Below, piece after piece: positions 1 to 64,000 of a stretch of DNA of 64,000 nucleotides. This DNA is from a virus (Duplodnaviria > Caudoviricetes), in the IMG/VR virus record IMGVR_UViG_2541047295_000015, positions 32,001-96,000 of that record. One strand, given 5' to 3'. Below the pieces are notes generated by a model, which saw only the letters and a list, made by a program, of their open reading frames with translations, made no database searches and was not told the origin of the DNA. Within the stretch, counting starts at the first letter, position 1. Every line of letters begins with the position of its first letter. A program made the position numbers and the translations under genes.

Positions 1-1
1 T

Positions 2-3000
2 TTAAGTGATGATTCAGGTCAAGCTAATGTAAATCAAATAATAGATAGTTTAAAACAAAAGTATGAAGAAGTGCCAAAAAAGGTTATTACAATAATTCAA
101 GCAAATCCTACCACAACATTACAAGAAGCTGATTCATTAAAACAAATGTATGATAGATTTCCAAAAGAAATAAATACTATCATAGAACAAAAGGGTGCAG
201 ATGAGGGTGGCAAAAAGGTATTAGAGTTAACTTCTAAATATAAGAAGATACCATCTAAGCTTAGAACTAGTTTAGAAACAGATGGTGTTGGACTGGAAAA
301 AGCTGTACAAATCTCAGAAATATACAATAAAATACCACCAGAACTAAAGACATACCTATTAGCTGATGGGAAAGATGCTTTATATAATGCTACAAGTTTA
401 AAAGATGCATTAGAACATATCCCGAAAGAGAAAATAACTGAAATATATTTAAATAAAAATGAAAATAACTTTGGGATACAAGATCTAATAACCTCATTAG
501 ATAAAATTCCTATGAGTAAAGAAGTAAGAATTGACATCTATAAAGCGTTAACAGAAGGGGATATAGACGCTCTAGGTAAAGCCATTGAAAGCCTACCACC
601 AGATAAAAGAGTAGAAGTAATTGCCGAAATAGAAAAAGCTAAAGATGATATTAAAACTATTAGTTCTTCTGAAATAGCAAATAAAATTTTTACTATAGAG
701 GTTAAGGATTTAGCATCAGATACTATTGAGTGGATTCAAAATAAGCTAAAAGAAATAAAGGGTGACAAAGATAAAAAAGACCCTGTCAAAGATGCGAAAA
801 ATTCTACTGAAGAAGCTATAGGAAAATCTTCAAGCAATAAAAATCCTTTAAAATCAAAAGTAAAAGAAGCTAATGATGTAGTTGACCATATATTAAATAC
901 TCCTGTTACAAAAGAAATTAAACTACAGGTAGAAAATAGAGACTTTAAAAAACAATTAGATTCAATTACACAACTTGATGGTAGGGATGAAGTAAAATTA
1001 AAACTTGAATCTTCAGGTGTGAATATAGAACAGGTAGGAGTATTTTTAGATACAATAAAGAATCTCCCTACAAGTTCAACATTTACAAATAAATTTATAG
1101 TTGATAATGTAGATAGTTTAAAAGGATTAAAAGATTATCAAGCTGTAGTTGAATGGATTAAAAATAATCCTACAATGGCAATGGACTATGATATCAATAT
1201 AAATAATTTAGAAAACTTTGATGAGCTAAAAGAAGTCTATACTAGTTTAGATACAAAAGAGAAAAAACAAGTATTTGCGGAATTTGTAATTAACAATCCA
1301 AATAAATTAGAAGAATTTCAAGAATTATATAGTAAGACTCCCGAAGATACTAAAACTACTGTTATTAATTTTGCTGTTGAAAATGCAGATAAATTAAGAA
1401 GTGCAATTGATTTATATAATACTACACCAGAAGAGCAAAAAGATAAAGTTTTAAATTTTATATTGAATAATCCAGATAAGTTATATTTAATTCAAAGTCT
1501 TTATGATGACTTTCCTGATAATAAAGATATTATAGCCAACCTTATAGTAAATAATCCAGAAGCATTAGATGAGGTTGAGAAATTAAATGCTTTAGATTTA
1601 AATAAAGATGTAAAAATAAACATAATAAAATCTCTTGCAAATGGAGATATTGATTCATTAGTTGAGGAAATAGATAAATTGCCTCCTGATAAACAAGTTG
1701 AAGTAATTGCAGCGGTAGAAGGAGCTATTGCTGGGATAGATAGTGTTGATAAAAAAACACTAAGTCCTAAATGGGCTAAATTAAAAGCAGATGCAACTGA
1801 CGCAAATAATAAAATCAACCAAACTGAGAATAAAAAGATAAGCGACAAAAGCTTCAATATTATAGGTCATGTTAGTATAATTTCAAAAGTAACAAGTGGA
1901 CTTGTTGACCTTGCTCATAATGCTGGGCTTGGTGGAGGAAAGAGTGATAGGAAAAGTGTACAATCCATAAATTCTATAGAAACTCCACAACCAATTCCAG
2001 CAAATCTATCCCAACCTAGAACATCAGAACCAGTACCAATAAGTGACGAAACTCCTGTAACAAAGCCATCCTTATTCTCAAGAGCAGTATCAAGAGCCAC
2101 GGCACCGATAAAGGCTCTTAAAACATTAACTCAAGACACTCCAATAGATAAAAATTTTGATGCTATTATAAAATATGAAATAGAGTTATTTAAAGAATTA
2201 GAGAACCAACTTTCAAAAGTAACAAATGAACTATCATTGCTAGATAAGCAAATGAAAAATGCTACTAATGAGCAGAAACTCAATTATCTTAAAAAACAAA
2301 ATGAACTATATAAAGAGCAGGAAAGACTTTTAAATAGAAAAGAAGCTCTTACAAAAGATGAAGCAAATAGATTTAAAAAGGTATTGAGTGATAAAGGTTT
2401 CAAGTTTAATTCTGATGGAAACATGACAAATTATGAAGAGTTATCTATAAAAAAAGAAAAAGAATTAGCTAAACTTGAAGCAGAGGCAAATAAAGAGAAA
2501 GCATCTGATAAGACTAAGAAGAAATATGAAGATGCAAAAAAAGCTTGGGATGAAACTAAGAAATATCGTGATGAATATTTAGATATCATGTTTACTGAAC
2601 TACCAAAAGTAGTTGAAGAAAAACAAGAAGTGGTAAATGCTACAAAAGATATAGAAAAAGCAGAGCGAGATTTAAGAAATGAGGCTTGGAAGCTACATAA
2701 AGAATCTGAATGGACATCTATGAATAGAGATGTTGAAGAAGTTAATAATCAACTTGAATTGTTAGATGTACTAATGGGGAATGCCTTTGGTGTTGAAAAA
2801 AATGATTTACTTCAACAGAAACTAGATTTATTAGAAAAACAGAAAAAAGAAATGAGTGAAACTACGTCTTACATGAAACAAGTCAAAATGAAATAAAGGG
2901 TAAACTTCAAGGTTTTGGATTTCAATTTAGAGATGATGGTACAATAACTAACTACATTCAACAACTAGACAAGTTATTCCAAAGTAATGATAACTTTGAT

Positions 3001-3960
3001 GAAGCAAAAGAATTGGTTGATGCTTATTTAGATTTAATGATGGATAAAATTCCTGATGCCGAAAAAGAAATGGCTAAGTTAGATGCTACAATTAAAGCAG
3101 CATTAAAAGAAAAGTTAGAAACTACTAAAGAAATAGAAGATGAGATAACTAAAGTTTATGAAAAGCAAATTGAAGAACGTAAGAAACAGATAGACGATGA
3201 GCTTAAAAAACGTCTTGATGCACTTAATAAAGAAAAAGAAGCCTACAATAAAGCTAGAGATAAAGCAGATTATCAGCGTGATTATGATGATAAATCAAAA
3301 GAAATAGAGGAACTTCAAAAGAAATTAGATATTGCTGAAAGAGATAGCTCACTATCAGGACAAAAGAAAGTACAGGAATTAAGAAAAGAATTAGAAGAGG
3401 CTAAGAGAGCATTAGAAGATTTAGTTCAAGACCAGATTGATAAAGATGTAAATGATATGTATGATGATGAAAGTGATAGACTACAAGATGAAGCAGATAA
3501 AGCTAAAGAAGATTTGGATAATAAGTATACTAAAGAAGAATTAGCTAGATTAATCAAAGAAGCATTAAATACAGGATTATTTACAGATATAAATGGTGAG
3601 GTTCATGATTTACAACAAACATTGCTTGATTTTGCTGATAAGTATGGTGATGGATTAGGGGCTACAGGGGCTATTATAAAAAGTGAATTAGTTGGTAATC
3701 TTGAAATTGCTAAAAAAGTAATGGAGGATATGTTAGATATTCAAGATAAATTAGGTGTTGGTGAATATAGCAATTATTCAGTACCTAGAGGTCGTAGTTA
3801 TCAACCTCAACAATCTAATCAAAATCAATTTAATTACAATGCTCCATTAGTTAGTGTACAAGGTACTATGAATAGGGATATATTAAAAGAAGTAGAAAAA
3901 ATGATTAAAAAGTCTCAAGATGAACTTGCCAAAGAAATAGTAAGAAAAACTAAATATTAA
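2..3960 (+). pseudogene. Tail tape-measure-like protein, C-terminal part, interrupted by a 1-nt frameshift near 2880 (ORFs 71..2896 and 3013..3960)
   Basis: Frame open from base 2. Long helical/coiled-coil protein upstream of tail genes. The second frame is open from 2881 (SQNEIKGKLQGFGFQFRDDGTITNY), echoing KGFKFNSDGNMTNY earlier; one extra A at ATGAAACAAGTC joins the two ORFs. Confidence 0.75.
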
Positions 3961-4013
3961 AATATTATGGATTTTTATTTTAAAAAAGTTATTTAATTAG
4001 AATAATGACAACA

Positions 4014-4043
4014 TTGACAGTTGTGACAATATTGGAGTATAAT
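4014..4043 (+). promoter_or_regulatory. sigmaA promoter TTGACA-18-TATAAT for antitoxin RNA 1
   Basis: Consensus hexamers at 4014-4019 and 4038-4043. Confidence 0.75.
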
Positions 4044-4049
4044 TATGAT

Positions 4050-4204
4050 ATAAATGATATAAAATTTATATCATAAAGACAAAAAGAGACTACAAACTAT
4101 TTGCAGTAGGGTGTAGTTTTTGAAGTTAACAATAAAAAAAATAATAGATTTATGTATTACTTTCAGAATCACTAGACCCTCCAGTCTGGTGATTCTTTAG
4201 TTTT
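4050..4204 (+). ncRNA. Type I antitoxin antisense RNA (TA locus 1), approximate ends
   Basis: Consensus promoter upstream; terminator hairpin agaatcactagac-cctcca-gtctggtgattct+T (4165-4204) overlaps the 3' end of the toxin ORF on the opposite strand. Confidence 0.7.
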
Positions 4205-4311
4205 CTAATAGATGCTTTCAAATTTAAGATTGCATCTATCAGCTTTGTCAAATGATTTATTATTCTCGTAATCATAATTATCATTATTAAAAATAAAACT
4301 AAGTACTCCAT
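4150..4311 (-). CDS. Type I toxin-like small membrane peptide, 53 aa (MEYLVLFLIMIIMITRIINHLTKLIDAILNLKASIRKLKNHQTGGSSDSESNT)
   Basis: Translated by hand. RBS AAAGGGGGTGAG; hydrophobic N-terminus and basic tail; own promoter TTCAAC-17-TATAAT (4415-4387) with extended TG; convergent antisense RNA. Confidence 0.75.
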   Translation of the reverse strand: MEYLVLFLIMIIMITRIINHLTKLIDAILNLKASIRKLKNHQTGGSSDSESNT

Positions 4312-4510
4312 AGTCTCACCCCCTTTCCTGGGGATTTTAACTAAAGAGCCATCACCCTAATAGTCTAAACTGTAGTCTCTAAAATCATTATACCATAATT
4401 TACCACGATGTTGAATTTAATATTATATTGACTACGGCAGTAGAATAAAGATATAATATAAAGAACAGAAAATTAAAAATATTTTACATAAAGATTAACT
4501 ACTCACTTTA

Positions 4511-4536
4511 AGCCACTTTAAACAAGTGGCTATTTT
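4511..4536 (+). terminator. Intrinsic terminator-like hairpin agccactt-taaac-aagtggct
   Basis: 8-bp stem followed by T-rich tract. Confidence 0.6.
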
Positions 4537-4570
4537 CTTGCACAAAAATTAATAAAGAAGGTGATAAAAT

Positions 4571-6244
4571 ATGGATTTTAATGTGAATCTCAAACAAATC
4601 CAAAGAGAGTATAATATAACCCTCCACAAAGTTAACAAAGAAATTCTAGGTGAAATTCCAATAGAATTTATAGATAGTTTAACTCGTAGCATTGATGGTA
4701 CAGATGAAATTCAATTTACCATACCAAAATTTATAACAAATCGCTTTTCATTCCAAAAAATAATAAATCCATTGTATTATGAAGTAAGTAATGAACGATT
4801 TATATGTGTAGATAATAAAGAGTATTTTGTAATAAAAGAAATAAAAGAAGATGGACATAAAAATAAAGTTATTAGAGCAACATCAGCAGAAGTTAAACTG
4901 GGTAAGATAAATTTAAACATTGAAGATATGGGACTACAGCTATTTACAGAAGATAAGGATGCTGGAATAATAAGTCTCAATGATTATATGAAAGAAGAAA
5001 CTGGATGGACTTTAGGTAATGTAGATGATTCAATAGGTTATGAAACTACTGATACAGGAGAAAAAAGAGAGAAAGTAAGGTGGCAAGAAAGTGTAGATAG
5101 TAATTGGCATGATTTTTTAATTAATGATATTAAAGAGGAATTTGGATGTGTAGTTCAGTTTGACACATATAACAAAAAAGTACACCTATATGATGTAGAT
5201 AGCTTTGGAGACAATATAGAATTAGTATTATCTTATGATAACTATATAAAATCACATGAAAAGACTAGAAATTCAGATGAAATAGTCACTAGAATGACTT
5301 TAGTTGGAAATGAAGAGATGGACATTATTGGAGCTACTGTAACAGGATATAAATATATTGAAAACTATTCATATTTCTTAGAAAATAGCGAAATGAGTAA
5401 AGATTTAATAACTGCAATACTTAAGTATAATGAGATGATTAAATTAAGAGAAGTTGAGTGGTTAAAATTAATAGATGAAAAGAATAAAAAGAAAAAAGAA
5501 TTACGAGACAATAAAAATAAACTCCAAATAATCTATTCTACCATCAATGCACTATATAGTATTAAAAAGACATATGAGACAAATAAGGATACTATTAATG
5601 CTGCCAAGGTAGCAGCAGATATAACTAAGAATAATGATGAAAAAGTAATACTTGAAGTAACTATAAAAAATTTAGAACAACAAGTACTGGAATTAGAAGA
5701 TAGTATAAAACAAATAAACATATTGTGTAAGAGAGAAACCTCAACTGATGAAAATGGACAATTAATCTTTAATGAAATATTACTAGAAGAATTAAAAGAA
5801 TTTATTTATTGTGATACTTATACGAATGATTCATTTTTGAAGGTTGAAGACTTAATTAAAACAGGAAAAAGAGAGCTAGAACTTAAGTGTAGACCAACTA
5901 TTGATTGGACAATAGACTCTGTGAACTTCTTAAGTAGAATTATCAACATGGAATTTAGACAACATTGGAATGGATCATTAAGTGTGGGTGACATAATTAT
6001 ATTCTATGATAGAGCAGAAGGCACTGAGGACATAATATATTTTGTTGGATATACACAAAACTTTAAAGATGGAAGTTTAAATTTGGATTTATCTAATAAG
6101 AAATTAAAGGAAGATAATACAAGAACTATTTCCGATTATTTAACTAAATCAAAACATACTATGGATTCAGTTAATAAGAAAAAGTACTTACTCAATAGAC
6201 AAAAATTCAATAGAATGAATGTCCCAGAAAGTGTGGTGTCCTAA
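4571..6244 (+). CDS. Phage tail (Tal/hub, prophage endopeptidase-tail-like) protein
   Basis: 557 aa, RBS aaggtga, motifs EIVTRMTLVG and LSVGDII; position after tape measure. Confidence 0.7.
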   Translation: MDFNVNLKQIQREYNITLHKVNKEILGEIPIEFIDSLTRSIDGTDEIQFTIPKFITNRFSFQKIINPLYYEVSNERFICVDNKEYFVIKEIKEDGHKNKVIRATSAEVKLGKINLNIEDMGLQLFTEDKDAGIISLNDYMKEETGWTLGNVDDSIGYETTDTGEKREKVRWQESVDSNWHDFLINDIKEEFGCVVQFDTYNKKVHLYDVDSFGDNIELVLSYDNYIKSHEKTRNSDEIVTRMTLVGNEEMDIIGATVTGYKYIENYSYFLENSEMSKDLITAILKYNEMIKLREVEWLKLIDEKNKKKKELRDNKNKLQIIYSTINALYSIKKTYETNKDTINAAKVAADITKNNDEKVILEVTIKNLEQQVLELEDSIKQINILCKRETSTDENGQLIFNEILLEELKEFIYCDTYTNDSFLKVEDLIKTGKRELELKCRPTIDWTIDSVNFLSRIINMEFRQHWNGSLSVGDIIIFYDRAEGTEDIIYFVGYTQNFKDGSLNLDLSNKKLKEDNTRTISDYLTKSKHTMDSVNKKKYLLNRQKFNRMNVPESVVS

Positions 6245-8181
6245 TGGCAATATATGATAATAGTTATACACTAAGTTATATAAGAATAACAGGATGTATA
6301 GTGACTTATAATGAAGAGGTTTATACTGTACAAAATGAATCAACAAATAGAAAGTATATATACTGGAACGCAAACAACCCTTATAAACTTGAAACTTCTA
6401 ATTTAATGTTAGATAGAAGTAATACAAGATTTTTAATAGTTATAAATGATAATGGAATTCATACTGAGGTACCTAATGATAGTGATATATTTAGTATAAA
6501 TTATGATGGAGATTCTCAAAAAAACATAGAGAAAGAGATCTATGCTTTATATGAAACAGATAAAGCACTTGGAGATAGATTTATTTCTGTTGAAAAAGAT
6601 TTAGATGGAATACGACAAACAGTTGGAGATGTAAAAGAATATACTAGTTATATTAAAGAGAATATTTCAGTTATAGATCAAAAAGCAGATAACATAAATA
6701 TATTTGTAAAGGAAGCAACTAAAAATTTTAATGACTCTAAGGAGCTTAGTAAATTAAGAGAAGATACAAATAACCTTATAATTAAGCTTAATTCTGATTT
6801 AGGATTATTTAATTCTAATATTAATGAATACTTTAGAGATGATGAAATTACAGATATTGAAAAAGCTCAAATATCTACACAAATAAGTTTATTAGATACA
6901 GACAAATCTAATTTATACACTCAAATACAAAAAATAATTGATAGATGCCAATCAAATAGTGATAGTACAAGTATTGCTGCAATTAACAGTTCTAAAACAG
7001 CTTTAGACAATGCGCATAATAATCTTAAAACAATAATCAATTCAGTTATATCTGATAATATAATCACTCCTTCAGATGTAATTCTAGTTACAAATGGATT
7101 TGCAAAGTATAATTTAAGGGTTAATGAACTAAAAAATACCCTTGATGGAGTATTCCTTAAAGGCATGGGAGGAAGTGTTTCAGAAGAATTTGCACAAATA
7201 AATGTAAAAGCCAATGAAATAGCTTTGAGTGTGAAAAAACTTGATACTAATGTTGGAGAAATGAGTTCTGAAATTAGGTTAATGGCAGGAGAAATTGCTT
7301 CAAAGGTTTCAGAAGGTGAAATTTCTTCAATTATAAGGCAATCACCTACAGATATAAGAATTGGATTTAATAAGATAGCTGATTCTGTTGTTATAAATTC
7401 TAGTGGTTTAACAGTAAATCAAGGAGCTATAGCATGCGATATATTAACTACTCCGTCTGGTCATGAACCAATAATACGATTATTTGGGAGTAGTAGGTCT
7501 GGATTTGCAATAGATGCAAGACAATCAGATGGTGCTAGTCAAGCATCAGCTATAAGACTTAAATATGATAGTAATAATTATTTTTGGGTAGGATATGATA
7601 CGGCTGAAATATATGTTGATGGAGAAGAACATCTTATAGTTGAAAGGGATGATACTTTTGTAAGATGTGGAGGAGCTAAATTTACATTTACAAATGGAGA
7701 TAGATTAGGTATAGGATATTCATTTTATCCAGAACGCTCATCAACTGATTTAGGTTGTGATGGCCACAAATGGAGGTATTTATATGCTCGTTCTACTCTA
7801 AATGAATCTGATAAAAAATTTAAAGAAAATATAGTATACATAAAAGACATTAAAAATAGATCTCGTTCAAGTATCACGCCAACACCATTCTTAGATTTTA
7901 TAAAAGATGAATTTAAACCAGCGACATTTGATTATATAGCAGAAAATGATAGAACACTTGCAGATAGTCAAATAGGCTTTATAGCAAATGATTTTAAGGA
8001 TAATAATATTGGAAAAACATTTTTATATGATTATGGTGAAGAAAAAGGATTATTATTTAGCCCTACAGGATATACAACCGTTGTTGCTACTGCACTTCAA
8101 GAAGAAATACAAAAAAGAGAAGAATTAGAAATGATAGTTAGTGAATTAAATGAGAAAGTAAATATATTAGGAGGGAAATAA
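6244..8181 (+). CDS. Tail spike/central fibre with C-terminal intramolecular chaperone (peptidase S74-like)
   Basis: Coiled-coil middle; NESDKKFKENI...QIGFIAND...TALQEEIQ chaperone signature. Confidence 0.7.
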   Translation: MAIYDNSYTLSYIRITGCIVTYNEEVYTVQNESTNRKYIYWNANNPYKLETSNLMLDRSNTRFLIVINDNGIHTEVPNDSDIFSINYDGDSQKNIEKEIYALYETDKALGDRFISVEKDLDGIRQTVGDVKEYTSYIKENISVIDQKADNINIFVKEATKNFNDSKELSKLREDTNNLIIKLNSDLGLFNSNINEYFRDDEITDIEKAQISTQISLLDTDKSNLYTQIQKIIDRCQSNSDSTSIAAINSSKTALDNAHNNLKTIINSVISDNIITPSDVILVTNGFAKYNLRVNELKNTLDGVFLKGMGGSVSEEFAQINVKANEIALSVKKLDTNVGEMSSEIRLMAGEIASKVSEGEISSIIRQSPTDIRIGFNKIADSVVINSSGLTVNQGAIACDILTTPSGHEPIIRLFGSSRSGFAIDARQSDGASQASAIRLKYDSNNYFWVGYDTAEIYVDGEEHLIVERDDTFVRCGGAKFTFTNGDRLGIGYSFYPERSSTDLGCDGHKWRYLYARSTLNESDKKFKENIVYIKDIKNRSRSSITPTPFLDFIKDEFKPATFDYIAENDRTLADSQIGFIANDFKDNNIGKTFLYDYGEEKGLLFSPTGYTTVVATALQEEIQKREELEMIVSELNEKVNILGGK

Positions 8182-8182
8182 A

Positions 8183-8356
8183 ATGGAAGTAAACATACAA
8201 AATGCATACACAATAGCACTAGAAGAAATAAAAAACTTAACTAATGAAATTATAATATATAAATCATTAAATATACAACAGCAAGAAGAAATTAATAACT
8301 ACAAATTAGAAATAGATAAATTAAAAAAAAAAAAAATAAAAATCAATAGGATGTGA
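8183..8356 (+). CDS. Small coiled-coil protein, 57 aa, contains an A14 run
   Basis: RBS ggaggg; MEVNIQNAYTIALEEIKNL...; fills the gap between tail genes. Confidence 0.6.
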   Translation: MEVNIQNAYTIALEEIKNLTNEIIIYKSLNIQQQEEINNYKLEIDKLKKKKIKINRM

Positions 8357-8360
8357 TACT

Positions 8361-11300
8361 TTGAGAAATTATGAAATAAAAAATTATCCTTTAGTATTAG
8401 ATTTTAGTAACTATAGAATAAATAAAAGTCTCGTAGATTCATTTATTTATGATGAAAATGATACAAACACAGCAGTAATAACAGTAGAACTTAAAAATAA
8501 TGATAAATCAATTGATTTATCAGTTTATGATTACATAACTCTAAACATAAAAAAAAATGATGGAACAACAATTGATCAACAATGTAAGATCATAGATGAA
8601 TCTAAAGGAATAGTAGAAATAATATTTTCAAAACAAGCACTATTATGTTCAGGTCTAAACTCATTTCAAATAGCACTAATAAATGAAGAAAGTCAGATAT
8701 TCTCTCCAAAAGTTTTCTATAGAGTAGAAGAAGGCGTTTTAAATGATAGTGATATAGTAAGTTCAGATGAATACTCAGTTTTGATGATTCTTATATCTCA
8801 ATATAAAGATAGTTTAAAAGAACTGAAAGATTTAAAAATAAAAATAGAAAATCTTGAAATTACTATACTTAAAAATGAAGAATTAAGAGACTCAGCAGAA
8901 CAAGAAAGAATAGCCTCAGAAATTATTAGAAAAGATCAAGAAATTATTCGTCAAAATCAAGAAATAGAGAGACAAAAATCTATACAAGAAATGGAATCAG
9001 AAATTGATGATAAAATTACTGACATTCAATATGAATTTGATGAAAAAGCCCAACAAATAACTGATGATATCAATGAAACTAAAGAAAGTTTAATTGAAGA
9101 TATAACAAATACTAAAGATAATATAAATCAAGACATATTGACAACTAAAACTGATTTAATAAATTCAGTTAATTCTACCAAAGAAACTCTAGTTACAGAA
9201 GTAACAACAGTCAAAACTGACTTAACAAATTCATTTAATGAAACCAGAGATAATGTAATTGCTGATATTTCAACAACTAAAACTGATCTAATAAACTCAA
9301 TTAATTCTACTAAAGAAACTTTAACTACAGAAGTTACAACAGCCAAAACTGACTTAATTAATTCTGTAAATACATCTAAAGATACTATGGAAAATAAAGT
9401 ACAAGAAGCCATAGATGCGATTCCACCAAAAGACGAGTTGAAGGGTAAAGATGGACTTGGATTAGAGATAAAAGGTAGTGTAGATACTGTAGATCAGTTA
9501 CCAATAGACCCAACTATAAGCGATACTTATTTCGTTGGTTATGATCTATATATATATGATGGTGCTGAATGGAAAATAATAAAAGATTTAAGAGTTAAAG
9601 GAGATAAGGGTGATACTGGTTTAACAGGAAAAAGTATAGAGTTTATATGGGATAATACTCAGTTAGGTATTCGTCAAGAAGGATCAACTGAATATGTATA
9701 TGTAAATTTAAAAGGAGATACTGGAGAACAAGGATTATCTCCATATGATTTAGCAAAGTTAAATGGATTTGAAGGTACAGAATTAGAATGGTTAAATTCA
9801 TTAAAAGGATTGGACGGATTTACACCAACAATTGGAGGAAATGGTAATTGGTTTATTAATAATGTTGATACAGGACAATCCTCAATTGGGTTAAAAGGCG
9901 ATCAGGGAGATAAAGGTGATATTGGTATCACAGGAAAATCAGCTTATGATGTTGCTATAGAAAATGGATTTGAGGGAACAAAAGATGAATGGTTATTATC
10001 CTTAAAAGGTGAAGAAGGAGATACTCCATTAATAGGTGAAAATGGAAATTGGTTTATAAATGGAGAAGATACTGGTAAACAATCAAAAGGTGATAAGGGA
10101 GATATAGGAAGTGGTTTAGAAATAAAAGGATCTTTTGACACCATAAATGAATTACCATCAGAAGGAATAATTGGAGATGCTTATCTGGTACAACAGCACT
10201 TATATGTTTGGGACAAGATAAAGAAATGGGTGGATTGTGGTATAATTCAAGGCCCCCCTGGTAAAGATGGAGCTTCTACTTGGGATGACATATTAGACAA
10301 GCCAGAAACATTTAATCCTACAAAGCATACACACTTAATGAGTGATATAACAGGATTAAAATTGGATGCAGATACTGTCACATATAACAATAAAATTAGT
10401 AATTTAGATTCCATAAATGTTCAAAAAGCAATTGATGAATTAAAAGGGATTGTGGATAGTAAATCTGATTCTATTATGTATACCAAAATTATTGAGCAAA
10501 ATGAATGGAAACATACAAATGATTTGTACTCAATAGAAATTCCACATAATTTATCTTCTAAAAACTTATTTATTAGTATATTAAACAATGATACTAATAT
10601 AAATTTGATTTCTTCTTATAAGATAATTGATATAGATACAATTGAGATATACAATGACGAAGCAATTAATGCCACTGTTGTTGTTTTAGGAAATAGCTCT
10701 AATGTATCATATATACCAGTAATTGGAGACAATGGAAATTGGTTTATAAACAATGTTGATACAAAAAAAAGTTCTATTGGAATTACTGGTGAAAAAGGTG
10801 ATAAAGGGGAACAAGGAAATATAGGATTAACAGGTGATAATGGTAAATCAGCCTATGAAATTGCACTTGAAGATGGATTTGTTGGTTCTAAAGATGAATG
10901 GTTACTATCTTTAAAAGGTGATGAAGGTATAACACCGATGATTGGTGATAATGGTAACTGGTTTCTTGGAAATATTGATACAGGAAAAGTATCAAAGGGT
11001 GAAAAAGGTGATGTTGGAACTGGATTAGAAATAAAAGGAGCATTTGATACTGTAGAAGAGCTTCCTCAAGAAGGCAATACTGGTGATGCTTACTTAATTC
11101 AAAGACATCTATATATCTGGGATAACATAAAAAAATGGGTAGATTGTGGCGTAATTCAAGGTGAAAAAGGTGAAAATGGAACATCTAACTGGGAAAATAT
11201 ATTAAATAAACCAGACAAATTTAATCCAAGCAAGCATATTCATGCTATGGATGATATAGAAGGACTAAAGTTAAGTGCAGATACTGTTACATATAATAAT

Positions 11301-12674
11301 GAAACAAGTAATTTAAAAGCTGTAAATTTACAAAAAGCTATAGATGAATTAAAAAGTGAAATAGATACTAAATCTGAGTTAATGATTCATACTCAAAATA
11401 TAACATTAGATAATTGGTTAGAAAAAGATGATTTATATTATATAGAAATAAATCATAATCTCTCTTCTAAGAACTTATTTATTAGTATCTTAAATATTGA
11501 TACCAATATAAATCTAATAACTTCATATAAAATTATCAACGATAATACCATTAATATATATAATGATACGCCTGTTAATGCAAATGTTTTAGTAATATCA
11601 GACAATATAAACATAAATTATTTGCCAACTATAGGTGAGAATGGTAACTGGCATATCAATAATATTGATACAGGAAAAAGCTCAATTGGTAAATCAGGTC
11701 TAAAAGGTGATAAGGGAGACATAGGTTTAACTGGTGCTACTGGCAAATCTGGTATAACTCCAACGATTGGAAATAATGGTAATTGGTTTCTTGGTGATAC
11801 TGATACTGGTAAAAGTTCAATAGGGAAAACTGGTTCTAAGGGTGACACTGGTAAATCAGCCTATGAAATTGCACTTGAAGATGGATTTGTTGGTTCTAAA
11901 GAAGATTGGTTATTATCCTTAAAAGGCAATAAAGGAGACAAGGGTGATGTTGGCAATGAAGGAAAAACAGCGTATGATGTTGCACTTGAGGAGGGATTTG
12001 TTGGAACAAAAGAAGATTGGCTCAACTCATTAAAAGGAAATAAAGGTGATATTGGTATAACTGGTACAAATGGAGATTCAGCATATGAAATTGCATTAAA
12101 AAATGGATTTTCAGGTAATTCTGAAGAATGGTTAATTTCACTAAAAGGTGATAAGGGCGATATTGGTGTAACTGGTAAATCTGCCTATGAGATTGCATCT
12201 GAAAATGGATTTTTAGGTAATATTACAGAATGGCTAAGTTCTTTAAAAGGTAATAAAGGAGACAAAGGTGATTCTGGAGTATCAAATTGGAATGATATTA
12301 GTGGAAAACCTAGTTCTTTTAATCCCTCTTCTCATAATCATGGATGTACTTCTAACAAGTCTCCCACTAGCGGTTATATTTCATTAGGTTCAGATTTAGG
12401 AGGATTAATAATAGAATGGACTCAAATTAAATTATCATTCACAGGTGCTGATACCAAAAGAGGTGGTGGAAATTTACCTATAGCATTTCCTAATGCATGT
12501 ATTGGTTTATACAGTGCTATATCTTCAGCTGGAGATAATGCATGCTTTTCTCATGGAGTTGCAAAAGAAAGTGGCCTAACATCTACAAAGTTTGGTTATC
12601 ATGTTAAAGCAGCAGGTTCAGTCGCTGATATAGAAGGATCACTTACTTTATATATACTTGCAATTGGGTATTAG
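8361..12674 (+). CDS. Baseplate upper protein (BppU-like N-terminus)/collagen-like tail fibre, module 1
   Basis: N-terminal ENDTNTAVITVELK...KKNDG BppU-type domain; many GDKG/Gly-X-Y repeats, IGENGNWF and SAYEIALEDGF repeats; C-terminal GGLIIEW...LPIAFPNAC fibre tip. Confidence 0.75.
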   Translation: MRNYEIKNYPLVLDFSNYRINKSLVDSFIYDENDTNTAVITVELKNNDKSIDLSVYDYITLNIKKNDGTTIDQQCKIIDESKGIVEIIFSKQALLCSGLNSFQIALINEESQIFSPKVFYRVEEGVLNDSDIVSSDEYSVLMILISQYKDSLKELKDLKIKIENLEITILKNEELRDSAEQERIASEIIRKDQEIIRQNQEIERQKSIQEMESEIDDKITDIQYEFDEKAQQITDDINETKESLIEDITNTKDNINQDILTTKTDLINSVNSTKETLVTEVTTVKTDLTNSFNETRDNVIADISTTKTDLINSINSTKETLTTEVTTAKTDLINSVNTSKDTMENKVQEAIDAIPPKDELKGKDGLGLEIKGSVDTVDQLPIDPTISDTYFVGYDLYIYDGAEWKIIKDLRVKGDKGDTGLTGKSIEFIWDNTQLGIRQEGSTEYVYVNLKGDTGEQGLSPYDLAKLNGFEGTELEWLNSLKGLDGFTPTIGGNGNWFINNVDTGQSSIGLKGDQGDKGDIGITGKSAYDVAIENGFEGTKDEWLLSLKGEEGDTPLIGENGNWFINGEDTGKQSKGDKGDIGSGLEIKGSFDTINELPSEGIIGDAYLVQQHLYVWDKIKKWVDCGIIQGPPGKDGASTWDDILDKPETFNPTKHTHLMSDITGLKLDADTVTYNNKISNLDSINVQKAIDELKGIVDSKSDSIMYTKIIEQNEWKHTNDLYSIEIPHNLSSKNLFISILNNDTNINLISSYKIIDIDTIEIYNDEAINATVVVLGNSSNVSYIPVIGDNGNWFINNVDTKKSSIGITGEKGDKGEQGNIGLTGDNGKSAYEIALEDGFVGSKDEWLLSLKGDEGITPMIGDNGNWFLGNIDTGKVSKGEKGDVGTGLEIKGAFDTVEELPQEGNTGDAYLIQRHLYIWDNIKKWVDCGVIQGEKGENGTSNWENILNKPDKFNPSKHIHAMDDIEGLKLSADTVTYNNETSNLKAVNLQKAIDELKSEIDTKSELMIHTQNITLDNWLEKDDLYYIEINHNLSSKNLFISILNIDTNINLITSYKIINDNTINIYNDTPVNANVLVISDNININYLPTIGENGNWHINNIDTGKSSIGKSGLKGDKGDIGLTGATGKSGITPTIGNNGNWFLGDTDTGKSSIGKTGSKGDTGKSAYEIALEDGFVGSKEDWLLSLKGNKGDKGDVGNEGKTAYDVALEEGFVGTKEDWLNSLKGNKGDIGITGTNGDSAYEIALKNGFSGNSEEWLISLKGDKGDIGVTGKSAYEIASENGFLGNITEWLSSLKGNKGDKGDSGVSNWNDISGKPSSFNPSSHNHGCTSNKSPTSGYISLGSDLGGLIIEWTQIKLSFTGADTKRGGGNLPIAFPNACIGLYSAISSAGDNACFSHGVAKESGLTSTKFGYHVKAAGSVADIEGSLTLYILAIGY

Positions 12675-12702
12675 AATCTATAACTTCTAGAAGGAGGTAA
12701 AA

Positions 12703-13014
12703 ATGAGAAAGATATTTAAGATGGGTCTGAAAAAAGATTTAAAATCATTCAATGGATTTTATATAGAAGACATCCATAAAAATAATATACCTAAGTCTTA
12801 TATAAATATTGCAGAAGATCTTTGGAGTTATTTATTAGAACTAGGTGATTTTAAATTTATAGGAGATTATAAAACAAAAAAAGATTTATATACTGTTCAA
12901 GAAAAAGATGAGTTTGAAAAAATTATTCCAGATTCTTATTCTGAAAATAACATAGCCTTAGAAGATAGAATTTCTGCAATTGAACAAGCAATATTAGCCA
13001 TATTATTAAAATAA
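12703..13014 (+). CDS. Tail fibre assembly/chaperone-like protein
   Basis: Follows fibre; GFYIEDIH...I motif and C-terminal LEDRISAIEQA coil. Confidence 0.6.
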   Translation: MRKIFKMGLKKDLKSFNGFYIEDIHKNNIPKSYINIAEDLWSYLLELGDFKFIGDYKTKKDLYTVQEKDEFEKIIPDSYSENNIALEDRISAIEQAILAILLK

Positions 13015-13033
13015 TTGACTGGAGGTGAGTTAA

Positions 13034-13198
13034 ATGAACTCATTATATAACTTTCTACTTAATATGTGGAAAATTGGTAATATAGATGAAAAATATATAA
13101 ACACTATGTCATCTAATAAAATTATCACATCAGAGGAAAGAGATATGATAATCTCTACATCTAAAATAAAATGTAAAGGAGTAGATAATATTGGATAG
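13034..13198 (+). CDS. XkdX-like small tail chaperone, 54 aa
   Basis: RBS ggaggtga; MNSLYNFLLNMWKIGNIDEKYI...KIITSEERDMII. Confidence 0.6.
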   Translation: MNSLYNFLLNMWKIGNIDEKYINTMSSNKIITSEERDMIISTSKIKCKGVDNIG

Positions 13199-14327
13199 TA
13201 ATAAAATTTTAAAGTTACAGGCTGAAGATATAAAATATAATAATGTTATTAGTGGATTAAATTCCACTAATACTAAAGAAGCAATAGATGAATTAAGGAA
13301 TTTAATAAGGCAACCTGATTCTATCTATAGTGCAACATTAGACATTGATTTAAATGACTGGAAATTAAAAGATGATTTTTATTATAAATCTATAAAGCAT
13401 AACTTAGATTCTAAATGTTTATTGGTAAGCATAATAGAAAAAAACACACAAAATAGTTTATTGTGTTCATATAAAATAGTTGACAATGACACAATTGAAA
13501 TATTTAATGAAATTGTTATTAATGCAACTATAAATATAGTAGGTATCAACACAGATATAACACCTATTCCAAGTATAGGTGAAAATGGTAACTGGTTTAT
13601 AAATGGAGAAGATACTGGTAAGTCATCTAAAGGAAATAAAGGTGATATTGGCAATGAAGGAAAATCTGCATATGAAACATGGAGAGGTATATCTCAAAAT
13701 AAAGATAAAACTGTCCAAGAATTTATAGAGAGTCTAAAAGGGAGTAAAGGCGATACTGGGGTAACACCTTCAATCGGAAAAAATGGCAATTGGTTTATAG
13801 GTGAAAATGATACTGGTAAACCATCTAGGGGAGAAATTGGAGATTTAAATATTGACACAAACTTTAGCGAACTAGAAACTGAAAGTAAAAAAATTCTTGA
13901 AGCCATAAATGAAATTAATAAAAAAGCTGTAGATTCTAATGGAGATATAACTGGAGATATAGCTGTTGAATTAGCTATATTAAAAAATAACTATGCTATA
14001 CTTCTAAATAAAATGTTAGATTTTTCAATAGAAATGGATTTAGAACAAAATGCTACAATAGATGAAGCTGGATACTGGTATGATACATTAAAAGATAATA
14101 AAAATATAATAGCTATGAATGATTTAAAATTAGATACAATAGGAAAATGTATAAGGGGTATTTATGGAAGTGTAACATTTCGAAATATTGAGATTCCTTT
14201 TATATCCAATAAACTTAGATATATTCATGAATTAAATAATAACTCAATTGATAATATTGTAAGTCAAACTTATCCTAAAGATTCTACCCAAATTAATTTA
14301 GGAAAATATAAATATAAAATAAGATAA
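13191..14327 (+). CDS. Tail fibre adaptor (baseplate-attachment-like) of module 2
   Basis: Shares HNL..S..YKI.D..TI domain and IGENGNWF repeats with 8361..12674; precedes the large RCC1-repeat protein. Confidence 0.65.
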   Translation: MDSNKILKLQAEDIKYNNVISGLNSTNTKEAIDELRNLIRQPDSIYSATLDIDLNDWKLKDDFYYKSIKHNLDSKCLLVSIIEKNTQNSLLCSYKIVDNDTIEIFNEIVINATINIVGINTDITPIPSIGENGNWFINGEDTGKSSKGNKGDIGNEGKSAYETWRGISQNKDKTVQEFIESLKGSKGDTGVTPSIGKNGNWFIGENDTGKPSRGEIGDLNIDTNFSELETESKKILEAINEINKKAVDSNGDITGDIAVELAILKNNYAILLNKMLDFSIEMDLEQNATIDEAGYWYDTLKDNKNIIAMNDLKLDTIGKCIRGIYGSVTFRNIEIPFISNKLRYIHELNNNSIDNIVSQTYPKDSTQINLGKYKYKIR

Positions 14328-14331
14328 AGAG

Positions 14332-17300
14332 GTGTTTTTATTGATAAAAAAAACAAAATTATTTCAAAGAGGAAAATATTTTAATAATGATAGCATAAAT
14401 TTAAATAAGTTTGATAGAACTTATGATTCATTTAATTTTGTAGGTTTTTTTACTGGATATGCAGATGTTAGTTTTGCATTAGACAAAAATAATAATGCTT
14501 ATGCTTGTGGAAACAATACTGAGTACATGTTAGGTTTAGGTAAAGATACTAAAACTGTTAAAACATTTACAAAACTCCCAGTAAGTAATGTCAAAATGAT
14601 AGCTGTTGGTACAAATCATGCCTTATTATTAACTAATGATGGGTTTGTCTATGCAGCAGGTAGAAATGACAAAAACCAATTCGGAATTGGTAAACTTCCA
14701 GATACAATATATTATGAGTTTACTAAATTATCTCTACAAAATGTAAAATATATAGCTTGCGGAGAAGGTTCTTCTTATTATATAGATAATGATAATTTGG
14801 CATATTCATGTGGCAATAATAATTATGGTCAATTAGGTTTAGGAACAAATGCTGATATAAAAGATACACTTAATAGAGATACATTTACAAAAATTAATAT
14901 AGATAATGTTAAATCGATTTATACATCTTTATATAGTGCATATATAATTAAAAATGATAGTACATGCTATTCTTGTGGATTTAATGGATCTGGACAACTT
15001 GGTTTAGGTGATAATAATAATAGAGATATATTTACAAAAATTAATATAGACAATGTAAAAAAAATAAGTGTTGGTTCAAATCATACAGCTTTATTAAAAG
15101 ATAATAATGAACTATATTTTACTGGATATAATTCTAATGGAGAATATGGAGATAATACTATTATAAGTAAAAATATATTTACTCTATCTAACGAAAAAAA
15201 TATACTAGATGTAAATTGTTCATATAATCATACTTTTATTCTAAAAAATGATGGAAGTTTATATAGTGCTGGTTACAATAAATATGGAGAATCTTTAATA
15301 GATAATAAATACGATATTATAAATACAATAACATACACTAAAGTAACAGATAATATAAAAAGTATCTATAGTAGTAAACAACATTCATTTCTAATAGATA
15401 AAGATAATAATATTCTAGTTGGTGGGTTAAATAACTTTAATCAATTAGGATGCTTTTTTAATGAAATGATTATATATTCTCCTACTAAGTTTAATTTTCA
15501 TAATACAGATAATATAAAAAATATATTTAAATATAAAGATAAAATAATGTTAACAAAAGATAGCTGTGAAATACAAAATGTAAAACTATATGATAATTTT
15601 CATGACTATAAACAGATTCTTTTAACAGATTATACTATGTTTATATTATTAAATAACGGAAATTTATACGCATGTGGATATAATATTAATGGACAACTTG
15701 GATTAGGAGATACAAAAAATAGGTCAATATTCTGTAAAGTTCCTGTTGATAATGTAAAAGAAGTTTACTCTGATAGGCTTGGATATACTACATTTATAAT
15801 GAAAAATGATGGTTCTATATGGTCTTGTGGATTAAATACTAGTGGTCAATTAGGGGTAGGAGATAAACTTAATAAAAGCTTATTTCAATTTGTTAATGTT
15901 AGTAATATACAACAAATATGCATCGAATCTAATTATACAATGATTTTAACAACTGAAGGAACTCTTTTAGGCAGTGGTAATAATTCATATGTTTTAAAGA
16001 ATAATAATGTTTCTATTTTTACAAATCAAATGGATAATTTAAGTATAAAAATAAAAAAAATCGCATCTTATGATAATAATTTTTATTTAATTGAAGATTC
16101 TACTCATTATTTATATGTTAAAGGTTTAAATAATTATTATGAACTAGGACTTGATAATACAAGTACTTATTCATCTTTTGTTAAAGTATCTAATTTATAT
16201 TATAGTAATAGTAGCCTGCCTTGTGTAATAAAAGATGTTATTCCAGTATATAAAGGCTGTGTAGTAATTAATATGAATGATAGAATGTTTACAACTGGTT
16301 ATAGTTATATGGATTACACAGCATCAAATTCTGATAATACTTCTTCTGTAAAATGTTACCGTTTTGGAACTAAAAGAGCTTACAATGCTGTTGTTGATTT
16401 TTCAACAAGATTCTTTGAAGACTATAATAGATTAAACCAACAATATGATTCAAAATTTTTATCTAATAATGCAATAGGATTAATAAAAGCAAAAGATTCA
16501 AATAGTTATTGGGGATGTTTTTTTGAAGCGGATTACTATGACCCTCAGTTTAATGCTGACAATATAGCTGTTTTAAACTATTTCATATTGTATTCAGATA
16601 GTAGTGGTCTTAAAATTCGTCCTAATCAATATAATAAACTCAATTATGGTTATATAGAATCATATCCTATAAAAAATGTAAAAGATATTATAAGTACACA
16701 AACTAGTTCTATAATAATAGATAGCAATAACAACATATATTGTATTGGAATAAATTATTATAATAAATTTGGAATAGGAAACACAGGACATCATGCTTAT
16801 ACAAACAGATTAGTTAATATAACAGACCAATATAATTCTTATATTACTATGGATGAGATAAAAAAAATAGAAACATCTGACTATGCAACATTTATATTAA
16901 AAAAAGATGGTTCTCTATTTTCATGTGGCGATAATGAATATGGTCAATTAGGTTTAGGAGATACAATTAATAAAAATGAATTTACACAAGTTCCGATAGA
17001 TGATGTAAAAGATATAATTATTAGTAGTGCTACTTCTTTTGTAATAAAAAATGATAATACTATATATTCATGTGGTAAAAATGATAAAGGTCAGTTAGGG
17101 TTAAATGATACTAACAATAGAAATATATTTACTGAAATTGATACTAGTTTTAATACTTCTCCCATAAAAAAAATATCATGTGCACCTAGTAATAGTTTCT
17201 TATTATTTGAAAATGGATTAGTATACTGCTGTGGAGATAATACTCATGGTCAATTAGGAATTGGTACTTTTGGAAATAACGAAAATAAATTGAAATTTGA

Positions 17301-19521
17301 TTTAATTAATATTAATGATATAAGAGATCTTTATTGTAGTTCTAGTATCTTAGCAGTTATAAACAATAATAATGAATTGTATATGTGTGGTGATAATACA
17401 TATGGACAAATTGGAATGGGTACTCAAACTAGACAACTTACACTTATTAAAAAAGGGCAAAATATAAAAGAAGTGATAATTGCAGGATTAAATACTTTTA
17501 TAATTTCATATCAAAATACTTGTAGTGTTACTGGTAAAAATAGTAATAAATGTTTAGGATTAGATATGAATTCTACTATTACAACTTTTAATGAATTATC
17601 ATTGCAAAATGTAAAAAAAATAGTTTGTAATAGCAACACAACTTTATTTTTAACACTAGATAATAAATTATATTCTGCTGGTCATAAAAATTATGGTTCA
17701 ACTCATGCTAATTCTACTTATACTTTAATAAAAGAAAATGTAAAAGATATTTTTAATGATAGTGAATGCTGTTATTATATAGATATGAATAACAATTTAT
17801 TTGGTAGTGGTACTAATTCATTTGGGCAATTAGGACAATGTAGTACTGGTGTAATAGCTTCATATATTAAAATAAGAAGTAATGTTAAAATGTTATATAC
17901 TAATGCGTATTCTATTTATATTCAAAAAAATACAAATGATTTTGAAGTTTGTGGTTCTAACACCAAAGGACAATTAGGAATAGAAAATACCTATGAAAGC
18001 AGATATAACAATTATAATTATTGTACAGAACCTGTCCCTTTACCTTTTGTAATGGGAGATATAATAGATATTAAAAAAGAATATAATTATCTATTAATTA
18101 ATAATAAAGTAATAGTCCCTACAGATACAGATATAAATTATTCAAATATATTTGGTGATACATATATAGAATATGAATACATATCATTACCATTTGATAA
18201 TATAAAAGAAGTAGCCATATCTAGAACACATGTAATAGTTCTATTAGAAAATGGAGAAGTCTATGGATGTGGTTCTAATGAATATGGAGAATTATTTAAA
18301 GAATTAACAGTAAAAAGGTATGACAACTTTACTAAATTAGATATAACTCACATTAAACATATAGCATGTGGAAATAACTTTACATATTATATAGATTCAA
18401 TAGATAATAGTTTAAAATGTATAGGAAAAAATACTAATTATGAATTAGGATTAGGACATAATGAAACTGTAAACACAGTTCAAACTATATCTTCTGTTAC
18501 TAATTTAAAAGACATAAAGATAACAAATAATTACATTCTTGCTCTAACAGAAAATAATATTTTATTTGCACAAGGATTAAACATTAATTGCTGTTTTGGA
18601 TTAGGATTAGATACAAAAGATGTAGTATACAAATTATTTATAAAAATAGCAGATAATATAAAAGAATTAACACAAATAGATGATAATAATATATTTTATA
18701 TAGATAATAATAACAATTTACAAGTTGCAGGTAAAAACACCCCAGCTTTTCATATAGATGATGCATTATATTACATATCTAGTTTTTCACCAATTCCATT
18801 AGATGAAATAGATAATATAGTTGATATGTTATCAACTGATGATACTTTATATATAATATCAAGAATTTCATCAGAAGATACTAATATAGAATTAGTAGGT
18901 AAAACATTAAATTCTGTTAGGGTAAATATACAAGACGTAAACAATGATATAACAAAAGTAGAAATGATTATAAATGGAGAATCCATAGAAACACTATCTA
19001 AAACAAGTGTTGATTCAATTATATTCAATATACCAAAAGATAAATTAAAAATAGGTAGCAATAGAATAATGTTTAAAGCCTATTCTAAATATGAAAACCT
19101 ATATGATACTATGTTTATATATAAAGAATCAACAGGTAATGAGAATATTATTGGAAGTTCAATTTTAATAAACAATAAAATTTATAAAATATCAGATGTT
19201 ATAGATCAAGATATAGATGACATCATAATCATATTAGATAGAGGTTTAGAAGATGAATTACAATCTGAAGATACCATATCTATATTATTGAATAACATAA
19301 AAGTTCAAGTAAGAACAAATAAAACTGGACTTTTTAAAGATATCTTATTAAAAGAAATCAAAAAAGTTGATTCTGGATACCAAGAAATCTATGAATTCGA
19401 AGAATCAAATATGTCTATGGTACAACCAAGGATAATAGTTGAAAAAGGTGATAAATGGACGTCTATAAAAAGGCCTTCAATATTACTAAGCTATGATCCA
19501 TCACAATTCCAACAAAACTAA
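14332..19521 (+). CDS. Large RCC1-repeat receptor-binding protein (diffocin RBP-like), module 2
   Basis: 1729 aa with many CG.N.YGQLGLG RCC1 repeats; size and context recall the C. difficile diffocin RBP. Confidence 0.75.
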   Translation: MFLLIKKTKLFQRGKYFNNDSINLNKFDRTYDSFNFVGFFTGYADVSFALDKNNNAYACGNNTEYMLGLGKDTKTVKTFTKLPVSNVKMIAVGTNHALLLTNDGFVYAAGRNDKNQFGIGKLPDTIYYEFTKLSLQNVKYIACGEGSSYYIDNDNLAYSCGNNNYGQLGLGTNADIKDTLNRDTFTKINIDNVKSIYTSLYSAYIIKNDSTCYSCGFNGSGQLGLGDNNNRDIFTKINIDNVKKISVGSNHTALLKDNNELYFTGYNSNGEYGDNTIISKNIFTLSNEKNILDVNCSYNHTFILKNDGSLYSAGYNKYGESLIDNKYDIINTITYTKVTDNIKSIYSSKQHSFLIDKDNNILVGGLNNFNQLGCFFNEMIIYSPTKFNFHNTDNIKNIFKYKDKIMLTKDSCEIQNVKLYDNFHDYKQILLTDYTMFILLNNGNLYACGYNINGQLGLGDTKNRSIFCKVPVDNVKEVYSDRLGYTTFIMKNDGSIWSCGLNTSGQLGVGDKLNKSLFQFVNVSNIQQICIESNYTMILTTEGTLLGSGNNSYVLKNNNVSIFTNQMDNLSIKIKKIASYDNNFYLIEDSTHYLYVKGLNNYYELGLDNTSTYSSFVKVSNLYYSNSSLPCVIKDVIPVYKGCVVINMNDRMFTTGYSYMDYTASNSDNTSSVKCYRFGTKRAYNAVVDFSTRFFEDYNRLNQQYDSKFLSNNAIGLIKAKDSNSYWGCFFEADYYDPQFNADNIAVLNYFILYSDSSGLKIRPNQYNKLNYGYIESYPIKNVKDIISTQTSSIIIDSNNNIYCIGINYYNKFGIGNTGHHAYTNRLVNITDQYNSYITMDEIKKIETSDYATFILKKDGSLFSCGDNEYGQLGLGDTINKNEFTQVPIDDVKDIIISSATSFVIKNDNTIYSCGKNDKGQLGLNDTNNRNIFTEIDTSFNTSPIKKISCAPSNSFLLFENGLVYCCGDNTHGQLGIGTFGNNENKLKFDLININDIRDLYCSSSILAVINNNNELYMCGDNTYGQIGMGTQTRQLTLIKKGQNIKEVIIAGLNTFIISYQNTCSVTGKNSNKCLGLDMNSTITTFNELSLQNVKKIVCNSNTTLFLTLDNKLYSAGHKNYGSTHANSTYTLIKENVKDIFNDSECCYYIDMNNNLFGSGTNSFGQLGQCSTGVIASYIKIRSNVKMLYTNAYSIYIQKNTNDFEVCGSNTKGQLGIENTYESRYNNYNYCTEPVPLPFVMGDIIDIKKEYNYLLINNKVIVPTDTDINYSNIFGDTYIEYEYISLPFDNIKEVAISRTHVIVLLENGEVYGCGSNEYGELFKELTVKRYDNFTKLDITHIKHIACGNNFTYYIDSIDNSLKCIGKNTNYELGLGHNETVNTVQTISSVTNLKDIKITNNYILALTENNILFAQGLNINCCFGLGLDTKDVVYKLFIKIADNIKELTQIDDNNIFYIDNNNNLQVAGKNTPAFHIDDALYYISSFSPIPLDEIDNIVDMLSTDDTLYIISRISSEDTNIELVGKTLNSVRVNIQDVNNDITKVEMIINGESIETLSKTSVDSIIFNIPKDKLKIGSNRIMFKAYSKYENLYDTMFIYKESTGNENIIGSSILINNKIYKISDVIDQDIDDIIIILDRGLEDELQSEDTISILLNNIKVQVRTNKTGLFKDILLKEIKKVDSGYQEIYEFEESNMSMVQPRIIVEKGDKWTSIKRPSILLSYDPSQFQQN

Positions 19522-19540
19522 ATAATAATAGGAGGTAAGA

Positions 19541-19879
19541 ATGTTAAAAATAGACAAAAGAAAAATACATGATATTAAAAATAGAAAAGAAAATGACATT
19601 AAGTTTAATATTATAGATACAAGTCAAATAACTCAAAACAATGACATTACAGATTTAATGTTGGCAACTGCTGAAATATGTGAAATGGTATTGGATAGCC
19701 AATCAAAACCATCTACCATGTCATTAAAAAATATAAAATTAAATGAAGGAGGAAATAGTATGGCAGCAATTTATGTAGGATTAATAGAAAGAGGTTTAAA
19801 AACAATTGACCAAGTACCTGTAAAATACAGAGAAGAGGTAAGAAAAATGTGTGAGGCACTAGAAATTCCGTTATCATAG
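19541..19879 (+). CDS. RBP chaperone with CD1375-like C-terminal domain; probable nested start at 19760
   Basis: MAAIYVGLIERGLKTIDQVP motif preceded in frame by RBS gaaggagg. Confidence 0.65.
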   Translation: MLKIDKRKIHDIKNRKENDIKFNIIDTSQITQNNDITDLMLATAEICEMVLDSQSKPSTMSLKNIKLNEGGNSMAAIYVGLIERGLKTIDQVPVKYREEVRKMCEALEIPLS

Positions 19880-19990
19880 AACTTTAAGAGTTCTTTTTTT
19901 GTGCTCAAAATAGAGAGTTACATTAGTAACTCTCTAACTTAAAGAAGAAGGTGATAAATTGTTAAATGAAGATGCAGTAAAAAAATTAAA
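19878..19990 (+). repeat. Cassette junction A: terminator + second hairpin + conserved RBS/start (aagaaggtgataaattgttaaatgaagatg)
   Basis: agaact-ttaag-agttct+T7; tagagagttac-atta-gtaactctcta; start region nearly identical to junctions B and C. Confidence 0.8.
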
Positions 19991-21701
19991 AAATGTACCT
20001 AGTAATACTAGTGATAAAATTGAAAAAGTTAATACAAATATAGGAGATACAACACTACTTGAAACAACAGATAAAACTAGTATTGTAAGTGCAATTAACG
20101 AGGTAAAAACTAGTATAGATAGTATAGAGACAACAGCAGATAAAACAACTATAAAAGATACAGATAATTTATTTGAAAGCGACAATGTAGAGGGAGCATT
20201 AAAAGAACTTTTTCAAAATGTCGATAATGGGAAAAACCTAATTGCTAGTGCCATTACCGACAAGGGTATTAATACTAGCAAAGATGATACTTTTCAAAAA
20301 ATAGCTGAAAATATAAATAAATTAGTAAAACTTAACCATCTACCTATATTAAGTAATATAACTGTATCAAATATTAAAGTAGGAGGCTCTTATACACTGA
20401 ATTATACTTGTACAGATGAAGATAAAGATACATTAATTCATAGACTTAAAATAGGAGATAATGATTTTATTTCTATTAATCCTAGTAATAATGACAATAA
20501 TTTTACTTATATAGGAAATGGACTAAGTCATAATACCAGATATACTTGTTACATAGAAGTAAGTGATGGTGATAAAATAGTATTATCTAATCCATTCACA
20601 ATAACTATACCAAAAGCAGAGGTATATGGAGTTAAAATTGATGAAAGTAACAGTAATCCATTAACTTGTGTGACTTACATTGAAAGTTCTCAAGGAGTAA
20701 TACCTGCCAATTCAACTGGTTATGGAGGATGGTCAAATATATACCCTTTTAAAGATATAAAACCTTGTGGTTTTAAGTCTGGAAAGTTATACAAATATAT
20801 TAATCCACAAAATTTTTCTAAATATTTAGATGGAAGTGATGTCATTGGAGATGTTGACGTAATGATTGAGTTTCCAAAAATATATTGGAAGTTTACCACA
20901 ACAACTAATGGTTATGAAATAAGAATATCAGAAGCTAGAATTGATAATAATTATATATGCATGGCTCATACTGTTGGTTCTACTGAAAAAGAAAAAATAT
21001 ATATTGGTGCATATTTAGGGTATAATATTGATGGCAAATTAAGAAGTGTTTCTGGCTATACACCTACTGTGTCAAAAACTATTGGAGAATTTAGATTACA
21101 TGCCCAAGCTAATGGATCTGGGTATCAACAATATAATTATTATTGTATGTTAATGTTACAAATATTATATTTAATAATGTACAAATCTCTTAATAGTCAG
21201 TTACAACTTGGGTTTGGATATACTGATGAAACAGAGGAGTATATGACTACAGGAGGAACAAATTATAATGGAATGATTTATGGGTCTAATGGCAAGAAAC
21301 AAATTAAATTTTTAGGAATAGAGGATTTGTGGGGGAATTATAATCAATGGGTAGATGGGTTTTATAGTGATAATGATTTAAACATGATGATAAGTGATAA
21401 TTCAATATTTAATGATAAGGGAACTGGATATATAAATCGAGGTCGTGGTGCAAATCAAGAATTTAATGGTTCTATAAGTAGAGTTCAAGCTACTAATCAT
21501 GGTGGATTTATAATAAAATCATCTGATAATGGAGCAAGTGATAAATATTATTGTGATGCTGGTGCCTTATTTTCCAATTCTGTACCAATAACAGGAGGAT
21601 TTAAGGGGATTGGGTCAGTTGCAGGAATTTTTCTTTTCATGGTTAGTTATTCTTCTTCATACTCTGATAATAAATTTACTTCTAGGTTAGTGTATATGTA
21701 A
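19959..21701 (+). CDS. Tail fibre module 3 with C-terminal C-type-lectin (Mtd/DGR-target-like) domain
   Basis: MLNEDAVKK start; DVMIEFPK, IYIGAYLG, GIEDLWGNYNQWVDG and terminal GG...AGIF...SRL motifs typical of CLec/FGE-type fibres. Confidence 0.7.
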   Translation: MLNEDAVKKLKNVPSNTSDKIEKVNTNIGDTTLLETTDKTSIVSAINEVKTSIDSIETTADKTTIKDTDNLFESDNVEGALKELFQNVDNGKNLIASAITDKGINTSKDDTFQKIAENINKLVKLNHLPILSNITVSNIKVGGSYTLNYTCTDEDKDTLIHRLKIGDNDFISINPSNNDNNFTYIGNGLSHNTRYTCYIEVSDGDKIVLSNPFTITIPKAEVYGVKIDESNSNPLTCVTYIESSQGVIPANSTGYGGWSNIYPFKDIKPCGFKSGKLYKYINPQNFSKYLDGSDVIGDVDVMIEFPKIYWKFTTTTNGYEIRISEARIDNNYICMAHTVGSTEKEKIYIGAYLGYNIDGKLRSVSGYTPTVSKTIGEFRLHAQANGSGYQQYNYYCMLMLQILYLIMYKSLNSQLQLGFGYTDETEEYMTTGGTNYNGMIYGSNGKKQIKFLGIEDLWGNYNQWVDGFYSDNDLNMMISDNSIFNDKGTGYINRGRGANQEFNGSISRVQATNHGGFIIKSSDNGASDKYYCDAGALFSNSVPITGGFKGIGSVAGIFLFMVSYSSSYSDNKFTSRLVYM

Positions 21702-22077
21702 AAAATTAGTTATTTTAGCATGAATATATAATTCTAAACGATAAATTTATCTAGGTAATAATATAAAACATTTGTTTATAATGAGTATTTAAAAATACTA
21801 TGCAAGATAAAAAGTTATTTTAAGAATGTTATAATCAAAAAAACATTTTACATTATTTATATGTTTGCAAAATATGGATGTGATATAAATGAATTTATTA
21901 ATACTTTTTAAAATGTATAAAAAAACATTAATCATCTGTTAGTAATTCTATAAAGTTAATACAAAAGAAATTTAAGGATTATTTAGATTTGATTGTTGAA
22001 TCTAAATAGCAAAGTTTATAAGAACAGAAATTATATAGAAAGCTAAGATATATTGTCGTGATCAAGAAAGACTTAGT

Positions 22078-22200
22078 AAGAACTATATTATATAGTTCTT
22101 TTTTTATTGAAAGAAACTAAGGACTATACATAAATATAGTCTTTTAAATAAAAAAAGAAGGTGACAAATTGTTAAATGAAGATGTGGTAAAGAAATTAAA
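22078..22200 (+). repeat. Cassette junction B: terminator + second hairpin + conserved RBS/start
   Basis: aagaactata-tta-tatagttctt+T; aaggactata-cataaa-tatagtcttt; aagaaggtgacaaattgttaaatgaagatg. Confidence 0.8.
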
Positions 22201-24355
22201 AAATGTACCTAGTGATACTAATTCAGAAATTAATAAAAAAACAACTATTAATGATGCAGAAGAATCTGAGACTACAACGTATTCATCAAAAAAAATAAAA
22301 AGCTTAGTAAATACCATAGAAAATACAGCTAATAAAGTAACTATAGAAGATATAGCTAATAATTTTACAAGTGACAATGTAGAGGGAGCACTAGATGAGC
22401 TTTTTCAATCTGTCAGTAATGGGAAAGAATTAATCGCTACTGCTATTACTGACAAAAAAGTACCAACTAATAGTAGTGATACATTTCAAACTATGGCAAG
22501 TAATATTAGTAGTATAAAACAAATGCCAGATATGCCTGATGATGTTGAAGAAGTTTGGTGTTTTTACAATGATTCAAGTGTAAATTCAGTATGTGTAGAT
22601 TCTAAAGATAATATTTATAATGCTAGTAGTGATATGTCAGTTAAGAAAATATCTCCATTAGGAAAAGAAATATGGAGATTTACAAAGCATACACATTTTG
22701 TGAATTCAGTAACAGTAGATTCTGATTTTAATGTTTATAGTGGTGGGGTTGACAGAATCTTAAGAAAAATATCTTCTTCTGGAGATGAAATATGGTCTTT
22801 TTCAGGTTTTAAAAACAATATAACATCTATATGTATTGATTTAGATAATCATATAATAGTTGGAATTGCAGATAGTAGTCTGGTTAAAGTATCATATGAA
22901 GCGACAAAAATATGGGAATACACAGGAAACACTAACAGTATATTATCAGTAGATGTAGATTCCGCTAATAATTATTATATTGGAAGTGCTGATGAGAGTA
23001 TAAAAAAATTATCTAAAAATGGATCATTAATATGGAGTTATATGGACAACATGGGTTCAGTTTATTCAGTGTGTATTGATTCTAACAATAATCTAATAAG
23101 TGGTGGAAACGATAAGATTATAAGAAAGTTTAATCCTAATGGCGAGATAATCTGGAAATCTATAAGCCTTTCTACTATATTTTCTTTAACAGTTAATAAT
23201 GAAAATGAAATATATTGTGGATGTGATGATAAAACTATAAAAAAGATATCTCATAATGGATTAAAAATATATGAATTTATGGTACACACTAATCGAGTAG
23301 AAACTGTAACTTTAGATAGTAAAAATAACATACTAAGTGGTAGTAGTGACAATACCTTAAAAAAATTTCAACAAAATTTAGGTATTCTAGTTACAAAAGA
23401 TAACCAAAGCGAAATACATAAGGTAACTAAATTAGGAACTCTTGTAGAAGAAGTATCTCCTTATCCTGATAATATATGGACAACTAATCTTGATGTTGAC
23501 ATAATCATGTCAACATGTATAGATTTCAATGATAATATAATAAATTGTGATGGATTTGATAGATCAGTAATTAAAACATCACCTTCAGGTGATCTTATCT
23601 GGAAATATAATTTTTTATTTAGTTTAGGTATATATTCAGTATGTACTAATAATGACGGTTTAGTGTACTGTGGAGGCATCAGCAATCTAATGTTTTTATC
23701 TGATCCTGATGTTGTTTCTAATGAATTGCCTTTACATTCAGATATCATTATTAGTCTAGCAATTGATAATAGTAATAATTTAATAAGTGGTAGTTATGAT
23801 AATACTATTATAAAAACATCATTAGAAAGAGACGATACATTCATGAAGTCACTCTGGACATTTACAGGACATACTGATCATATTACTGTAGTTACAGTTG
23901 ATTTACATGATAATGTGTATAGTGCTAGCAATGATAAAACAGTAAGAAAAATATCTTCTGATGGCGTTGAAATATGGAGATTTATAGGGCATACTGATTC
24001 TGTAAATTCAGTATGTGTAGATTCTAAATATAATGTATATAGTGCTAGTAATGATAAAACAATAAGAAAAATATCTTCTGATGGCGTTGAAATATGGAAG
24101 TTTTCAGGTCACACTGATTCTGTAAACTCTGTATGTGTAGATTCAGAGTTTAATATTTATAGTGGCGGATCTGATAGTACAATAAGAAAAATAGCCAATA
24201 ATGGTGTTGAGATATGGAAATCAACATCTTTTACTAAGTCAATTAAATCAATATTATTAGATTCATCTAATAATATTGTTATAACTTATAATCTTAATAC
24301 TATAAGTAAATTGAAAAATACACATGTATTACAAAAAGTAGCTTATTATAACTAA
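22169..24355 (+). CDS. Tail fibre module 4 with WD40/beta-propeller repeats
   Basis: MLNEDVVKK start; many WxFxGHTDSVNSVCVD...SASNDKTIRK repeats. Confidence 0.75.
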   Translation: MLNEDVVKKLKNVPSDTNSEINKKTTINDAEESETTTYSSKKIKSLVNTIENTANKVTIEDIANNFTSDNVEGALDELFQSVSNGKELIATAITDKKVPTNSSDTFQTMASNISSIKQMPDMPDDVEEVWCFYNDSSVNSVCVDSKDNIYNASSDMSVKKISPLGKEIWRFTKHTHFVNSVTVDSDFNVYSGGVDRILRKISSSGDEIWSFSGFKNNITSICIDLDNHIIVGIADSSLVKVSYEATKIWEYTGNTNSILSVDVDSANNYYIGSADESIKKLSKNGSLIWSYMDNMGSVYSVCIDSNNNLISGGNDKIIRKFNPNGEIIWKSISLSTIFSLTVNNENEIYCGCDDKTIKKISHNGLKIYEFMVHTNRVETVTLDSKNNILSGSSDNTLKKFQQNLGILVTKDNQSEIHKVTKLGTLVEEVSPYPDNIWTTNLDVDIIMSTCIDFNDNIINCDGFDRSVIKTSPSGDLIWKYNFLFSLGIYSVCTNNDGLVYCGGISNLMFLSDPDVVSNELPLHSDIIISLAIDNSNNLISGSYDNTIIKTSLERDDTFMKSLWTFTGHTDHITVVTVDLHDNVYSASNDKTVRKISSDGVEIWRFIGHTDSVNSVCVDSKYNVYSASNDKTIRKISSDGVEIWKFSGHTDSVNSVCVDSEFNIYSGGSDSTIRKIANNGVEIWKSTSFTKSIKSILLDSSNNIVITYNLNTISKLKNTHVLQKVAYYN
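23850..24215 (+). repeat. Near-identical 120-bp tandem coding repeats (WD40 blades)
   Basis: tagtgctag.aatgataaaac..taagaaaaatatcttctgatggcgttgaaatatgga recurs at a 120-nt period. Confidence 0.75.
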
Positions 24356-24372
24356 TTTTAGGAGGAAATAGA

Positions 24373-24705
24373 ATGCAAAAATACTTAACAGGATTGGAAC
24401 ATAAGGAAGGTAACATTTATAAAGTGAATTTAATACATAATATGCCATTTGATAAAGTTAATGGCTTAGGAAAATCAGCTCAAGAATTGGAATTGAATGG
24501 TGTTCTAATTGACACATTAATTGAAGCTGAACATAAGGAAGGGTTTGCATCTATTATGTATGTAGATAAGACAACAAAAGAGATTACATATGAGTATGTA
24601 GAAATACCATTGACACCAGAACAAGAAGCTCTAAAGAAAGTCAAAGAATTAGAATTAGAAAATGCTAATACAAACTACGCACTAATGATGGGAGGATTAA
24701 TATAA
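24373..24705 (+). CDS. Tail fibre chaperone (module 4)
   Basis: HNMPFD..GLGKS.QEL...ITYEYVEIPLTPE motif; RBS ggagga. Confidence 0.65.
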   Translation: MQKYLTGLEHKEGNIYKVNLIHNMPFDKVNGLGKSAQELELNGVLIDTLIEAEHKEGFASIMYVDKTTKEITYEYVEIPLTPEQEALKKVKELELENANTNYALMMGGLI

Positions 24706-24842
24706 TGTTAGGATTTGAAAAAATAAAATACTATTATAATAATAACATGTGGACTAAAGAAATGGTTAAAAATGCAGTACTTAAAGAAAAGATAACAGCG
24801 AAGGAATATAAAGAAATAATAGGCGAGGACTATATAGCATAG
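24705..24842 (+). CDS. XkdX family protein, 45 aa
   Basis: MLGFEKIKYYYNNNMWTKEMVKNAVLKEKITAKEYKEIIGEDY, typical XkdX pattern; RBS ggagga. Confidence 0.8.
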   Translation: MLGFEKIKYYYNNNMWTKEMVKNAVLKEKITAKEYKEIIGEDYIA

Positions 24843-24945
24843 TTCTTTTTTTATTGAAATAAACTGAGAAGCATATTTATATGTAGTTCTTTAAATAAAA
24901 AAGAAGGTGATAAATTGTTAAATGAAGATGTAGTAAAAAACATTA
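24826..24945 (+). repeat. Cassette junction C: terminator + imperfect hairpin + conserved RBS/start
   Basis: atagttctttttttattgaaa.aaact...taaataaaaaagaaggtgataaattgttaaatgaagatg matches junction B over about 100 bp. Confidence 0.8.
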
Positions 24946-27242
24946 ATAGATTAGATAAAGAGCAGGATGACATTAATTTAGAACTTAGTAAAAAAGCAAG
25001 TAAGGAAGATTTAGAAAAAGTAATACAAAATGGTACTAATGTAGCTGTATCTAAAGATATTTCAACAAGTGATTGGATACTAGAAGAAAGTACATATACA
25101 ACTATAATTGAACATAACCTTGTAACTAGAAAAGTACTTATAAGCTTAATTGATAAAACTACTAATAACAATGTATTTTGTTCATATAAAATTTTAGATG
25201 ATAATAGGATAAAAGTTTTTAATGAAACCAATGATGAGCTTGAATGTATAGTTGTAAATGGAAACTCAGCTATAAATATGACTTCAGCAACTATTGATGA
25301 TAAGAGAAGTACTGAAACAACCACTTATTCTTCTATAAAGATAGAAGCTTTATTAAAATCCTTAGAAAATAAAATTGATGATATAGAAAATCTCAAGGAA
25401 GTTGACAATATAAAATGTAGTACAGATATAGGAGAATATACTATAGAAAATAGTAAGAAAGGTTATCTAACTAATTTTAATATAGAAGGAAAGACTCTAA
25501 TTGATTTATGGGGAAAAACTAGTTCAGATTTTTCTTTATGGAAAACCACTTTTTTAGATGGAAAAATAAACATACTAACAGAAAATGATATAAGATATTC
25601 TAATTTTTTTACTACCAATTATACTTTATATAAACCAGATACTATATATACAATAATAGTTGATGTTGATAAAAATACTTTACCTAGTACAAGTGGAATA
25701 TATATTCATAGTTTAGGAGAAGAAAATTCAGTATTTATTCCTAATCTGACAAATATAGCTATATTAGGAGGAGTGATTGGGAAATTCAGATATACATTTA
25801 CAACAATATCAGACTTAAGTGATTGTAATGTGGCCTTAAGGAGTGTTTTAGATAATGATACACTTGCATCTGGTTATGAAGTAAGTTTGAAAATTACCAT
25901 ATTAGAAGGAAATTATACAGATATTAATATAAATTACTCTAATGAACTATTAAGTGTTGGGCAAAGAGATAAAGTGGAGCTTTTAAGTTATCCATATAGT
26001 GGAATTAATATCTTTAATAAGAATGCCAATTTTAAAGATAATTATATTTTACAATATCTTAATGGAGAGGAACTTATTTCTGAGGCTAGTAATCATAAAT
26101 ATACATTAGACTATATAGAAATAGAACCAAATACAGAGTATACTTTTTATAATTGTAGTAGAAATATTTGTTGGTATGATATAAATAAAAGTTTTATTCC
26201 AACACCATTAAATGAAAGAATAATAGGAGATAAAGATATTTTTTATGTTGCTAGAAGCCCTAAAAATGCAAAGTATCTAAGAGTTACTATAATAAAAGAT
26301 TTGCATGATGATGGTAATAAAACAATTATAACTAAAGGAAATAAATATGATAAAAAGAAAATTCCTTATACATTAAGAAGCTTACCAAATGGAATAAGAG
26401 ATAAAATAGTCTACAAAAATGGTTCATATAAACTAATACAAAGATGTGAAGAAATAGTTTTTAATGGTAATGAAAATTGGATAGAAGTTCATGGAATGTA
26501 TGAGTTTAGATTAAATTTAGATATATCTGTATTAAGATTAGATATGTCTAAGTTTGTAACTAACTTATACAAGCAATCTCATGTAGACTATATATATAAT
26601 GTTCAAACTGAATCAGCATTATCTATATCAACAGAAAATGGAATAGGTGTAATAGATATAGTAGATACTTCAATATCTCCTTTTAACATTGCTAACTTTA
26701 AAGAAAAATTAAAGAAAAATCCTTTGAAAATAATTTATGAATTAGAAACACCAAGAGAAATTAAACTTAGTCTACTAAATTTGGAGCAATATGATAATCA
26801 AACTAGATTTATTTGTAACTCAGGCATTGCGATACCAAATATTAGTTTTGAAAGGACACAAAATTTAGGTAGCCATATAGAAGTTATTAGAGAGAATTTA
26901 AAATCAATAATTAAAACTGAAAGTAATATTGATTTTAAATTTATAAATGGATGGGATAAAGTGTGGCAATCAGCTACTATTACAAAGGTAGGAAAGTATT
27001 TATTTATAAACATGATTGTAACAAAAAATACATCAGCTACTGTTTTAGAAGAAGCAATAATTAAATTACCTTTAGGAATATCAAGACAAAACTATTCTTG
27101 TCCAGTTATGAATTCTTCTTGTGAACAAGTTGACACTGTAGGGATAGCTTGTGTAAATAATACTATACTAATGTTAACTCCAGGTCATGATATTACGAAT
27201 AAAGGAATTTTAATTAGTGTTGTTGTAAATTTGGAGGTCTAA
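24915..27242 (+). CDS. Tail fibre/receptor-binding module 5
   Basis: MLNEDVVK start; HNL..SYKILDD domain; IEGKTL, LRSLPNG.RDKI and IYELETP motifs common in clostridial phage fibres. Confidence 0.7.
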   Translation: MLNEDVVKNINRLDKEQDDINLELSKKASKEDLEKVIQNGTNVAVSKDISTSDWILEESTYTTIIEHNLVTRKVLISLIDKTTNNNVFCSYKILDDNRIKVFNETNDELECIVVNGNSAINMTSATIDDKRSTETTTYSSIKIEALLKSLENKIDDIENLKEVDNIKCSTDIGEYTIENSKKGYLTNFNIEGKTLIDLWGKTSSDFSLWKTTFLDGKINILTENDIRYSNFFTTNYTLYKPDTIYTIIVDVDKNTLPSTSGIYIHSLGEENSVFIPNLTNIAILGGVIGKFRYTFTTISDLSDCNVALRSVLDNDTLASGYEVSLKITILEGNYTDININYSNELLSVGQRDKVELLSYPYSGINIFNKNANFKDNYILQYLNGEELISEASNHKYTLDYIEIEPNTEYTFYNCSRNICWYDINKSFIPTPLNERIIGDKDIFYVARSPKNAKYLRVTIIKDLHDDGNKTIITKGNKYDKKKIPYTLRSLPNGIRDKIVYKNGSYKLIQRCEEIVFNGNENWIEVHGMYEFRLNLDISVLRLDMSKFVTNLYKQSHVDYIYNVQTESALSISTENGIGVIDIVDTSISPFNIANFKEKLKKNPLKIIYELETPREIKLSLLNLEQYDNQTRFICNSGIAIPNISFERTQNLGSHIEVIRENLKSIIKTESNIDFKFINGWDKVWQSATITKVGKYLFINMIVTKNTSATVLEEAIIKLPLGISRQNYSCPVMNSSCEQVDTVGIACVNNTILMLTPGHDITNKGILISVVVNLEV

Positions 27243-27245
27243 AGT

Positions 27246-27581
27246 ATGGATAAAATGAAATTTAAAATAATAAAAGAGCATAATTTCTCAAAAGAAGAAA
27301 TTGACAACATAGAAATTGACAATTTTTTTATTACAGGTAATGGACAATTATGGACTCCTTTAATAAGCAAAGAAGGAGAGCTAATTAAGACAGGTGAACA
27401 ATCTTATAACGAATGGTTAGAATTACAAAAGAATCCACCTAATCCAGAACCATCAATTGAAGAAATAAATGCAAATAAAATCACAGTTTTAATAGAAAAT
27501 CAAAAGGAGCAAGATAATCTTTTAATAGATAATGCTTATAGAATCGCTATGTTAGAACTTAACACAAACAATGTGTTATAA
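27246..27581 (+). CDS. Tail fibre chaperone (module 5)
   Basis: Position; KTGEQSYNEWL and LLIDNAYRIAMLEL motifs. Confidence 0.6.
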   Translation: MDKMKFKIIKEHNFSKEEIDNIEIDNFFITGNGQLWTPLISKEGELIKTGEQSYNEWLELQKNPPNPEPSIEEINANKITVLIENQKEQDNLLIDNAYRIAMLELNTNNVL

Positions 27582-27607
27582 AATTATAAAAACTTGGAGG
27601 AAAGAAT

Positions 27608-27778
27608 ATGTATAATATTTTAAAAAGAATGATTGAGCAAAAGAGCTTTGATACTAAAGAGAAATTACAAACTAAGTTGGATGTATTTTATGCTATGAAT
27701 AGGATAAAAGAAAGTGAGTACACAGAGTTAACGACTTTATTAAATAAAGAAGGAACAGTAGTAGAGCCAACAATATAG
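27608..27778 (+). CDS. Small tail chaperone, 56 aa
   Basis: RBS ggagga; MYNILKRMIEQK...KLDVFYAMNRIKESEYTEL. Confidence 0.7.
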   Translation: MYNILKRMIEQKSFDTKEKLQTKLDVFYAMNRIKESEYTELTTLLNKEGTVVEPTI

Positions 27779-27851
27779 GTTCTTTTTTTATGTTTAAATT
27801 TAGAGGGCTGACTAATCTCAGCCTTTTTATTTATTGAAAGGAGTGGTAATT

Positions 27852-28664
27852 TTGAACATAAAAACATTAACAATCCATGCAGGTCATAATCCAGATTATA
27901 AGGTCGGCTCTGGAGCAGTAGGTAATATAAAAGAATCTACAGAGGCAAGAAATGTACTAAAATATCTAATATCTTTAACTCAAAAAGAGTGTAAAGTATA
28001 TGATTGTACTTGTAATGATGGAACTTCTCAGAGTGATATATTGAATAAAATTATAGCTAAATGTAATTCATATAACTCAGATTTAAATGTAAGTGTTCAT
28101 TTTAACTCAGGTGGAGGTAGAGGTGTAGAAGTCTTAGTATATAATTTAAATGACAAAGAAACCGTTGAAATAGCTTCAAGAATTTGTGAACAAATAACAA
28201 AAACTTACCATGCTAAATGGGATAAAGCTTTTAAAAACAGAGGTGTCAAAGAAAAGAAAACTCTAGCATTTTTAAGAAGAACAAAAGCAAAATCACTTTT
28301 AGTTGAATGTTGCTTTGTAGATACAGATGATACTAAAAATTATAATGCTAAAGATATGGCCATAGATATTGCCGAAGGAATATTTAATAAACCTATAAAT
28401 CAAACACAGGAGGAAAAAATGAAATATACAATAGTTTATGAAGGAGAAGTTGATAAAGCTATAGCTAATGTAATGGCCATAAATTATAAATCTTATGAAG
28501 TCTATGTATGTGAGTTAAAAAATTACATACCTGGCCATTGTCAAAACCTTTATGTAATAGGTTCAGCCAGTGACAAAATTAAGACTAGTGAAAGATTCAC
28601 TAAGTTACAAGGTGATGACAGATGGGCTACACTTTATAAAGTATTAGATTTTATAGGGAAGTAG
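27852..28664 (+). CDS. Endolysin, N-acetylmuramoyl-L-alanine amidase (Amidase_3, CD27L-like)
   Basis: HAGH, E, SVHFNS and LVECCFVD motifs; RBS aaaggag before TTG at 27852. Confidence 0.9.
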   Translation: MNIKTLTIHAGHNPDYKVGSGAVGNIKESTEARNVLKYLISLTQKECKVYDCTCNDGTSQSDILNKIIAKCNSYNSDLNVSVHFNSGGGRGVEVLVYNLNDKETVEIASRICEQITKTYHAKWDKAFKNRGVKEKKTLAFLRRTKAKSLLVECCFVDTDDTKNYNAKDMAIDIAEGIFNKPINQTQEEKMKYTIVYEGEVDKAIANVMAINYKSYEVYVCELKNYIPGHCQNLYVIGSASDKIKTSERFTKLQGDDRWATLYKVLDFIGK

Positions 28665-28675
28665 GAGGTAATGAA

Positions 28676-29293
28676 TTGAATATATTAGATAAATCAACCG
28701 CAAAATTAGAACAAGTCTTTGCATATTTAGATACATTAAATAATAACTCTAATCCACCACACTATTTATGTAAGGCTATAGTACCAATAATATACAAAGA
28801 AGCAGAGAAAAAAGGTGTAAATCCAGTTATTGCAATTGCTCAAGCATTTGTAGAAACTGGATATTTTAATTTTGGTAGAGTTTTAAATCCTTCATATTGC
28901 AATGTATGTGGACTTAAAGGTAATAAAGGTGGTGGAGATTTAGACCCATCAGCTCATACAAGATTTAGTTGTTGGGAAGATGGAGTGGCAGCATTTATAG
29001 ACCATCTAGCCCTATATGCTGGAGCTAAAGGTTATCCAAAATATAACGAATTAGTTGGTAAAAATGAATACAAAGTTAATGGAGTTACATTAGATCCTAG
29101 ACATTTCCCATATTTACATGGAGAAGCTAAGATAGTTGAGAGTTTATCTGGTAAATGGTGTCCAGATATGGGCTATGGTCAAAACATAATAAATATATGC
29201 AATAAGATAAATTCAATGAAAATAGAAAATAATGATATGAAGTTAGAGCAAGTAAAAATTAAAGTAAAAGAATTAAGTGACATTCTTGGATAG
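28676..29293 (+). CDS. Glucosaminidase (GH73-like) second lysin
   Basis: IAQAFVETGY and NVCGLK motifs. Confidence 0.8.
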   Translation: MNILDKSTAKLEQVFAYLDTLNNNSNPPHYLCKAIVPIIYKEAEKKGVNPVIAIAQAFVETGYFNFGRVLNPSYCNVCGLKGNKGGGDLDPSAHTRFSCWEDGVAAFIDHLALYAGAKGYPKYNELVGKNEYKVNGVTLDPRHFPYLHGEAKIVESLSGKWCPDMGYGQNIINICNKINSMKIENNDMKLEQVKIKVKELSDILG

Positions 29294-29304
29294 GAGGAAG
29301 TTAT

Positions 29305-29556
29305 ATGGATATAATGCAGTTTATACCTCAAAATTTGATAATGCTAATAGGAGGTCTTTACATATTGGGGACTTTTATAAAAGAATCAAATATTAAAAAT
29401 AAATATATACCTTTTACATTATTGATTATATCAATAATAAGTAGTTGTTTATTTATGAAAGAGTTGTCAATAGAGGCTATCTTTGAAGGTATTTTATGCT
29501 GGGGAGCGTCTATAGGTATAAGTCAAATACAAGTACAAAACAAAAAGGAAAAGTAG
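29305..29556 (+). CDS. Holin
   Basis: 83 aa, about 3 TM segments, KNKYIP motif, in lysis cassette. Confidence 0.75.
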   Translation: MDIMQFIPQNLIMLIGGLYILGTFIKESNIKNKYIPFTLLIISIISSCLFMKELSIEAIFEGILCWGASIGISQIQVQNKKEK

Positions 29557-29868
29557 ATGTTATCTAAAGAAATGATTGAATTATTAAGCCAATATGGATA
29601 TACGGCTATACTATTAACGATAGTAATGTTATGGTTTGGCAGATATTTAGAAAAGAATAGACAACTAGAGCAGGATGACAGAAAAAAGGAAAGAGCTTAT
29701 TTTTCAAGAGAAATTAAAGAGCAGAGAACTTTATTTGGTAATACAATAGATAAATTTGATGATAAATTAGATAAATTTGCAGAAGCATTAAACACTAATA
29801 ATAGTAGACTTGAAAGAGTTGAAACAGACATAACAGAAATAAAAGATAGATTAAAGGCTAGAGATTAA
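29557..29868 (+). CDS. BhlA/UviB-like holin-associated protein
   Basis: Single N-terminal TM + coiled coil (LERVETDITEIK). Confidence 0.65.
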   Translation: MLSKEMIELLSQYGYTAILLTIVMLWFGRYLEKNRQLEQDDRKKERAYFSREIKEQRTLFGNTIDKFDDKLDKFAEALNTNNSRLERVETDITEIKDRLKARD

Positions 29869-29898
29869 TTTTTCTAGTCTTTTTAAGGAAGTGAGATA

Positions 29899-30837
29899 TT
29901 GACAACATTTGAAAAGAGAAGTAAAAGAATTAAAATAGATGGAGATATAAACAAAAATAATGAGAAATTAATAAAAGGATTTCTTCAAGCTAAGAAAATA
30001 GCTGGATTAAGCGAAAAAACTATCTATGTATATAGGTGTGATTTAAATACATGGTCTAGATATCTACATGATGAAATGGGTGATTTACTTATTGAAGATT
30101 GTACTGAAGACGATATAATGGAGTATATTTCATTTAGGATGGAAGATAATCATGTTAATAGAATCAAAGTAATATTCTCAGGCATTTCATCTCTATATGA
30201 CCATCTTAGAAGGAAAAGAATCGTAAAAGAAAATCCAGTATCACTAATAGAAAGACCTAAAAAAGGATTACCTGTTGTAGAAAAACATTTTTTAAATATA
30301 GAACAAGTTAAAGAACTACAAGATAAATTGTCAAAACAAGATGATTTGCAATTAGAAGTTTATATAAATTTTGCTTTGTCAACTGCTGGTAGAGTTACAG
30401 CTACAAGTAATCTGACTTGGGAAAATATAGACTTTGATAATAGAGTATGTGAGAATATCAAGGAAAAAGGTGGAAAGATAGTAGATTTTTACTTTAGTGA
30501 GAAAGTAAAAGATTTATTATTAAAACTAAAAAAACTGAGAGAAGAAGAAAATATAATAAATGATTATGTTTTTTTAGTTAGGTATGGTGGAGAATATCAT
30601 AAAGCTACATCAGATGTATTAAGAAGTTGGGCTAAGAAGGCTGGTAAATTAATATATATAGATAATTTAGCACCTCACTCATTAAGACGAAGTTTTGCAA
30701 CTATAGCTAAAGCTAATAACTTACCACTTGAAGATATCTCAACTATCCTGAATCATGAATCCACTGATACAACTAAGATATATATAAAAGAAGATAAATG
30801 TAAAATTTCTAAATCTAAAGATTTAATAGGACTATAA
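29899..30837 (+). CDS. XerC/D-like tyrosine recombinase
   Basis: TAGRV, KEKGGK, PHSLRRSFAT, LNHESTDTTKIY catalytic residues. Confidence 0.9.
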   Translation: MTTFEKRSKRIKIDGDINKNNEKLIKGFLQAKKIAGLSEKTIYVYRCDLNTWSRYLHDEMGDLLIEDCTEDDIMEYISFRMEDNHVNRIKVIFSGISSLYDHLRRKRIVKENPVSLIERPKKGLPVVEKHFLNIEQVKELQDKLSKQDDLQLEVYINFALSTAGRVTATSNLTWENIDFDNRVCENIKEKGGKIVDFYFSEKVKDLLLKLKKLREEENIINDYVFLVRYGGEYHKATSDVLRSWAKKAGKLIYIDNLAPHSLRRSFATIAKANNLPLEDISTILNHESTDTTKIYIKEDKCKISKSKDLIGL

Positions 30838-30897
30838 AATTAAAAAGAAGTGATATTATGGCATGTAAAGGTAAGAAAAAAGGAAATAGATAATAAT

Positions 30898-30952
30898 AAG
30901 CCCTCTAGGGATTACTCTTAATTGAGTTTTCTTTAGAGGGCTTTATTTTTTT
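30898..30952. terminator. Bidirectional terminator
   Basis: aagccctctaggg...ctttagagggcttt between convergent genes. Confidence 0.75.
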
Positions 30953-31025
30953 GTCCATAATGACTTTTTATGCAAATTTTCTATATTTGTAAAATTCCAT
31001 TCATTAGTATCTTACTTTATTAAAG

Positions 31026-31361
31026 TTACGTTTTTTCATTAATAATTAAACAATATTCTAAAGAACCAATAAAACTTTCTATAGAATTAGAGTGTACTTC
31101 TTCTAGAAATCTTTTGGTTTCAAATGCTTTATATTCTCTTTCTGTTATAAGTATTGTGTAATGAGTATATTTCTCTATTTTTTCTGCATCCAAAAAATTC
31201 TTTTTAACTAGTCGCGATAAAAGTGTTAGAGTTGTCGTTGCCTTCCAGCCCCATGCAAATTCCATAGCATTGATAACTTCTTTAGATATTACTATATCAT
31301 TTATGTGCCAAATAAACTTCATAACTTTCAATTCCGCTTTTGGTATGTTTTGTATTAACAT
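31026..31361 (-). CDS. BlaI/MecI/CopY family transcriptional regulator
   Basis: AELKVMKFIW...WKATTTLTLLSRLVKKNFL. Confidence 0.85.
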   Translation of the reverse strand: MLIQNIPKAELKVMKFIWHINDIVISKEVINAMEFAWGWKATTTLTLLSRLVKKNFLDAEKIEKYTHYTILITEREYKAFETKRFLEEVHSNSIESFIGSLEYCLIINEKT

Positions 31362-31562
31362 ATGAACAACCCTTTCTAATTCAAAATAAGTAACAATTAG
31401 ATTTTTAATTCCCTTACAGACAAATTCTTATGAGATTAGCTATCTTATTTGCAAAAATTATTTTAGACTTAAATGCTCTATATAAATTATTCATGTATAT
31501 AGATTATTATATTATACTGTGCAAATGGTTACAATATAAAAAACAGAAAGGAGAGTATAATT

Positions 31563-31925
31563 ATGGATGTAGATTATAAAGCATTAGGAAAAAGAATCAA
31601 AATTGCAAGAATTAAAAATGGGATAACTCAAGAATCTGTTGCTGAGGAAATAGATATAACCCCATCTCATATGAGCAATATCGAAACTGGAAAAACAAAG
31701 GTAAGTTTGTCTGTGTTAGTTAATATTGCTAATGCTCTTTCTGTTACGATAGATGAATTGTTATGTGATAATGTATTAAATTCTAAAATTATATTTGAGG
31801 GAGAAGCTAAAGAAATTTTTAATGATTGTGATGAGTATGAAGTTAGAATACTTGTTGATGTTTTAAAGTATATGAAAGAAGCTATGCGTAAAGATAGAGA
31901 AATAAGAAATCGATTTGATATGTAA
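31563..31925 (+). CDS. XRE-family HTH regulator
   Basis: LGKRIKIARIKNGITQESVAE...SNIETGK. Confidence 0.85.
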   Translation: MDVDYKALGKRIKIARIKNGITQESVAEEIDITPSHMSNIETGKTKVSLSVLVNIANALSVTIDELLCDNVLNSKIIFEGEAKEIFNDCDEYEVRILVDVLKYMKEAMRKDREIRNRFDM

Positions 31926-32176
31926 AACCCAGATTTTTTAGTTAAGTATATCAAGATTATATATTACAGTTTCAAAAATAGAAAACATATTAAAATTCTA
32001 ATTTTAACTAGTCTTTAAATTCCAATTTAAGGAATAGTATATATACGATATAAAATCTATTATATCTACTCTTTCTCATGTTATGTAATTAAAAATAAGT
32101 TATTTTATGCATTACGATTTATTATATTTAATGATATAATAAGATTAAGTATGACAATGTTGAAAGGAATGATATT

Positions 32177-32392
32177 ATGAAAGAACATGAATTAGAGATA
32201 AATATCTCAATACCAATTTCTCTAGTTATTCTTTATTTAGCTATAGTCTCTATAGTAATGCTAGGTATGTCATCTTTAAATAATTTTGCTAACATATCAT
32301 CTATACCTGTAAATGCTTTAGGTTCGACAGTTGGATTTGTTATGTTTCAACTTTTAGTTAGTTTTTTTAAAAATAGAAAATCTATAGATTAA
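32177..32392 (+). CDS. Small 2-TM membrane protein (moron)
   Basis: RBS aaagga, upstream TG-TATAAT, two hydrophobic segments. Confidence 0.6.
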   Translation: MKEHELEINISIPISLVILYLAIVSIVMLGMSSLNNFANISSIPVNALGSTVGFVMFQLLVSFFKNRKSID

Positions 32393-32445
32393 AATATTAT
32401 TTACATTAAATCTTGTTTTAATATTTTTAATTTGTGGTATAATAA

Positions 32446-32577
32446 AAGCAAGGAAATATATTTTACTTAACTTTGAGTGATGTTTCCTTCAACAAATTAT
32501 TTTGAAGATTTATTTTTCTGGAACTTTATATTAAGTTCCCAACCACTCTTAGCTGCCGACTTTGAGTGGTTTTTTAA
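32446..32577 (+). ncRNA. Type I antitoxin antisense RNA (TA locus 2), approximate ends
   Basis: TG-TATAAT at 32438-32443; terminator aaccactc...gagtggtt+T (32541-32576) inside the toxin 3' half. Confidence 0.7.
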
Positions 32578-32637
32578 TCTATCATAAATCCAACAAGCGA
32601 TTAAACCTGCTATAACATTCATCATTAGATTCACCAT
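32497..32637 (-). CDS. Type I toxin peptide, 46 aa (MVNLMMNVIAGLIACWIYDRLKNHSKSAAKSGWELNIKFQKNKSSK)
   Basis: RBS AAGGAGGTGA; N-terminal TM, Lys-rich tail, KNHS..KSG motif resembling C. difficile prophage type I toxins. Confidence 0.8.
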   Translation of the reverse strand: MVNLMMNVIAGLIACWIYDRLKNHSKSAAKSGWELNIKFQKNKSSK

Positions 32638-32875
32638 AAGTTTCACCTCCTTCCTAAAAGAAAGTTAAGGTGACTTTATGGAAATACCACTCTTAGATTT
32701 TCAAATATATTCCTTGCTATATTTATTATATCATAAATATTGGAAATATAAAGTTTCAAATATCATCTAAAATCCGACCTTCTGTACGCCATTTTAAGGC
32801 TTTATAAAAAGCTCCCTTTATGTTTATAATTGAATTTATATAAAATAAAATATATACATTTACTAATAATAATTA

Positions 32876-33991
32876 TTAATTAGCTTTAAATAAGTTTTCA
32901 GAAATTTTATCAGAAGCTTCTTTATCCATCTCTTTAAGTACATGAGAATATACATTAAGAGTAGTATTAATATTTGAATGACCTACCCTTTCAGATATAA
33001 CCTTAATTGGTACTTTAGAATTTATAAGTAAAGTAACATGTGAATGTCTTAAGTCATGGAATCTGATATGTGGTAAATTATTATTCTCTAAAAACTTTCT
33101 AAATCTCTTACTCATAACATCTTCAGCAATTGGATTCCCTTTTCTATCAAAAAATAATAAGTTATATTCATTTCTAATAATACTTCTTAATAATTTCTTA
33201 TTCTGCTCTAATTTATAATCTTTTAGTAAATTCATAAGCTCTACTGGTGCAAATATTTTTCTAATTGAACTCTCTGTTTTTGGATCTTTAAGGATTACAG
33301 AACCATCTAATCTACTAGTTATCTTACTTACTGTTATTGTATTTTCTTCAAAATCAGTATTATCCCAAGTCAATCCTAAGACTTCCGAAAGTCTCAATCC
33401 TAGCCCTGTAGCCAGACTAATAGGTAACTCCATGTCAGTATTCTTAGCTACTTCTAATAATTTTAGCATCTGTTCTTTATCATAAATTTCATTTTTAAAT
33501 TTTTTAATTCTAGGACTTTCTATACCATCTATAATATTTTCTTTTATCAGCTTAATTCTATAAGCTCTCTTTATTGCAAGTCTCAATACATTTATATGAA
33601 CTTTTATTGTTTGAGGATTTAAATTACCAGCTAAATCATCTATATAATTTTGTATATGAATATTTCTTAGCTCTTGTAGACGATATCTCCCAATAGAAGG
33701 ATTAATATGATTTTTACAAATGGCCATATAACCATTGTATGTGGAAGCCGATATATTATCTTTGTACTTCTCAAGAAAATCTAATAAAAAATCAGATAGT
33801 GTTATTTCATTTGGAATAAGAAAGCTATCTTTATATATACTATCCTTAACTTCGGCCAATCGTTTGTTAGCATCTCTTTTTTTATCAAATGCTCCCATAT
33901 TCTTTTGTTTTCTTTTTCCTGATTCATCATCTCTAAATTCTAAGTACACTACATAGTTTTTATTTCTTTTCCTTATAAAAGCATTCATCAT
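32876..33991 (-). CDS. int: Phage integrase (tyrosine recombinase with arm-binding N-terminus)
   Basis: TGLGLRLSE, RFHDLRHSH, VGHSNINTTLNVYSH. Confidence 0.9.
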   Translation of the reverse strand: MMNAFIRKRNKNYVVYLEFRDDESGKRKQKNMGAFDKKRDANKRLAEVKDSIYKDSFLIPNEITLSDFLLDFLEKYKDNISASTYNGYMAICKNHINPSIGRYRLQELRNIHIQNYIDDLAGNLNPQTIKVHINVLRLAIKRAYRIKLIKENIIDGIESPRIKKFKNEIYDKEQMLKLLEVAKNTDMELPISLATGLGLRLSEVLGLTWDNTDFEENTITVSKITSRLDGSVILKDPKTESSIRKIFAPVELMNLLKDYKLEQNKKLLRSIIRNEYNLLFFDRKGNPIAEDVMSKRFRKFLENNNLPHIRFHDLRHSHVTLLINSKVPIKVISERVGHSNINTTLNVYSHVLKEMDKEASDKISENLFKAN

Positions 33992-34563
33992 CTTCCCTCC
34001 TATCGAAATTTATATATTTATTATATCATATAGACCCGGCAAAAAATAGTCATTTTAGCTGACTTTTAACTGACTTTTTTAATTATTTTATTTATATAAT
34101 TATTGAAATTACTTAATTATAAAGAAATAAGACATAGAATGCATCATTCTATGCCTTATACTATTAGTTTGATACTTTTTTTAAATATCAAATGTAAGGC
34201 TCTCATTTTTTGAATATGTTAAATTATAAGCACTAATTTTTACAATGGCTTAAAAACGAATATAGAAGCTCAATATTATCAGATTTAAAATATTATATTG
34301 ATTATTTTAATTTGATAAATATAAATCATTACATTAATTTATATTTATATATTATTTTTTTTATATGTTTCTTGCTTTAACTTTTTATGTTATACTACTT
34401 GTATAGAATGCATTTCTTAAATTATCACTCTTAAATCTATGGCTAGTCCTTTTATATAAATCATATTATCACTACAATATCATTTATAAAATCCTTTTGA
34501 GTTTTAGTTATAATTTCAAGAATATTCTAACTTTAATTAAATATACATTGAGGGGGAAAACAA

Positions 34564-35574
34564 ATGAAAAAAACTAAATCAAAGGTATTAAGTTTAACAC
34601 TAGCAACTACTTTTCTTGTATCAACAACAGTAAATTCATATGCTGTATCTGCAAAATCTTCAGATATGGATATGAACACTGTTGCAGATGTACTTACTGC
34701 ATCAGAGGAATACAGTAATGTATTAAAAGATATTGGTATCTCAGTTGGTGAATTAAAAGATTTGACACCTAAAGGAAGTAATTTCATACAAAAATGTAAT
34801 TCATATTTAGAAAAAAATATGGACGTCCCTAAGACTTATAGTGAAGAACCCATTAAACATACGACTAATGCAAGTCAATTATCATATGCAATGTCAGCAG
34901 CTAGAAAAAATCAAGAAGTAGGAGCACCAAAGTATAATGATGAGGTAGTATACATGTATTTATCTCACTTTGTAGATTTTGAAGGAAATAATTATGAAGA
35001 AGGTTTATGTACATATATAACTAAATATGACAGAGAAGCTTATGACAGATATTTAAGCAGAGGTTCTGCTTTTAGAAGTGCTAATTCTATGCGTTCTGTT
35101 ATAACAAATTTAATAGCATTAAAAGGTGACTTGCCTTCATTATATACAACACTTGCTAAAGAAAAAGCTTCAGTGGTTAAAACAACAACTGATATAATAT
35201 CATTTGGTATAGATGTGAAATCTGTAAAATCTATGGTTGAAAATGACATGTTTGTATTTTTCAAAGATGCCTATTCTAAACATGATACACCTGAAGCTAT
35301 AATTGAAGATGTACAAGATAGTATGAAAATAAAATATAAAGACTACAATGAACAAATAGGATATATGGTGCTTGGATTAGTGTTCTCAGCACTAACATTT
35401 ACTCCTCCAGTTATGGCGATGTTAGCAGAAGTAAACTTATATAGCATGGTTATTAAAGACATATTTGATAAGGCTAATTATGCTGCACTACAATACTCTA
35501 GAAGTGCAAGAAAAGCAGAAAGATTTAACTTATGGATGGAAGAGAATGGAATGTATATGGAGAAAAAAGCATAA
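34564..35574 (+). CDS. Secreted protein of unknown function with C-terminal hydrophobic segment
   Basis: Signal peptide MKKTKSKVLSLTLATTFLVSTTVNSYA; RBS gaggggg. Confidence 0.7.
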   Translation: MKKTKSKVLSLTLATTFLVSTTVNSYAVSAKSSDMDMNTVADVLTASEEYSNVLKDIGISVGELKDLTPKGSNFIQKCNSYLEKNMDVPKTYSEEPIKHTTNASQLSYAMSAARKNQEVGAPKYNDEVVYMYLSHFVDFEGNNYEEGLCTYITKYDREAYDRYLSRGSAFRSANSMRSVITNLIALKGDLPSLYTTLAKEKASVVKTTTDIISFGIDVKSVKSMVENDMFVFFKDAYSKHDTPEAIIEDVQDSMKIKYKDYNEQIGYMVLGLVFSALTFTPPVMAMLAEVNLYSMVIKDIFDKANYAALQYSRSARKAERFNLWMEENGMYMEKKA

Positions 35575-35580
35575 ATACTT

Positions 35581-36138
35581 ATGTATTGTAAAAACTGTAA
35601 TTTAGAATTTGATGATACTACAACTATATGTCCTAAATGTAAATCCATCTTAAAACCTAATGAAAATATATCTCAAAGAAATTTAAAAAGTAAAATTAAT
35701 GAATTTAAATTAAATAAAAAAATTAGACAAGGAAACATATTGTCAACCATAACTATTTTAACAGTAGCAATTCATGTATTTATAGACCTTTTTATGCAAA
35801 TAAAAATTGAAAATTATTATGATACTTCAAACCGTTATTGCCCTTTTGCAATATCAAGTTTGGTACTAGTACTTTCATTAAAAAGAGGAGAAAAAAGACA
35901 TAGCTTTAAAAAAAACTTACTATTTATAGTTATTATGATATTAATATCTATTTTTGGAACTATTTATTTTTCAGCACCTCTTGTAAATAGAATTTTTAAC
36001 GGAAATTATTTGTTTAAAGAGTATTGGACTATATATGGAATCGGAAATTTTATAATAATTTTAGAATGTATATTAATTATTTTTGATGACAGTTATTATT
36101 TAGCCCATATTAATAAAAAAGAAAATCCCAACAAATAA
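35581..36138 (+). CDS. Zinc-ribbon + about 4-TM membrane protein
   Basis: CKNC...CPKC N-terminus, four hydrophobic segments. Confidence 0.7.
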   Translation: MYCKNCNLEFDDTTTICPKCKSILKPNENISQRNLKSKINEFKLNKKIRQGNILSTITILTVAIHVFIDLFMQIKIENYYDTSNRYCPFAISSLVLVLSLKRGEKRHSFKKNLLFIVIMILISIFGTIYFSAPLVNRIFNGNYLFKEYWTIYGIGNFIIILECILIIFDDSYYLAHINKKENPNK

Positions 36139-36140
36139 TA

Positions 36141-36182
36141 AAATAAGACTTTATTCTAATTAGAGTGAAGTCTTATTTTATT
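36141..36182. terminator. Bidirectional terminator
   Basis: aaataagactttattc-taatta-gagtgaagtcttattt. Confidence 0.75.
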
Positions 36183-36198
36183 TCAATATATAAATGTA

Positions 36199-36957
36199 TT
36201 ATTTTCTAGTATATTTGCATTTTGGAAATTCACTACAACCCCAAAATTCACCATACTGTCCTTTCCTTTTTGTCAGGTTCCCTTTTTGACATCTTGGACA
36301 TTTATCTTCCTCAGTAATATTTTTTAAATTTCTAACATGCTCTCTAGTGTTTTGATTAATAGCTTTCATACAATCAAAAATTTTATCTCTGATTATTTTT
36401 ATCTCCTCTCTATTAATAGTCATATCTTTGTATTTACTTATTGTACTTAATATTTCACTTTCATTTATGACTATAACATTATTGCCATTTATAGTTACAT
36501 TTTTTAAAGTAGCTTTGTCTGAAAAAACAATTATTGAATATATATTATATTCATCTCCTATTATGTTTTCTATTGCTTTGATATGAGCATAGTTTTGTCT
36601 TACTGGATTATAGAATGTATTTTTAGCCTTTCCTACAATTTGAGTCCATACTTTATCTTTATCATTTCCATAAATATAGCCACTAAAATTTTTACATTCT
36701 ATAACAAATATTCCATATACAGAAATTGCAATACTATCAATTTGTGTGGTTCTATTTGAACCTGGTATAATAATATCTTTAATTATTATGTAATCCTTGT
36801 CTAATTTGCTAAGTATAAAATCTAATCTAAGTTCTCCAAATCCACCCTTTACTTGTATCTTAGTATCCTTCACAATATTACTAACTTCCTTTACAGTTTG
36901 ACTAATTTCTTCTGACATAAATACTTTTTCAAATATTTCCTTAAACATCCTCACCAT
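36199..36957 (-). CDS. NERD-domain nuclease with C-terminal topoisomerase-type Zn ribbon
   Basis: [28 protein letters not shown]; CPRC...[10 protein letters not shown]. Confidence 0.85.
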
Positions 36958-37099
36958 CTACCTTTCGACATATACTTTAATTATAGCAGCTATATATGCC
37001 TTAAGTGATAGTGTTAAACTAATTTATATTATTTAAAAAGTTACTTGAGCAAATATATAGAAAAAATCAACTACTCTAATAAGCAGTTGATTAATTGGA

Positions 37100-38515
37100 T
37101 TATTCAGTATACGTATATTCTGATATTTCACCTGTATAAATGTTTACTAAATATGGTTTATAACCACCTGCATTATGTTCCATACCATTCATATCTATAT
37201 ATGTATTAAATGGACGAACATATATTTGCGTATTATTTTCCATATACTGAGCTTCTATATGGTTTGGTAAAAATCCATGTTCTTTCATAAATAAGTCTCT
37301 TACTAAATCTTCAGCATTTTTGAATGATACCACTTTTTCCATATGTAAATCTTCATATAAAAGTTTAAACTCTGATATATTATTTTTATTTATACATAGA
37401 CGTTCAGAATATTCTTGACCAGCAGATACATAACTAAAAACATAATAATAATTATTTCCATATTTATAATTATCATCAACTAAGTATGCTCCATCGTATG
37501 GTATATTATTTATATCATCAATTTCATAACATTTATACCATTTTTTTGCTAATACTTCCGCTTCTTCAAGTCTAGTTTTTTTAACTACACCTGTGTTAAT
37601 ATCTCCAATTCCATTAGTAATATTTAAACATTCTTCAACTAAATCTTGTCCTACCTCTCCAAAAGTTGTAATTTTAGTTGCATTTTTTAAAATTGATTTA
37701 TTGCTATTATTATCAACTATAACTACAGGATTTTTTAAAGAAGATGCTAAAAGTGCATTAGTTAAATTTTTAGAGTTAGCTACATAAAATTCTTTAACCC
37801 CACTGTAAAATTTATCTATTATTTGTTTATTTGTATCAAATCTATCACTTCCACCTAATCTGGTAGCATTTGTATTTTTAACTACTTCATCATTTATTGA
37901 TGCAGTACCACCAATAGCATATGTTTTTACTCCACTAGTTGAAAATGGAACATTCTTACCATCTGTTAATATTATTGCTGCTTTATCTCTTGCTGCTACT
38001 GAAGCTATACTTATTGCATCTGGCTCTCCTTTATATGCATTTGTCAACATAACAGTACTAACTTTTTGTTTAGAATTTATTTCTTTCGCAACATTATAAC
38101 TTGTATCTATTCTGTCTTTCCCTTCTATTCTTATTACCTTAAATCCTTTAGATATAAGCATGTCCTCTACCGATTTATTTATAGATTTTCCCCCACCTAT
38201 TAAATAAACTTTTTTTATTTTATTTAGTCTATTCATTGTTGCATCTGGAATACTATCATCTTCAGACAAAAGAATTGGTGCATTTAATACTCCAGATAAT
38301 CCACTTGAACTTAATCCATCTGCTATAGAGTCACTTAGATTAACAAGTATAGCAGTATCATAATTTTGTTTATCTGCTATTAAACCTGCTGTTTCATAAA
38401 CTGAAGATATAGAAAATTCTTCAACTGAATCAAGTGCATAAGATTGTTTTGGAGAACTAACTATTAACATTGTTATAACTAACCCCACTGATAATAATTT
38501 TTTTGGTAATTTCAT
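37100..38515 (-). CDS. Cell wall binding repeat 2 (CWB2) surface protein
   Basis: Signal peptide; ADGLS...APILL, IEGKDRIDTS, GGSDRFDTN CWB2 motifs; unrelated C-terminal domain. Confidence 0.85.
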   Translation of the reverse strand: MKLPKKLLSVGLVITMLIVSSPKQSYALDSVEEFSISSVYETAGLIADKQNYDTAILVNLSDSIADGLSSSGLSGVLNAPILLSEDDSIPDATMNRLNKIKKVYLIGGGKSINKSVEDMLISKGFKVIRIEGKDRIDTSYNVAKEINSKQKVSTVMLTNAYKGEPDAISIASVAARDKAAIILTDGKNVPFSTSGVKTYAIGGTASINDEVVKNTNATRLGGSDRFDTNKQIIDKFYSGVKEFYVANSKNLTNALLASSLKNPVVIVDNNSNKSILKNATKITTFGEVGQDLVEECLNITNGIGDINTGVVKKTRLEEAEVLAKKWYKCYEIDDINNIPYDGAYLVDDNYKYGNNYYYVFSYVSAGQEYSERLCINKNNISEFKLLYEDLHMEKVVSFKNAEDLVRDLFMKEHGFLPNHIEAQYMENNTQIYVRPFNTYIDMNGMEHNAGGYKPYLVNIYTGEISEYTYTE

Positions 38516-38611
38516 TATAATATCCCCCTCATTTATTTAAAATAATCTTTACCTAAATAGTAATACATAAATACAAAAAAGTCACCTAAATTAATAGATG
38601 ACTTAATCATT

Positions 38612-38785
38612 TTATGCTACTTTTTCAATGTATTTTTCATTAATAACATAAGTTTTAAACTTATGTACTACCATAATATCCTGCATGTTTTTTAGTGTCA
38701 TTATAACTCTAACACATTTATTCCTAATTTCTTTTGGTAATTCTAAGTCATTTATTAAATTTACATAATCATCATATCTGTACAT
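38612..38785 (-). CDS. Hypothetical 57-aa protein with its own sigmaA promoter
   Basis: RBS GGGAGGA; TTGAAA-17-TATAAT at 38846-38818; terminator hairpin near 38575-38605. Confidence 0.65.
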   Translation of the reverse strand: MYRYDDYVNLINDLELPKEIRNKCVRVIMTLKNMQDIMVVHKFKTYVINEKYIEKVA

Positions 38786-38941
38786 TTAATATTCCTCCCA
38801 AAGTTAGTCTAGCATATATTATAGTACTCTAACTTCATTTTTTCAATAGAAAATCTTAATCCTGTATAGATATTTTCTAAATGATATAAAGTGTGACACT
38901 TGTCATCATAGTAATAATTATATTTTTCCAATATTATATAT

Positions 38942-39478
38942 TTATTCATATTTCTTTATACCAGTACTTCCAAATCCATCATTTCCTCTTTCAGAAATGT
39001 TCAATTCATCTACAACTTTTAAAATAGCTCTTGGTACTTGTTGAAATACACCTTGAGCTAATTTAGTATGTTTAGGAATTAAAATATCAAATTGTTCTTC
39101 ATTATATGTAATTATTTTAATTTCACCTCTATAGCCTGAATCCACTGTACCAAATCTTATAGTTGGGTATACTCTATTATTTTCTTCTTCATTGAAAATA
39201 ATAATATCGTTTTTTATTTTATTTCCAGTACAAGATACTTTCTCATCTTTTATATATTCTATACCATTTAAACTTATGCCACTTCTTGGTCTAACTTGCA
39301 TTTCATATCCATATGGAATTTCTAAAGCTATACCTGTAGAAATTGCTACTGCTGATTTAGCATGAATTATTGTATCTTCTATCGTATATAAATCAATACC
39401 ACTATCACCATTTTTTGCATAAGATGGGACTATTGAATTTTGACTTAATTTTTTTATTTTGATATTTATACTCATCAA
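38942..39478 (-). CDS. dut: dUTPase
   Basis: SGIDL, RPRSG, GTVDSGYRGEI, LAQ, RGNDGFGSTG. Confidence 0.95.
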   Translation of the reverse strand: MMSINIKIKKLSQNSIVPSYAKNGDSGIDLYTIEDTIIHAKSAVAISTGIALEIPYGYEMQVRPRSGISLNGIEYIKDEKVSCTGNKIKNDIIIFNEEENNRVYPTIRFGTVDSGYRGEIKIITYNEEQFDILIPKHTKLAQGVFQQVPRAILKVVDELNISERGNDGFGSTGIKKYE

Positions 39479-39490
39479 TTACTTCTCCTT

Positions 39491-39982
39491 TTATTTAAAA
39501 TTTATTTTATTTAAATGAGCTATTCCAAGAGCTATAGCATCATATATATCGCTTGTCTTTACCTTACAATTCCTATCAATGTATTCTCCAACATCAATTA
39601 TATTTTTTCTTATATATGTAGCCACTTCTTCTTTTTTAGCCTTACCATTATTCATAAGATATTTTCTAATAGAAACTGGATACATATATTCAATCTCTAT
39701 ATTATTTAATTTAACAGTTCTCATTATTGCTCCTAAGAGTTTTCTTAAACTAAGAATTGTTTTAGAATTTCTGGAAGTGAATTGGTCTTCAACTAAGACT
39801 ATTTGAATATTATAAGTTATAATTAGCTCTTGAATAGTATTACAGATATAGCACATTCGATCATCTTCAGACTTGAATTTATCCTTTTTGGTTGTTATTT
39901 TTCCATATTCTAATACTTTTTTATTTCTATTTATAACTGCCCATCCAGTTGAGGACATGGATACATCTAAGGCTAAAACCAT
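39491..39982 (-). CDS. ruvC: RuvC-like Holliday junction resolvase
   Basis: LALDVSMSSTGW, VLVED, KAKKEEV, DIYDAIALG. Confidence 0.85.
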   Translation of the reverse strand: MVLALDVSMSSTGWAVINRNKKVLEYGKITTKKDKFKSEDDRMCYICNTIQELIITYNIQIVLVEDQFTSRNSKTILSLRKLLGAIMRTVKLNNIEIEYMYPVSIRKYLMNNGKAKKEEVATYIRKNIIDVGEYIDRNCKVKTSDIYDAIALGIAHLNKINFK

Positions 39983-40553
39983 TCGATTCCCTCTTTCATA
40001 TGTATTTTAACTTGCTCTACTGCATTAATTAGGTTAGTATTGTTTGGTATTGCAATATAATTTTCATTATTTAGAAAGTCTTTAAATTTAAATTTATCAT
40101 CTTTTAATCTTCTCTCAATTTCCTTAAAATTATCACCTCTACTAATAAGCCTTTTTCTTAATACAATTTCATCTGTATTTATAAAAAATGGTACTAACTT
40201 AGTTTTTGTTCCCATAAAATATTTTTCTAGTGCCTTATATCCACTTGCATCTACTATAGTCAAAGCATATTTTTTATTCTTTAATTCAGACTTATGTATA
40301 CCATATAACCAAGTGCTGCCATCATGAACTATATATTTTCTCATTTCAATAAAGTTACTTTTTTCTTCCTTAAAGAAATTATTATCTACAAAATGATATG
40401 CTTTATTGATGATTTCTAAGTAATTACGAGGAGGTCTTGTTGTATGTGATATTAGAATTGGAATATTGAATTGCTTTGAGATTTCACTTACTATACTGTC
40501 TTTGCCTGAACCTGAATATCTAAAAATACAAACATATTTTTTAATTTTTTCAT
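39973..40553 (-). pseudogene. gmk: Guanylate kinase-like, frameshifted in the P-loop
   Basis: ATG at 40553; adding one G (TTA G[G]A TAT TCA GGT TCA GGC AAA) gives FVFLGYSGSGKD...ISHTTRPPR...YHFVD continuous with ORF 39973..40344. Confidence 0.8.
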
Positions 40554-40555
40554 AT

Positions 40556-40900
40556 TTATAGTTCTACCTTACATTCAAACACATTAGGATTATCAATAAT
40601 CACTTGATGAAGCCCTTTACTTAATACATCTACTAAATATTCCTCATCTTCACTCTCTATACATCTATCTCTAAATATACAATGAAATAGCTCATGTAAA
40701 AATGTAGCTTCTTTTACTCTTTGTGATTGTAGATTATTAGATAACTTTATTGTTTCAGTTCCATAATCTGCTAATCCATAACATAATTGATTGTTTACTA
40801 GAATAGGCTCTTCAGTCTCCTCTATTTTATAAAACAATCCCCCTACTTTTACTTCTTTTGGTATATTCATTGAGTACTCTCCAATCTTATTAAAATTCAT
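40556..40900 (-). CDS. ImmA/IrrE-like HEXXH metallopeptidase-fold protein
   Basis: TFLHELFHC...E motif. Confidence 0.65.
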   Translation of the reverse strand: MNFNKIGEYSMNIPKEVKVGGLFYKIEETEEPILVNNQLCYGLADYGTETIKLSNNLQSQRVKEATFLHELFHCIFRDRCIESEDEEYLVDVLSKGLHQVIIDNPNVFECKVEL

Positions 40901-40903
40901 ATT

Positions 40904-41746
40904 TTATTGTGATTTAGATTTTCTAAAACCTTTATTTACATTATATTTGCAACCTTTTCCATAATGAGAACATAGGGTTTTACAAAAAAACTGATTACTT
41001 TTGTCATTATTTTTGCACCAAACACTCTCATCGTTGAAATCTAGCTGTTTTATCTGTTTAACTGTATCAGTAACAAAGGCAATTAATTGTTGTTCTAATG
41101 CTTTAGTGTATTTAATTTTCACTATAGCTCTTTCATAATTTCTTATATTATCAATCTTATTTCTTTCAATTAATACTCCTTTTTCATTTTTAATGTACTT
41201 GCACATATCAAAAGCTACATATTCAATCATTTTATCTGGATATTTTTCTTTAAGATACATTGCGTATAAGATAAGCTGCATTGATTTTTTAGATAAGTCT
41301 TTTTTAGAAAATTTACTACTCGATTTGTAATCTATAACATAAACTTTATTACCTATTATATAATATAAGTCTATGTATCCCCTCATTGTAATTCCATTAA
41401 TATAATACTCAAAGTATTCTTCTATACAGTATTTATCACACTCAATTGGTACAAAATATTCTAGATAATGTAAGATACATTCTAAATAATTAATTCTTGA
41501 ATTTGGTGTAGGAAAGTTGTAATCCATTAGATTTGCATATTCTATAACTTCATTATATTTTTGAATAGCTTCTTGATTTGTCATTTTTCTTTGTTGTAAT
41601 TCTTCTAGTAATCTATGTAATTCATTACCATAATAACCATAGCAATTTTGTTCTCGATCTAAATTTTTAATATATGTAAGATAATATTGAAATGGACATG
41701 TATAGAATGTATTTAATTTACTAAAACTATATAATTCTCTAGACAT
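40904..41746 (-). CDS. PD-(D/E)XK RecB/Cas4-like exonuclease
   Basis: SFSKL..F..CP, RGYIDL, VIDYKS, QLILYA, C-terminal Cys cluster. Confidence 0.85.
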   Translation of the reverse strand: MSRELYSFSKLNTFYTCPFQYYLTYIKNLDREQNCYGYYGNELHRLLEELQQRKMTNQEAIQKYNEVIEYANLMDYNFPTPNSRINYLECILHYLEYFVPIECDKYCIEEYFEYYINGITMRGYIDLYYIIGNKVYVIDYKSSSKFSKKDLSKKSMQLILYAMYLKEKYPDKMIEYVAFDMCKYIKNEKGVLIERNKIDNIRNYERAIVKIKYTKALEQQLIAFVTDTVKQIKQLDFNDESVWCKNNDKSNQFFCKTLCSHYGKGCKYNVNKGFRKSKSQ

Positions 41747-42091
41747 CTATTTTACCTTTCTAGTTTCCTTTTCTATCTGACTTTTAATTTCTTTATATAA
41801 TTCATCAGATATGCTAGCATTTATATCTATACTTTCTTCTTTTATAGCTTCTTTGAACTTATTTATAAATTTATTAGTTATATCAAATCCTGCCAACATC
41901 ATAGAAAAGAAAATCCCCACAGAAATTATTATTTTCATTACATTTTCAAATATACAATATGAATTTAAGTAATATTCAATATTGACATTTTTTGCAAAAT
42001 ATACATTACAAATAAAATTAATAATTAAAAAAAGAGTTAATAAATACAATGCCCTATACTTATTATTAATCATACTATTCATTTTTATCAC
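41747..42091 (-). CDS. Hypothetical membrane protein
   Basis: Two hydrophobic segments; packed in operon. Confidence 0.55.
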   Translation of the reverse strand: MIKMNSMINNKYRALYLLTLFLIINFICNVYFAKNVNIEYYLNSYCIFENVMKIIISVGIFFSMMLAGFDITNKFINKFKEAIKEESIDINASISDELYKEIKSQIEKETRKVK

Positions 42092-42320
42092 TTATCCTTC
42101 CAATTGACTTTAACTCCCAAGAATATATCATTATTTCAGATGCTTTATATCTCTTACTTGTATCTAATTTAATGAATAGTTCTTCTACATCCTTAATTTT
42201 TCCTGTACAACATTTCATTTTTTCATCTTCATCCAACTTATACTCTATTTTTACTAAATCACCTGTATATAATATCTCACCATTTTTTAATAATATTTCT
42301 TGCCTAACTTCTTGTATCAT
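42075..42320 (-). CDS. Hypothetical protein
   Basis: RBS aggaga; packed in operon. Confidence 0.6.
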   Translation of the reverse strand: MIQEVRQEILLKNGEILYTGDLVKIEYKLDEDEKMKCCTGKIKDVEELFIKLDTSKRYKASEIMIYSWELKSIGRISDKNE

Positions 42321-42353
42321 ATAATCATCTCCTATTAATATAATTTGCTATTT

Positions 42354-43424
42354 TCATTTACTAATAAAGTTATCTATATCAATCCTACTCTTTAATAATT
42401 TTTCAAATATATATTTTCCCAAATCACTAGGACTATCTTTATAATCCAATAGATTATCTTCATCCCAAATTACACTTATTTTCATCACATCCCTAATATC
42501 TTGAACTAACTTATATATCTTAGCTCTCCATGCAATATATTCTTCATCTCCTTTAATTTTAAATTGCCTATCAAAAGCTATGATTAATTCTTCAATACCT
42601 AAATCTATTAACATCTTTTTTTGCTCTCTACTAAAATTACTTCCACATATAGCTACAGAAGGATTATTTTTATAAATAGTTGCCATCTGCAATACTGATT
42701 TTTCACCTTCAAATACTATTACTTTTTTAGCTTGTTTAATAGCTTGTTTATTTATATTTAGCCCATACAAGTTAAGACTTAACCTATGATTATAGCACTT
42801 ATTGTCATACCATAATGGAATATATTTACCAAAACTTTTAGCTTTATCTTCATCTAAATTTCTAACTCTAATACCAATTGGTCTACCTTTGTCATGCCAA
42901 CAGAAATGTGGAATTACTATTTGATTTTCATATGGATTATAATGTATTTGATATGTTTTAAGAACTTCAAAAGATATGTTTTCATTTTCCCACTCTTCGA
43001 TTGGGACTTGTTGAAAAGTTTTATATATATATGGCTTTTTAGGGGTAGGAAGTAATTCTATTTGTATATCTCTAATATTATCTATTTGTTTTACTTTTTT
43101 CCTTATTCTAAATCCTTTTCTTAGGATTGGTTGATTTGAAATACCAAAGAAATCTTTTATTTCATTAATAGCGTCTTTAAATTCATATTTATTTATATGT
43201 ATCAATAAATCTATTAAGCTACCTATATGACCACAAGAACTATAGCAATGAAATGTTTTGCTTTCTGTATAATAAAATAATTTATATGAATCACCATTAT
43301 GACATAAACAAGTATTAAATATTAACTGTCTATCATTGCTTTTAGGAGATAAGTCCGAACCTAAATATTCCATAAAACTTATCACCTCTTCATTAGTCAA
43401 ATCCTTTATTTCCATAGTCATCAC
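42354..43424 (-). CDS. dnaG: DNA primase (Zn finger + TOPRIM)
   Basis: CH...FHCYSSC Zn finger; VFEGEKS and IAFD TOPRIM motifs. Confidence 0.85.
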   Translation of the reverse strand: MMTMEIKDLTNEEVISFMEYLGSDLSPKSNDRQLIFNTCLCHNGDSYKLFYYTESKTFHCYSSCGHIGSLIDLLIHINKYEFKDAINEIKDFFGISNQPILRKGFRIRKKVKQIDNIRDIQIELLPTPKKPYIYKTFQQVPIEEWENENISFEVLKTYQIHYNPYENQIVIPHFCWHDKGRPIGIRVRNLDEDKAKSFGKYIPLWYDNKCYNHRLSLNLYGLNINKQAIKQAKKVIVFEGEKSVLQMATIYKNNPSVAICGSNFSREQKKMLIDLGIEELIIAFDRQFKIKGDEEYIAWRAKIYKLVQDIRDVMKISVIWDEDNLLDYKDSPSDLGKYIFEKLLKSRIDIDNFISK

Positions 43425-44999
43425 CTAGTATGACAATTGTCCTCTATAGACTTTTTCACACCTTCCTATTTCTTCAAATCTACCAGTCTTACCATAAAAT
43501 CTTAGTAGAATCACATCTCCATCTTGACCTCTTCTTGACTTATTTAAAAATAATAATCTGTATTCTTTTTGTAAATCTTTTATATCAAACTGAATATACT
43601 CTCTTTCAGTAGTCTTTTTTAGCTTATTATATTTTAGTCTATATGGTTTTAAAAAGAATTTTTTATTATTTGAATCTAATTCTAAATCATTAACTACTTT
43701 TCTCATAAGCATTAATAATCCACACACATTCTTTACCGCTTTAGCTTCTGCTAAATCTGAAGCTGATAAGTAAGAACTTTTATTCTCTTGAGCCGTTACT
43801 AATTGCATAGATAGAAGTGTTATTACATTGTATTTATTTCCAAAGTTATCTAGTAATTTAGAGTTTTCTATTAACCTTCCTGTATAATTTGCATCTGATG
43901 AATTTTCTGACTTGAATGTATCAACTGCTATTACAGTAAATCCCTCATGTGCTACAAGTTCTTTACTTTTTCTTAATATCTCAGATATCTCAAACTCTTC
44001 CATATATATAAATTTTAAACTTGCTTCAAATCCTCTGTCTTTTAAGAACATTTCTATCTTTTCCATAAGCTCTTCTTCAAACTCTGTGAAGTCTCCATTG
44101 TCAATTTTATTTCTATCTAAATCATGATAATTAAATATGTTGTATGCTATAAATGACACTAACATACTTTTAAAATATTGAGATTTTTGTTCATTCGCAA
44201 ATATAACTACTTTTTCACCCTGATATATCATAGCTAATATATAATTAAAGAACAATAATGTAGTTTTTCCTATTCCTGAAAATCCAGATATTATATTTAT
44301 ACCCCCACCTTTACCAAGTCCATTAGTTCTATTTGATAATATTGGTAAACTATATATATACTTAAGTTCTTCATTATCACTTAACCCTATTTCTTTTTCA
44401 TTATATTCAAAGATGATATTATAAGACGTTCCTGCTTCAGTTTTTTGTTTTAATTTTTCTCTATCATCTTTGGTAAGTAAAAGATTTTCTACCTTCATAT
44501 TATTTTTTATGGAATTTACACTACATGAAGATATTAGACCCTCATAAAATTCTTCAACTTCTCTACAACTCATAGATTGGAATAATTCAAATGGAATAAA
44601 TTTTAATTCATTATGATCCATCTCTTTTGTTATATTAAAACCTCTTTTATCTAAAGCGATTAATAGATTGCTTTTAGCCAAATCATCAATATATGCTGAT
44701 ATATTAGTTTCTTTTCCATACTCCATAGCAGATGATAAGCTATTCCAACCACCATACTTTTCATATTCAGATTTGAGTTTATTTGAAGATACAAATTTAG
44801 CCACACTCGCTTCATCGAGTTCACTATGAGTTTTAGACATTGTTCTTCCTAATGAGAAAAAGAATTTTACTTTATCTATTATGAAGTCATTTTCACTAAT
44901 TTTATATTCACTAAAAAGAGTTAATGATTTTAGCATTGTTCCTAAAACTAAAGTTTCTATAATACCTCTATCCTTTGTTATTTTTTCATATGCACTCAT
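43425..44999 (-). CDS. dnaB: Replicative DnaB-like helicase
   Basis: GFSGIGKTT Walker A, ANEQ, VDTFK, MQL, KSRRG. Confidence 0.85.
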   Translation of the reverse strand: MSAYEKITKDRGIIETLVLGTMLKSLTLFSEYKISENDFIIDKVKFFFSLGRTMSKTHSELDEASVAKFVSSNKLKSEYEKYGGWNSLSSAMEYGKETNISAYIDDLAKSNLLIALDKRGFNITKEMDHNELKFIPFELFQSMSCREVEEFYEGLISSCSVNSIKNNMKVENLLLTKDDREKLKQKTEAGTSYNIIFEYNEKEIGLSDNEELKYIYSLPILSNRTNGLGKGGGINIISGFSGIGKTTLLFFNYILAMIYQGEKVVIFANEQKSQYFKSMLVSFIAYNIFNYHDLDRNKIDNGDFTEFEEELMEKIEMFLKDRGFEASLKFIYMEEFEISEILRKSKELVAHEGFTVIAVDTFKSENSSDANYTGRLIENSKLLDNFGNKYNVITLLSMQLVTAQENKSSYLSASDLAEAKAVKNVCGLLMLMRKVVNDLELDSNNKKFFLKPYRLKYNKLKKTTEREYIQFDIKDLQKEYRLLFLNKSRRGQDGDVILLRFYGKTGRFEEIGRCEKVYRGQLSY

Positions 45000-45532
45000 T
45001 AAGTCACCTCTTTAATTTTTTCAAATAAACTTTTTCTTTTATTAGTAAGTACCTTTTTCGGAGCAATTACTTCATAATATTTTTCACTTTCTTTGTATAT
45101 CTTTTCATTTTCTCTTTCATCTTTTATTTGCTTATTTCTAATTGTTATATCTCTAATACAACCTTTTAATATAGTAAATACATAGCATAATTTAGGATAT
45201 TCTTCTTCTATATCTTTTCTGTAGTTAAGCAATTCTATGATTTCATCTTTTTTTTCAAGCATACAGTCATATAATTCTTCTCTTGTATAACCACTTTTTA
45301 TTATCTCTTGTAACATCTTATTTTTTTGATTACTTATAACTGTATAGCCCATAATATAATCTATACCAAGCTGACATTGTTTCCAGAAATATATGTCCTG
45401 CTGCTCTTTTCTATATTCCTGTTCATTACAGTAATATCTATTCTGCTTATTTCCACCAGATGTAATATGTTCTACTTTATAAGCATCTTTTGTATCTAAT
45501 TTTTTCTTACAAACCTTACACTTACAATTCAA
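44999..45532 (-). CDS. Zn-binding hypothetical protein (possible helicase loader)
   Basis: CKVC...YYC; coupled to helicase; function inferred from position only. Confidence 0.55.
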   Translation of the reverse strand: MNCKCKVCKKKLDTKDAYKVEHITSGGNKQNRYYCNEQEYRKEQQDIYFWKQCQLGIDYIMGYTVISNQKNKMLQEIIKSGYTREELYDCMLEKKDEIIELLNYRKDIEEEYPKLCYVFTILKGCIRDITIRNKQIKDERENEKIYKESEKYYEVIAPKKVLTNKRKSLFEKIKEVT

Positions 45533-45594
45533 ACTTTCCCCTCCTTATGCTATGTATTTATTGCTACCCCATTAAGAGGTAGCATTTTTTTTAC

Positions 45595-46152
45595 TTACAC
45601 TCTACTTTTCTTAACTGTTGTATTTTCTTCTTCAGATTTGCCTTTTGATTTGTTTGTTAGAGAATTACCATCATCGTCTTCCTCGAATGATAATGCTAAT
45701 ACTGATTGAACTGCATATCTTCTTAAGTAAGTTTCTAATGCCCCTCTAGCTTGTATATCATTAGTCTTAGCTGGTTTAAATGGTGCAGAATTTGACTCTA
45801 TGTATTCTCCTGATGAATGTTTAAGTTTAGTTTTTATATAGACTTTATCATTACCTGCATCTTCTGCTGACTGCATTAGTATTAAATCATGTTTTGCTAA
45901 TAAGGGATTTACTACTTTAAGAATTGTATCTAGATTTGCATATTTAGACCTAAAAAATGGATTTGTATTGTCTTTTTGAATTGACTCTATCTCTAAATGG
46001 AAAGCTATTAATGCTTTTGTTATTTCAATTTGGCTATCACTTTCTTTTAATCCTTCTATTCTATCTGAATATAAATTTGATATATTCTTTTTTATTTCCT
46101 CATTCACTACTTTTTTAATATCATCCATAATTGTAGTTTCTTTATTTTCCAT
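45595..46152 (-). CDS. ERF family single-strand annealing protein
   Basis: NPFFRSKYANLD, HSSGEYIES, TYLRRYA, EEDDDG. Confidence 0.9.
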   Translation of the reverse strand: MENKETTIMDDIKKVVNEEIKKNISNLYSDRIEGLKESDSQIEITKALIAFHLEIESIQKDNTNPFFRSKYANLDTILKVVNPLLAKHDLILMQSAEDAGNDKVYIKTKLKHSSGEYIESNSAPFKPAKTNDIQARGALETYLRRYAVQSVLALSFEEDDDGNSLTNKSKGKSEEENTTVKKSRV

Positions 46153-46189
46153 TCAATCTCTCCTTTTAATAGTTTATTTAATTTATAAT

Positions 46190-47083
46190 TTAGAATGGTA
46201 CATCATCATCACTTATTTCAACTGTCTTACCATTTTTATCAATATCTCTTTGTTTTTCTTTTTCATCTTTTTCTTTTATTTTTTCTTTCATTGCTTCTAT
46301 GTTTTTATCTGTAAATGGATAATTTTTATCGCTTAATATTTCATCTCCTTCTTTCAAAGGTTCGTCTCCACCTTCTATTTCTAAAAATGTAAAAGCACTT
46401 TTTTTGATTCTTGAACCGAAGCCAGCCGATTTACTTGTAATTATAGATTTTACTGTACCTTCAAGAAGACCAACATCTCCCACCTTATATAAACTTTTAA
46501 ATCCTTCTATCATATCTTTGTTATGTATTCTAAACGTTAGATTGCAACCTTGCTTACCATACTTATTAATTAGACCCTTAATCTCTAAGTACTCACCTAA
46601 GTCATCTTTTTTTTCTTCTATATTTTCAATTAATGTATATGCTCTCCAAACTTGACTTGCTTTTATTGGTTTTACTATTTCCCCCTTGTCATCAATTGGA
46701 TTACCTTTGTCATCATATTTTTCTCTGTTGCAAAAAGTCCCTGATATCTGGAATCTCTCTTTCTTTTCACCATCTTTATAGTATAAGTTATTATCTAATG
46801 AACAAACACATCTAACTATATCTCCTTTTCCATTTTCTGCTCTAGTTTTTATTTCATTAGCGATTGTCTCTATCCCTAAAAACATTTGATTTGGTGAGCC
46901 ATCTGACTTAAACATTGATGTAAAGTAGTCTACATTCACTGATTCATTTGGTGCCGTTTCAACTTTTAAAGTAAATCTTATTGCTTCTTGGCCAGTTCCT
47001 TCATTCATTCTAGCTATATTTAATATATCTAAAACTTCTCCTGATACAAATACTTGATTATAGTTTATTCTTTTTTCTGCCAT
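46190..47083 (-). CDS. ssDNA-binding protein (tandem OB-like)
   Basis: NQVFVSGEV start, acidic tail ISDDDVPF. Confidence 0.7.
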   Translation of the reverse strand: MAEKRINYNQVFVSGEVLDILNIARMNEGTGQEAIRFTLKVETAPNESVNVDYFTSMFKSDGSPNQMFLGIETIANEIKTRAENGKGDIVRCVCSLDNNLYYKDGEKKERFQISGTFCNREKYDDKGNPIDDKGEIVKPIKASQVWRAYTLIENIEEKKDDLGEYLEIKGLINKYGKQGCNLTFRIHNKDMIEGFKSLYKVGDVGLLEGTVKSIITSKSAGFGSRIKKSAFTFLEIEGGDEPLKEGDEILSDKNYPFTDKNIEAMKEKIKEKDEKEKQRDIDKNGKTVEISDDDVPF

Positions 47084-47129
47084 TTATCCTTCTCCTTTAT
47101 ATTTAAAATTTAATTGCTAACAAAACTTA

Positions 47130-47798
47130 TTACATCATTAAGTCTTTATATTTTGGTAATGTTTTAAAAAAATCACATAAGAATCTCCATTCTTCCATTT
47201 TATGATTTTCTCTTTGACTTATCATAGATTTTATTTGTAGATAATTTAATGTAACTCTTGCAGTTAACATTAAACCAGATGGACAATTTGATATTATTAT
47301 TTTCCAAAGATTTTCTTTTGTGGCTTCGACTTTTTCTCCATTTCTGAGAATAATATTATTAGAGTTATTCAATTTCAATTCTTCAAAGTTATTATACTCA
47401 TGAATTAACTCACTTAGAAAACTTATTGTATTTTTATCAACATATTTATTACACATATCATTAAGATTAAATTTAGATAATCTATGCATTTTACTTTGAC
47501 TTGAAACATAATCGTTATGATGATATCTGTCCCATTGTCTCCACATATATTCTGACCATTGTAAATCCATTTGGACTATTATCCCTTTAGAAAAGCAATC
47601 ATGACCTGAACCTTGTTTTGATTTGCCTAATTGATTTGCTCGTTTTAAATCTTTTTCTGAAATGTTTACTTTTTTCATATCTATTACCTGTTGTTCATAC
47701 ATCGGATAACCACTTGCAATTATACTTTCTTTAATTCCATAAACATACACGTTTGAAACATCAATAATTCCTGGCATTTTTATTCCACTTACATTCAA
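47130..47798 (-). CDS. ThyX-like (flavin-dependent thymidylate synthase fold) protein
   Basis: GHD, QWDRYH, SSQSKMH, NYLQ, QR.NHK..EW. Confidence 0.6.
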   Translation of the reverse strand: MNVSGIKMPGIIDVSNVYVYGIKESIIASGYPMYEQQVIDMKKVNISEKDLKRANQLGKSKQGSGHDCFSKGIIVQMDLQWSEYMWRQWDRYHHNDYVSSQSKMHRLSKFNLNDMCNKYVDKNTISFLSELIHEYNNFEELKLNNSNNIILRNGEKVEATKENLWKIIISNCPSGLMLTARVTLNYLQIKSMISQRENHKMEEWRFLCDFFKTLPKYKDLMM

Positions 47799-47809
47799 TT
47801 TATCAACTC

Positions 47810-48370
47810 CTAACTTTCTACTATAATATAGCCTTCTTTGTAATGTCTTCCCATATTGTTCACCCTTTTATAATACTTATAATTATTCTCTCCATCTAAT
47901 CTTGGTACAAATACATCTATAGCATTAGAGTTGCTAAAATATTTGTTAGAGCCTCTATCTTTAACAAGTTTTAAATTTCCATCAACTAATATTTTAGTTC
48001 CAAATTTAAGATGATTATTGGCCACAAAACCATATTGTAAATTTTCTCCTGTAGCCGTCACAGATCCATACTTACTATTTTCACAATTTAAAGAAGTATA
48101 ATAACTTACTTCTCATGTCACAGGAATTAGTTTTTCTATTTTTATTCCTAGTTCTTTTTCTAAATTAATTCTTTTAATTTCTAATTTATATTCAGAACTA
48201 TTCTTATATTTCTCCCATTCATTTTTATACATTAAATTAATATTCCTTGCTGTAACTGCCATAAGTTCCTTATTCATGTTATTATTAACAACATCTTCTG
48301 CATTGGCAAATACATGTATTGTACTACCAGCTATTAAAGCTCCTGTTATTAGCATGTTCTTACACCTCAT
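47810..48370 (-). pseudogene. Secreted 3D-domain (cell-wall lytic) protein with in-frame TGA at 48113-48115
   Basis: ...IPVT*EVSYYTSLNCENSKYGSVTATG...FGTKI...DRG...IDVFV: both ORFs in the same frame. Confidence 0.75.
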
Positions 48371-48489
48371 AGATACCCCCTAATCATATTAAAATTATCA
48401 TTTTAATCACTTTTTTATCCAACAATAATACCTTTTCTTTATTTTTACCTTCTCTATTTTATCTGTAGCTATATTGTATAATATACCTT

Positions 48490-48807
48490 CTAAGTTCTCA
48501 ATAATTTTTTTACATTTTTAGAATTTATATATTTTTCTTTTAACCCTTTATTATTTCTTATATTCATAATATCATTTATATACTGTATATCATTAGATAT
48601 TCTCATCAAACTCGTAAGAAAATAAACAGAATAGCTTCTAGGAATTCTTCTCCTAATAACTAAATCTATAGCTGTTTTAGCAGCATTATAACTTTTTAAA
48701 TGAGTATGACCTTCTTCAAATTTTTTATTTGTATTGTAGACAATATATCCAGTTTTAGATTTGATAATAATATATTCTTTTTTCTCATATATTTTATTTG
48801 TATCCAT
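48490..48807 (-). CDS. Hypothetical protein
   Basis: YIVYNTNKKFEEGHTHL motif; coupled to upstream gene. Confidence 0.65.
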   Translation of the reverse strand: MDTNKIYEKKEYIIIKSKTGYIVYNTNKKFEEGHTHLKSYNAAKTAIDLVIRRRIPRSYSVYFLTSLMRISNDIQYINDIMNIRNNKGLKEKYINSKNVKKLLRT

Positions 48808-49058
48808 TATAAATCCTCGATTTTACGCCATATCATTTCTAACTTTCCATGTTTTCTATTTAATCTTCTTCTAATTTCATATGCAGATTTAATTTCTTCT
48901 TTTACATTTTGCCACTTCTCTAAAACTTCTTCATACTCTTTATTCTCTTTTTGCAAAAAGAGTATTTCTTCATTTAATTCATCAATTTTCATACTTAATT
49001 CTCTATTTTTTTCTAATAAATCATAGTGTCTTTGTTCATCTATAATTATTGAAATCAC
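48807..49058 (-). CDS. Hypothetical coiled-coil protein (start approximate)
   Basis: RBS-like GGAAGG near 49062; coiled-coil composition. Confidence 0.5.
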   Translation of the reverse strand: MISIIIDEQRHYDLLEKNRELSMKIDELNEEILFLQKENKEYEEVLEKWQNVKEEIKSAYEIRRRLNRKHGKLEMIWRKIEDL

Positions 49059-49160
49059 TACCTTCCACCTGCCTCTTATATGCCATTTTGAGATTGTAAT
49101 GTACAAATATAAACAGTATTTTATACAAAGCCTTAGGAAGCCATATACGAGGTCATATTT

Positions 49161-52100
49161 TTAATTTTCTATTTTCCAATATTTTTGAATCCACCATTCT
49201 GTCTCTGTATGACTTTTAATCCATTTTCCATTTACTTTTTTACTTTTAGCTTTTTCTTTAGTTGATTTTAAATATATTAAATCATAAATGCCAATTTTAT
49301 TATCCTCGAAAATAGCTTTATTTACTTTGAAAATTTTTGTATTACCTGAATTTATATTATACAATGTGACTTTAGGAGAGTATTTAGTATCTATATCTAT
49401 TACTAAACAATATCTTGGATTTGAATTACTATCTTTTATGTCACACGAACCCACAAATTCAAAATAAGCTTGTATTTTTTCATTGATTGGTATATCAGTA
49501 TTTTCAATTTGACTTTCGAGATATGAACATAATTTTTTTGTATCAACTTCTTTAAATATTTTTTCTGTTTCTTTATTAGAATATTTCCTCATAATTTCCA
49601 TCTTGCATGGTAAACTATCTTTTTTAAATTGTTTTTTACTATATATTGAGTTATAGATATCATAAGTTTCTAAAAGTTTGTTGGACTTTCCAAATTCCTC
49701 AAAGAAATCTAATTTAATTAGTATAGATAATTGTTTAGAGTTTATATGTCCTTGTAAGTCATTCAATAGCTCTAAAAATGAATCATATTTATTATCTTTA
49801 AGAGAATATAGATATTCTCCTATATCAGAATTTAAAAATTTAATGGATTCAATTCCCTTGTAAATACTATTTTTATCTCTATTAAAGAAGTATTCAGATT
49901 TTGAGAATCTAAATTTAGGATTTTCTAACTTAATACCAAAATACTTTATTTCATCTGTTAATTTTCTTGTTCTTTCTGTATCTTCATTATATAAGTTGAA
50001 TGCTACAGTATAATATTCTAATGGATAATGTGACTTAAGGTATGCACAATATAAGCTGTCATATGCGTATGAAAGACTATGTGAAGCATTAAAGGAATAC
50101 GAGGCGGCATCATTTACAACTTGCCATGTGTCCTCGAAATTATTTTCAGTTCCGACTTTTTTAATCCAGTTATTTTTTAGTTTAGTATGCAATTCTTTTA
50201 ACTCTTTTTCTTTAAATTTCTTTTTTGCTACTTTCTTTATAATATCATAGCTCTCGGATTCCTCTATCCCTAACCATATTAGATACTTCATTATAGACTC
50301 TTGATACATAAGGTAATGGTAACTATCCTCTAATAATATATCTAGTTCTTTAACATTAGTTGTATATGGCTTTCTTTTAATGAAATTGTCTAATAAAGAT
50401 GTGAAACCTGGTCTAATGCTCGCTACAAACGCACTTGTTTCAGCCACACTTGATATTTTGTATTTAGATGCTAGGTTTGTCGCATAGTCTGAGTCTACTT
50501 GATTTATAGTACAAGTTAATTTATTCTTGTATATCTCATAGGTTTTACTATTTAATAAACTATTCAGTTCTTCAATTGTAGGAATATTAATATTTGCTAA
50601 TTCACAAGTTTTTCTGATTAGTGACCATACTTTCACTGTTAAATAATCATTTTTTAAATACTTATACTTATCACAATAATATCCATCTATATTACAACAT
50701 ATCCCATCCTTAGTTTTTAATAGTCCTACTTCTTCATCTATTGGTTTATCATATATAAGCATAGAACAGGGTGAGAAGGAAATGCTTTCTACAACTCCTA
50801 CAAATACCTTTGATTCCTTTATTATATCTCTCCAAGAATCATCATTTATATATTTATCTAGGTTTTTAGCCACTTCATCATACTCTGATAATTTCATATC
50901 ATTTGCTTTACACCATAATCTAAATGCTGATGCATCTTGTAACGGCTTATAACTTATCATCCAAGCACAATTTTCTTCTCCCAGCAAGTCTCTAGTTGCT
51001 TGTATAAATGGTTCTGCATCTTCAGCATTTAAATCTATATCTGGTAAAGATTTTGCTGATAGTATTCTTTCAACACTCATAAATCTAGTAGGGAATAATG
51101 GTACTGGAGCATTTAATCTATCTATTTCAGTAAGCCCTAAAAGGTTAGTTATTATAAATGAAGGTGCTGAACCTCTCCCCGTTTTAGTAAGAAGACCATT
51201 ATATTCTTGTTTGGCTCTTTGAACTATTTTATAATCTATAATAAAGTAATCCTCCATATGGGTTTCCTCTATAATATCAAATTCATATCTTATAGCATCT
51301 AAGTATTCATTCCATCTATTTTTAGATATATTTTTTCTTTTCTCTAACCATTCTTTATTTAATATCTCTTTCAGTTCTTTATTTGGATTTTTAGATATTG
51401 ATGGCAACTTTATATCTTCATTTATTAATGTGATTTCTTCGCATCCATCAAATATTAGAGTATTTTTTAATGCTATTTCAACTTCTTGCCTTGTTAATAC
51501 ATTTTGTTTTTCATATCTTTTAAATATATCATCTGAATTTGGATAATCTAAAATAAATCCATCTTCTTCAGGATAATTTATACCTTTAGCTTTAAGAAAT
51601 TTAGTTCTATATTTTGATTCTTCTGGATAAATATAATGGCTATCACTGGCATGTATTATATCTATATTATATTTGTTACTTAACTCTAAAACATCTTTGT
51701 TATGTAAAGCTTGAGTTTTATGAGGGTGGGATTGCACTTCAAGAAAGAAATTACCTTTGAAATGACTCTTTAGTTTTATTATTAGTTCTTCTCTATTTTC
51801 AAGTTTTAATACTCCAGCTACACATGCAGTAGTAATAACCACATCCTCTGGTTTAAATATCTCAAATAGTATCTTTTCATCTATTCTAGGTTTATAGTAA
51901 TACCCATTTGTATTAGCTAAACTTAAAGCTTTATTTATTTGCTTATAGCCACTATTATTTTTAGCAATTATTATTAGATGATAATTTCCTCTATCTTTCT
52001 CATTTATATTATTTACATAGTAAAATTCTGCTCCAACAATCATTTTTAAATTGCTTTTATCACATAAAGTTTTTGCTTCATGTACATTTCCTTGATATCC

Positions 52101-52232
52101 ATGTTCTGTTGTAAAATATGTAGTATGGCCAAGCTCTATTGCCCTATCTATATATTGTTGTGGCTTGGTAATTACATCTAAGGTTCTAATATTTGAGTAT
52201 ATTTTATGGCTATGATAATTATTATATCTCAA
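49161..52232 (-). CDS. dnaE: DNA polymerase III alpha subunit (phage DnaE)
   Basis: PHP HSH, TEHG, GRGSA, PDIDL, YSFNASH. Confidence 0.92.
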   Translation of the reverse strand: MRYNNYHSHKIYSNIRTLDVITKPQQYIDRAIELGHTTYFTTEHGYQGNVHEAKTLCDKSNLKMIVGAEFYYVNNINEKDRGNYHLIIIAKNNSGYKQINKALSLANTNGYYYKPRIDEKILFEIFKPEDVVITTACVAGVLKLENREELIIKLKSHFKGNFFLEVQSHPHKTQALHNKDVLELSNKYNIDIIHASDSHYIYPEESKYRTKFLKAKGINYPEEDGFILDYPNSDDIFKRYEKQNVLTRQEVEIALKNTLIFDGCEEITLINEDIKLPSISKNPNKELKEILNKEWLEKRKNISKNRWNEYLDAIRYEFDIIEETHMEDYFIIDYKIVQRAKQEYNGLLTKTGRGSAPSFIITNLLGLTEIDRLNAPVPLFPTRFMSVERILSAKSLPDIDLNAEDAEPFIQATRDLLGEENCAWMISYKPLQDASAFRLWCKANDMKLSEYDEVAKNLDKYINDDSWRDIIKESKVFVGVVESISFSPCSMLIYDKPIDEEVGLLKTKDGICCNIDGYYCDKYKYLKNDYLTVKVWSLIRKTCELANINIPTIEELNSLLNSKTYEIYKNKLTCTINQVDSDYATNLASKYKISSVAETSAFVASIRPGFTSLLDNFIKRKPYTTNVKELDILLEDSYHYLMYQESIMKYLIWLGIEESESYDIIKKVAKKKFKEKELKELHTKLKNNWIKKVGTENNFEDTWQVVNDAASYSFNASHSLSYAYDSLYCAYLKSHYPLEYYTVAFNLYNEDTERTRKLTDEIKYFGIKLENPKFRFSKSEYFFNRDKNSIYKGIESIKFLNSDIGEYLYSLKDNKYDSFLELLNDLQGHINSKQLSILIKLDFFEEFGKSNKLLETYDIYNSIYSKKQFKKDSLPCKMEIMRKYSNKETEKIFKEVDTKKLCSYLESQIENTDIPINEKIQAYFEFVGSCDIKDSNSNPRYCLVIDIDTKYSPKVTLYNINSGNTKIFKVNKAIFEDNKIGIYDLIYLKSTKEKAKSKKVNGKWIKSHTETEWWIQKYWKIEN

Positions 52233-52454
52233 TTAATCACCTCTACCTCAAAGTCTCTTTTAAGAAATTCTATCTCCACTTAAATATTTTAATGTTTTTT
52301 ATTCTTTTTCCATTCACTAAATCTTCTATTCATTTTGAAATTTTCAAATTCATAATCTAAAAATTTCTTTTTTTTGAATTGCTCCTTTAGAAATTTATTT
52401 GTGAATTCTTTTTTAGTCAAATCAATCACCTCCAAAGAGGGAAAGATATCCCTC

Positions 52455-52958
52455 TTACTTATATAATACTATCTGATTTTCTTTTAATGATTTTTGAACC
52501 TCTATAACTCTTTGATTTGATGAGCCTCTATATTTTAATGAAATGTCTCTTTTTGAAATGTCAAATTTACCATCTATTAAAACATCAATATAATCTAAAA
52601 ATATTTTTCTTGATAGATCTCTTAATATTTCTTCAAACAAGTAACCTGACCAAAGCCAGATATTTTTATTCGTCTCTATTTTAACTCTTTTTAAAAAATC
52701 AATTAAATCATTATCCTTTATTTGTTGCAATGGTTCTCCACCTAATATATTTAAACCTACTATATTATCATTTTTTAGATATAAAATAATCTTATCTTCC
52801 ACTTTATTAGACCATACATCTCCGTAATTAAAATCTTGTAAATCTTTATTAAAACATCCCTTACAATTATGGGTACATCCAGATACAAAGAGTGTTGTTC
52901 TTACTCCTGGTGCATTTGATACATCAAACTTTCTTATTTCAGCATATTTCATATTCAT
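52455..52958 (-). CDS. nrdG: Anaerobic ribonucleotide reductase activase
   Basis: GCTHNCKGC radical SAM motif, GGEPL, RGSSNQR. Confidence 0.95.
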   Translation of the reverse strand: MNMKYAEIRKFDVSNAPGVRTTLFVSGCTHNCKGCFNKDLQDFNYGDVWSNKVEDKIILYLKNDNIVGLNILGGEPLQQIKDNDLIDFLKRVKIETNKNIWLWSGYLFEEILRDLSRKIFLDYIDVLIDGKFDISKRDISLKYRGSSNQRVIEVQKSLKENQIVLYK

Positions 52959-52967
52959 AACCCTTTC

Positions 52968-55900
52968 TTATAAATGAAGTACTCTGTCTCCTATTTCTTG
53001 AGTACGACCTTTATTCCAAAAGTTAGTTCCTATATAACCACAAGTCCTTCTCATAACCTGCATTTCAGTCTCATCTCTATTTCCACATGATGGACAATAC
53101 CAAGTTAAATTTTCATCTAGTTTTATTTCTCCAGTGTATCCACACTTATAACATATGTCTGGCTTTGTATTTATCTCTGCATATTGAATATTATGATATA
53201 TGTAATTTATGATTTGTTCAACTGCTTCAAGATTTCTGCTCATATCAGGAACTTCCACATATGAAATACATCCCCCTGAACTTATACTATGAAACTGAGA
53301 TTCAAATTTTAATTTACTAAAAGCATCTATTTCTTCACAAACATGAACATGATAACTATTTGTATAATATAATTTATCTGTTACATTTTCTATTTCCCCA
53401 AACTTTTGTTTATCTATCCTACAAAACCTATATACTAAATTTTCTGCGGGAGACCCATATAAACCAAATCCTAATTTAGTTTCCTCTTTCCATTCCTCAC
53501 ATTTATTTTTCATGTATTTCATAACATCTAATGCAAATTTTTCTCCTTCTTCTTCTGTATGACTTATACCTAGCATAACTTGAACCATTTCATATATTCC
53601 TACATATCCAAGGCTTAAAGTTGAGTATCCATTTTCTAAAAGTCTATCTATCTTCTCTCCTTTTTCAAGTCTAGCTATAGCTCCATGTTGCCAATGTATA
53701 GGTGATACATCTGAGAGTGTTCCTTTTAGCATGTTATGTCTAGTTAAAAGAGCTTCTTTGCACAATTCTAATCTTTGATCTAATATCTTCCAAAATAAAT
53801 TCATATTCTTATCAGCTACTATTGCAATTTGAGGTAAATTTAAAGATATTACACCTTGATTGAATCTTCCATACCATTTATAATTTTCATTTTTATCTTT
53901 ATATGTGCTAAGATGACTTCTACACCCCATAGGTGGGAATGTATTTCCTTCATAATTAGTACGCATAATTTTAGCTGATTGATAATCCAAGTAATCCTAT
54001 ATTTCTATAGGCTCTGACTATATTATATTCTTATATTCTATTAACAAATATAAGAACCCTCGCACTTCCAGTCGGGATTTCCACCCATTTACCTGTACTC
54101 TACTTGCTTCTCCCCATAGATATTTCTTCTATGTTCTGCTTTCGATAGTCGATTGAGTTTTTATTGTATAAAATATCTTCCATGTATTTAAGTAAAGTCT
54201 ATTTTCTTGAACTGATTGATATAATGAAGTTGATTTTCCTTCAAAATATTCGTTAGCTAATTGTACTAAAGAGTCACACTCTATTATTGTTTTATCAAAT
54301 ATATTAACAGCCATAACTGGATATATGTCATCTTTGTTTTTAGCATTTATATTCATAGGAACAAATCTAACATTCCCTATCTCATACCCTTTAGAATTAT
54401 CTATCCTATCTATGCTAAGATTATTTTCTCCATATATTTTATATGATTGTTTATACTCTTCAAAGCAAAACCTAGCATATTCTGTATAGTCTTTAAATTT
54501 AAATTTACCATTATATCTTTCATAATCTTTTGAGTTTGGATTGCAGCATCTTTCTTTTGCATATCTATAAAAACTTCTAAACTGTCTAAGATTTTTATCC
54601 CCTATTTCTTCTCTTATAATATCATTATAATATTTAGAACAAGCCTCAGTATGTAATGTTTTACCTTCATTTAGCTGTCTTCTTATAGAATTCAATATAT
54701 TAGTTTTTATAGCCCCACATTCACAACATTTATAAGTACATTCATATTCATCTATACTTATTATTTCAATTCCATACTCTTGATATTTTTCTTTTAAATC
54801 TTTATACATGGTCTTATTTTTTCTCACTTTAATATCCTCCAAACTATATTTTAGAAGATATATTACACAATAACTTACCACAGGATTAGCATATCTAATT
54901 TTAGACTTAGCTTTCCCTGTTAGCACAATCATTCGTCATCATTTACTATGACTACTATACGTTGATTGCACACCCTATGTTTATAGGTTCACGAGGTTAT
55001 TCGAAATACATTTCTGTATTAAGTCCCAATTATCTCTTAGGAACTAACCTTTTGGTTGTGCATTCAGCAGCTAATTTTGTGATGTAGTCATATTTGCCAC
55101 CTTCTAAACAATTATCCTCATCAAGAAGATAAACTAGTTTAGGGAAAGCCTCCCCTATTTCTTGTCCTTTGTAATTTTTCATTCCTTCTAATCTTTGTTT
55201 TATCATTTCCTCACAAATAAGAGCCATCTCTTCTTCGTATTCATTTCCACTTTCTACTTCAAGATAAATTGTTGCAAATGGTGCTTGCACACCCAAATTA
55301 TATTTCTATAACCACAGACTATCTCTTTACCATATTAGTTAAACTAACTTAGGTAGATGGCACTTCCCATATAAGAATTTCACTTATATAGTACATTCTT
55401 CATAATCCCAAAAGGATTGTATGAATTAGTCGTTACACCTTCAAAGAAATTTCTTTCTAAGCTTGGCTCGGTATTGACATAGTTAAAATAGTTTTATAAA
55501 TACTTCCATCTAAATCCTGCAAATTTCTTTCGTTGGCCTTTACAAACTTTATTTAAATTTCCACTTTTCTTTCCTTTATAAAAAATCTCTGCTTCTGCAA
55601 CACTATTAAAAATTTCTCCAGTATCAATATTTTTTACAGGTATGTTTTTAATTCTACTTACTGAATTTGGCTCTATAATCTCTCCTTTAGCATCTAGATA
55701 TCTATAAATATTATTGTTCGTTGAGCCTCTTGAACCCCTACATACTGCACAAATGTGAGATAAATTAATGTTCTCTTTTAATGCACAAAGACTAGCACTT
55801 TCATATATATTTCCAGTTGTAATATTTTTAACTCTTTTAGAGGTTTTATTAAGAACTCCTTTTTTCCCATACATATGATTTAATTTGCCCATTTGAGAAT

Positions 55901-57193
55901 TTGATATTTTCATCTTAACATCTTCAGTCAAAAACGAATTTTTCCCTCCGCCTTTTAAATTATATCCATTTTGAGTAGTAAGACTTTTATATTTTTTTAT
56001 ATAATAACTTTCTCTTTCATTTAAATCTTCAATATTAGAGGCTACATATAAAATTTCCCACTTGAAATTTTCTTTTCCATACTTATTTATAGCATTAGAA
56101 AAAGCATACCTATATCTATACTTATAACTATTTTCATGTTGTCTTTTTCTTGTTTTTAAATCTAATATAGTTTGACCTATATATATTTTATTGTTTATCA
56201 AATTAGTAACTTTATATATTATCATAAAACACCTATCTTAACCTTAGTTTTCACCGATAGCAGCTTATTTAAGCCACACCCTGTATTTACAGGTTCACCA
56301 CCTCATAATCTATAATGTTTCCACTATAGACGGCCAAGTCGACCATTCGTTGTCATCAAAGTTGAAAGCTGATATCTAATCGTTTGAACTCCTGCTTTTA
56401 AATCATCTAATTTTCTATCATCAGCCAATTCTTTAGCTAAATTTTCGTCTTTATATTTATCTAAATATTTCTTATAGTATTTATCATATGTTTTTCTTAG
56501 ATAGGGTGCTAAATGCTTTACTGTGATACTCTGCCCACCATATTGATTACTAGCAACTTGAGCCATTATTTGAGTAGTTACAGTACAAGCAGTACTAAAT
56601 GACTTTGGAGATTCTACTAATTTTTCATTTATTACTGTTCCATTATCTAACATATCTTGAATATTTATTAAGCAACAATTAAATATTGATTGTAATGTAT
56701 AATCCATGTCATGCCAGTGTATAACTCCTTCATCATGAGCTTGAACTATATGAGGTGGTATCAATTTTCTTCTAGTTATATCTTTAGAAACCTCTCCAGC
56801 AATTAAATCTCTTTGAGTTGATGCGATTATTGAATTTTTATTTGAATTTTCTCTTAAAATATCCTCATTCGTCTTGCTTATTAAACCTAATATGCTTTCA
56901 TCTGTTGTATTAATCTGTTTTTTGAACGATTGAACAGCTCTATAACCTTCATATGCTTTAGCTGTATCTTTTTGACCATAATGTATAAGTCTATCATATA
57001 CAAAATCTTCTATTTGATGAATCGTAGGAATATTTTTCTTATTATTAAATTCAAATTCAGCATCATTTGCTATTAATTTTGAGATATCCTCTATGTAAAT
57101 TCCACTTCCATTTTTCATTGCCTTTTCTATCGCAATCTGTATCTTTGTATTATCAAAAGGTACCTTGCTCCCATCCCTTTTAATTATTTCCAT
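52968..57193 (-). CDS. nrdD: Class III anaerobic ribonucleotide reductase, 3 exons (57193-56342, 55287-55039, 53987-52968; about 706 aa spliced)
   Basis: ATP cone, SNQYGGQ, PMGCRS, YYTNSYH, RRTCGY; splicing restores NG|QAPF and LVP|DYQSAK. Confidence 0.93.
53988..55038 (-). mobile_element. Group I intron 2 in nrdD
   Basis: Exon ends GUUCCU pairing with UUGGGAC; terminal G before GAU UAU; P7 elements CAAUCGACUAUC and AUAUAGUCAG. Confidence 0.85.
54129..54827 (-). CDS. HNH-type homing endonuclease in intron 2
   Basis: GGAGGA RBS before GTG at 54827; RCCNPNSKDY..Y and SIDRIDNSKGYEIGNVRF motifs. Confidence 0.8.
   Translation of the reverse strand: MRKNKTMYKDLKEKYQEYGIEIISIDEYECTYKCCECGAIKTNILNSIRRQLNEGKTLHTEACSKYYNDIIREEIGDKNLRQFRSFYRYAKERCCNPNSKDYERYNGKFKFKDYTEYARFCFEEYKQSYKIYGENNLSIDRIDNSKGYEIGNVRFVPMNINAKNKDDIYPVMAVNIFDKTIIECDSLVQLANEYFEGKSTSLYQSVQENRLYLNTWKIFYTIKTQSTIESRT
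55288..56341 (-). mobile_element. Group I intron 1 in nrdD
   Basis: 5' exon ends in U with P1 AUGGUC/GGCCGU (U-G pair); terminal G; P7 elements GUAACGACUAA and AAAGAGAUAGUC. Confidence 0.88.
55494..56225 (-). CDS. GIY-YIG homing endonuclease (NUMOD-type DNA-binding repeats)
   Basis: IIYKVTNLINNKIYIGQT...R...E...GYNL. Confidence 0.9.
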   Translation of the reverse strand: MIIYKVTNLINNKIYIGQTILDLKTRKRQHENSYKYRYRYAFSNAINKYGKENFKWEILYVASNIEDLNERESYYIKKYKSLTTQNGYNLKGGGKNSFLTEDVKMKISNSQMGKLNHMYGKKGVLNKTSKRVKNITTGNIYESASLCALKENINLSHICAVCRGSRGSTNNNIYRYLDAKGEIIEPNSVSRIKNIPVKNIDTGEIFNSVAEAEIFYKGKKSGNLNKVCKGQRKKFAGFRWKYL

Positions 57194-57482
57194 TAAATCA
57201 CTCTCTTTCTAATATTTATTTTCAACCTTTAAATAATACCCTTTTTACATACATGTTATCAATAATATTCTGTTTCCATAAGTGGTAAATATTTGACTAT
57301 ATAAAAATTATATTATACTGGTAAGATTCTTTGAGTTGAAATTTGATATGTACTTGATTCTTTTCCTGTTGTAAACAATATAATTGCTAAAATAATACAT
57401 AATGCTAAATAAATCACTTTTTTTATTATTTAATCCTCCTTACTTAAAAATTAATTTATAATATATCAATATACTGAACCAT

Positions 57483-58001
57483 CTAAAAATTTATATCACT
57501 TTCCTTCAATATGTATTTATTAATTATTTTTATTATTGTAATCAGACCTTTATTAGTTATATCAATCTTAGTTGATATTGAGTTTTTATATGAAAAAATA
57601 TGAAGTAAATGTTTATTTTCACTTTTATATATTGATATTTCTGTGTCATCTACATATTTTGTAAATTTATTTTTATTATAATTAAATCTACATATCCTTA
57701 AATAATCATCTATTTCTTTACTGATCATAAGTTCAGATTGTTTTATACACATATCTTTAAACTCATTTTTTACTCTGTCATTTTCTTTTTTTACAATTTC
57801 TTTATATCTATTTAAATCAATTTTTTGAAAAGCTATGTCTTTTATATAGTCTTCACATTTATCTATAAACCTCTTAAATATAGCTATTTTCATTGTTCCA
57901 TTCACAAATGCAACTACTTCATTTCCTTCTTCTAGTTTTTTAATTTCTGTTCTAAAAATCATTTCCTCTTCATCTACACTAGCTACTATTATCATACTCA
58001 T
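57483..58001 (-). CDS. Hypothetical protein
   Basis: RBS gggaga; 172 aa. Confidence 0.6.
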   Translation of the reverse strand: MSMIIVASVDEEEMIFRTEIKKLEEGNEVVAFVNGTMKIAIFKRFIDKCEDYIKDIAFQKIDLNRYKEIVKKENDRVKNEFKDMCIKQSELMISKEIDDYLRICRFNYNKNKFTKYVDDTEISIYKSENKHLLHIFSYKNSISTKIDITNKGLITIIKIINKYILKESDINF

Positions 58002-58054
58002 ATATACACTCTCCCTTCCATTGCAAAATCTACTTTATTTTTTAATTAACATTT

Positions 58055-58501
58055 TTAATGTTCCTTTATTAAACCTGGCATAATTTTATTTACAGTTTTA
58101 CAAGAAATCCCTAATTTAATTGTTTTTGTAGCTATACCAATTATAAATTCTTCAAGTTCTTTATTTTTTTCTAAAAATAATTGTATTGTTTTTATATCAA
58201 CATCTCTTCCAGAATTATTTTCAGATAGATAATCAATCATATCATATATGCTATATATTTTTTTACACTCAATATTCCCTATTTTTTTAGATAGTTTCTT
58301 TTTAGATAACCCAGTTAAAATACCTGCATCTAAAAGAAATTGTAAACAGGTTACAAACATACCATTATTTTTATTTTTTTCTAATATATTTATTTTTTCT
58401 TTTCTGCTTGATGTACTTTTTAGTTTTTTGAAGATGTTTTTTACAAATAATGCTTCTTGCATTTTTTCCTCCTTAAATCTACTGGGTATATTATTCGTCA
58501 T
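58055..58501 (-). pseudogene. N-terminal DNA-binding domain of a T4-type ATP-dependent DNA ligase, truncated
   Basis: LKSTSSRKEKINILEKNKNN...KLGISCKTVNKIMPGLI resembles ligase DBD; stops before the adenylation domain. Confidence 0.6.
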
Positions 58502-58539
58502 ATCATTTATTTTATTTACTTTTTTATTACTTGAAATTT

Positions 58540-58656
58540 TTATTTATACATTTCTCCACATTTTTTACATTGATAAATAAATCCTATTTTCGTACTTAAT
58601 TTAAATATATCTCCACCACATTCACATTTTTTTATTCTTATCATTTTCTTCTTCAT
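58540..58656 (-). CDS. 38-aa Zn-ribbon peptide
   Basis: RBS gaggag; CECGG...CKKCG. Confidence 0.55.
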   Translation of the reverse strand: MKKKMIRIKKCECGGDIFKLSTKIGFIYQCKKCGEMYK

Positions 58657-58680
58657 ATTTATACTCCTCAAAAGAAATTG

Positions 58681-58917
58681 TTAGCTAAATGTTGTATCTA
58701 ATAATCTTGATACTTTTTTTATTTTCCAATCTACAGGCAATATTCCATTATCAATTAATTCTGATAGTAAACAATTATATTCATCAATTTTTATCATATG
58801 TCCAATTGGACAGTTTTTGCAGTGCTTAGACTTGATACAAACATATTTTATAGTATTTAAAGCAACTATAGTATTTTTTATATCATCTTGTGTTAATTCT
58901 ATTTCTTTATTATCCAT
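58681..58917 (-). CDS. Hypothetical Cys-rich protein
   Basis: C...CKNCP...C motif; RBS aagga. Confidence 0.6.
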   Translation of the reverse strand: MDNKEIELTQDDIKNTIVALNTIKYVCIKSKHCKNCPIGHMIKIDEYNCLLSELIDNGILPVDWKIKKVSRLLDTTFS

Positions 58918-58954
58918 TTTTCATCATTCCTTTAAATTTACTAAATTTTAATAT

Positions 58955-59179
58955 TTACAAGGCTTCTACTGCTTCTTGAAATTTTAAATCTAATACATAT
59001 TTTAATAACTCTTTATCATATTTATAATTTAAATACTCATCTATAGAGGCTGTATAAGCATTTTCTTTTTTATATTTTTTTATATACCATTTTTGAAATT
59101 TAATATAATCTTGCTCTGTGAGATATTCACTTGATAAGTTCAAAAGACTTCCTTTTTTATTTAATATTTCTCTGATCAT
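58955..59179 (-). CDS. Hypothetical protein
   Basis: RBS aggaga. Confidence 0.55.
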   Translation of the reverse strand: MIREILNKKGSLLNLSSEYLTEQDYIKFQKWYIKKYKKENAYTASIDEYLNYKYDKELLKYVLDLKFQEAVEAL

Positions 59180-59215
59180 ATGATTCTCCTATTTTTGATA
59201 TATTCATTTCATTTA

Positions 59216-59389
59216 CTAATGAATCTTTTTATTCTGGCACTTAATCTTATTATACTTATGACATTCTATATTTTTTCTATTTGATATAATTTCCAAAGAT
59301 AATTTATAAACCAAATTTTGATTTATATTTTTCAATTTTTTAAATAAAGACAACATTTTTATTAATTCTTTATGTTTTTCATCAACCAT
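59216..59389 (-). CDS. First early gene, 57 aa, divergent from the repressor
   Basis: RBS gaggcg; MVDEKHKELIKMLSLFKKL... Confidence 0.5.
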   Translation of the reverse strand: MVDEKHKELIKMLSLFKKLKNINQNLVYKLSLEIISNRKNIECHKYNKIKCQNKKIH

Positions 59390-59399
59390 AACTCGCCTC

Positions 59400-59545
59400 T
59401 TTCTTGACTTTGTATATTTTTATATTTACTTTGTTATAATTACATTGTATATCTTATACTGTACAATGTCAATATGTTTTATACTTTGTTTACCTAATAC
59501 ACTGAATATATTGACTTTGTCAATACCGAATTGTATAATTTAATT
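59400..59545. promoter_or_regulatory. Divergent promoter/operator region
   Basis: Repeated actttgt boxes (59407, 59428, 59482, 59514), palindrome TTGAC-TTT-GTCAA (59511-59523), TTGACT..TG-TATAAT toward the repressor. Confidence 0.6.
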
Positions 59546-59560
59546 AATGGAGGTGATATA

Positions 59561-59923
59561 TTGAACACAATGATATATAATCTAAAAAAATTAAGAAAAG
59601 AATTAGGATTATCACAAAAAGAATTTGGTGATAAATTAAAATTAACATCTGCGTCAATATCAAAACTTGAAAATGGAGAGAGAAATATCACTGAAAGACA
59701 TATTTACCAAATATGTGAGGTTTTTAATGTAAATGAAGATTGGTTACGAAATGGAAATGGAAAAATATTTAAAAATATAGATGATATTGAATTAGCAGCA
59801 ATGATGGGTAAGACATTTTCAAGTAATGATGAATTCTTGAAAAAAGTCTTTTTAACATTTGCAGAACTTACAGATGATGAAAGAGAAGTTGTACAAAAAA
59901 TAATAAATAAACTAAGTAAATAG
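59561..59923 (+). CDS. XRE-family repressor
   Basis: LKKLRKELGLSQKEFGDKL...ISKLENG...WLRNG; RBS ggaggtga before TTG at 59561. Confidence 0.85.
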   Translation: MNTMIYNLKKLRKELGLSQKEFGDKLKLTSASISKLENGERNITERHIYQICEVFNVNEDWLRNGNGKIFKNIDDIELAAMMGKTFSSNDEFLKKVFLTFAELTDDEREVVQKIINKLSK

Positions 59924-59941
59924 CCCTAGAAGGGCTATTTT
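59918..59941. terminator. Bidirectional terminator
   Basis: aaatagccct-aga-agggctattt. Confidence 0.75.
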
Positions 59942-60033
59942 ATTTTAGATATAAAACTTTTAATTATGAGTAAAGAAGATAAATCCATTTTTTTGAGCAT
60001 CTTAAGTATTTCTTCTGTAACTTGCTTTTTCAT
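59935..60033 (-). CDS. 32-aa peptide MKKQVTEEILKMLKKMDLSSLLIIKSFISKIK
   Basis: RBS GGGGGGA; converges on the repressor at a shared terminator. Confidence 0.55.
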   Translation of the reverse strand: MKKQVTEEILKMLKKMDLSSLLIIKSFISKIK

Positions 60034-60116
60034 TAAATCCCCCCATATAATAAATAAAATAATTATAAAGTTAATACTTTTTACCCAATCATCTCCTCAC
60101 TCTATTCCCATTTCAG

Positions 60117-60128
60117 GAACATTTGTTC
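60117..60128. promoter_or_regulatory. LexA (Cheo) box GAAC-ATTT-GTTC
   Basis: Matches Firmicutes GAAC-N4-GTTC; a second 1-mismatch box at 60379-60390. Confidence 0.6.
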
Positions 60129-60410
60129 TTAAAGAAACTAAAATCCCTCAGCATTTAGTAAAATTGAAGTTATCTGCATCTGAAATGAATATTTCATATA
60201 TGTATTTTTTTAATAAATACCTACTCTATTAAAGTAGATTGCTTGATTAAATAATAAGATTTTTTTTAGAAAAGTTCAATACTAAAATCGCAAATGATAA
60301 CAAAAAATACAAAAATATTAATTTTTTTCCTATTTTCCTACATAATAATATTATAACTCTTTCTCTATAAATCATCAAGAACATACATTCGATTCTTTTA
60401 AACAAATTAT

Positions 60411-61133
60411 TTACCAAATTCTATCTCTCAATATATTTGATAAATAAAATTTTAATTCTTTTGCTTTTCTAGGAGCTACCTTAATTTTTATATTATTTTC
60501 TGTTAAATATACAAAATTATAGTTCAAATTATTAACTTGTAACAAATTTATAAGATAGCTTTTGTGACATCTAAAAAAAATCCCTTCTTTTAGCTTTTCT
60601 TCAAATATATCAAGTTTTTCATTTATTATATATTCATCTGTTTTTGTTATAACCTTTAATTTTCTTTTAACAATCTCTGCAAATAAAATATCTCTTTCTT
60701 CTATTATTATGATTTTTTTCTTTTTTTTTATATAAATAACAGCCTCTCTTTTTCTCCAATCAATAGCAAAATCAATCATTATTTTTTCAAAATTTTTGTA
60801 GTATATTGGTTTTATTAGGTATCTAAATGCATTTATTTCATATTCTTTAACAACATCTTCATTAGATTCAGTAGTAAATATAATCTTAACATTTTTATTT
60901 CTTTTTCTAATTTCTTTTGATATTTCAAATTCATTTTTATCTTCTAAGTTTAGATCCATTAAAACTAAATCTACTTTTTTAGAATCTTTTTCTAAAAGTT
61001 CTTCTACATTTTTAAATAATAAAACTTCATATTGTTTTATTTTTATTTTCTTTAAAAAAATCTTAATAAAGTCATGAATGATATCTCTTTGCATATCATC
61101 ATTTTCACAAATAATTATTACCATAATAATCAC
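60411..61133 (-). CDS. LytTR-family response regulator (AgrA-like)
   Basis: ICEND, DLVLMD, IIFTT, YLIKP, FFRCHKSYLIN. Confidence 0.88.
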   Translation of the reverse strand: MIIMVIIICENDDMQRDIIHDFIKIFLKKIKIKQYEVLLFKNVEELLEKDSKKVDLVLMDLNLEDKNEFEISKEIRKRNKNVKIIFTTESNEDVVKEYEINAFRYLIKPIYYKNFEKIMIDFAIDWRKREAVIYIKKKKKIIIIEERDILFAEIVKRKLKVITKTDEYIINEKLDIFEEKLKEGIFFRCHKSYLINLLQVNNLNYNFVYLTENNIKIKVAPRKAKELKFYLSNILRDRIW

Positions 61134-61813
61134 TCCTCAAAATATATATTTAATAAATATTATATATTTTTGATATCTGAATTTTGGTAATTATTGTAAT
61201 TTGTTGTATTATAAATACTTTTTTTATCATTTTATGTCTGTAGAGCTAATTTTTATATTAATATAATTTTGTTAATTCTTTACTTATAAATTGTCATTCA
61301 AATATAACTTTTAAGTTATTGTTATATCCTTAAAAAATAAATTGATAAATGAGCAAGAAAATTTAGAAGAGTAAAGTTGTTATTATATTTTTATAATTAG
61401 TTAAATAAATGTTAAATAGATACTGTTCATTGATTAAAACAGAAATTAATAATAACAATTAAAACAGAAATTTAAATCAATAATTAGAAAATAATAATAA
61501 GCTACTAATTATAGTAATTGCAATTAGTACAATAAAATATAAATTTTAATAATAATATGTTGTTGATGTATTGTTGTTTTTTTAGAATAAGTTTCTTAAG
61601 AAATTGAATAATTATATATTCTTATTGGAAAATTAAGTTATTAATATGTATAAAAAACTTTCTATTGTGTATATAATTTAATTAAAATAAGCATAAAAAA
61701 ATAGAGCTAATATAGATTTTACACTCTTTATAGCTCTATTTAAGTATTTTATTATTTGAATACAAACACTAATAGGAGTAGTCAAAATCAATTTTTTTGA
61801 ACTACTCCATATA

Positions 61814-62992
61814 TTAAATTGCTATTGCTAAACTTCCATTCTTATTTATGCTCTGAACAATCAATGTTCTTATAAATGCTCCTGGATTACGTATCTCATT
61901 ATAGTTTGTATCTTCTTCGTCAACTGTATATTTATTAAACATATAATCTAATGCTGCTAGTACTCTATTAACTCCATATTGTACTGCTAATCCAACTAAG
62001 TCATTTATAATAATATCTTTTTCTATTTCTAATTTATTTCTTAAATCTTCTTCAAATAAATTATATCTATCTAAATTTAACTGAGATAATACTTTACTAT
62101 AATTAGAACTCAAGGAGCATCCTGTATCATCAAAGAATTTTAATATTTTTATTCTTACAGATTCTGTATATTTCTCTGAGATGCTTTCTTTCGTCTCATA
62201 ACGCTTTGTATCTATTGTATCATTACTTATATCAAATAAAGTTTTAGTGCTTCTTAGAAAGGTATCTATACGCTTGTTTGATTTCTTTATGTACTCTGGA
62301 AGTATAGAGATAAGATTATCTTTTTTAAATCGTATTCTCTTACCTAATTTACTTCCTTTAGCATCAGCCCAAACTAATTTTTTAATTTCAAGTTTTAACT
62401 CATTTACATTTTCAAAACTTAATAGGTGAGTTAAAGTATCTAATGACATAGTCAAGTAACCTTTTCCACCATCTTCTTTTTTAAGATGATTTTTGTACTC
62501 TTCATCTATGACTATATCAAATTTACCTCTTTTTATCTCTGTAGAATAAACTAATCCAACTTGTAATAATACATTATGATTATGTCTTGCTGTAACAACA
62601 GAGATATTGCATATATCAGCTATGTTTTGAAATGATATTGATTTTCTAACATAGTTTTTATTAGATACTATAAAATGATATGCTAGATATTGCTTTATAG
62701 CACTCTTACTTAAAGTAATATGTTTATTTACATTAGTTACAATCTCTATTGTACCTATTTCTGTTTCTTTTTCTGTAACATAAGAAAACTCTGATATAGT
62801 GTTTAATTTAGGACAATTTGAGCAGAAGTCATTTAATTTATTACTATCAAAAGAAGGATTATTTTTTATTGCACAAGAATTACAAGCGGAATAGTCTATT
62901 TTTTCTACTTTTCTTATAGAAGTTTTAAAAACATCTAAGATATCTTTTAATTTTGATTTTGATATTCTAGCAACTGGTTTTAATTCTTGCAT
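61814..62992 (-). CDS. Putative replication initiator / HTH DNA-binding protein
   Basis: RBS aaggagga before ATG at 62992; HTH-like ISFQNIADICNISVVTA; C-terminal IRNPGAFIRT like Rep/DnaD-type proteins. Confidence 0.5.
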   Translation of the reverse strand: MQELKPVARISKSKLKDILDVFKTSIRKVEKIDYSACNSCAIKNNPSFDSNKLNDFCSNCPKLNTISEFSYVTEKETEIGTIEIVTNVNKHITLSKSAIKQYLAYHFIVSNKNYVRKSISFQNIADICNISVVTARHNHNVLLQVGLVYSTEIKRGKFDIVIDEEYKNHLKKEDGGKGYLTMSLDTLTHLLSFENVNELKLEIKKLVWADAKGSKLGKRIRFKKDNLISILPEYIKKSNKRIDTFLRSTKTLFDISNDTIDTKRYETKESISEKYTESVRIKILKFFDDTGCSLSSNYSKVLSQLNLDRYNLFEEDLRNKLEIEKDIIINDLVGLAVQYGVNRVLAALDYMFNKYTVDEEDTNYNEIRNPGAFIRTLIVQSINKNGSLAIAI

Positions 62993-63072
62993 ATTATAAT
63001 CCTCCTTTCTTAGTAATATTTCTATAAAATTATTATAACACATATGGTTACATGTTGTAAGAATGTGTAACA

Positions 63073-63339
63073 TTAGTACTCATTTTTTTTGATTTTCATG
63101 ATAGTATTTCTGCCGCAGTTATACTTTTGCTCTGCTTTTCTTATACTCAATCCATTATCTAAATCATTTTTTATTTTTTTTACCTGCTCATTATTAAATC
63201 TTTTGCTTCTCCTACCTTGCTGGACTACATAATAATTTTCATTTTCTAAAGTCTCATATTCAATTCCAGCTTTATCTAGCTTCTCTTTTTTCGAACTATC
63301 TACAATAAAGACTACTTTATCTTTATATTTAATACTCAT
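63073..63339 (-). CDS. Small HTH protein
   Basis: GLSIRKAEQKYNCGRNTI HTH. Confidence 0.65.
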   Translation of the reverse strand: MSIKYKDKVVFIVDSSKKEKLDKAGIEYETLENENYYVVQQGRRSKRFNNEQVKKIKNDLDNGLSIRKAEQKYNCGRNTIMKIKKNEY

Positions 63340-63368
63340 ATTGTGATAACTCCTTATATAAATATGTT

Positions 63369-63755
63369 TTATTTTTGTATTAATAAATTATCTACCAAAT
63401 CAATAATTAAATTAGCATTTATTAAAAAGTCTAATCCTAATAAACCATTTACTTTTTCTTCTGGGTCAATCTCTCCAAAATCTAATTTTATATTTTCAAG
63501 AGTTATATCACCACAAGCAACCTTATTAACTAATTTCCTTACTGAATATTGAACAGTCCCACCATAACCAGAAGCCTTTACAATTGTATCATCATCATTA
63601 AATCCAATATCTGATTCCTCTAAATAAGAAGAAGATATTATAGTATGAGATGCTCCAGTATCAATGATCATATCTTTTACAAGGATACTTTTATTTTCAA
63701 TTAAGATTTCTATATCTGTATATAATAGTCCATTTTTATATTTGAAATTTTTCAT
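63369..63755 (-). CDS. Retropepsin-like aspartyl protease
   Basis: IIDTGASHT and GLLGLDFL. Confidence 0.85.
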   Translation of the reverse strand: MKNFKYKNGLLYTDIEILIENKSILVKDMIIDTGASHTIISSSYLEESDIGFNDDDTIVKASGYGGTVQYSVRKLVNKVACGDITLENIKLDFGEIDPEEKVNGLLGLDFLINANLIIDLVDNLLIQK

Positions 63756-63756
63756 A

Positions 63757-64000
63757 CTACAAACCTCTTCTTATACCAATATGTTTTATGATATCTATTA
63801 CAAATTCTTTATTCTTGGTGTTATATACAATTTCTTTATCTTTACATCTGTTGAATTCTTTTAAAGCCTCTTTATTGTTAGGAATAACTTTTATAAGAGC
63901 TACTTCATCTACATACTCCTTTTCATTTTGTATATGCGATTCCAAAATTTCTAATTTTACAAATGAATTAGGATATAAGTTTCTAACCTCTGACCATTTC
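63757..64000 (-). CDS. Small partner protein upstream of the protease (5' end just outside window)
   Basis: Frame continues KWSEVRNLYPNSFVKLEILESH to the window edge. Confidence 0.6.
   Translation of the reverse strand, partial: KWSEVRNLYPNSFVKLEILESHIQNEKEYVDEVALIKVIPNNKEALKEFNRCKDKEIVYNTKNKEFVIDIIKHIGIRRGL

Follow-up and report, generated by a model that had tools for sequence, protein, structure and literature searches.

An expanded array of candidate receptor-binding fibre genes with shared junctions in a phiCD211-like Clostridioides siphophage

Organisation of the fibre locus

The analysed window, a stretch of 64,000 nt, belongs to a big siphophage (phage-plasmid) of Clostridioides similar to phiCD211 and phiCDIF1296T. 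Big plasmidial siphophages of this type belong to cluster B of C. difficile phages (PMC5786514, PMC12671070). The genome is a 114-contig draft with 27% G+C. The interval from the tail-tip gene to the lysis genes (Table 1) occupies 19.65 kb in this phage and 5.4–13 kb in seven relatives: 13.0 kb in phiCD211, phiCDIF1296T, AR1086-1 and ES-S-0173-01, about 10 kb in LIBA phages, 9.1 kb in ES-S-0107-01 and 5.4 kb in pCD1602_4. The flanks of the locus are 72–91% identical among relatives, and its interior is mostly unrelated. The left flank shares 86–91% nucleotide identity with ES-S-0173-01 and pCD1602_4 and 72% with phiCD211, where its genes are annotated as minor tail protein and tail protein; the right flank is 82–91% identical in nine out of nine relatives. 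Fibre unit content is different in every relative compared.

Six large ORFs start at 8361, 13191, 14332, 19959, 22169 and 24915, where a sequence-only reading of this DNA had placed them. That reading counted five fibre genes: there are indeed five units with different tips, but the large ORFs number six, as the one at 13191 encodes an adaptor. Judging by sequence, the five large fibre proteins are candidate receptor-binding proteins (RBPs), each with its own tip. Small ORFs follow four of the five units, as had been noticed; they may act as chaperones, a role suggested by gene position only.

Table 1. Features of the fibre locus and its flanks (window coordinates)
Feature	Position	Strand	Basis
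Left flank: distal tail protein (557 aa), tail-tip protein Tal (645 aa), 57-aa ORF	4571..8356	+	
Fibre 1 (1437 aa)	8361-12674	+	Pfam; repeats D1-D10
Two small ORFs after fibre 1, 103 aa and 54 aa (starts 12703, 13034), putative assembly helpers	12703..13198	+	position only
Anchorless adaptor (378 aa)	13191-14327	+	BLASTP; phrog_13479
Giant RCC1-repeat protein (1729 aa)	14332-19521	+	PF25390, E 2e-185; phrog_7220, full-length
CD1375-family small protein (112 aa), putative RCC1-unit helper	19541..19879	+	NF040910
Junction 1: terminator-like hairpin (19878-19894 + T run), second hairpin (19911-19936), ribosome site, TTG	19878..19961	+	
Module 3 (580 aa): MLNED peptide, DNVEGAL block, FN3-like domain, C-type-lectin head (predicted)	19959-21701	+	
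A+T-rich ORF-less gap where module 3 helper genes would be expected	21702..22060		
Junction 2: two hairpins, ribosome site, TTG; copy of junction 3 (77% over 95 nt)	22061..22171	+	repeat D17
Module 4 (728 aa): MLNED peptide, ETTTYSS and DNVEGAL blocks, two beta-propellers	22169-24355	+	
110-aa ORF and XkdX-family ORF (45 aa) (starts 24373, 24705), putative module 4 helpers	24373..24842	+	
Junction 3: terminator-like hairpin, degenerate second hairpin, ribosome site, TTG	24808..24917	+	repeat D17
Module 5 (775 aa): MLNED peptide, Ig-like stalk unit, ETTTYSS block, CBM-like domain(s), C-terminal RBP head (predicted)	24915-27242	+	
111-aa and 56-aa ORFs (starts 27246, 27608), putative module 5 helpers	27246..27778	+	phrog_8852
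Double hairpin ahead of lysis genes, the second a canonical terminator	27762..27830	+	fold z -2.1
Right flank: amidase, glucosaminidase, two holin-like ORFs, Xer-like tyrosine recombinase	27834..30837	+	Pfam

Fibre 1 and the RCC1 unit

Fibre 1 carries a BppU_N anchor (aa 31–149, Pfam E 7e-11). It also has a helical stalk of about 215 aa with 22-aa repeats, collagen-like triplets, two units resembling attachment-protein stalks (aa 666–885 and 963–1169) and a gp53-like C-terminus (aa 1347–1437, Pfam E 2.2e-07). The 692-aa fibre of relatives is matched by aa 1–360 only (41% identity). Profile searches gave no family match for the 103-aa and 54-aa ORFs located next to fibre 1.

The 13191 product is similar to aa 415–692 of the phiCD211 fibre (BLASTP E 4e-33) and matches positions 539–691 of 691 in phrog_13479. 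It corresponds to the second half of the 692-aa fibre typical of the family, composed of an Ig-like stalk unit and the C-terminal domain preceding RCC1, and probably serves the RCC1 unit as its adaptor. The giant RCC1 protein, found in every relative but pCD1602_4, is by analogy a candidate RBP of the diffocin type; the diffocin RBP RtbM is described in a review as a protein of about 200 kDa with several propellers (PMC13324602). The CD1375-family protein scores 34.5 bits with NF040910 (cut-off 22.5) and is conserved at 71–79% identity in all relatives.

The MLNED modules and their shared blocks

Modules 3, 4 and 5 all open with a TTG start codon and the peptide MLNEDxVK. The AF2 model of module 3 has a pLDDT of 94.6, and its head matches TaqVP (5vf4, E 1.7e-10) and Mtd (1yu4, E 1.4e-4) in Foldseek with a probability of 1.00, so the assignment of the modelled head to the C-type-lectin fold of Mtd/TaqVP type holds. 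Module 3 homologues (n=840) occur mainly in Bacillota prophages. The 468 nt following module 3 contain no ORF. Their A+T-rich part (21702–22060) shows none in six-frame translation, has no relative detectable by BLAST and is retained with few changes in contigs X2–X4 (near-identical public contigs which are assemblies, so that rare variants within one population are not visible there).

The module 4 propellers are recognised by Pfam (WD40 and PQQ_2) and resemble PDB 2ymu (E 3e-48). Module 4 is 43% identical to the head of a fused 1182-aa fibre of pCD1602_4, where copies of the 110-aa ORF and of the XkdX ORF (PF09693, E 1.5e-16) are 85% and 76% identical, respectively. Module 5 matches phrog_6782 over its full length; its aa 146–719 correspond to the 633-aa fibre of phiCD211, and 776-aa proteins 92% identical to it (P0122–P0126) are common in C. 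difficile. The modelled C-terminal head of module 5 (about 105 aa) resembles the RBP heads of lactococcal and Listeria phages (2fsd, Z 10.3; 6r5w, Z 10.2; the whole model is poor, with a pLDDT of 60). The 111-aa and 56-aa ORFs are 69–86% identical behind the module-5-type fibre of phiCD211, AR1086-1 and ES-S-0173-01. All the tip types guessed earlier were therefore recovered: gp53-like, RCC1 and WD40 by Pfam, C-type lectin by AF2/Foldseek, and the unnamed fifth type as a distinct, lactococcal-RBP-like head.

No recognisable anchor domain was found in the MLNED fibres or in the 13191 adaptor. What these proteins share is a set of blocks. Residues 1–129 of modules 3 and 4 are 53% identical (BLASTP E 5e-33, in agreement with the alignment), modules 4 and 5 share a block (E 1e-07), and 13191 is similar to fibre 1 in two stretches (E 5e-57 and 7e-52) and to module 5 (E 7e-15). 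The mosaic of DNVEGAL, ETTTYSS and HNL..S type blocks was confirmed in this way by BLASTP and alignment, and this homology supports the idea of a multi-RBP locus made of cassettes with common adaptor blocks. Taken together, the blocks make up the stalk of the baseplate-attachment protein known from C. difficile (phiCD508 gp67), minus the anchor at its N-terminus. Small phages of the phiCD506 type and plasmids carry a 180-nt piece of the module 3 adaptor at 88% identity.

Junctions between the cassettes

The near-identical start of modules 3–5 reported from the sequence is an identical 30-mer comprising the ribosome site and TTG. It has exactly three copies in the window (19945, 22155 and 24901; no mismatches, none expected by chance), every one upstream of a TTG-started MLNED(A/V)VK gene. 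Double hairpins had been proposed at four positions: those at 19878, 22078 and 27762 do fold (z -3.86 and -2.78 for the first two), but that at 24826 folds weakly (z -0.85). The layout of junction 1 was found in nine relatives, with one stem pair varying between UG, UA and CG. Junction 2 includes about 35 nt resembling the 3' end of an XkdX gene. A strict terminator scan flags 27802–27827 only, since its rule does not admit stems as rich in A+T as the others. Each MLNED gene is located behind a terminator-like hairpin and lacks an evident promoter. A second prophage in the genome carries the same junction.

Break points among relatives

Contigs X3 and X4 join position 22088 to 24814: exactly cassette 4 with its two small ORFs is missing, and both break points fall within the 95-nt repeat D17. 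X2, obtained in another study, has modules 3, 4 and 5 in the same order on a single 27.7-kb contig, with about 1.8 kb extra between 25495 and 25422; X3 departs after 25415. Similarity to phiCD211 and ES-S-0173-01 stops at 20043, 84 nt past the module 3 start codon, where X2–X4 have a 33-nt in-frame indel, and resumes at 25375–25378. In pCD1602_4 the BppU_N fibre continues in frame into an adaptor and propeller of module 4 type, RCC1 is absent, and the lysin is preceded by a junction and 19 codons, a stretch that appears to be a deletion scar. The remaining break points cluster at the adaptor/head boundary. Crossover points are spread over about 150 nt and also occur inside coding homology (25375–25495).

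The X3/X4 break points within the junction repeat, the pCD1602_4 scar and the clustering at the adaptor/head boundary support gain and loss of cassettes, in either direction, by homologous recombination at conserved junctions. Exchange at the junctions had been anticipated, and the breaks in X3/X4 and pCD1602_4 do lie at or beside them.

Proposed origin of the array

From the gene content, folds, repeats, homologous blocks and natural variation in cassette presence, whose break points lie at junctions, we find it likely that the array represents the hypervariable locus for host recognition of a big phiCD211-like siphophage of Clostridioides, here in an expanded form. The BppU-type N-terminal domain would anchor one fibre to the tail tip. 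The other units are the giant RCC1 protein, accompanied by its adaptor (13191) and its CD1375-family helper, and the three MLNEDxVK-starting fibres. All of them draw on one stalk toolkit (N-peptide, Ig-like unit, ETTTYSS block and DNVEGAL block), equal to the last two thirds of the protein that attaches to the baseplate in C. difficile myophages and diffocins, with a different putative receptor-binding head on each stalk and own small helper genes in most units. The junction spans the helper-gene end, terminator, hairpin, ribosome site, TTG start and the first 20–30 codons; together with the conserved adaptor/head boundary it could provide homology arms, at which general homologous recombination, whether among repeats of a single genome or between phages that share or co-infect a cell, would insert, delete or split cassettes, leading to the three tandem MLNED cassettes of this phage. 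We expect all fibre proteins to sit on the virion and each head to bind a different host surface structure, while leaky terminators may reduce the dose of distal fibres. SlpA, the S-layer protein, is described as the general C. difficile phage receptor (PMC10100898, PMC12680318). The sequence-only reading further proposed that the cassettes may dock on a branched tail through common adaptors and may match different S-layer types.

It is rather unlikely that only some of the units work and that 13191, the helperless module 3 or the distal MLNED fibres are recent passengers or decaying remnants missing from particles. Such a view would suit the derivation of 13191 from the 3' half of an ancestral fibre gene that was split, the 360 nt of non-coding DNA and fossil XkdX 3' end after module 3, the terminator-like hairpins, and pCD1602_4, where remnants can persist. 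However, six out of six ORFs are intact over 378–1729 codons in a genome whose low G+C content lets stops arise easily, and the independent assembly X2 has the same ORF order at about 96–98% identity. The module 3 head has an intact relative of high identity (P0001, 97%), as does that of module 5 (P0122–P0126), and orphan-head genes (633-aa fibre) are conserved in phiCD211, AR1086-1 and IMG/VR contigs.

Far less probable is an integron- or shufflon-like site-specific system, in which the Xer-like recombinase at 29899 would cut the junction (GTTAAAT or the palindromic second hairpin) and excise, capture or reorder cassettes at high frequency. The cassettes are co-oriented, seemingly promoterless and separated by hairpin-forming repeats, the start region TTGTTAAAT holds a GTTRRRY-like heptamer, the recombinase gene lies 2 kb downstream of the array, and the presence/absence of cassette 4 ends within the repeat. 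Yet the earlier suggestion of this enzyme as the catalyst is not supported: its orthologue follows the holins in every relative whatever the cassette number, even in single-MLNED ones, and it scores 27.7 bits against an integron-integrase cut-off of 265 and well below the XerC/XerD cut-offs. The scattered break points do not coincide at one nucleotide, being about 70–90 nt upstream of TTG in X3/X4, 57 nt downstream of it in the pCD1602_4 scar, 84 nt downstream at 20043 and inside the gene at 25375–25495. The second hairpin differs in sequence among the three junctions, and no flanking inverted repeats were found. The site-specific system is further weakened because phage-plasmids need an Xer-type enzyme for multimer resolution anyway. 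Least credible of all is an assembly artefact, where identical 30-mers made a short-read assembler chain cassettes of different prophages: the genome is a draft, breaks at 19806/20048 and 23972/24934 occur in the Logan contigs from what is probably the source run, and the junction is common to the second prophage, but X2 (with another species label) is colinear from 11873 through junctions 1–3 to 27977, and X3/X4 link module 3 straight to module 5.

Comparison with known systems

The phiCD211-like relatives have the same order of tape measure, Dit, Tal, BppU_N fibre, RCC1 giant, CD1375 and MLNED adaptor, continued by another fibre and its two helpers and then by amidase, glucosaminidase, holins and Xer-like recombinase. 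Unlike in these phages, the 692-aa ancestral fibre is split here by a 1077-aa collagen/gp53 extension and two helper ORFs, and the single MLNED gene is replaced by three, all fused to a head of their own. The lectin and propeller heads are absent from published relatives at the DNA level, and the locus is 6.6 kb longer than in any of them.

Residues ~131–368 of phiCD508 gp67 (N-peptide, Ig-like unit, ETTTYSS and a DNVEGAL-type end) align with the MLNED adaptors, 13191 and the internal units of fibre 1, whereas the 130 N-terminal residues, which should bind the baseplate, have no counterpart in the adaptors. The RCC1 giant with the CD1375-family gene appears to mirror the diffocin RBP unit RtbL/RtbM/CD1375 (Gebhart 2012 and 2015, as cited in PMC13324602), for which phiCD508 gp67/gp68 is the myophage example. 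In modules 3–5 a single polypeptide holds adaptor and head, which two separate genes encode in phiCD211 and the C21 prophage. In contrast to the myophages and diffocins, this phage is a non-contractile siphophage with a BppU-type anchor.

The module 3 head shares its fold, at 11–15% identity, with Mtd of Bordetella phage BPP-1 and TaqVP, the variable proteins of diversity-generating retroelements (DGRs). Unlike in those systems, the genome as a whole lacks a reverse transcriptase, and no copy of a template repeat adjoins the module 3 gene.

Branched multi-RBP comparators include the CBA120-type four-tailspike clusters and the lactococcal BppU-BppA-BppL of TP901-1/Tuc2009. Tandem RBP genes with conserved 5' parts and unrelated 3' heads are also described for Klebsiella dual/multi-depolymerase phages (PMC13579863). 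Exchange of heads by recombination at conserved parts and the BppU_N anchor are further likenesses to the branched group. The array differs in that its repeated element includes regulatory sequence outside the genes (terminator, hairpin, ribosome site and TTG) and in its Gram-positive S-layer host. Modular multi-RBP loci, and phages that reshuffle host-binding parts, are conceptually familiar; the present array is an unusually long row of such genes, with five different host-recognition fibres on one phage.

Identity of the phage and its conserved flanks

The region has a G+C content of 24-30%, and all genes between 4.5 and 31 kb are located on the plus strand. DNA searches with the window (contig C28:32001-96000 of a 114-contig genome) retrieved phiCD211/phiCDIF1296T, AR1086-1, LIBA6276/2945, ES-S-0107-01, ES-S-0173-01 and pCD1602_4 as relatives, and from these sequence comparisons the phage is assigned to the big plasmid-like siphophages of Clostridioides. 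Its tail-fibre locus shares with the phiCD211-like (cluster B) loci both the DNA similarity of the flanks and the gene order: Dit (distal tail protein), Tal (tail-tip protein), BppU_N fibre, RCC1 protein, CD1375-family gene and MLNED adaptor and, further on, amidase, glucosaminidase, holins and Xer-like recombinase. Both flanks are kept in all nine records, with 72-91% identity. Phages of the phiCD211 type have been reported from about 5% of C. difficile genomes. In Tal, a sub-threshold match to Peptidase_S74, an endosialidase intramolecular chaperone domain (E 8e-4, aa 522-585), hints that this central fibre may be self-cleaving.

Features of the fibre array and its flanks, with the blocks shared by the adaptors
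Feature	Position	Strand	Description
Dit	4571-6244	+	left flank; DNA similarity to relatives
Tal	6244-8181	+	left flank; DNA similarity to relatives
57-aa ORF after Tal		+	left flank; DNA similarity to relatives
Fibre 1	8361	+	collagen/gp53-like
Anchorless adaptor ORF	13191	+	
RCC1 protein	14332	+	
CD1375-family helper	19541	+	
30-mer, junction 1	19945		
Module 3	19959	+	MLNED fibre, lectin head
30-mer, junction 2	22155		
Module 4	22169	+	MLNED fibre, propellers
XkdX-family ORF	24705-24842	+	
30-mer, junction 3	24901		
Module 5	24915	+	MLNED fibre
Amidase	27834	+	right flank
Glucosaminidase	28676	+	right flank
Two holin-like ORFs		+	right flank; between glucosaminidase and recombinase
Xer-like recombinase	29899	+	right flank
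Block 1			N-peptide MLNEDxVKKLKNVP... (alignment A3)
Block 2			optional Ig-like unit, HNL...YKI.D..I (alignment A3)
Block 3			ETTTYSS.KI linker (alignment A3)
Block 4			DNVEGAL..L...V..GK end (alignment A3)

Organisation of the locus in the window and in relatives

Tal and the amidase lie 19.65 kb apart in the window and 5.4-13.0 kb apart in the relatives. In the latter, a 692-aa BppU_N fibre is directly followed by the RCC1 gene, the CD1375-family gene, junction 1 and one MLNED gene. The sole exception is pCD1602_4, which lacks RCC1 and has its BppU_N fibre fused in frame with an adaptor and propeller of the module 4 type. In the window, fibre 1 keeps only residues 1-360 of the 692-aa fibre and continues with a 1077-aa collagen/gp53 extension; the missing C-terminal half was found by BLASTP as the anchorless adaptor ORF, located after two small ORFs. 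The ancestral fibre gene has therefore been interrupted by a cassette. This pattern recurs at module 5: the 633-aa fibre of phiCD211 corresponds to residues 146-719 of module 5 without the adaptor, which is located 2.2 kb upstream, ahead of another head and two helpers.

Multi-unit arrays are usual in this family: phiCD211 and ES-S-0173-01 have three to five units. MLNE-type fibres in tandem number two in the related locus L019 and in pCD1602_4, and three only in the window and in X2, one of four public sequencing-run assemblies (X1-X4) aligned to it. The junction word has a single occurrence in each of 18 IMG/VR contigs and 3 JGI metagenome contigs, and likewise in each of two other species of the genus. 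A second prophage of the same genome (locus L012, C21:69671-72700) encodes a giant RCC1 protein (1551-aa frame) and a CD1375-family protein; it also has the junction, with 2 mismatches, and, before the head, a separate 106-aa MLNED adaptor that is 82% identical to module 3.

Fibre heads and small ORFs

The ORF positions of the array agree with the sequence-only reading, and so do four of the fibre tips it had proposed. Pfam identified BppU_N and a gp53-like C-terminus in fibre 1, RCC1 in the RCC1 protein and WD40/PQQ in module 4. The C-type-lectin tip was recognised from a predicted structure of the module 3 head (aa 130-580, 40-sequence alignment, pLDDT 94.6), which resembles two DGR variable proteins, TaqVP (E 1.7e-10) and Mtd (E 1.4e-4). 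BppU (PF10651) covers aa 31-149 of fibre 1 with 42.5 bits against the Pfam cut-off of 23.1, and no such domain was found by Pfam in the MLNED fibres or in the anchorless adaptor ORF. The predicted structure of module 5 is poor overall (pLDDT 60); its last ~105 residues (pLDDT 70-88), the part used, resemble receptor-binding heads of the lactococcal bIL170, TP901-1 and p2 and of the Listeria PSA phages (Z 10.3-8.2). CBM4/22-like matches (Z 6-7.5) fall on low-confidence parts of this model and are only a hint of such a domain. Modules 3 and 4, each searched singly against IMG/VR, yielded no useful matches.

The module 3 head shares the variable-protein fold of Mtd-like DGR targets. A fossil DGR at 21560-22010 was considered and dropped: the lectin fold is real, but there is no RVT_1 (reverse transcriptase) match in the 99.98% complete genome and no copy of the 3' end of the module 3 gene, as a template repeat, in the gap that follows. 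This gap (21702-22060), 360 nt long and A+T-rich, contains no ORF, has no detectable relative and is little changed in three other assemblies.

Two of the small ORFs could be assigned to families. The helper after the RCC1 protein belongs to the CD1375 family (NF040910, 34.5 bits, cut-off 22.5), and the last small ORF before module 5 to the XkdX family (PF09693/TIGR01669, 60.5 bits against 23.5 and 29.0 against 28.2). The remaining ones match PHROG entries at most. Within fibre 1 there is a 909-nt internal duplication (10260-10559 and 11169-11468, plus neighbouring pieces, within 10067-11800). In this stretch the contigs of X3 and X4 step back 1734 nt (11800 to 10067) and later omit 135 and 342 nt, which suggests that the number of repeats differs between strains.

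Shared adaptor blocks

The protein blocks shared between the fibres are significant by BLASTP and were aligned (alignment A3). Four pieces build the MLNED adaptors, the start of the anchorless adaptor ORF and two internal units of fibre 1. [quoted passage not shown] The homology extends over the stalk and the end that binds the RBP (aa 4-155 of module 5, tblastn 35%; alignment A3). It begins at about residue 131-153 of gp67, where the MLNED proteins start, and an in-frame stop is located 8 codons upstream of their TTG start; according to alignment A3 and the upstream sequence, the gp67-type N-terminal baseplate-binding domain is absent from these proteins. Modules 3-5 are therefore stalks of the attachment-protein type that lack the baseplate-binding part, each fused to a head.

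Adaptor (106-207 aa) and head are encoded by separate genes in phiCD211, LIBA6276 and the C21 prophage, whereas each of modules 3-5 is one fused gene. A 180-nt piece of the module 3 adaptor (20027-20207) is also present, with 88% identity, in small phiCD506-type phages and plasmids. Thus, the adaptors form a toolkit common to several phage types. The summed contig depth of this piece is several-fold higher in X1, X3 and X4; a cell therefore carries it in several elements.

Junctions and their hairpins

The junction sequence ahead of modules 3-5 contains a 30-mer found three times in the window with 0 mismatches, where none would be expected; each has the TTG start at its end, with MLNED(A/V)VK coming next. 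Of the double hairpins described by the sequence-only reading, those at 19878, 22078 and 27762 were reproduced by folding, while the one at 24826 is weak. Junction 1 is kept with both hairpins in nine relatives. Its second hairpin has a conserved stem and a variable loop, and one stem pair appears as U-G, U-A or C-G, which lends slight support to selection for an RNA or DNA structure. Searched against Rfam, 8000-31500 yielded no family for the hairpins. RNAalifold also pairs TTATCAT (19874-19880, end of the CD1375-family gene) with GTGATAA (19952-19958, region of the module 3 ribosome site); we take this pairing to be due to chance, as it is invariant in nine relatives (no covariation) and absent from junctions 2 and 3.

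A consensus promoter scan gave fewer sites than shuffled sequences, none of them convincing in the gap. The short A+T-rich terminators may be leaky and, combined with the TTG starts, would lower the dose of the distal fibres.

Cassette gain and loss

Logan contigs of the four public runs (assembled contigs only) were aligned to 8100-28050; no RNA run was among the sequencing runs listed. X1 is the probable source run. X2 comes from another study and bears another species label; one of its contigs (27.7 kb) is colinear with 11873-27977 and has modules 3, 4 and 5 in the same order, which rules out mis-assembly of the array. Where the adaptor of module 5 meets its head, between 25495 and 25422, X2 has an additional ~1.8 kb. 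In X3 and X4, module 3 is covered at ~96% identity, after which the alignment jumps from 22088 to 24814, skipping module 4 with its two small ORFs. Both ends of the jump, as placed from the contig alignment, are within a 95-nt repeat of junctions 2 and 3 (22061-22155 and 24808-24902, 77% identical) that holds the terminator hairpin. Beyond 25415, X3 diverges. X2-X4 have in common a 33-nt in-frame insertion at 20040/20043, and the similarity to phiCD211 and ES-S-0173-01 stops there too.

pCD1602_4 (loci L004/L005) has two junctions, at composite coordinates 8151-8275 and 9452-9535. The one after the XkdX gene is mosaic, combining a hairpin 1 of the type of window junctions 2/3 with a hairpin 2 of the junction 1 type. 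The second consists of the junction and 19 codons (MLNEDVVKKLKNVPNDTSN) followed by a stop, fused to the terminal part of the last helper gene and to the double hairpin that precedes the lysin; this remnant is a deletion scar. Thus, indels are concentrated at the junctions and where adaptor meets head, the result called for by the test proposed in the sequence-only reading, and these natural variants support the gain and loss of cassettes by recombination.

Recombination mechanism

General homologous recombination, with the conserved junction and the adaptor blocks serving as arms, is the best explanation for the exchange of cassettes. The co-resident C21 prophage, with its matching junction and adaptor, is a ready and likely partner for such recombination. 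We prefer this explanation because the break points are scattered over ~150 nt around the start codon and also occur inside coding homology, hairpin sequences differ among the junctions and the pCD1602_4 junction is itself mosaic, no significant inverted repeats were found, and the Xer-like recombinase is constant, occupying one position in every relative whatever the number of cassettes. This recombinase is not an integron integrase (27.7 bits with model TIGR02249, cut-off 265), and four lysis genes separate it from the array.

We consider it unlikely that the junction, from the helper-gene end through terminator, conserved-stem hairpin, ribosome site and TTG to the N-peptide codons, is a selected portable 'plug' rather than passive homology, common to C. 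difficile myophages and to medium and big siphophages. Such a plug would set the dose of accessory fibres by controlled read-through and direct frequent cassette exchange between co-resident prophages; lysogens would continually make particles with differing sets of heads, docked by the 14-23-residue N-peptide on the elongated, repeat-bearing fibre 1.

A site-specific system moving the fibre cassettes is very unlikely, and the recombinase as a catalyst, a candidate in the sequence-only reading, is not supported. Integron-like arrays have an IntI-type integrase beside them and attC-bounded cassettes with a fixed crossover position; here the recombinase falls far below the integron-integrase cut-off and lies apart from the array, and the break points are scattered. 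Nor does the array resemble the invertible switches of tail fibres or the shufflons (Mu Gin, P1 Cin, R64), which have inverted repeats around alternative 3' segments, genes in opposite orientation and a neighbouring invertase: its genes are all on the plus strand and no significant inverted repeats were found.

Significance and comparison with known systems

Narrow host ranges hinder phage therapy of C. difficile, and so does the poor understanding of the receptor-binding proteins of siphophages. The locus amounts to a natural catalogue in which at least five types of head share one adaptor scaffold, and it is chiefly useful as a starting point for work on receptor recognition by C. difficile siphophages. 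Since natural variants differ by exactly one cassette and the junctions are already used for exchange in nature, two questions become directly testable: what S-layer type or wall polymer each head recognises, and whether a single particle carries several heads at once.

The very large multi-propeller RCC1 protein (1729 aa) followed by a CD1375-family gene resembles the RBP unit of diffocins (RtbM/CD1374 and CD1375), and similarity to RtbM has been reported for phiCD211-type phages (PMC5786514). The locus also demonstrates that the attachment-protein stalk is common currency among all C. difficile phage morphotypes and diffocins. The locus is a well-documented case of a known class, the modular multi-RBP loci, and conceptually another example of the well-known modular evolution of tail fibres.
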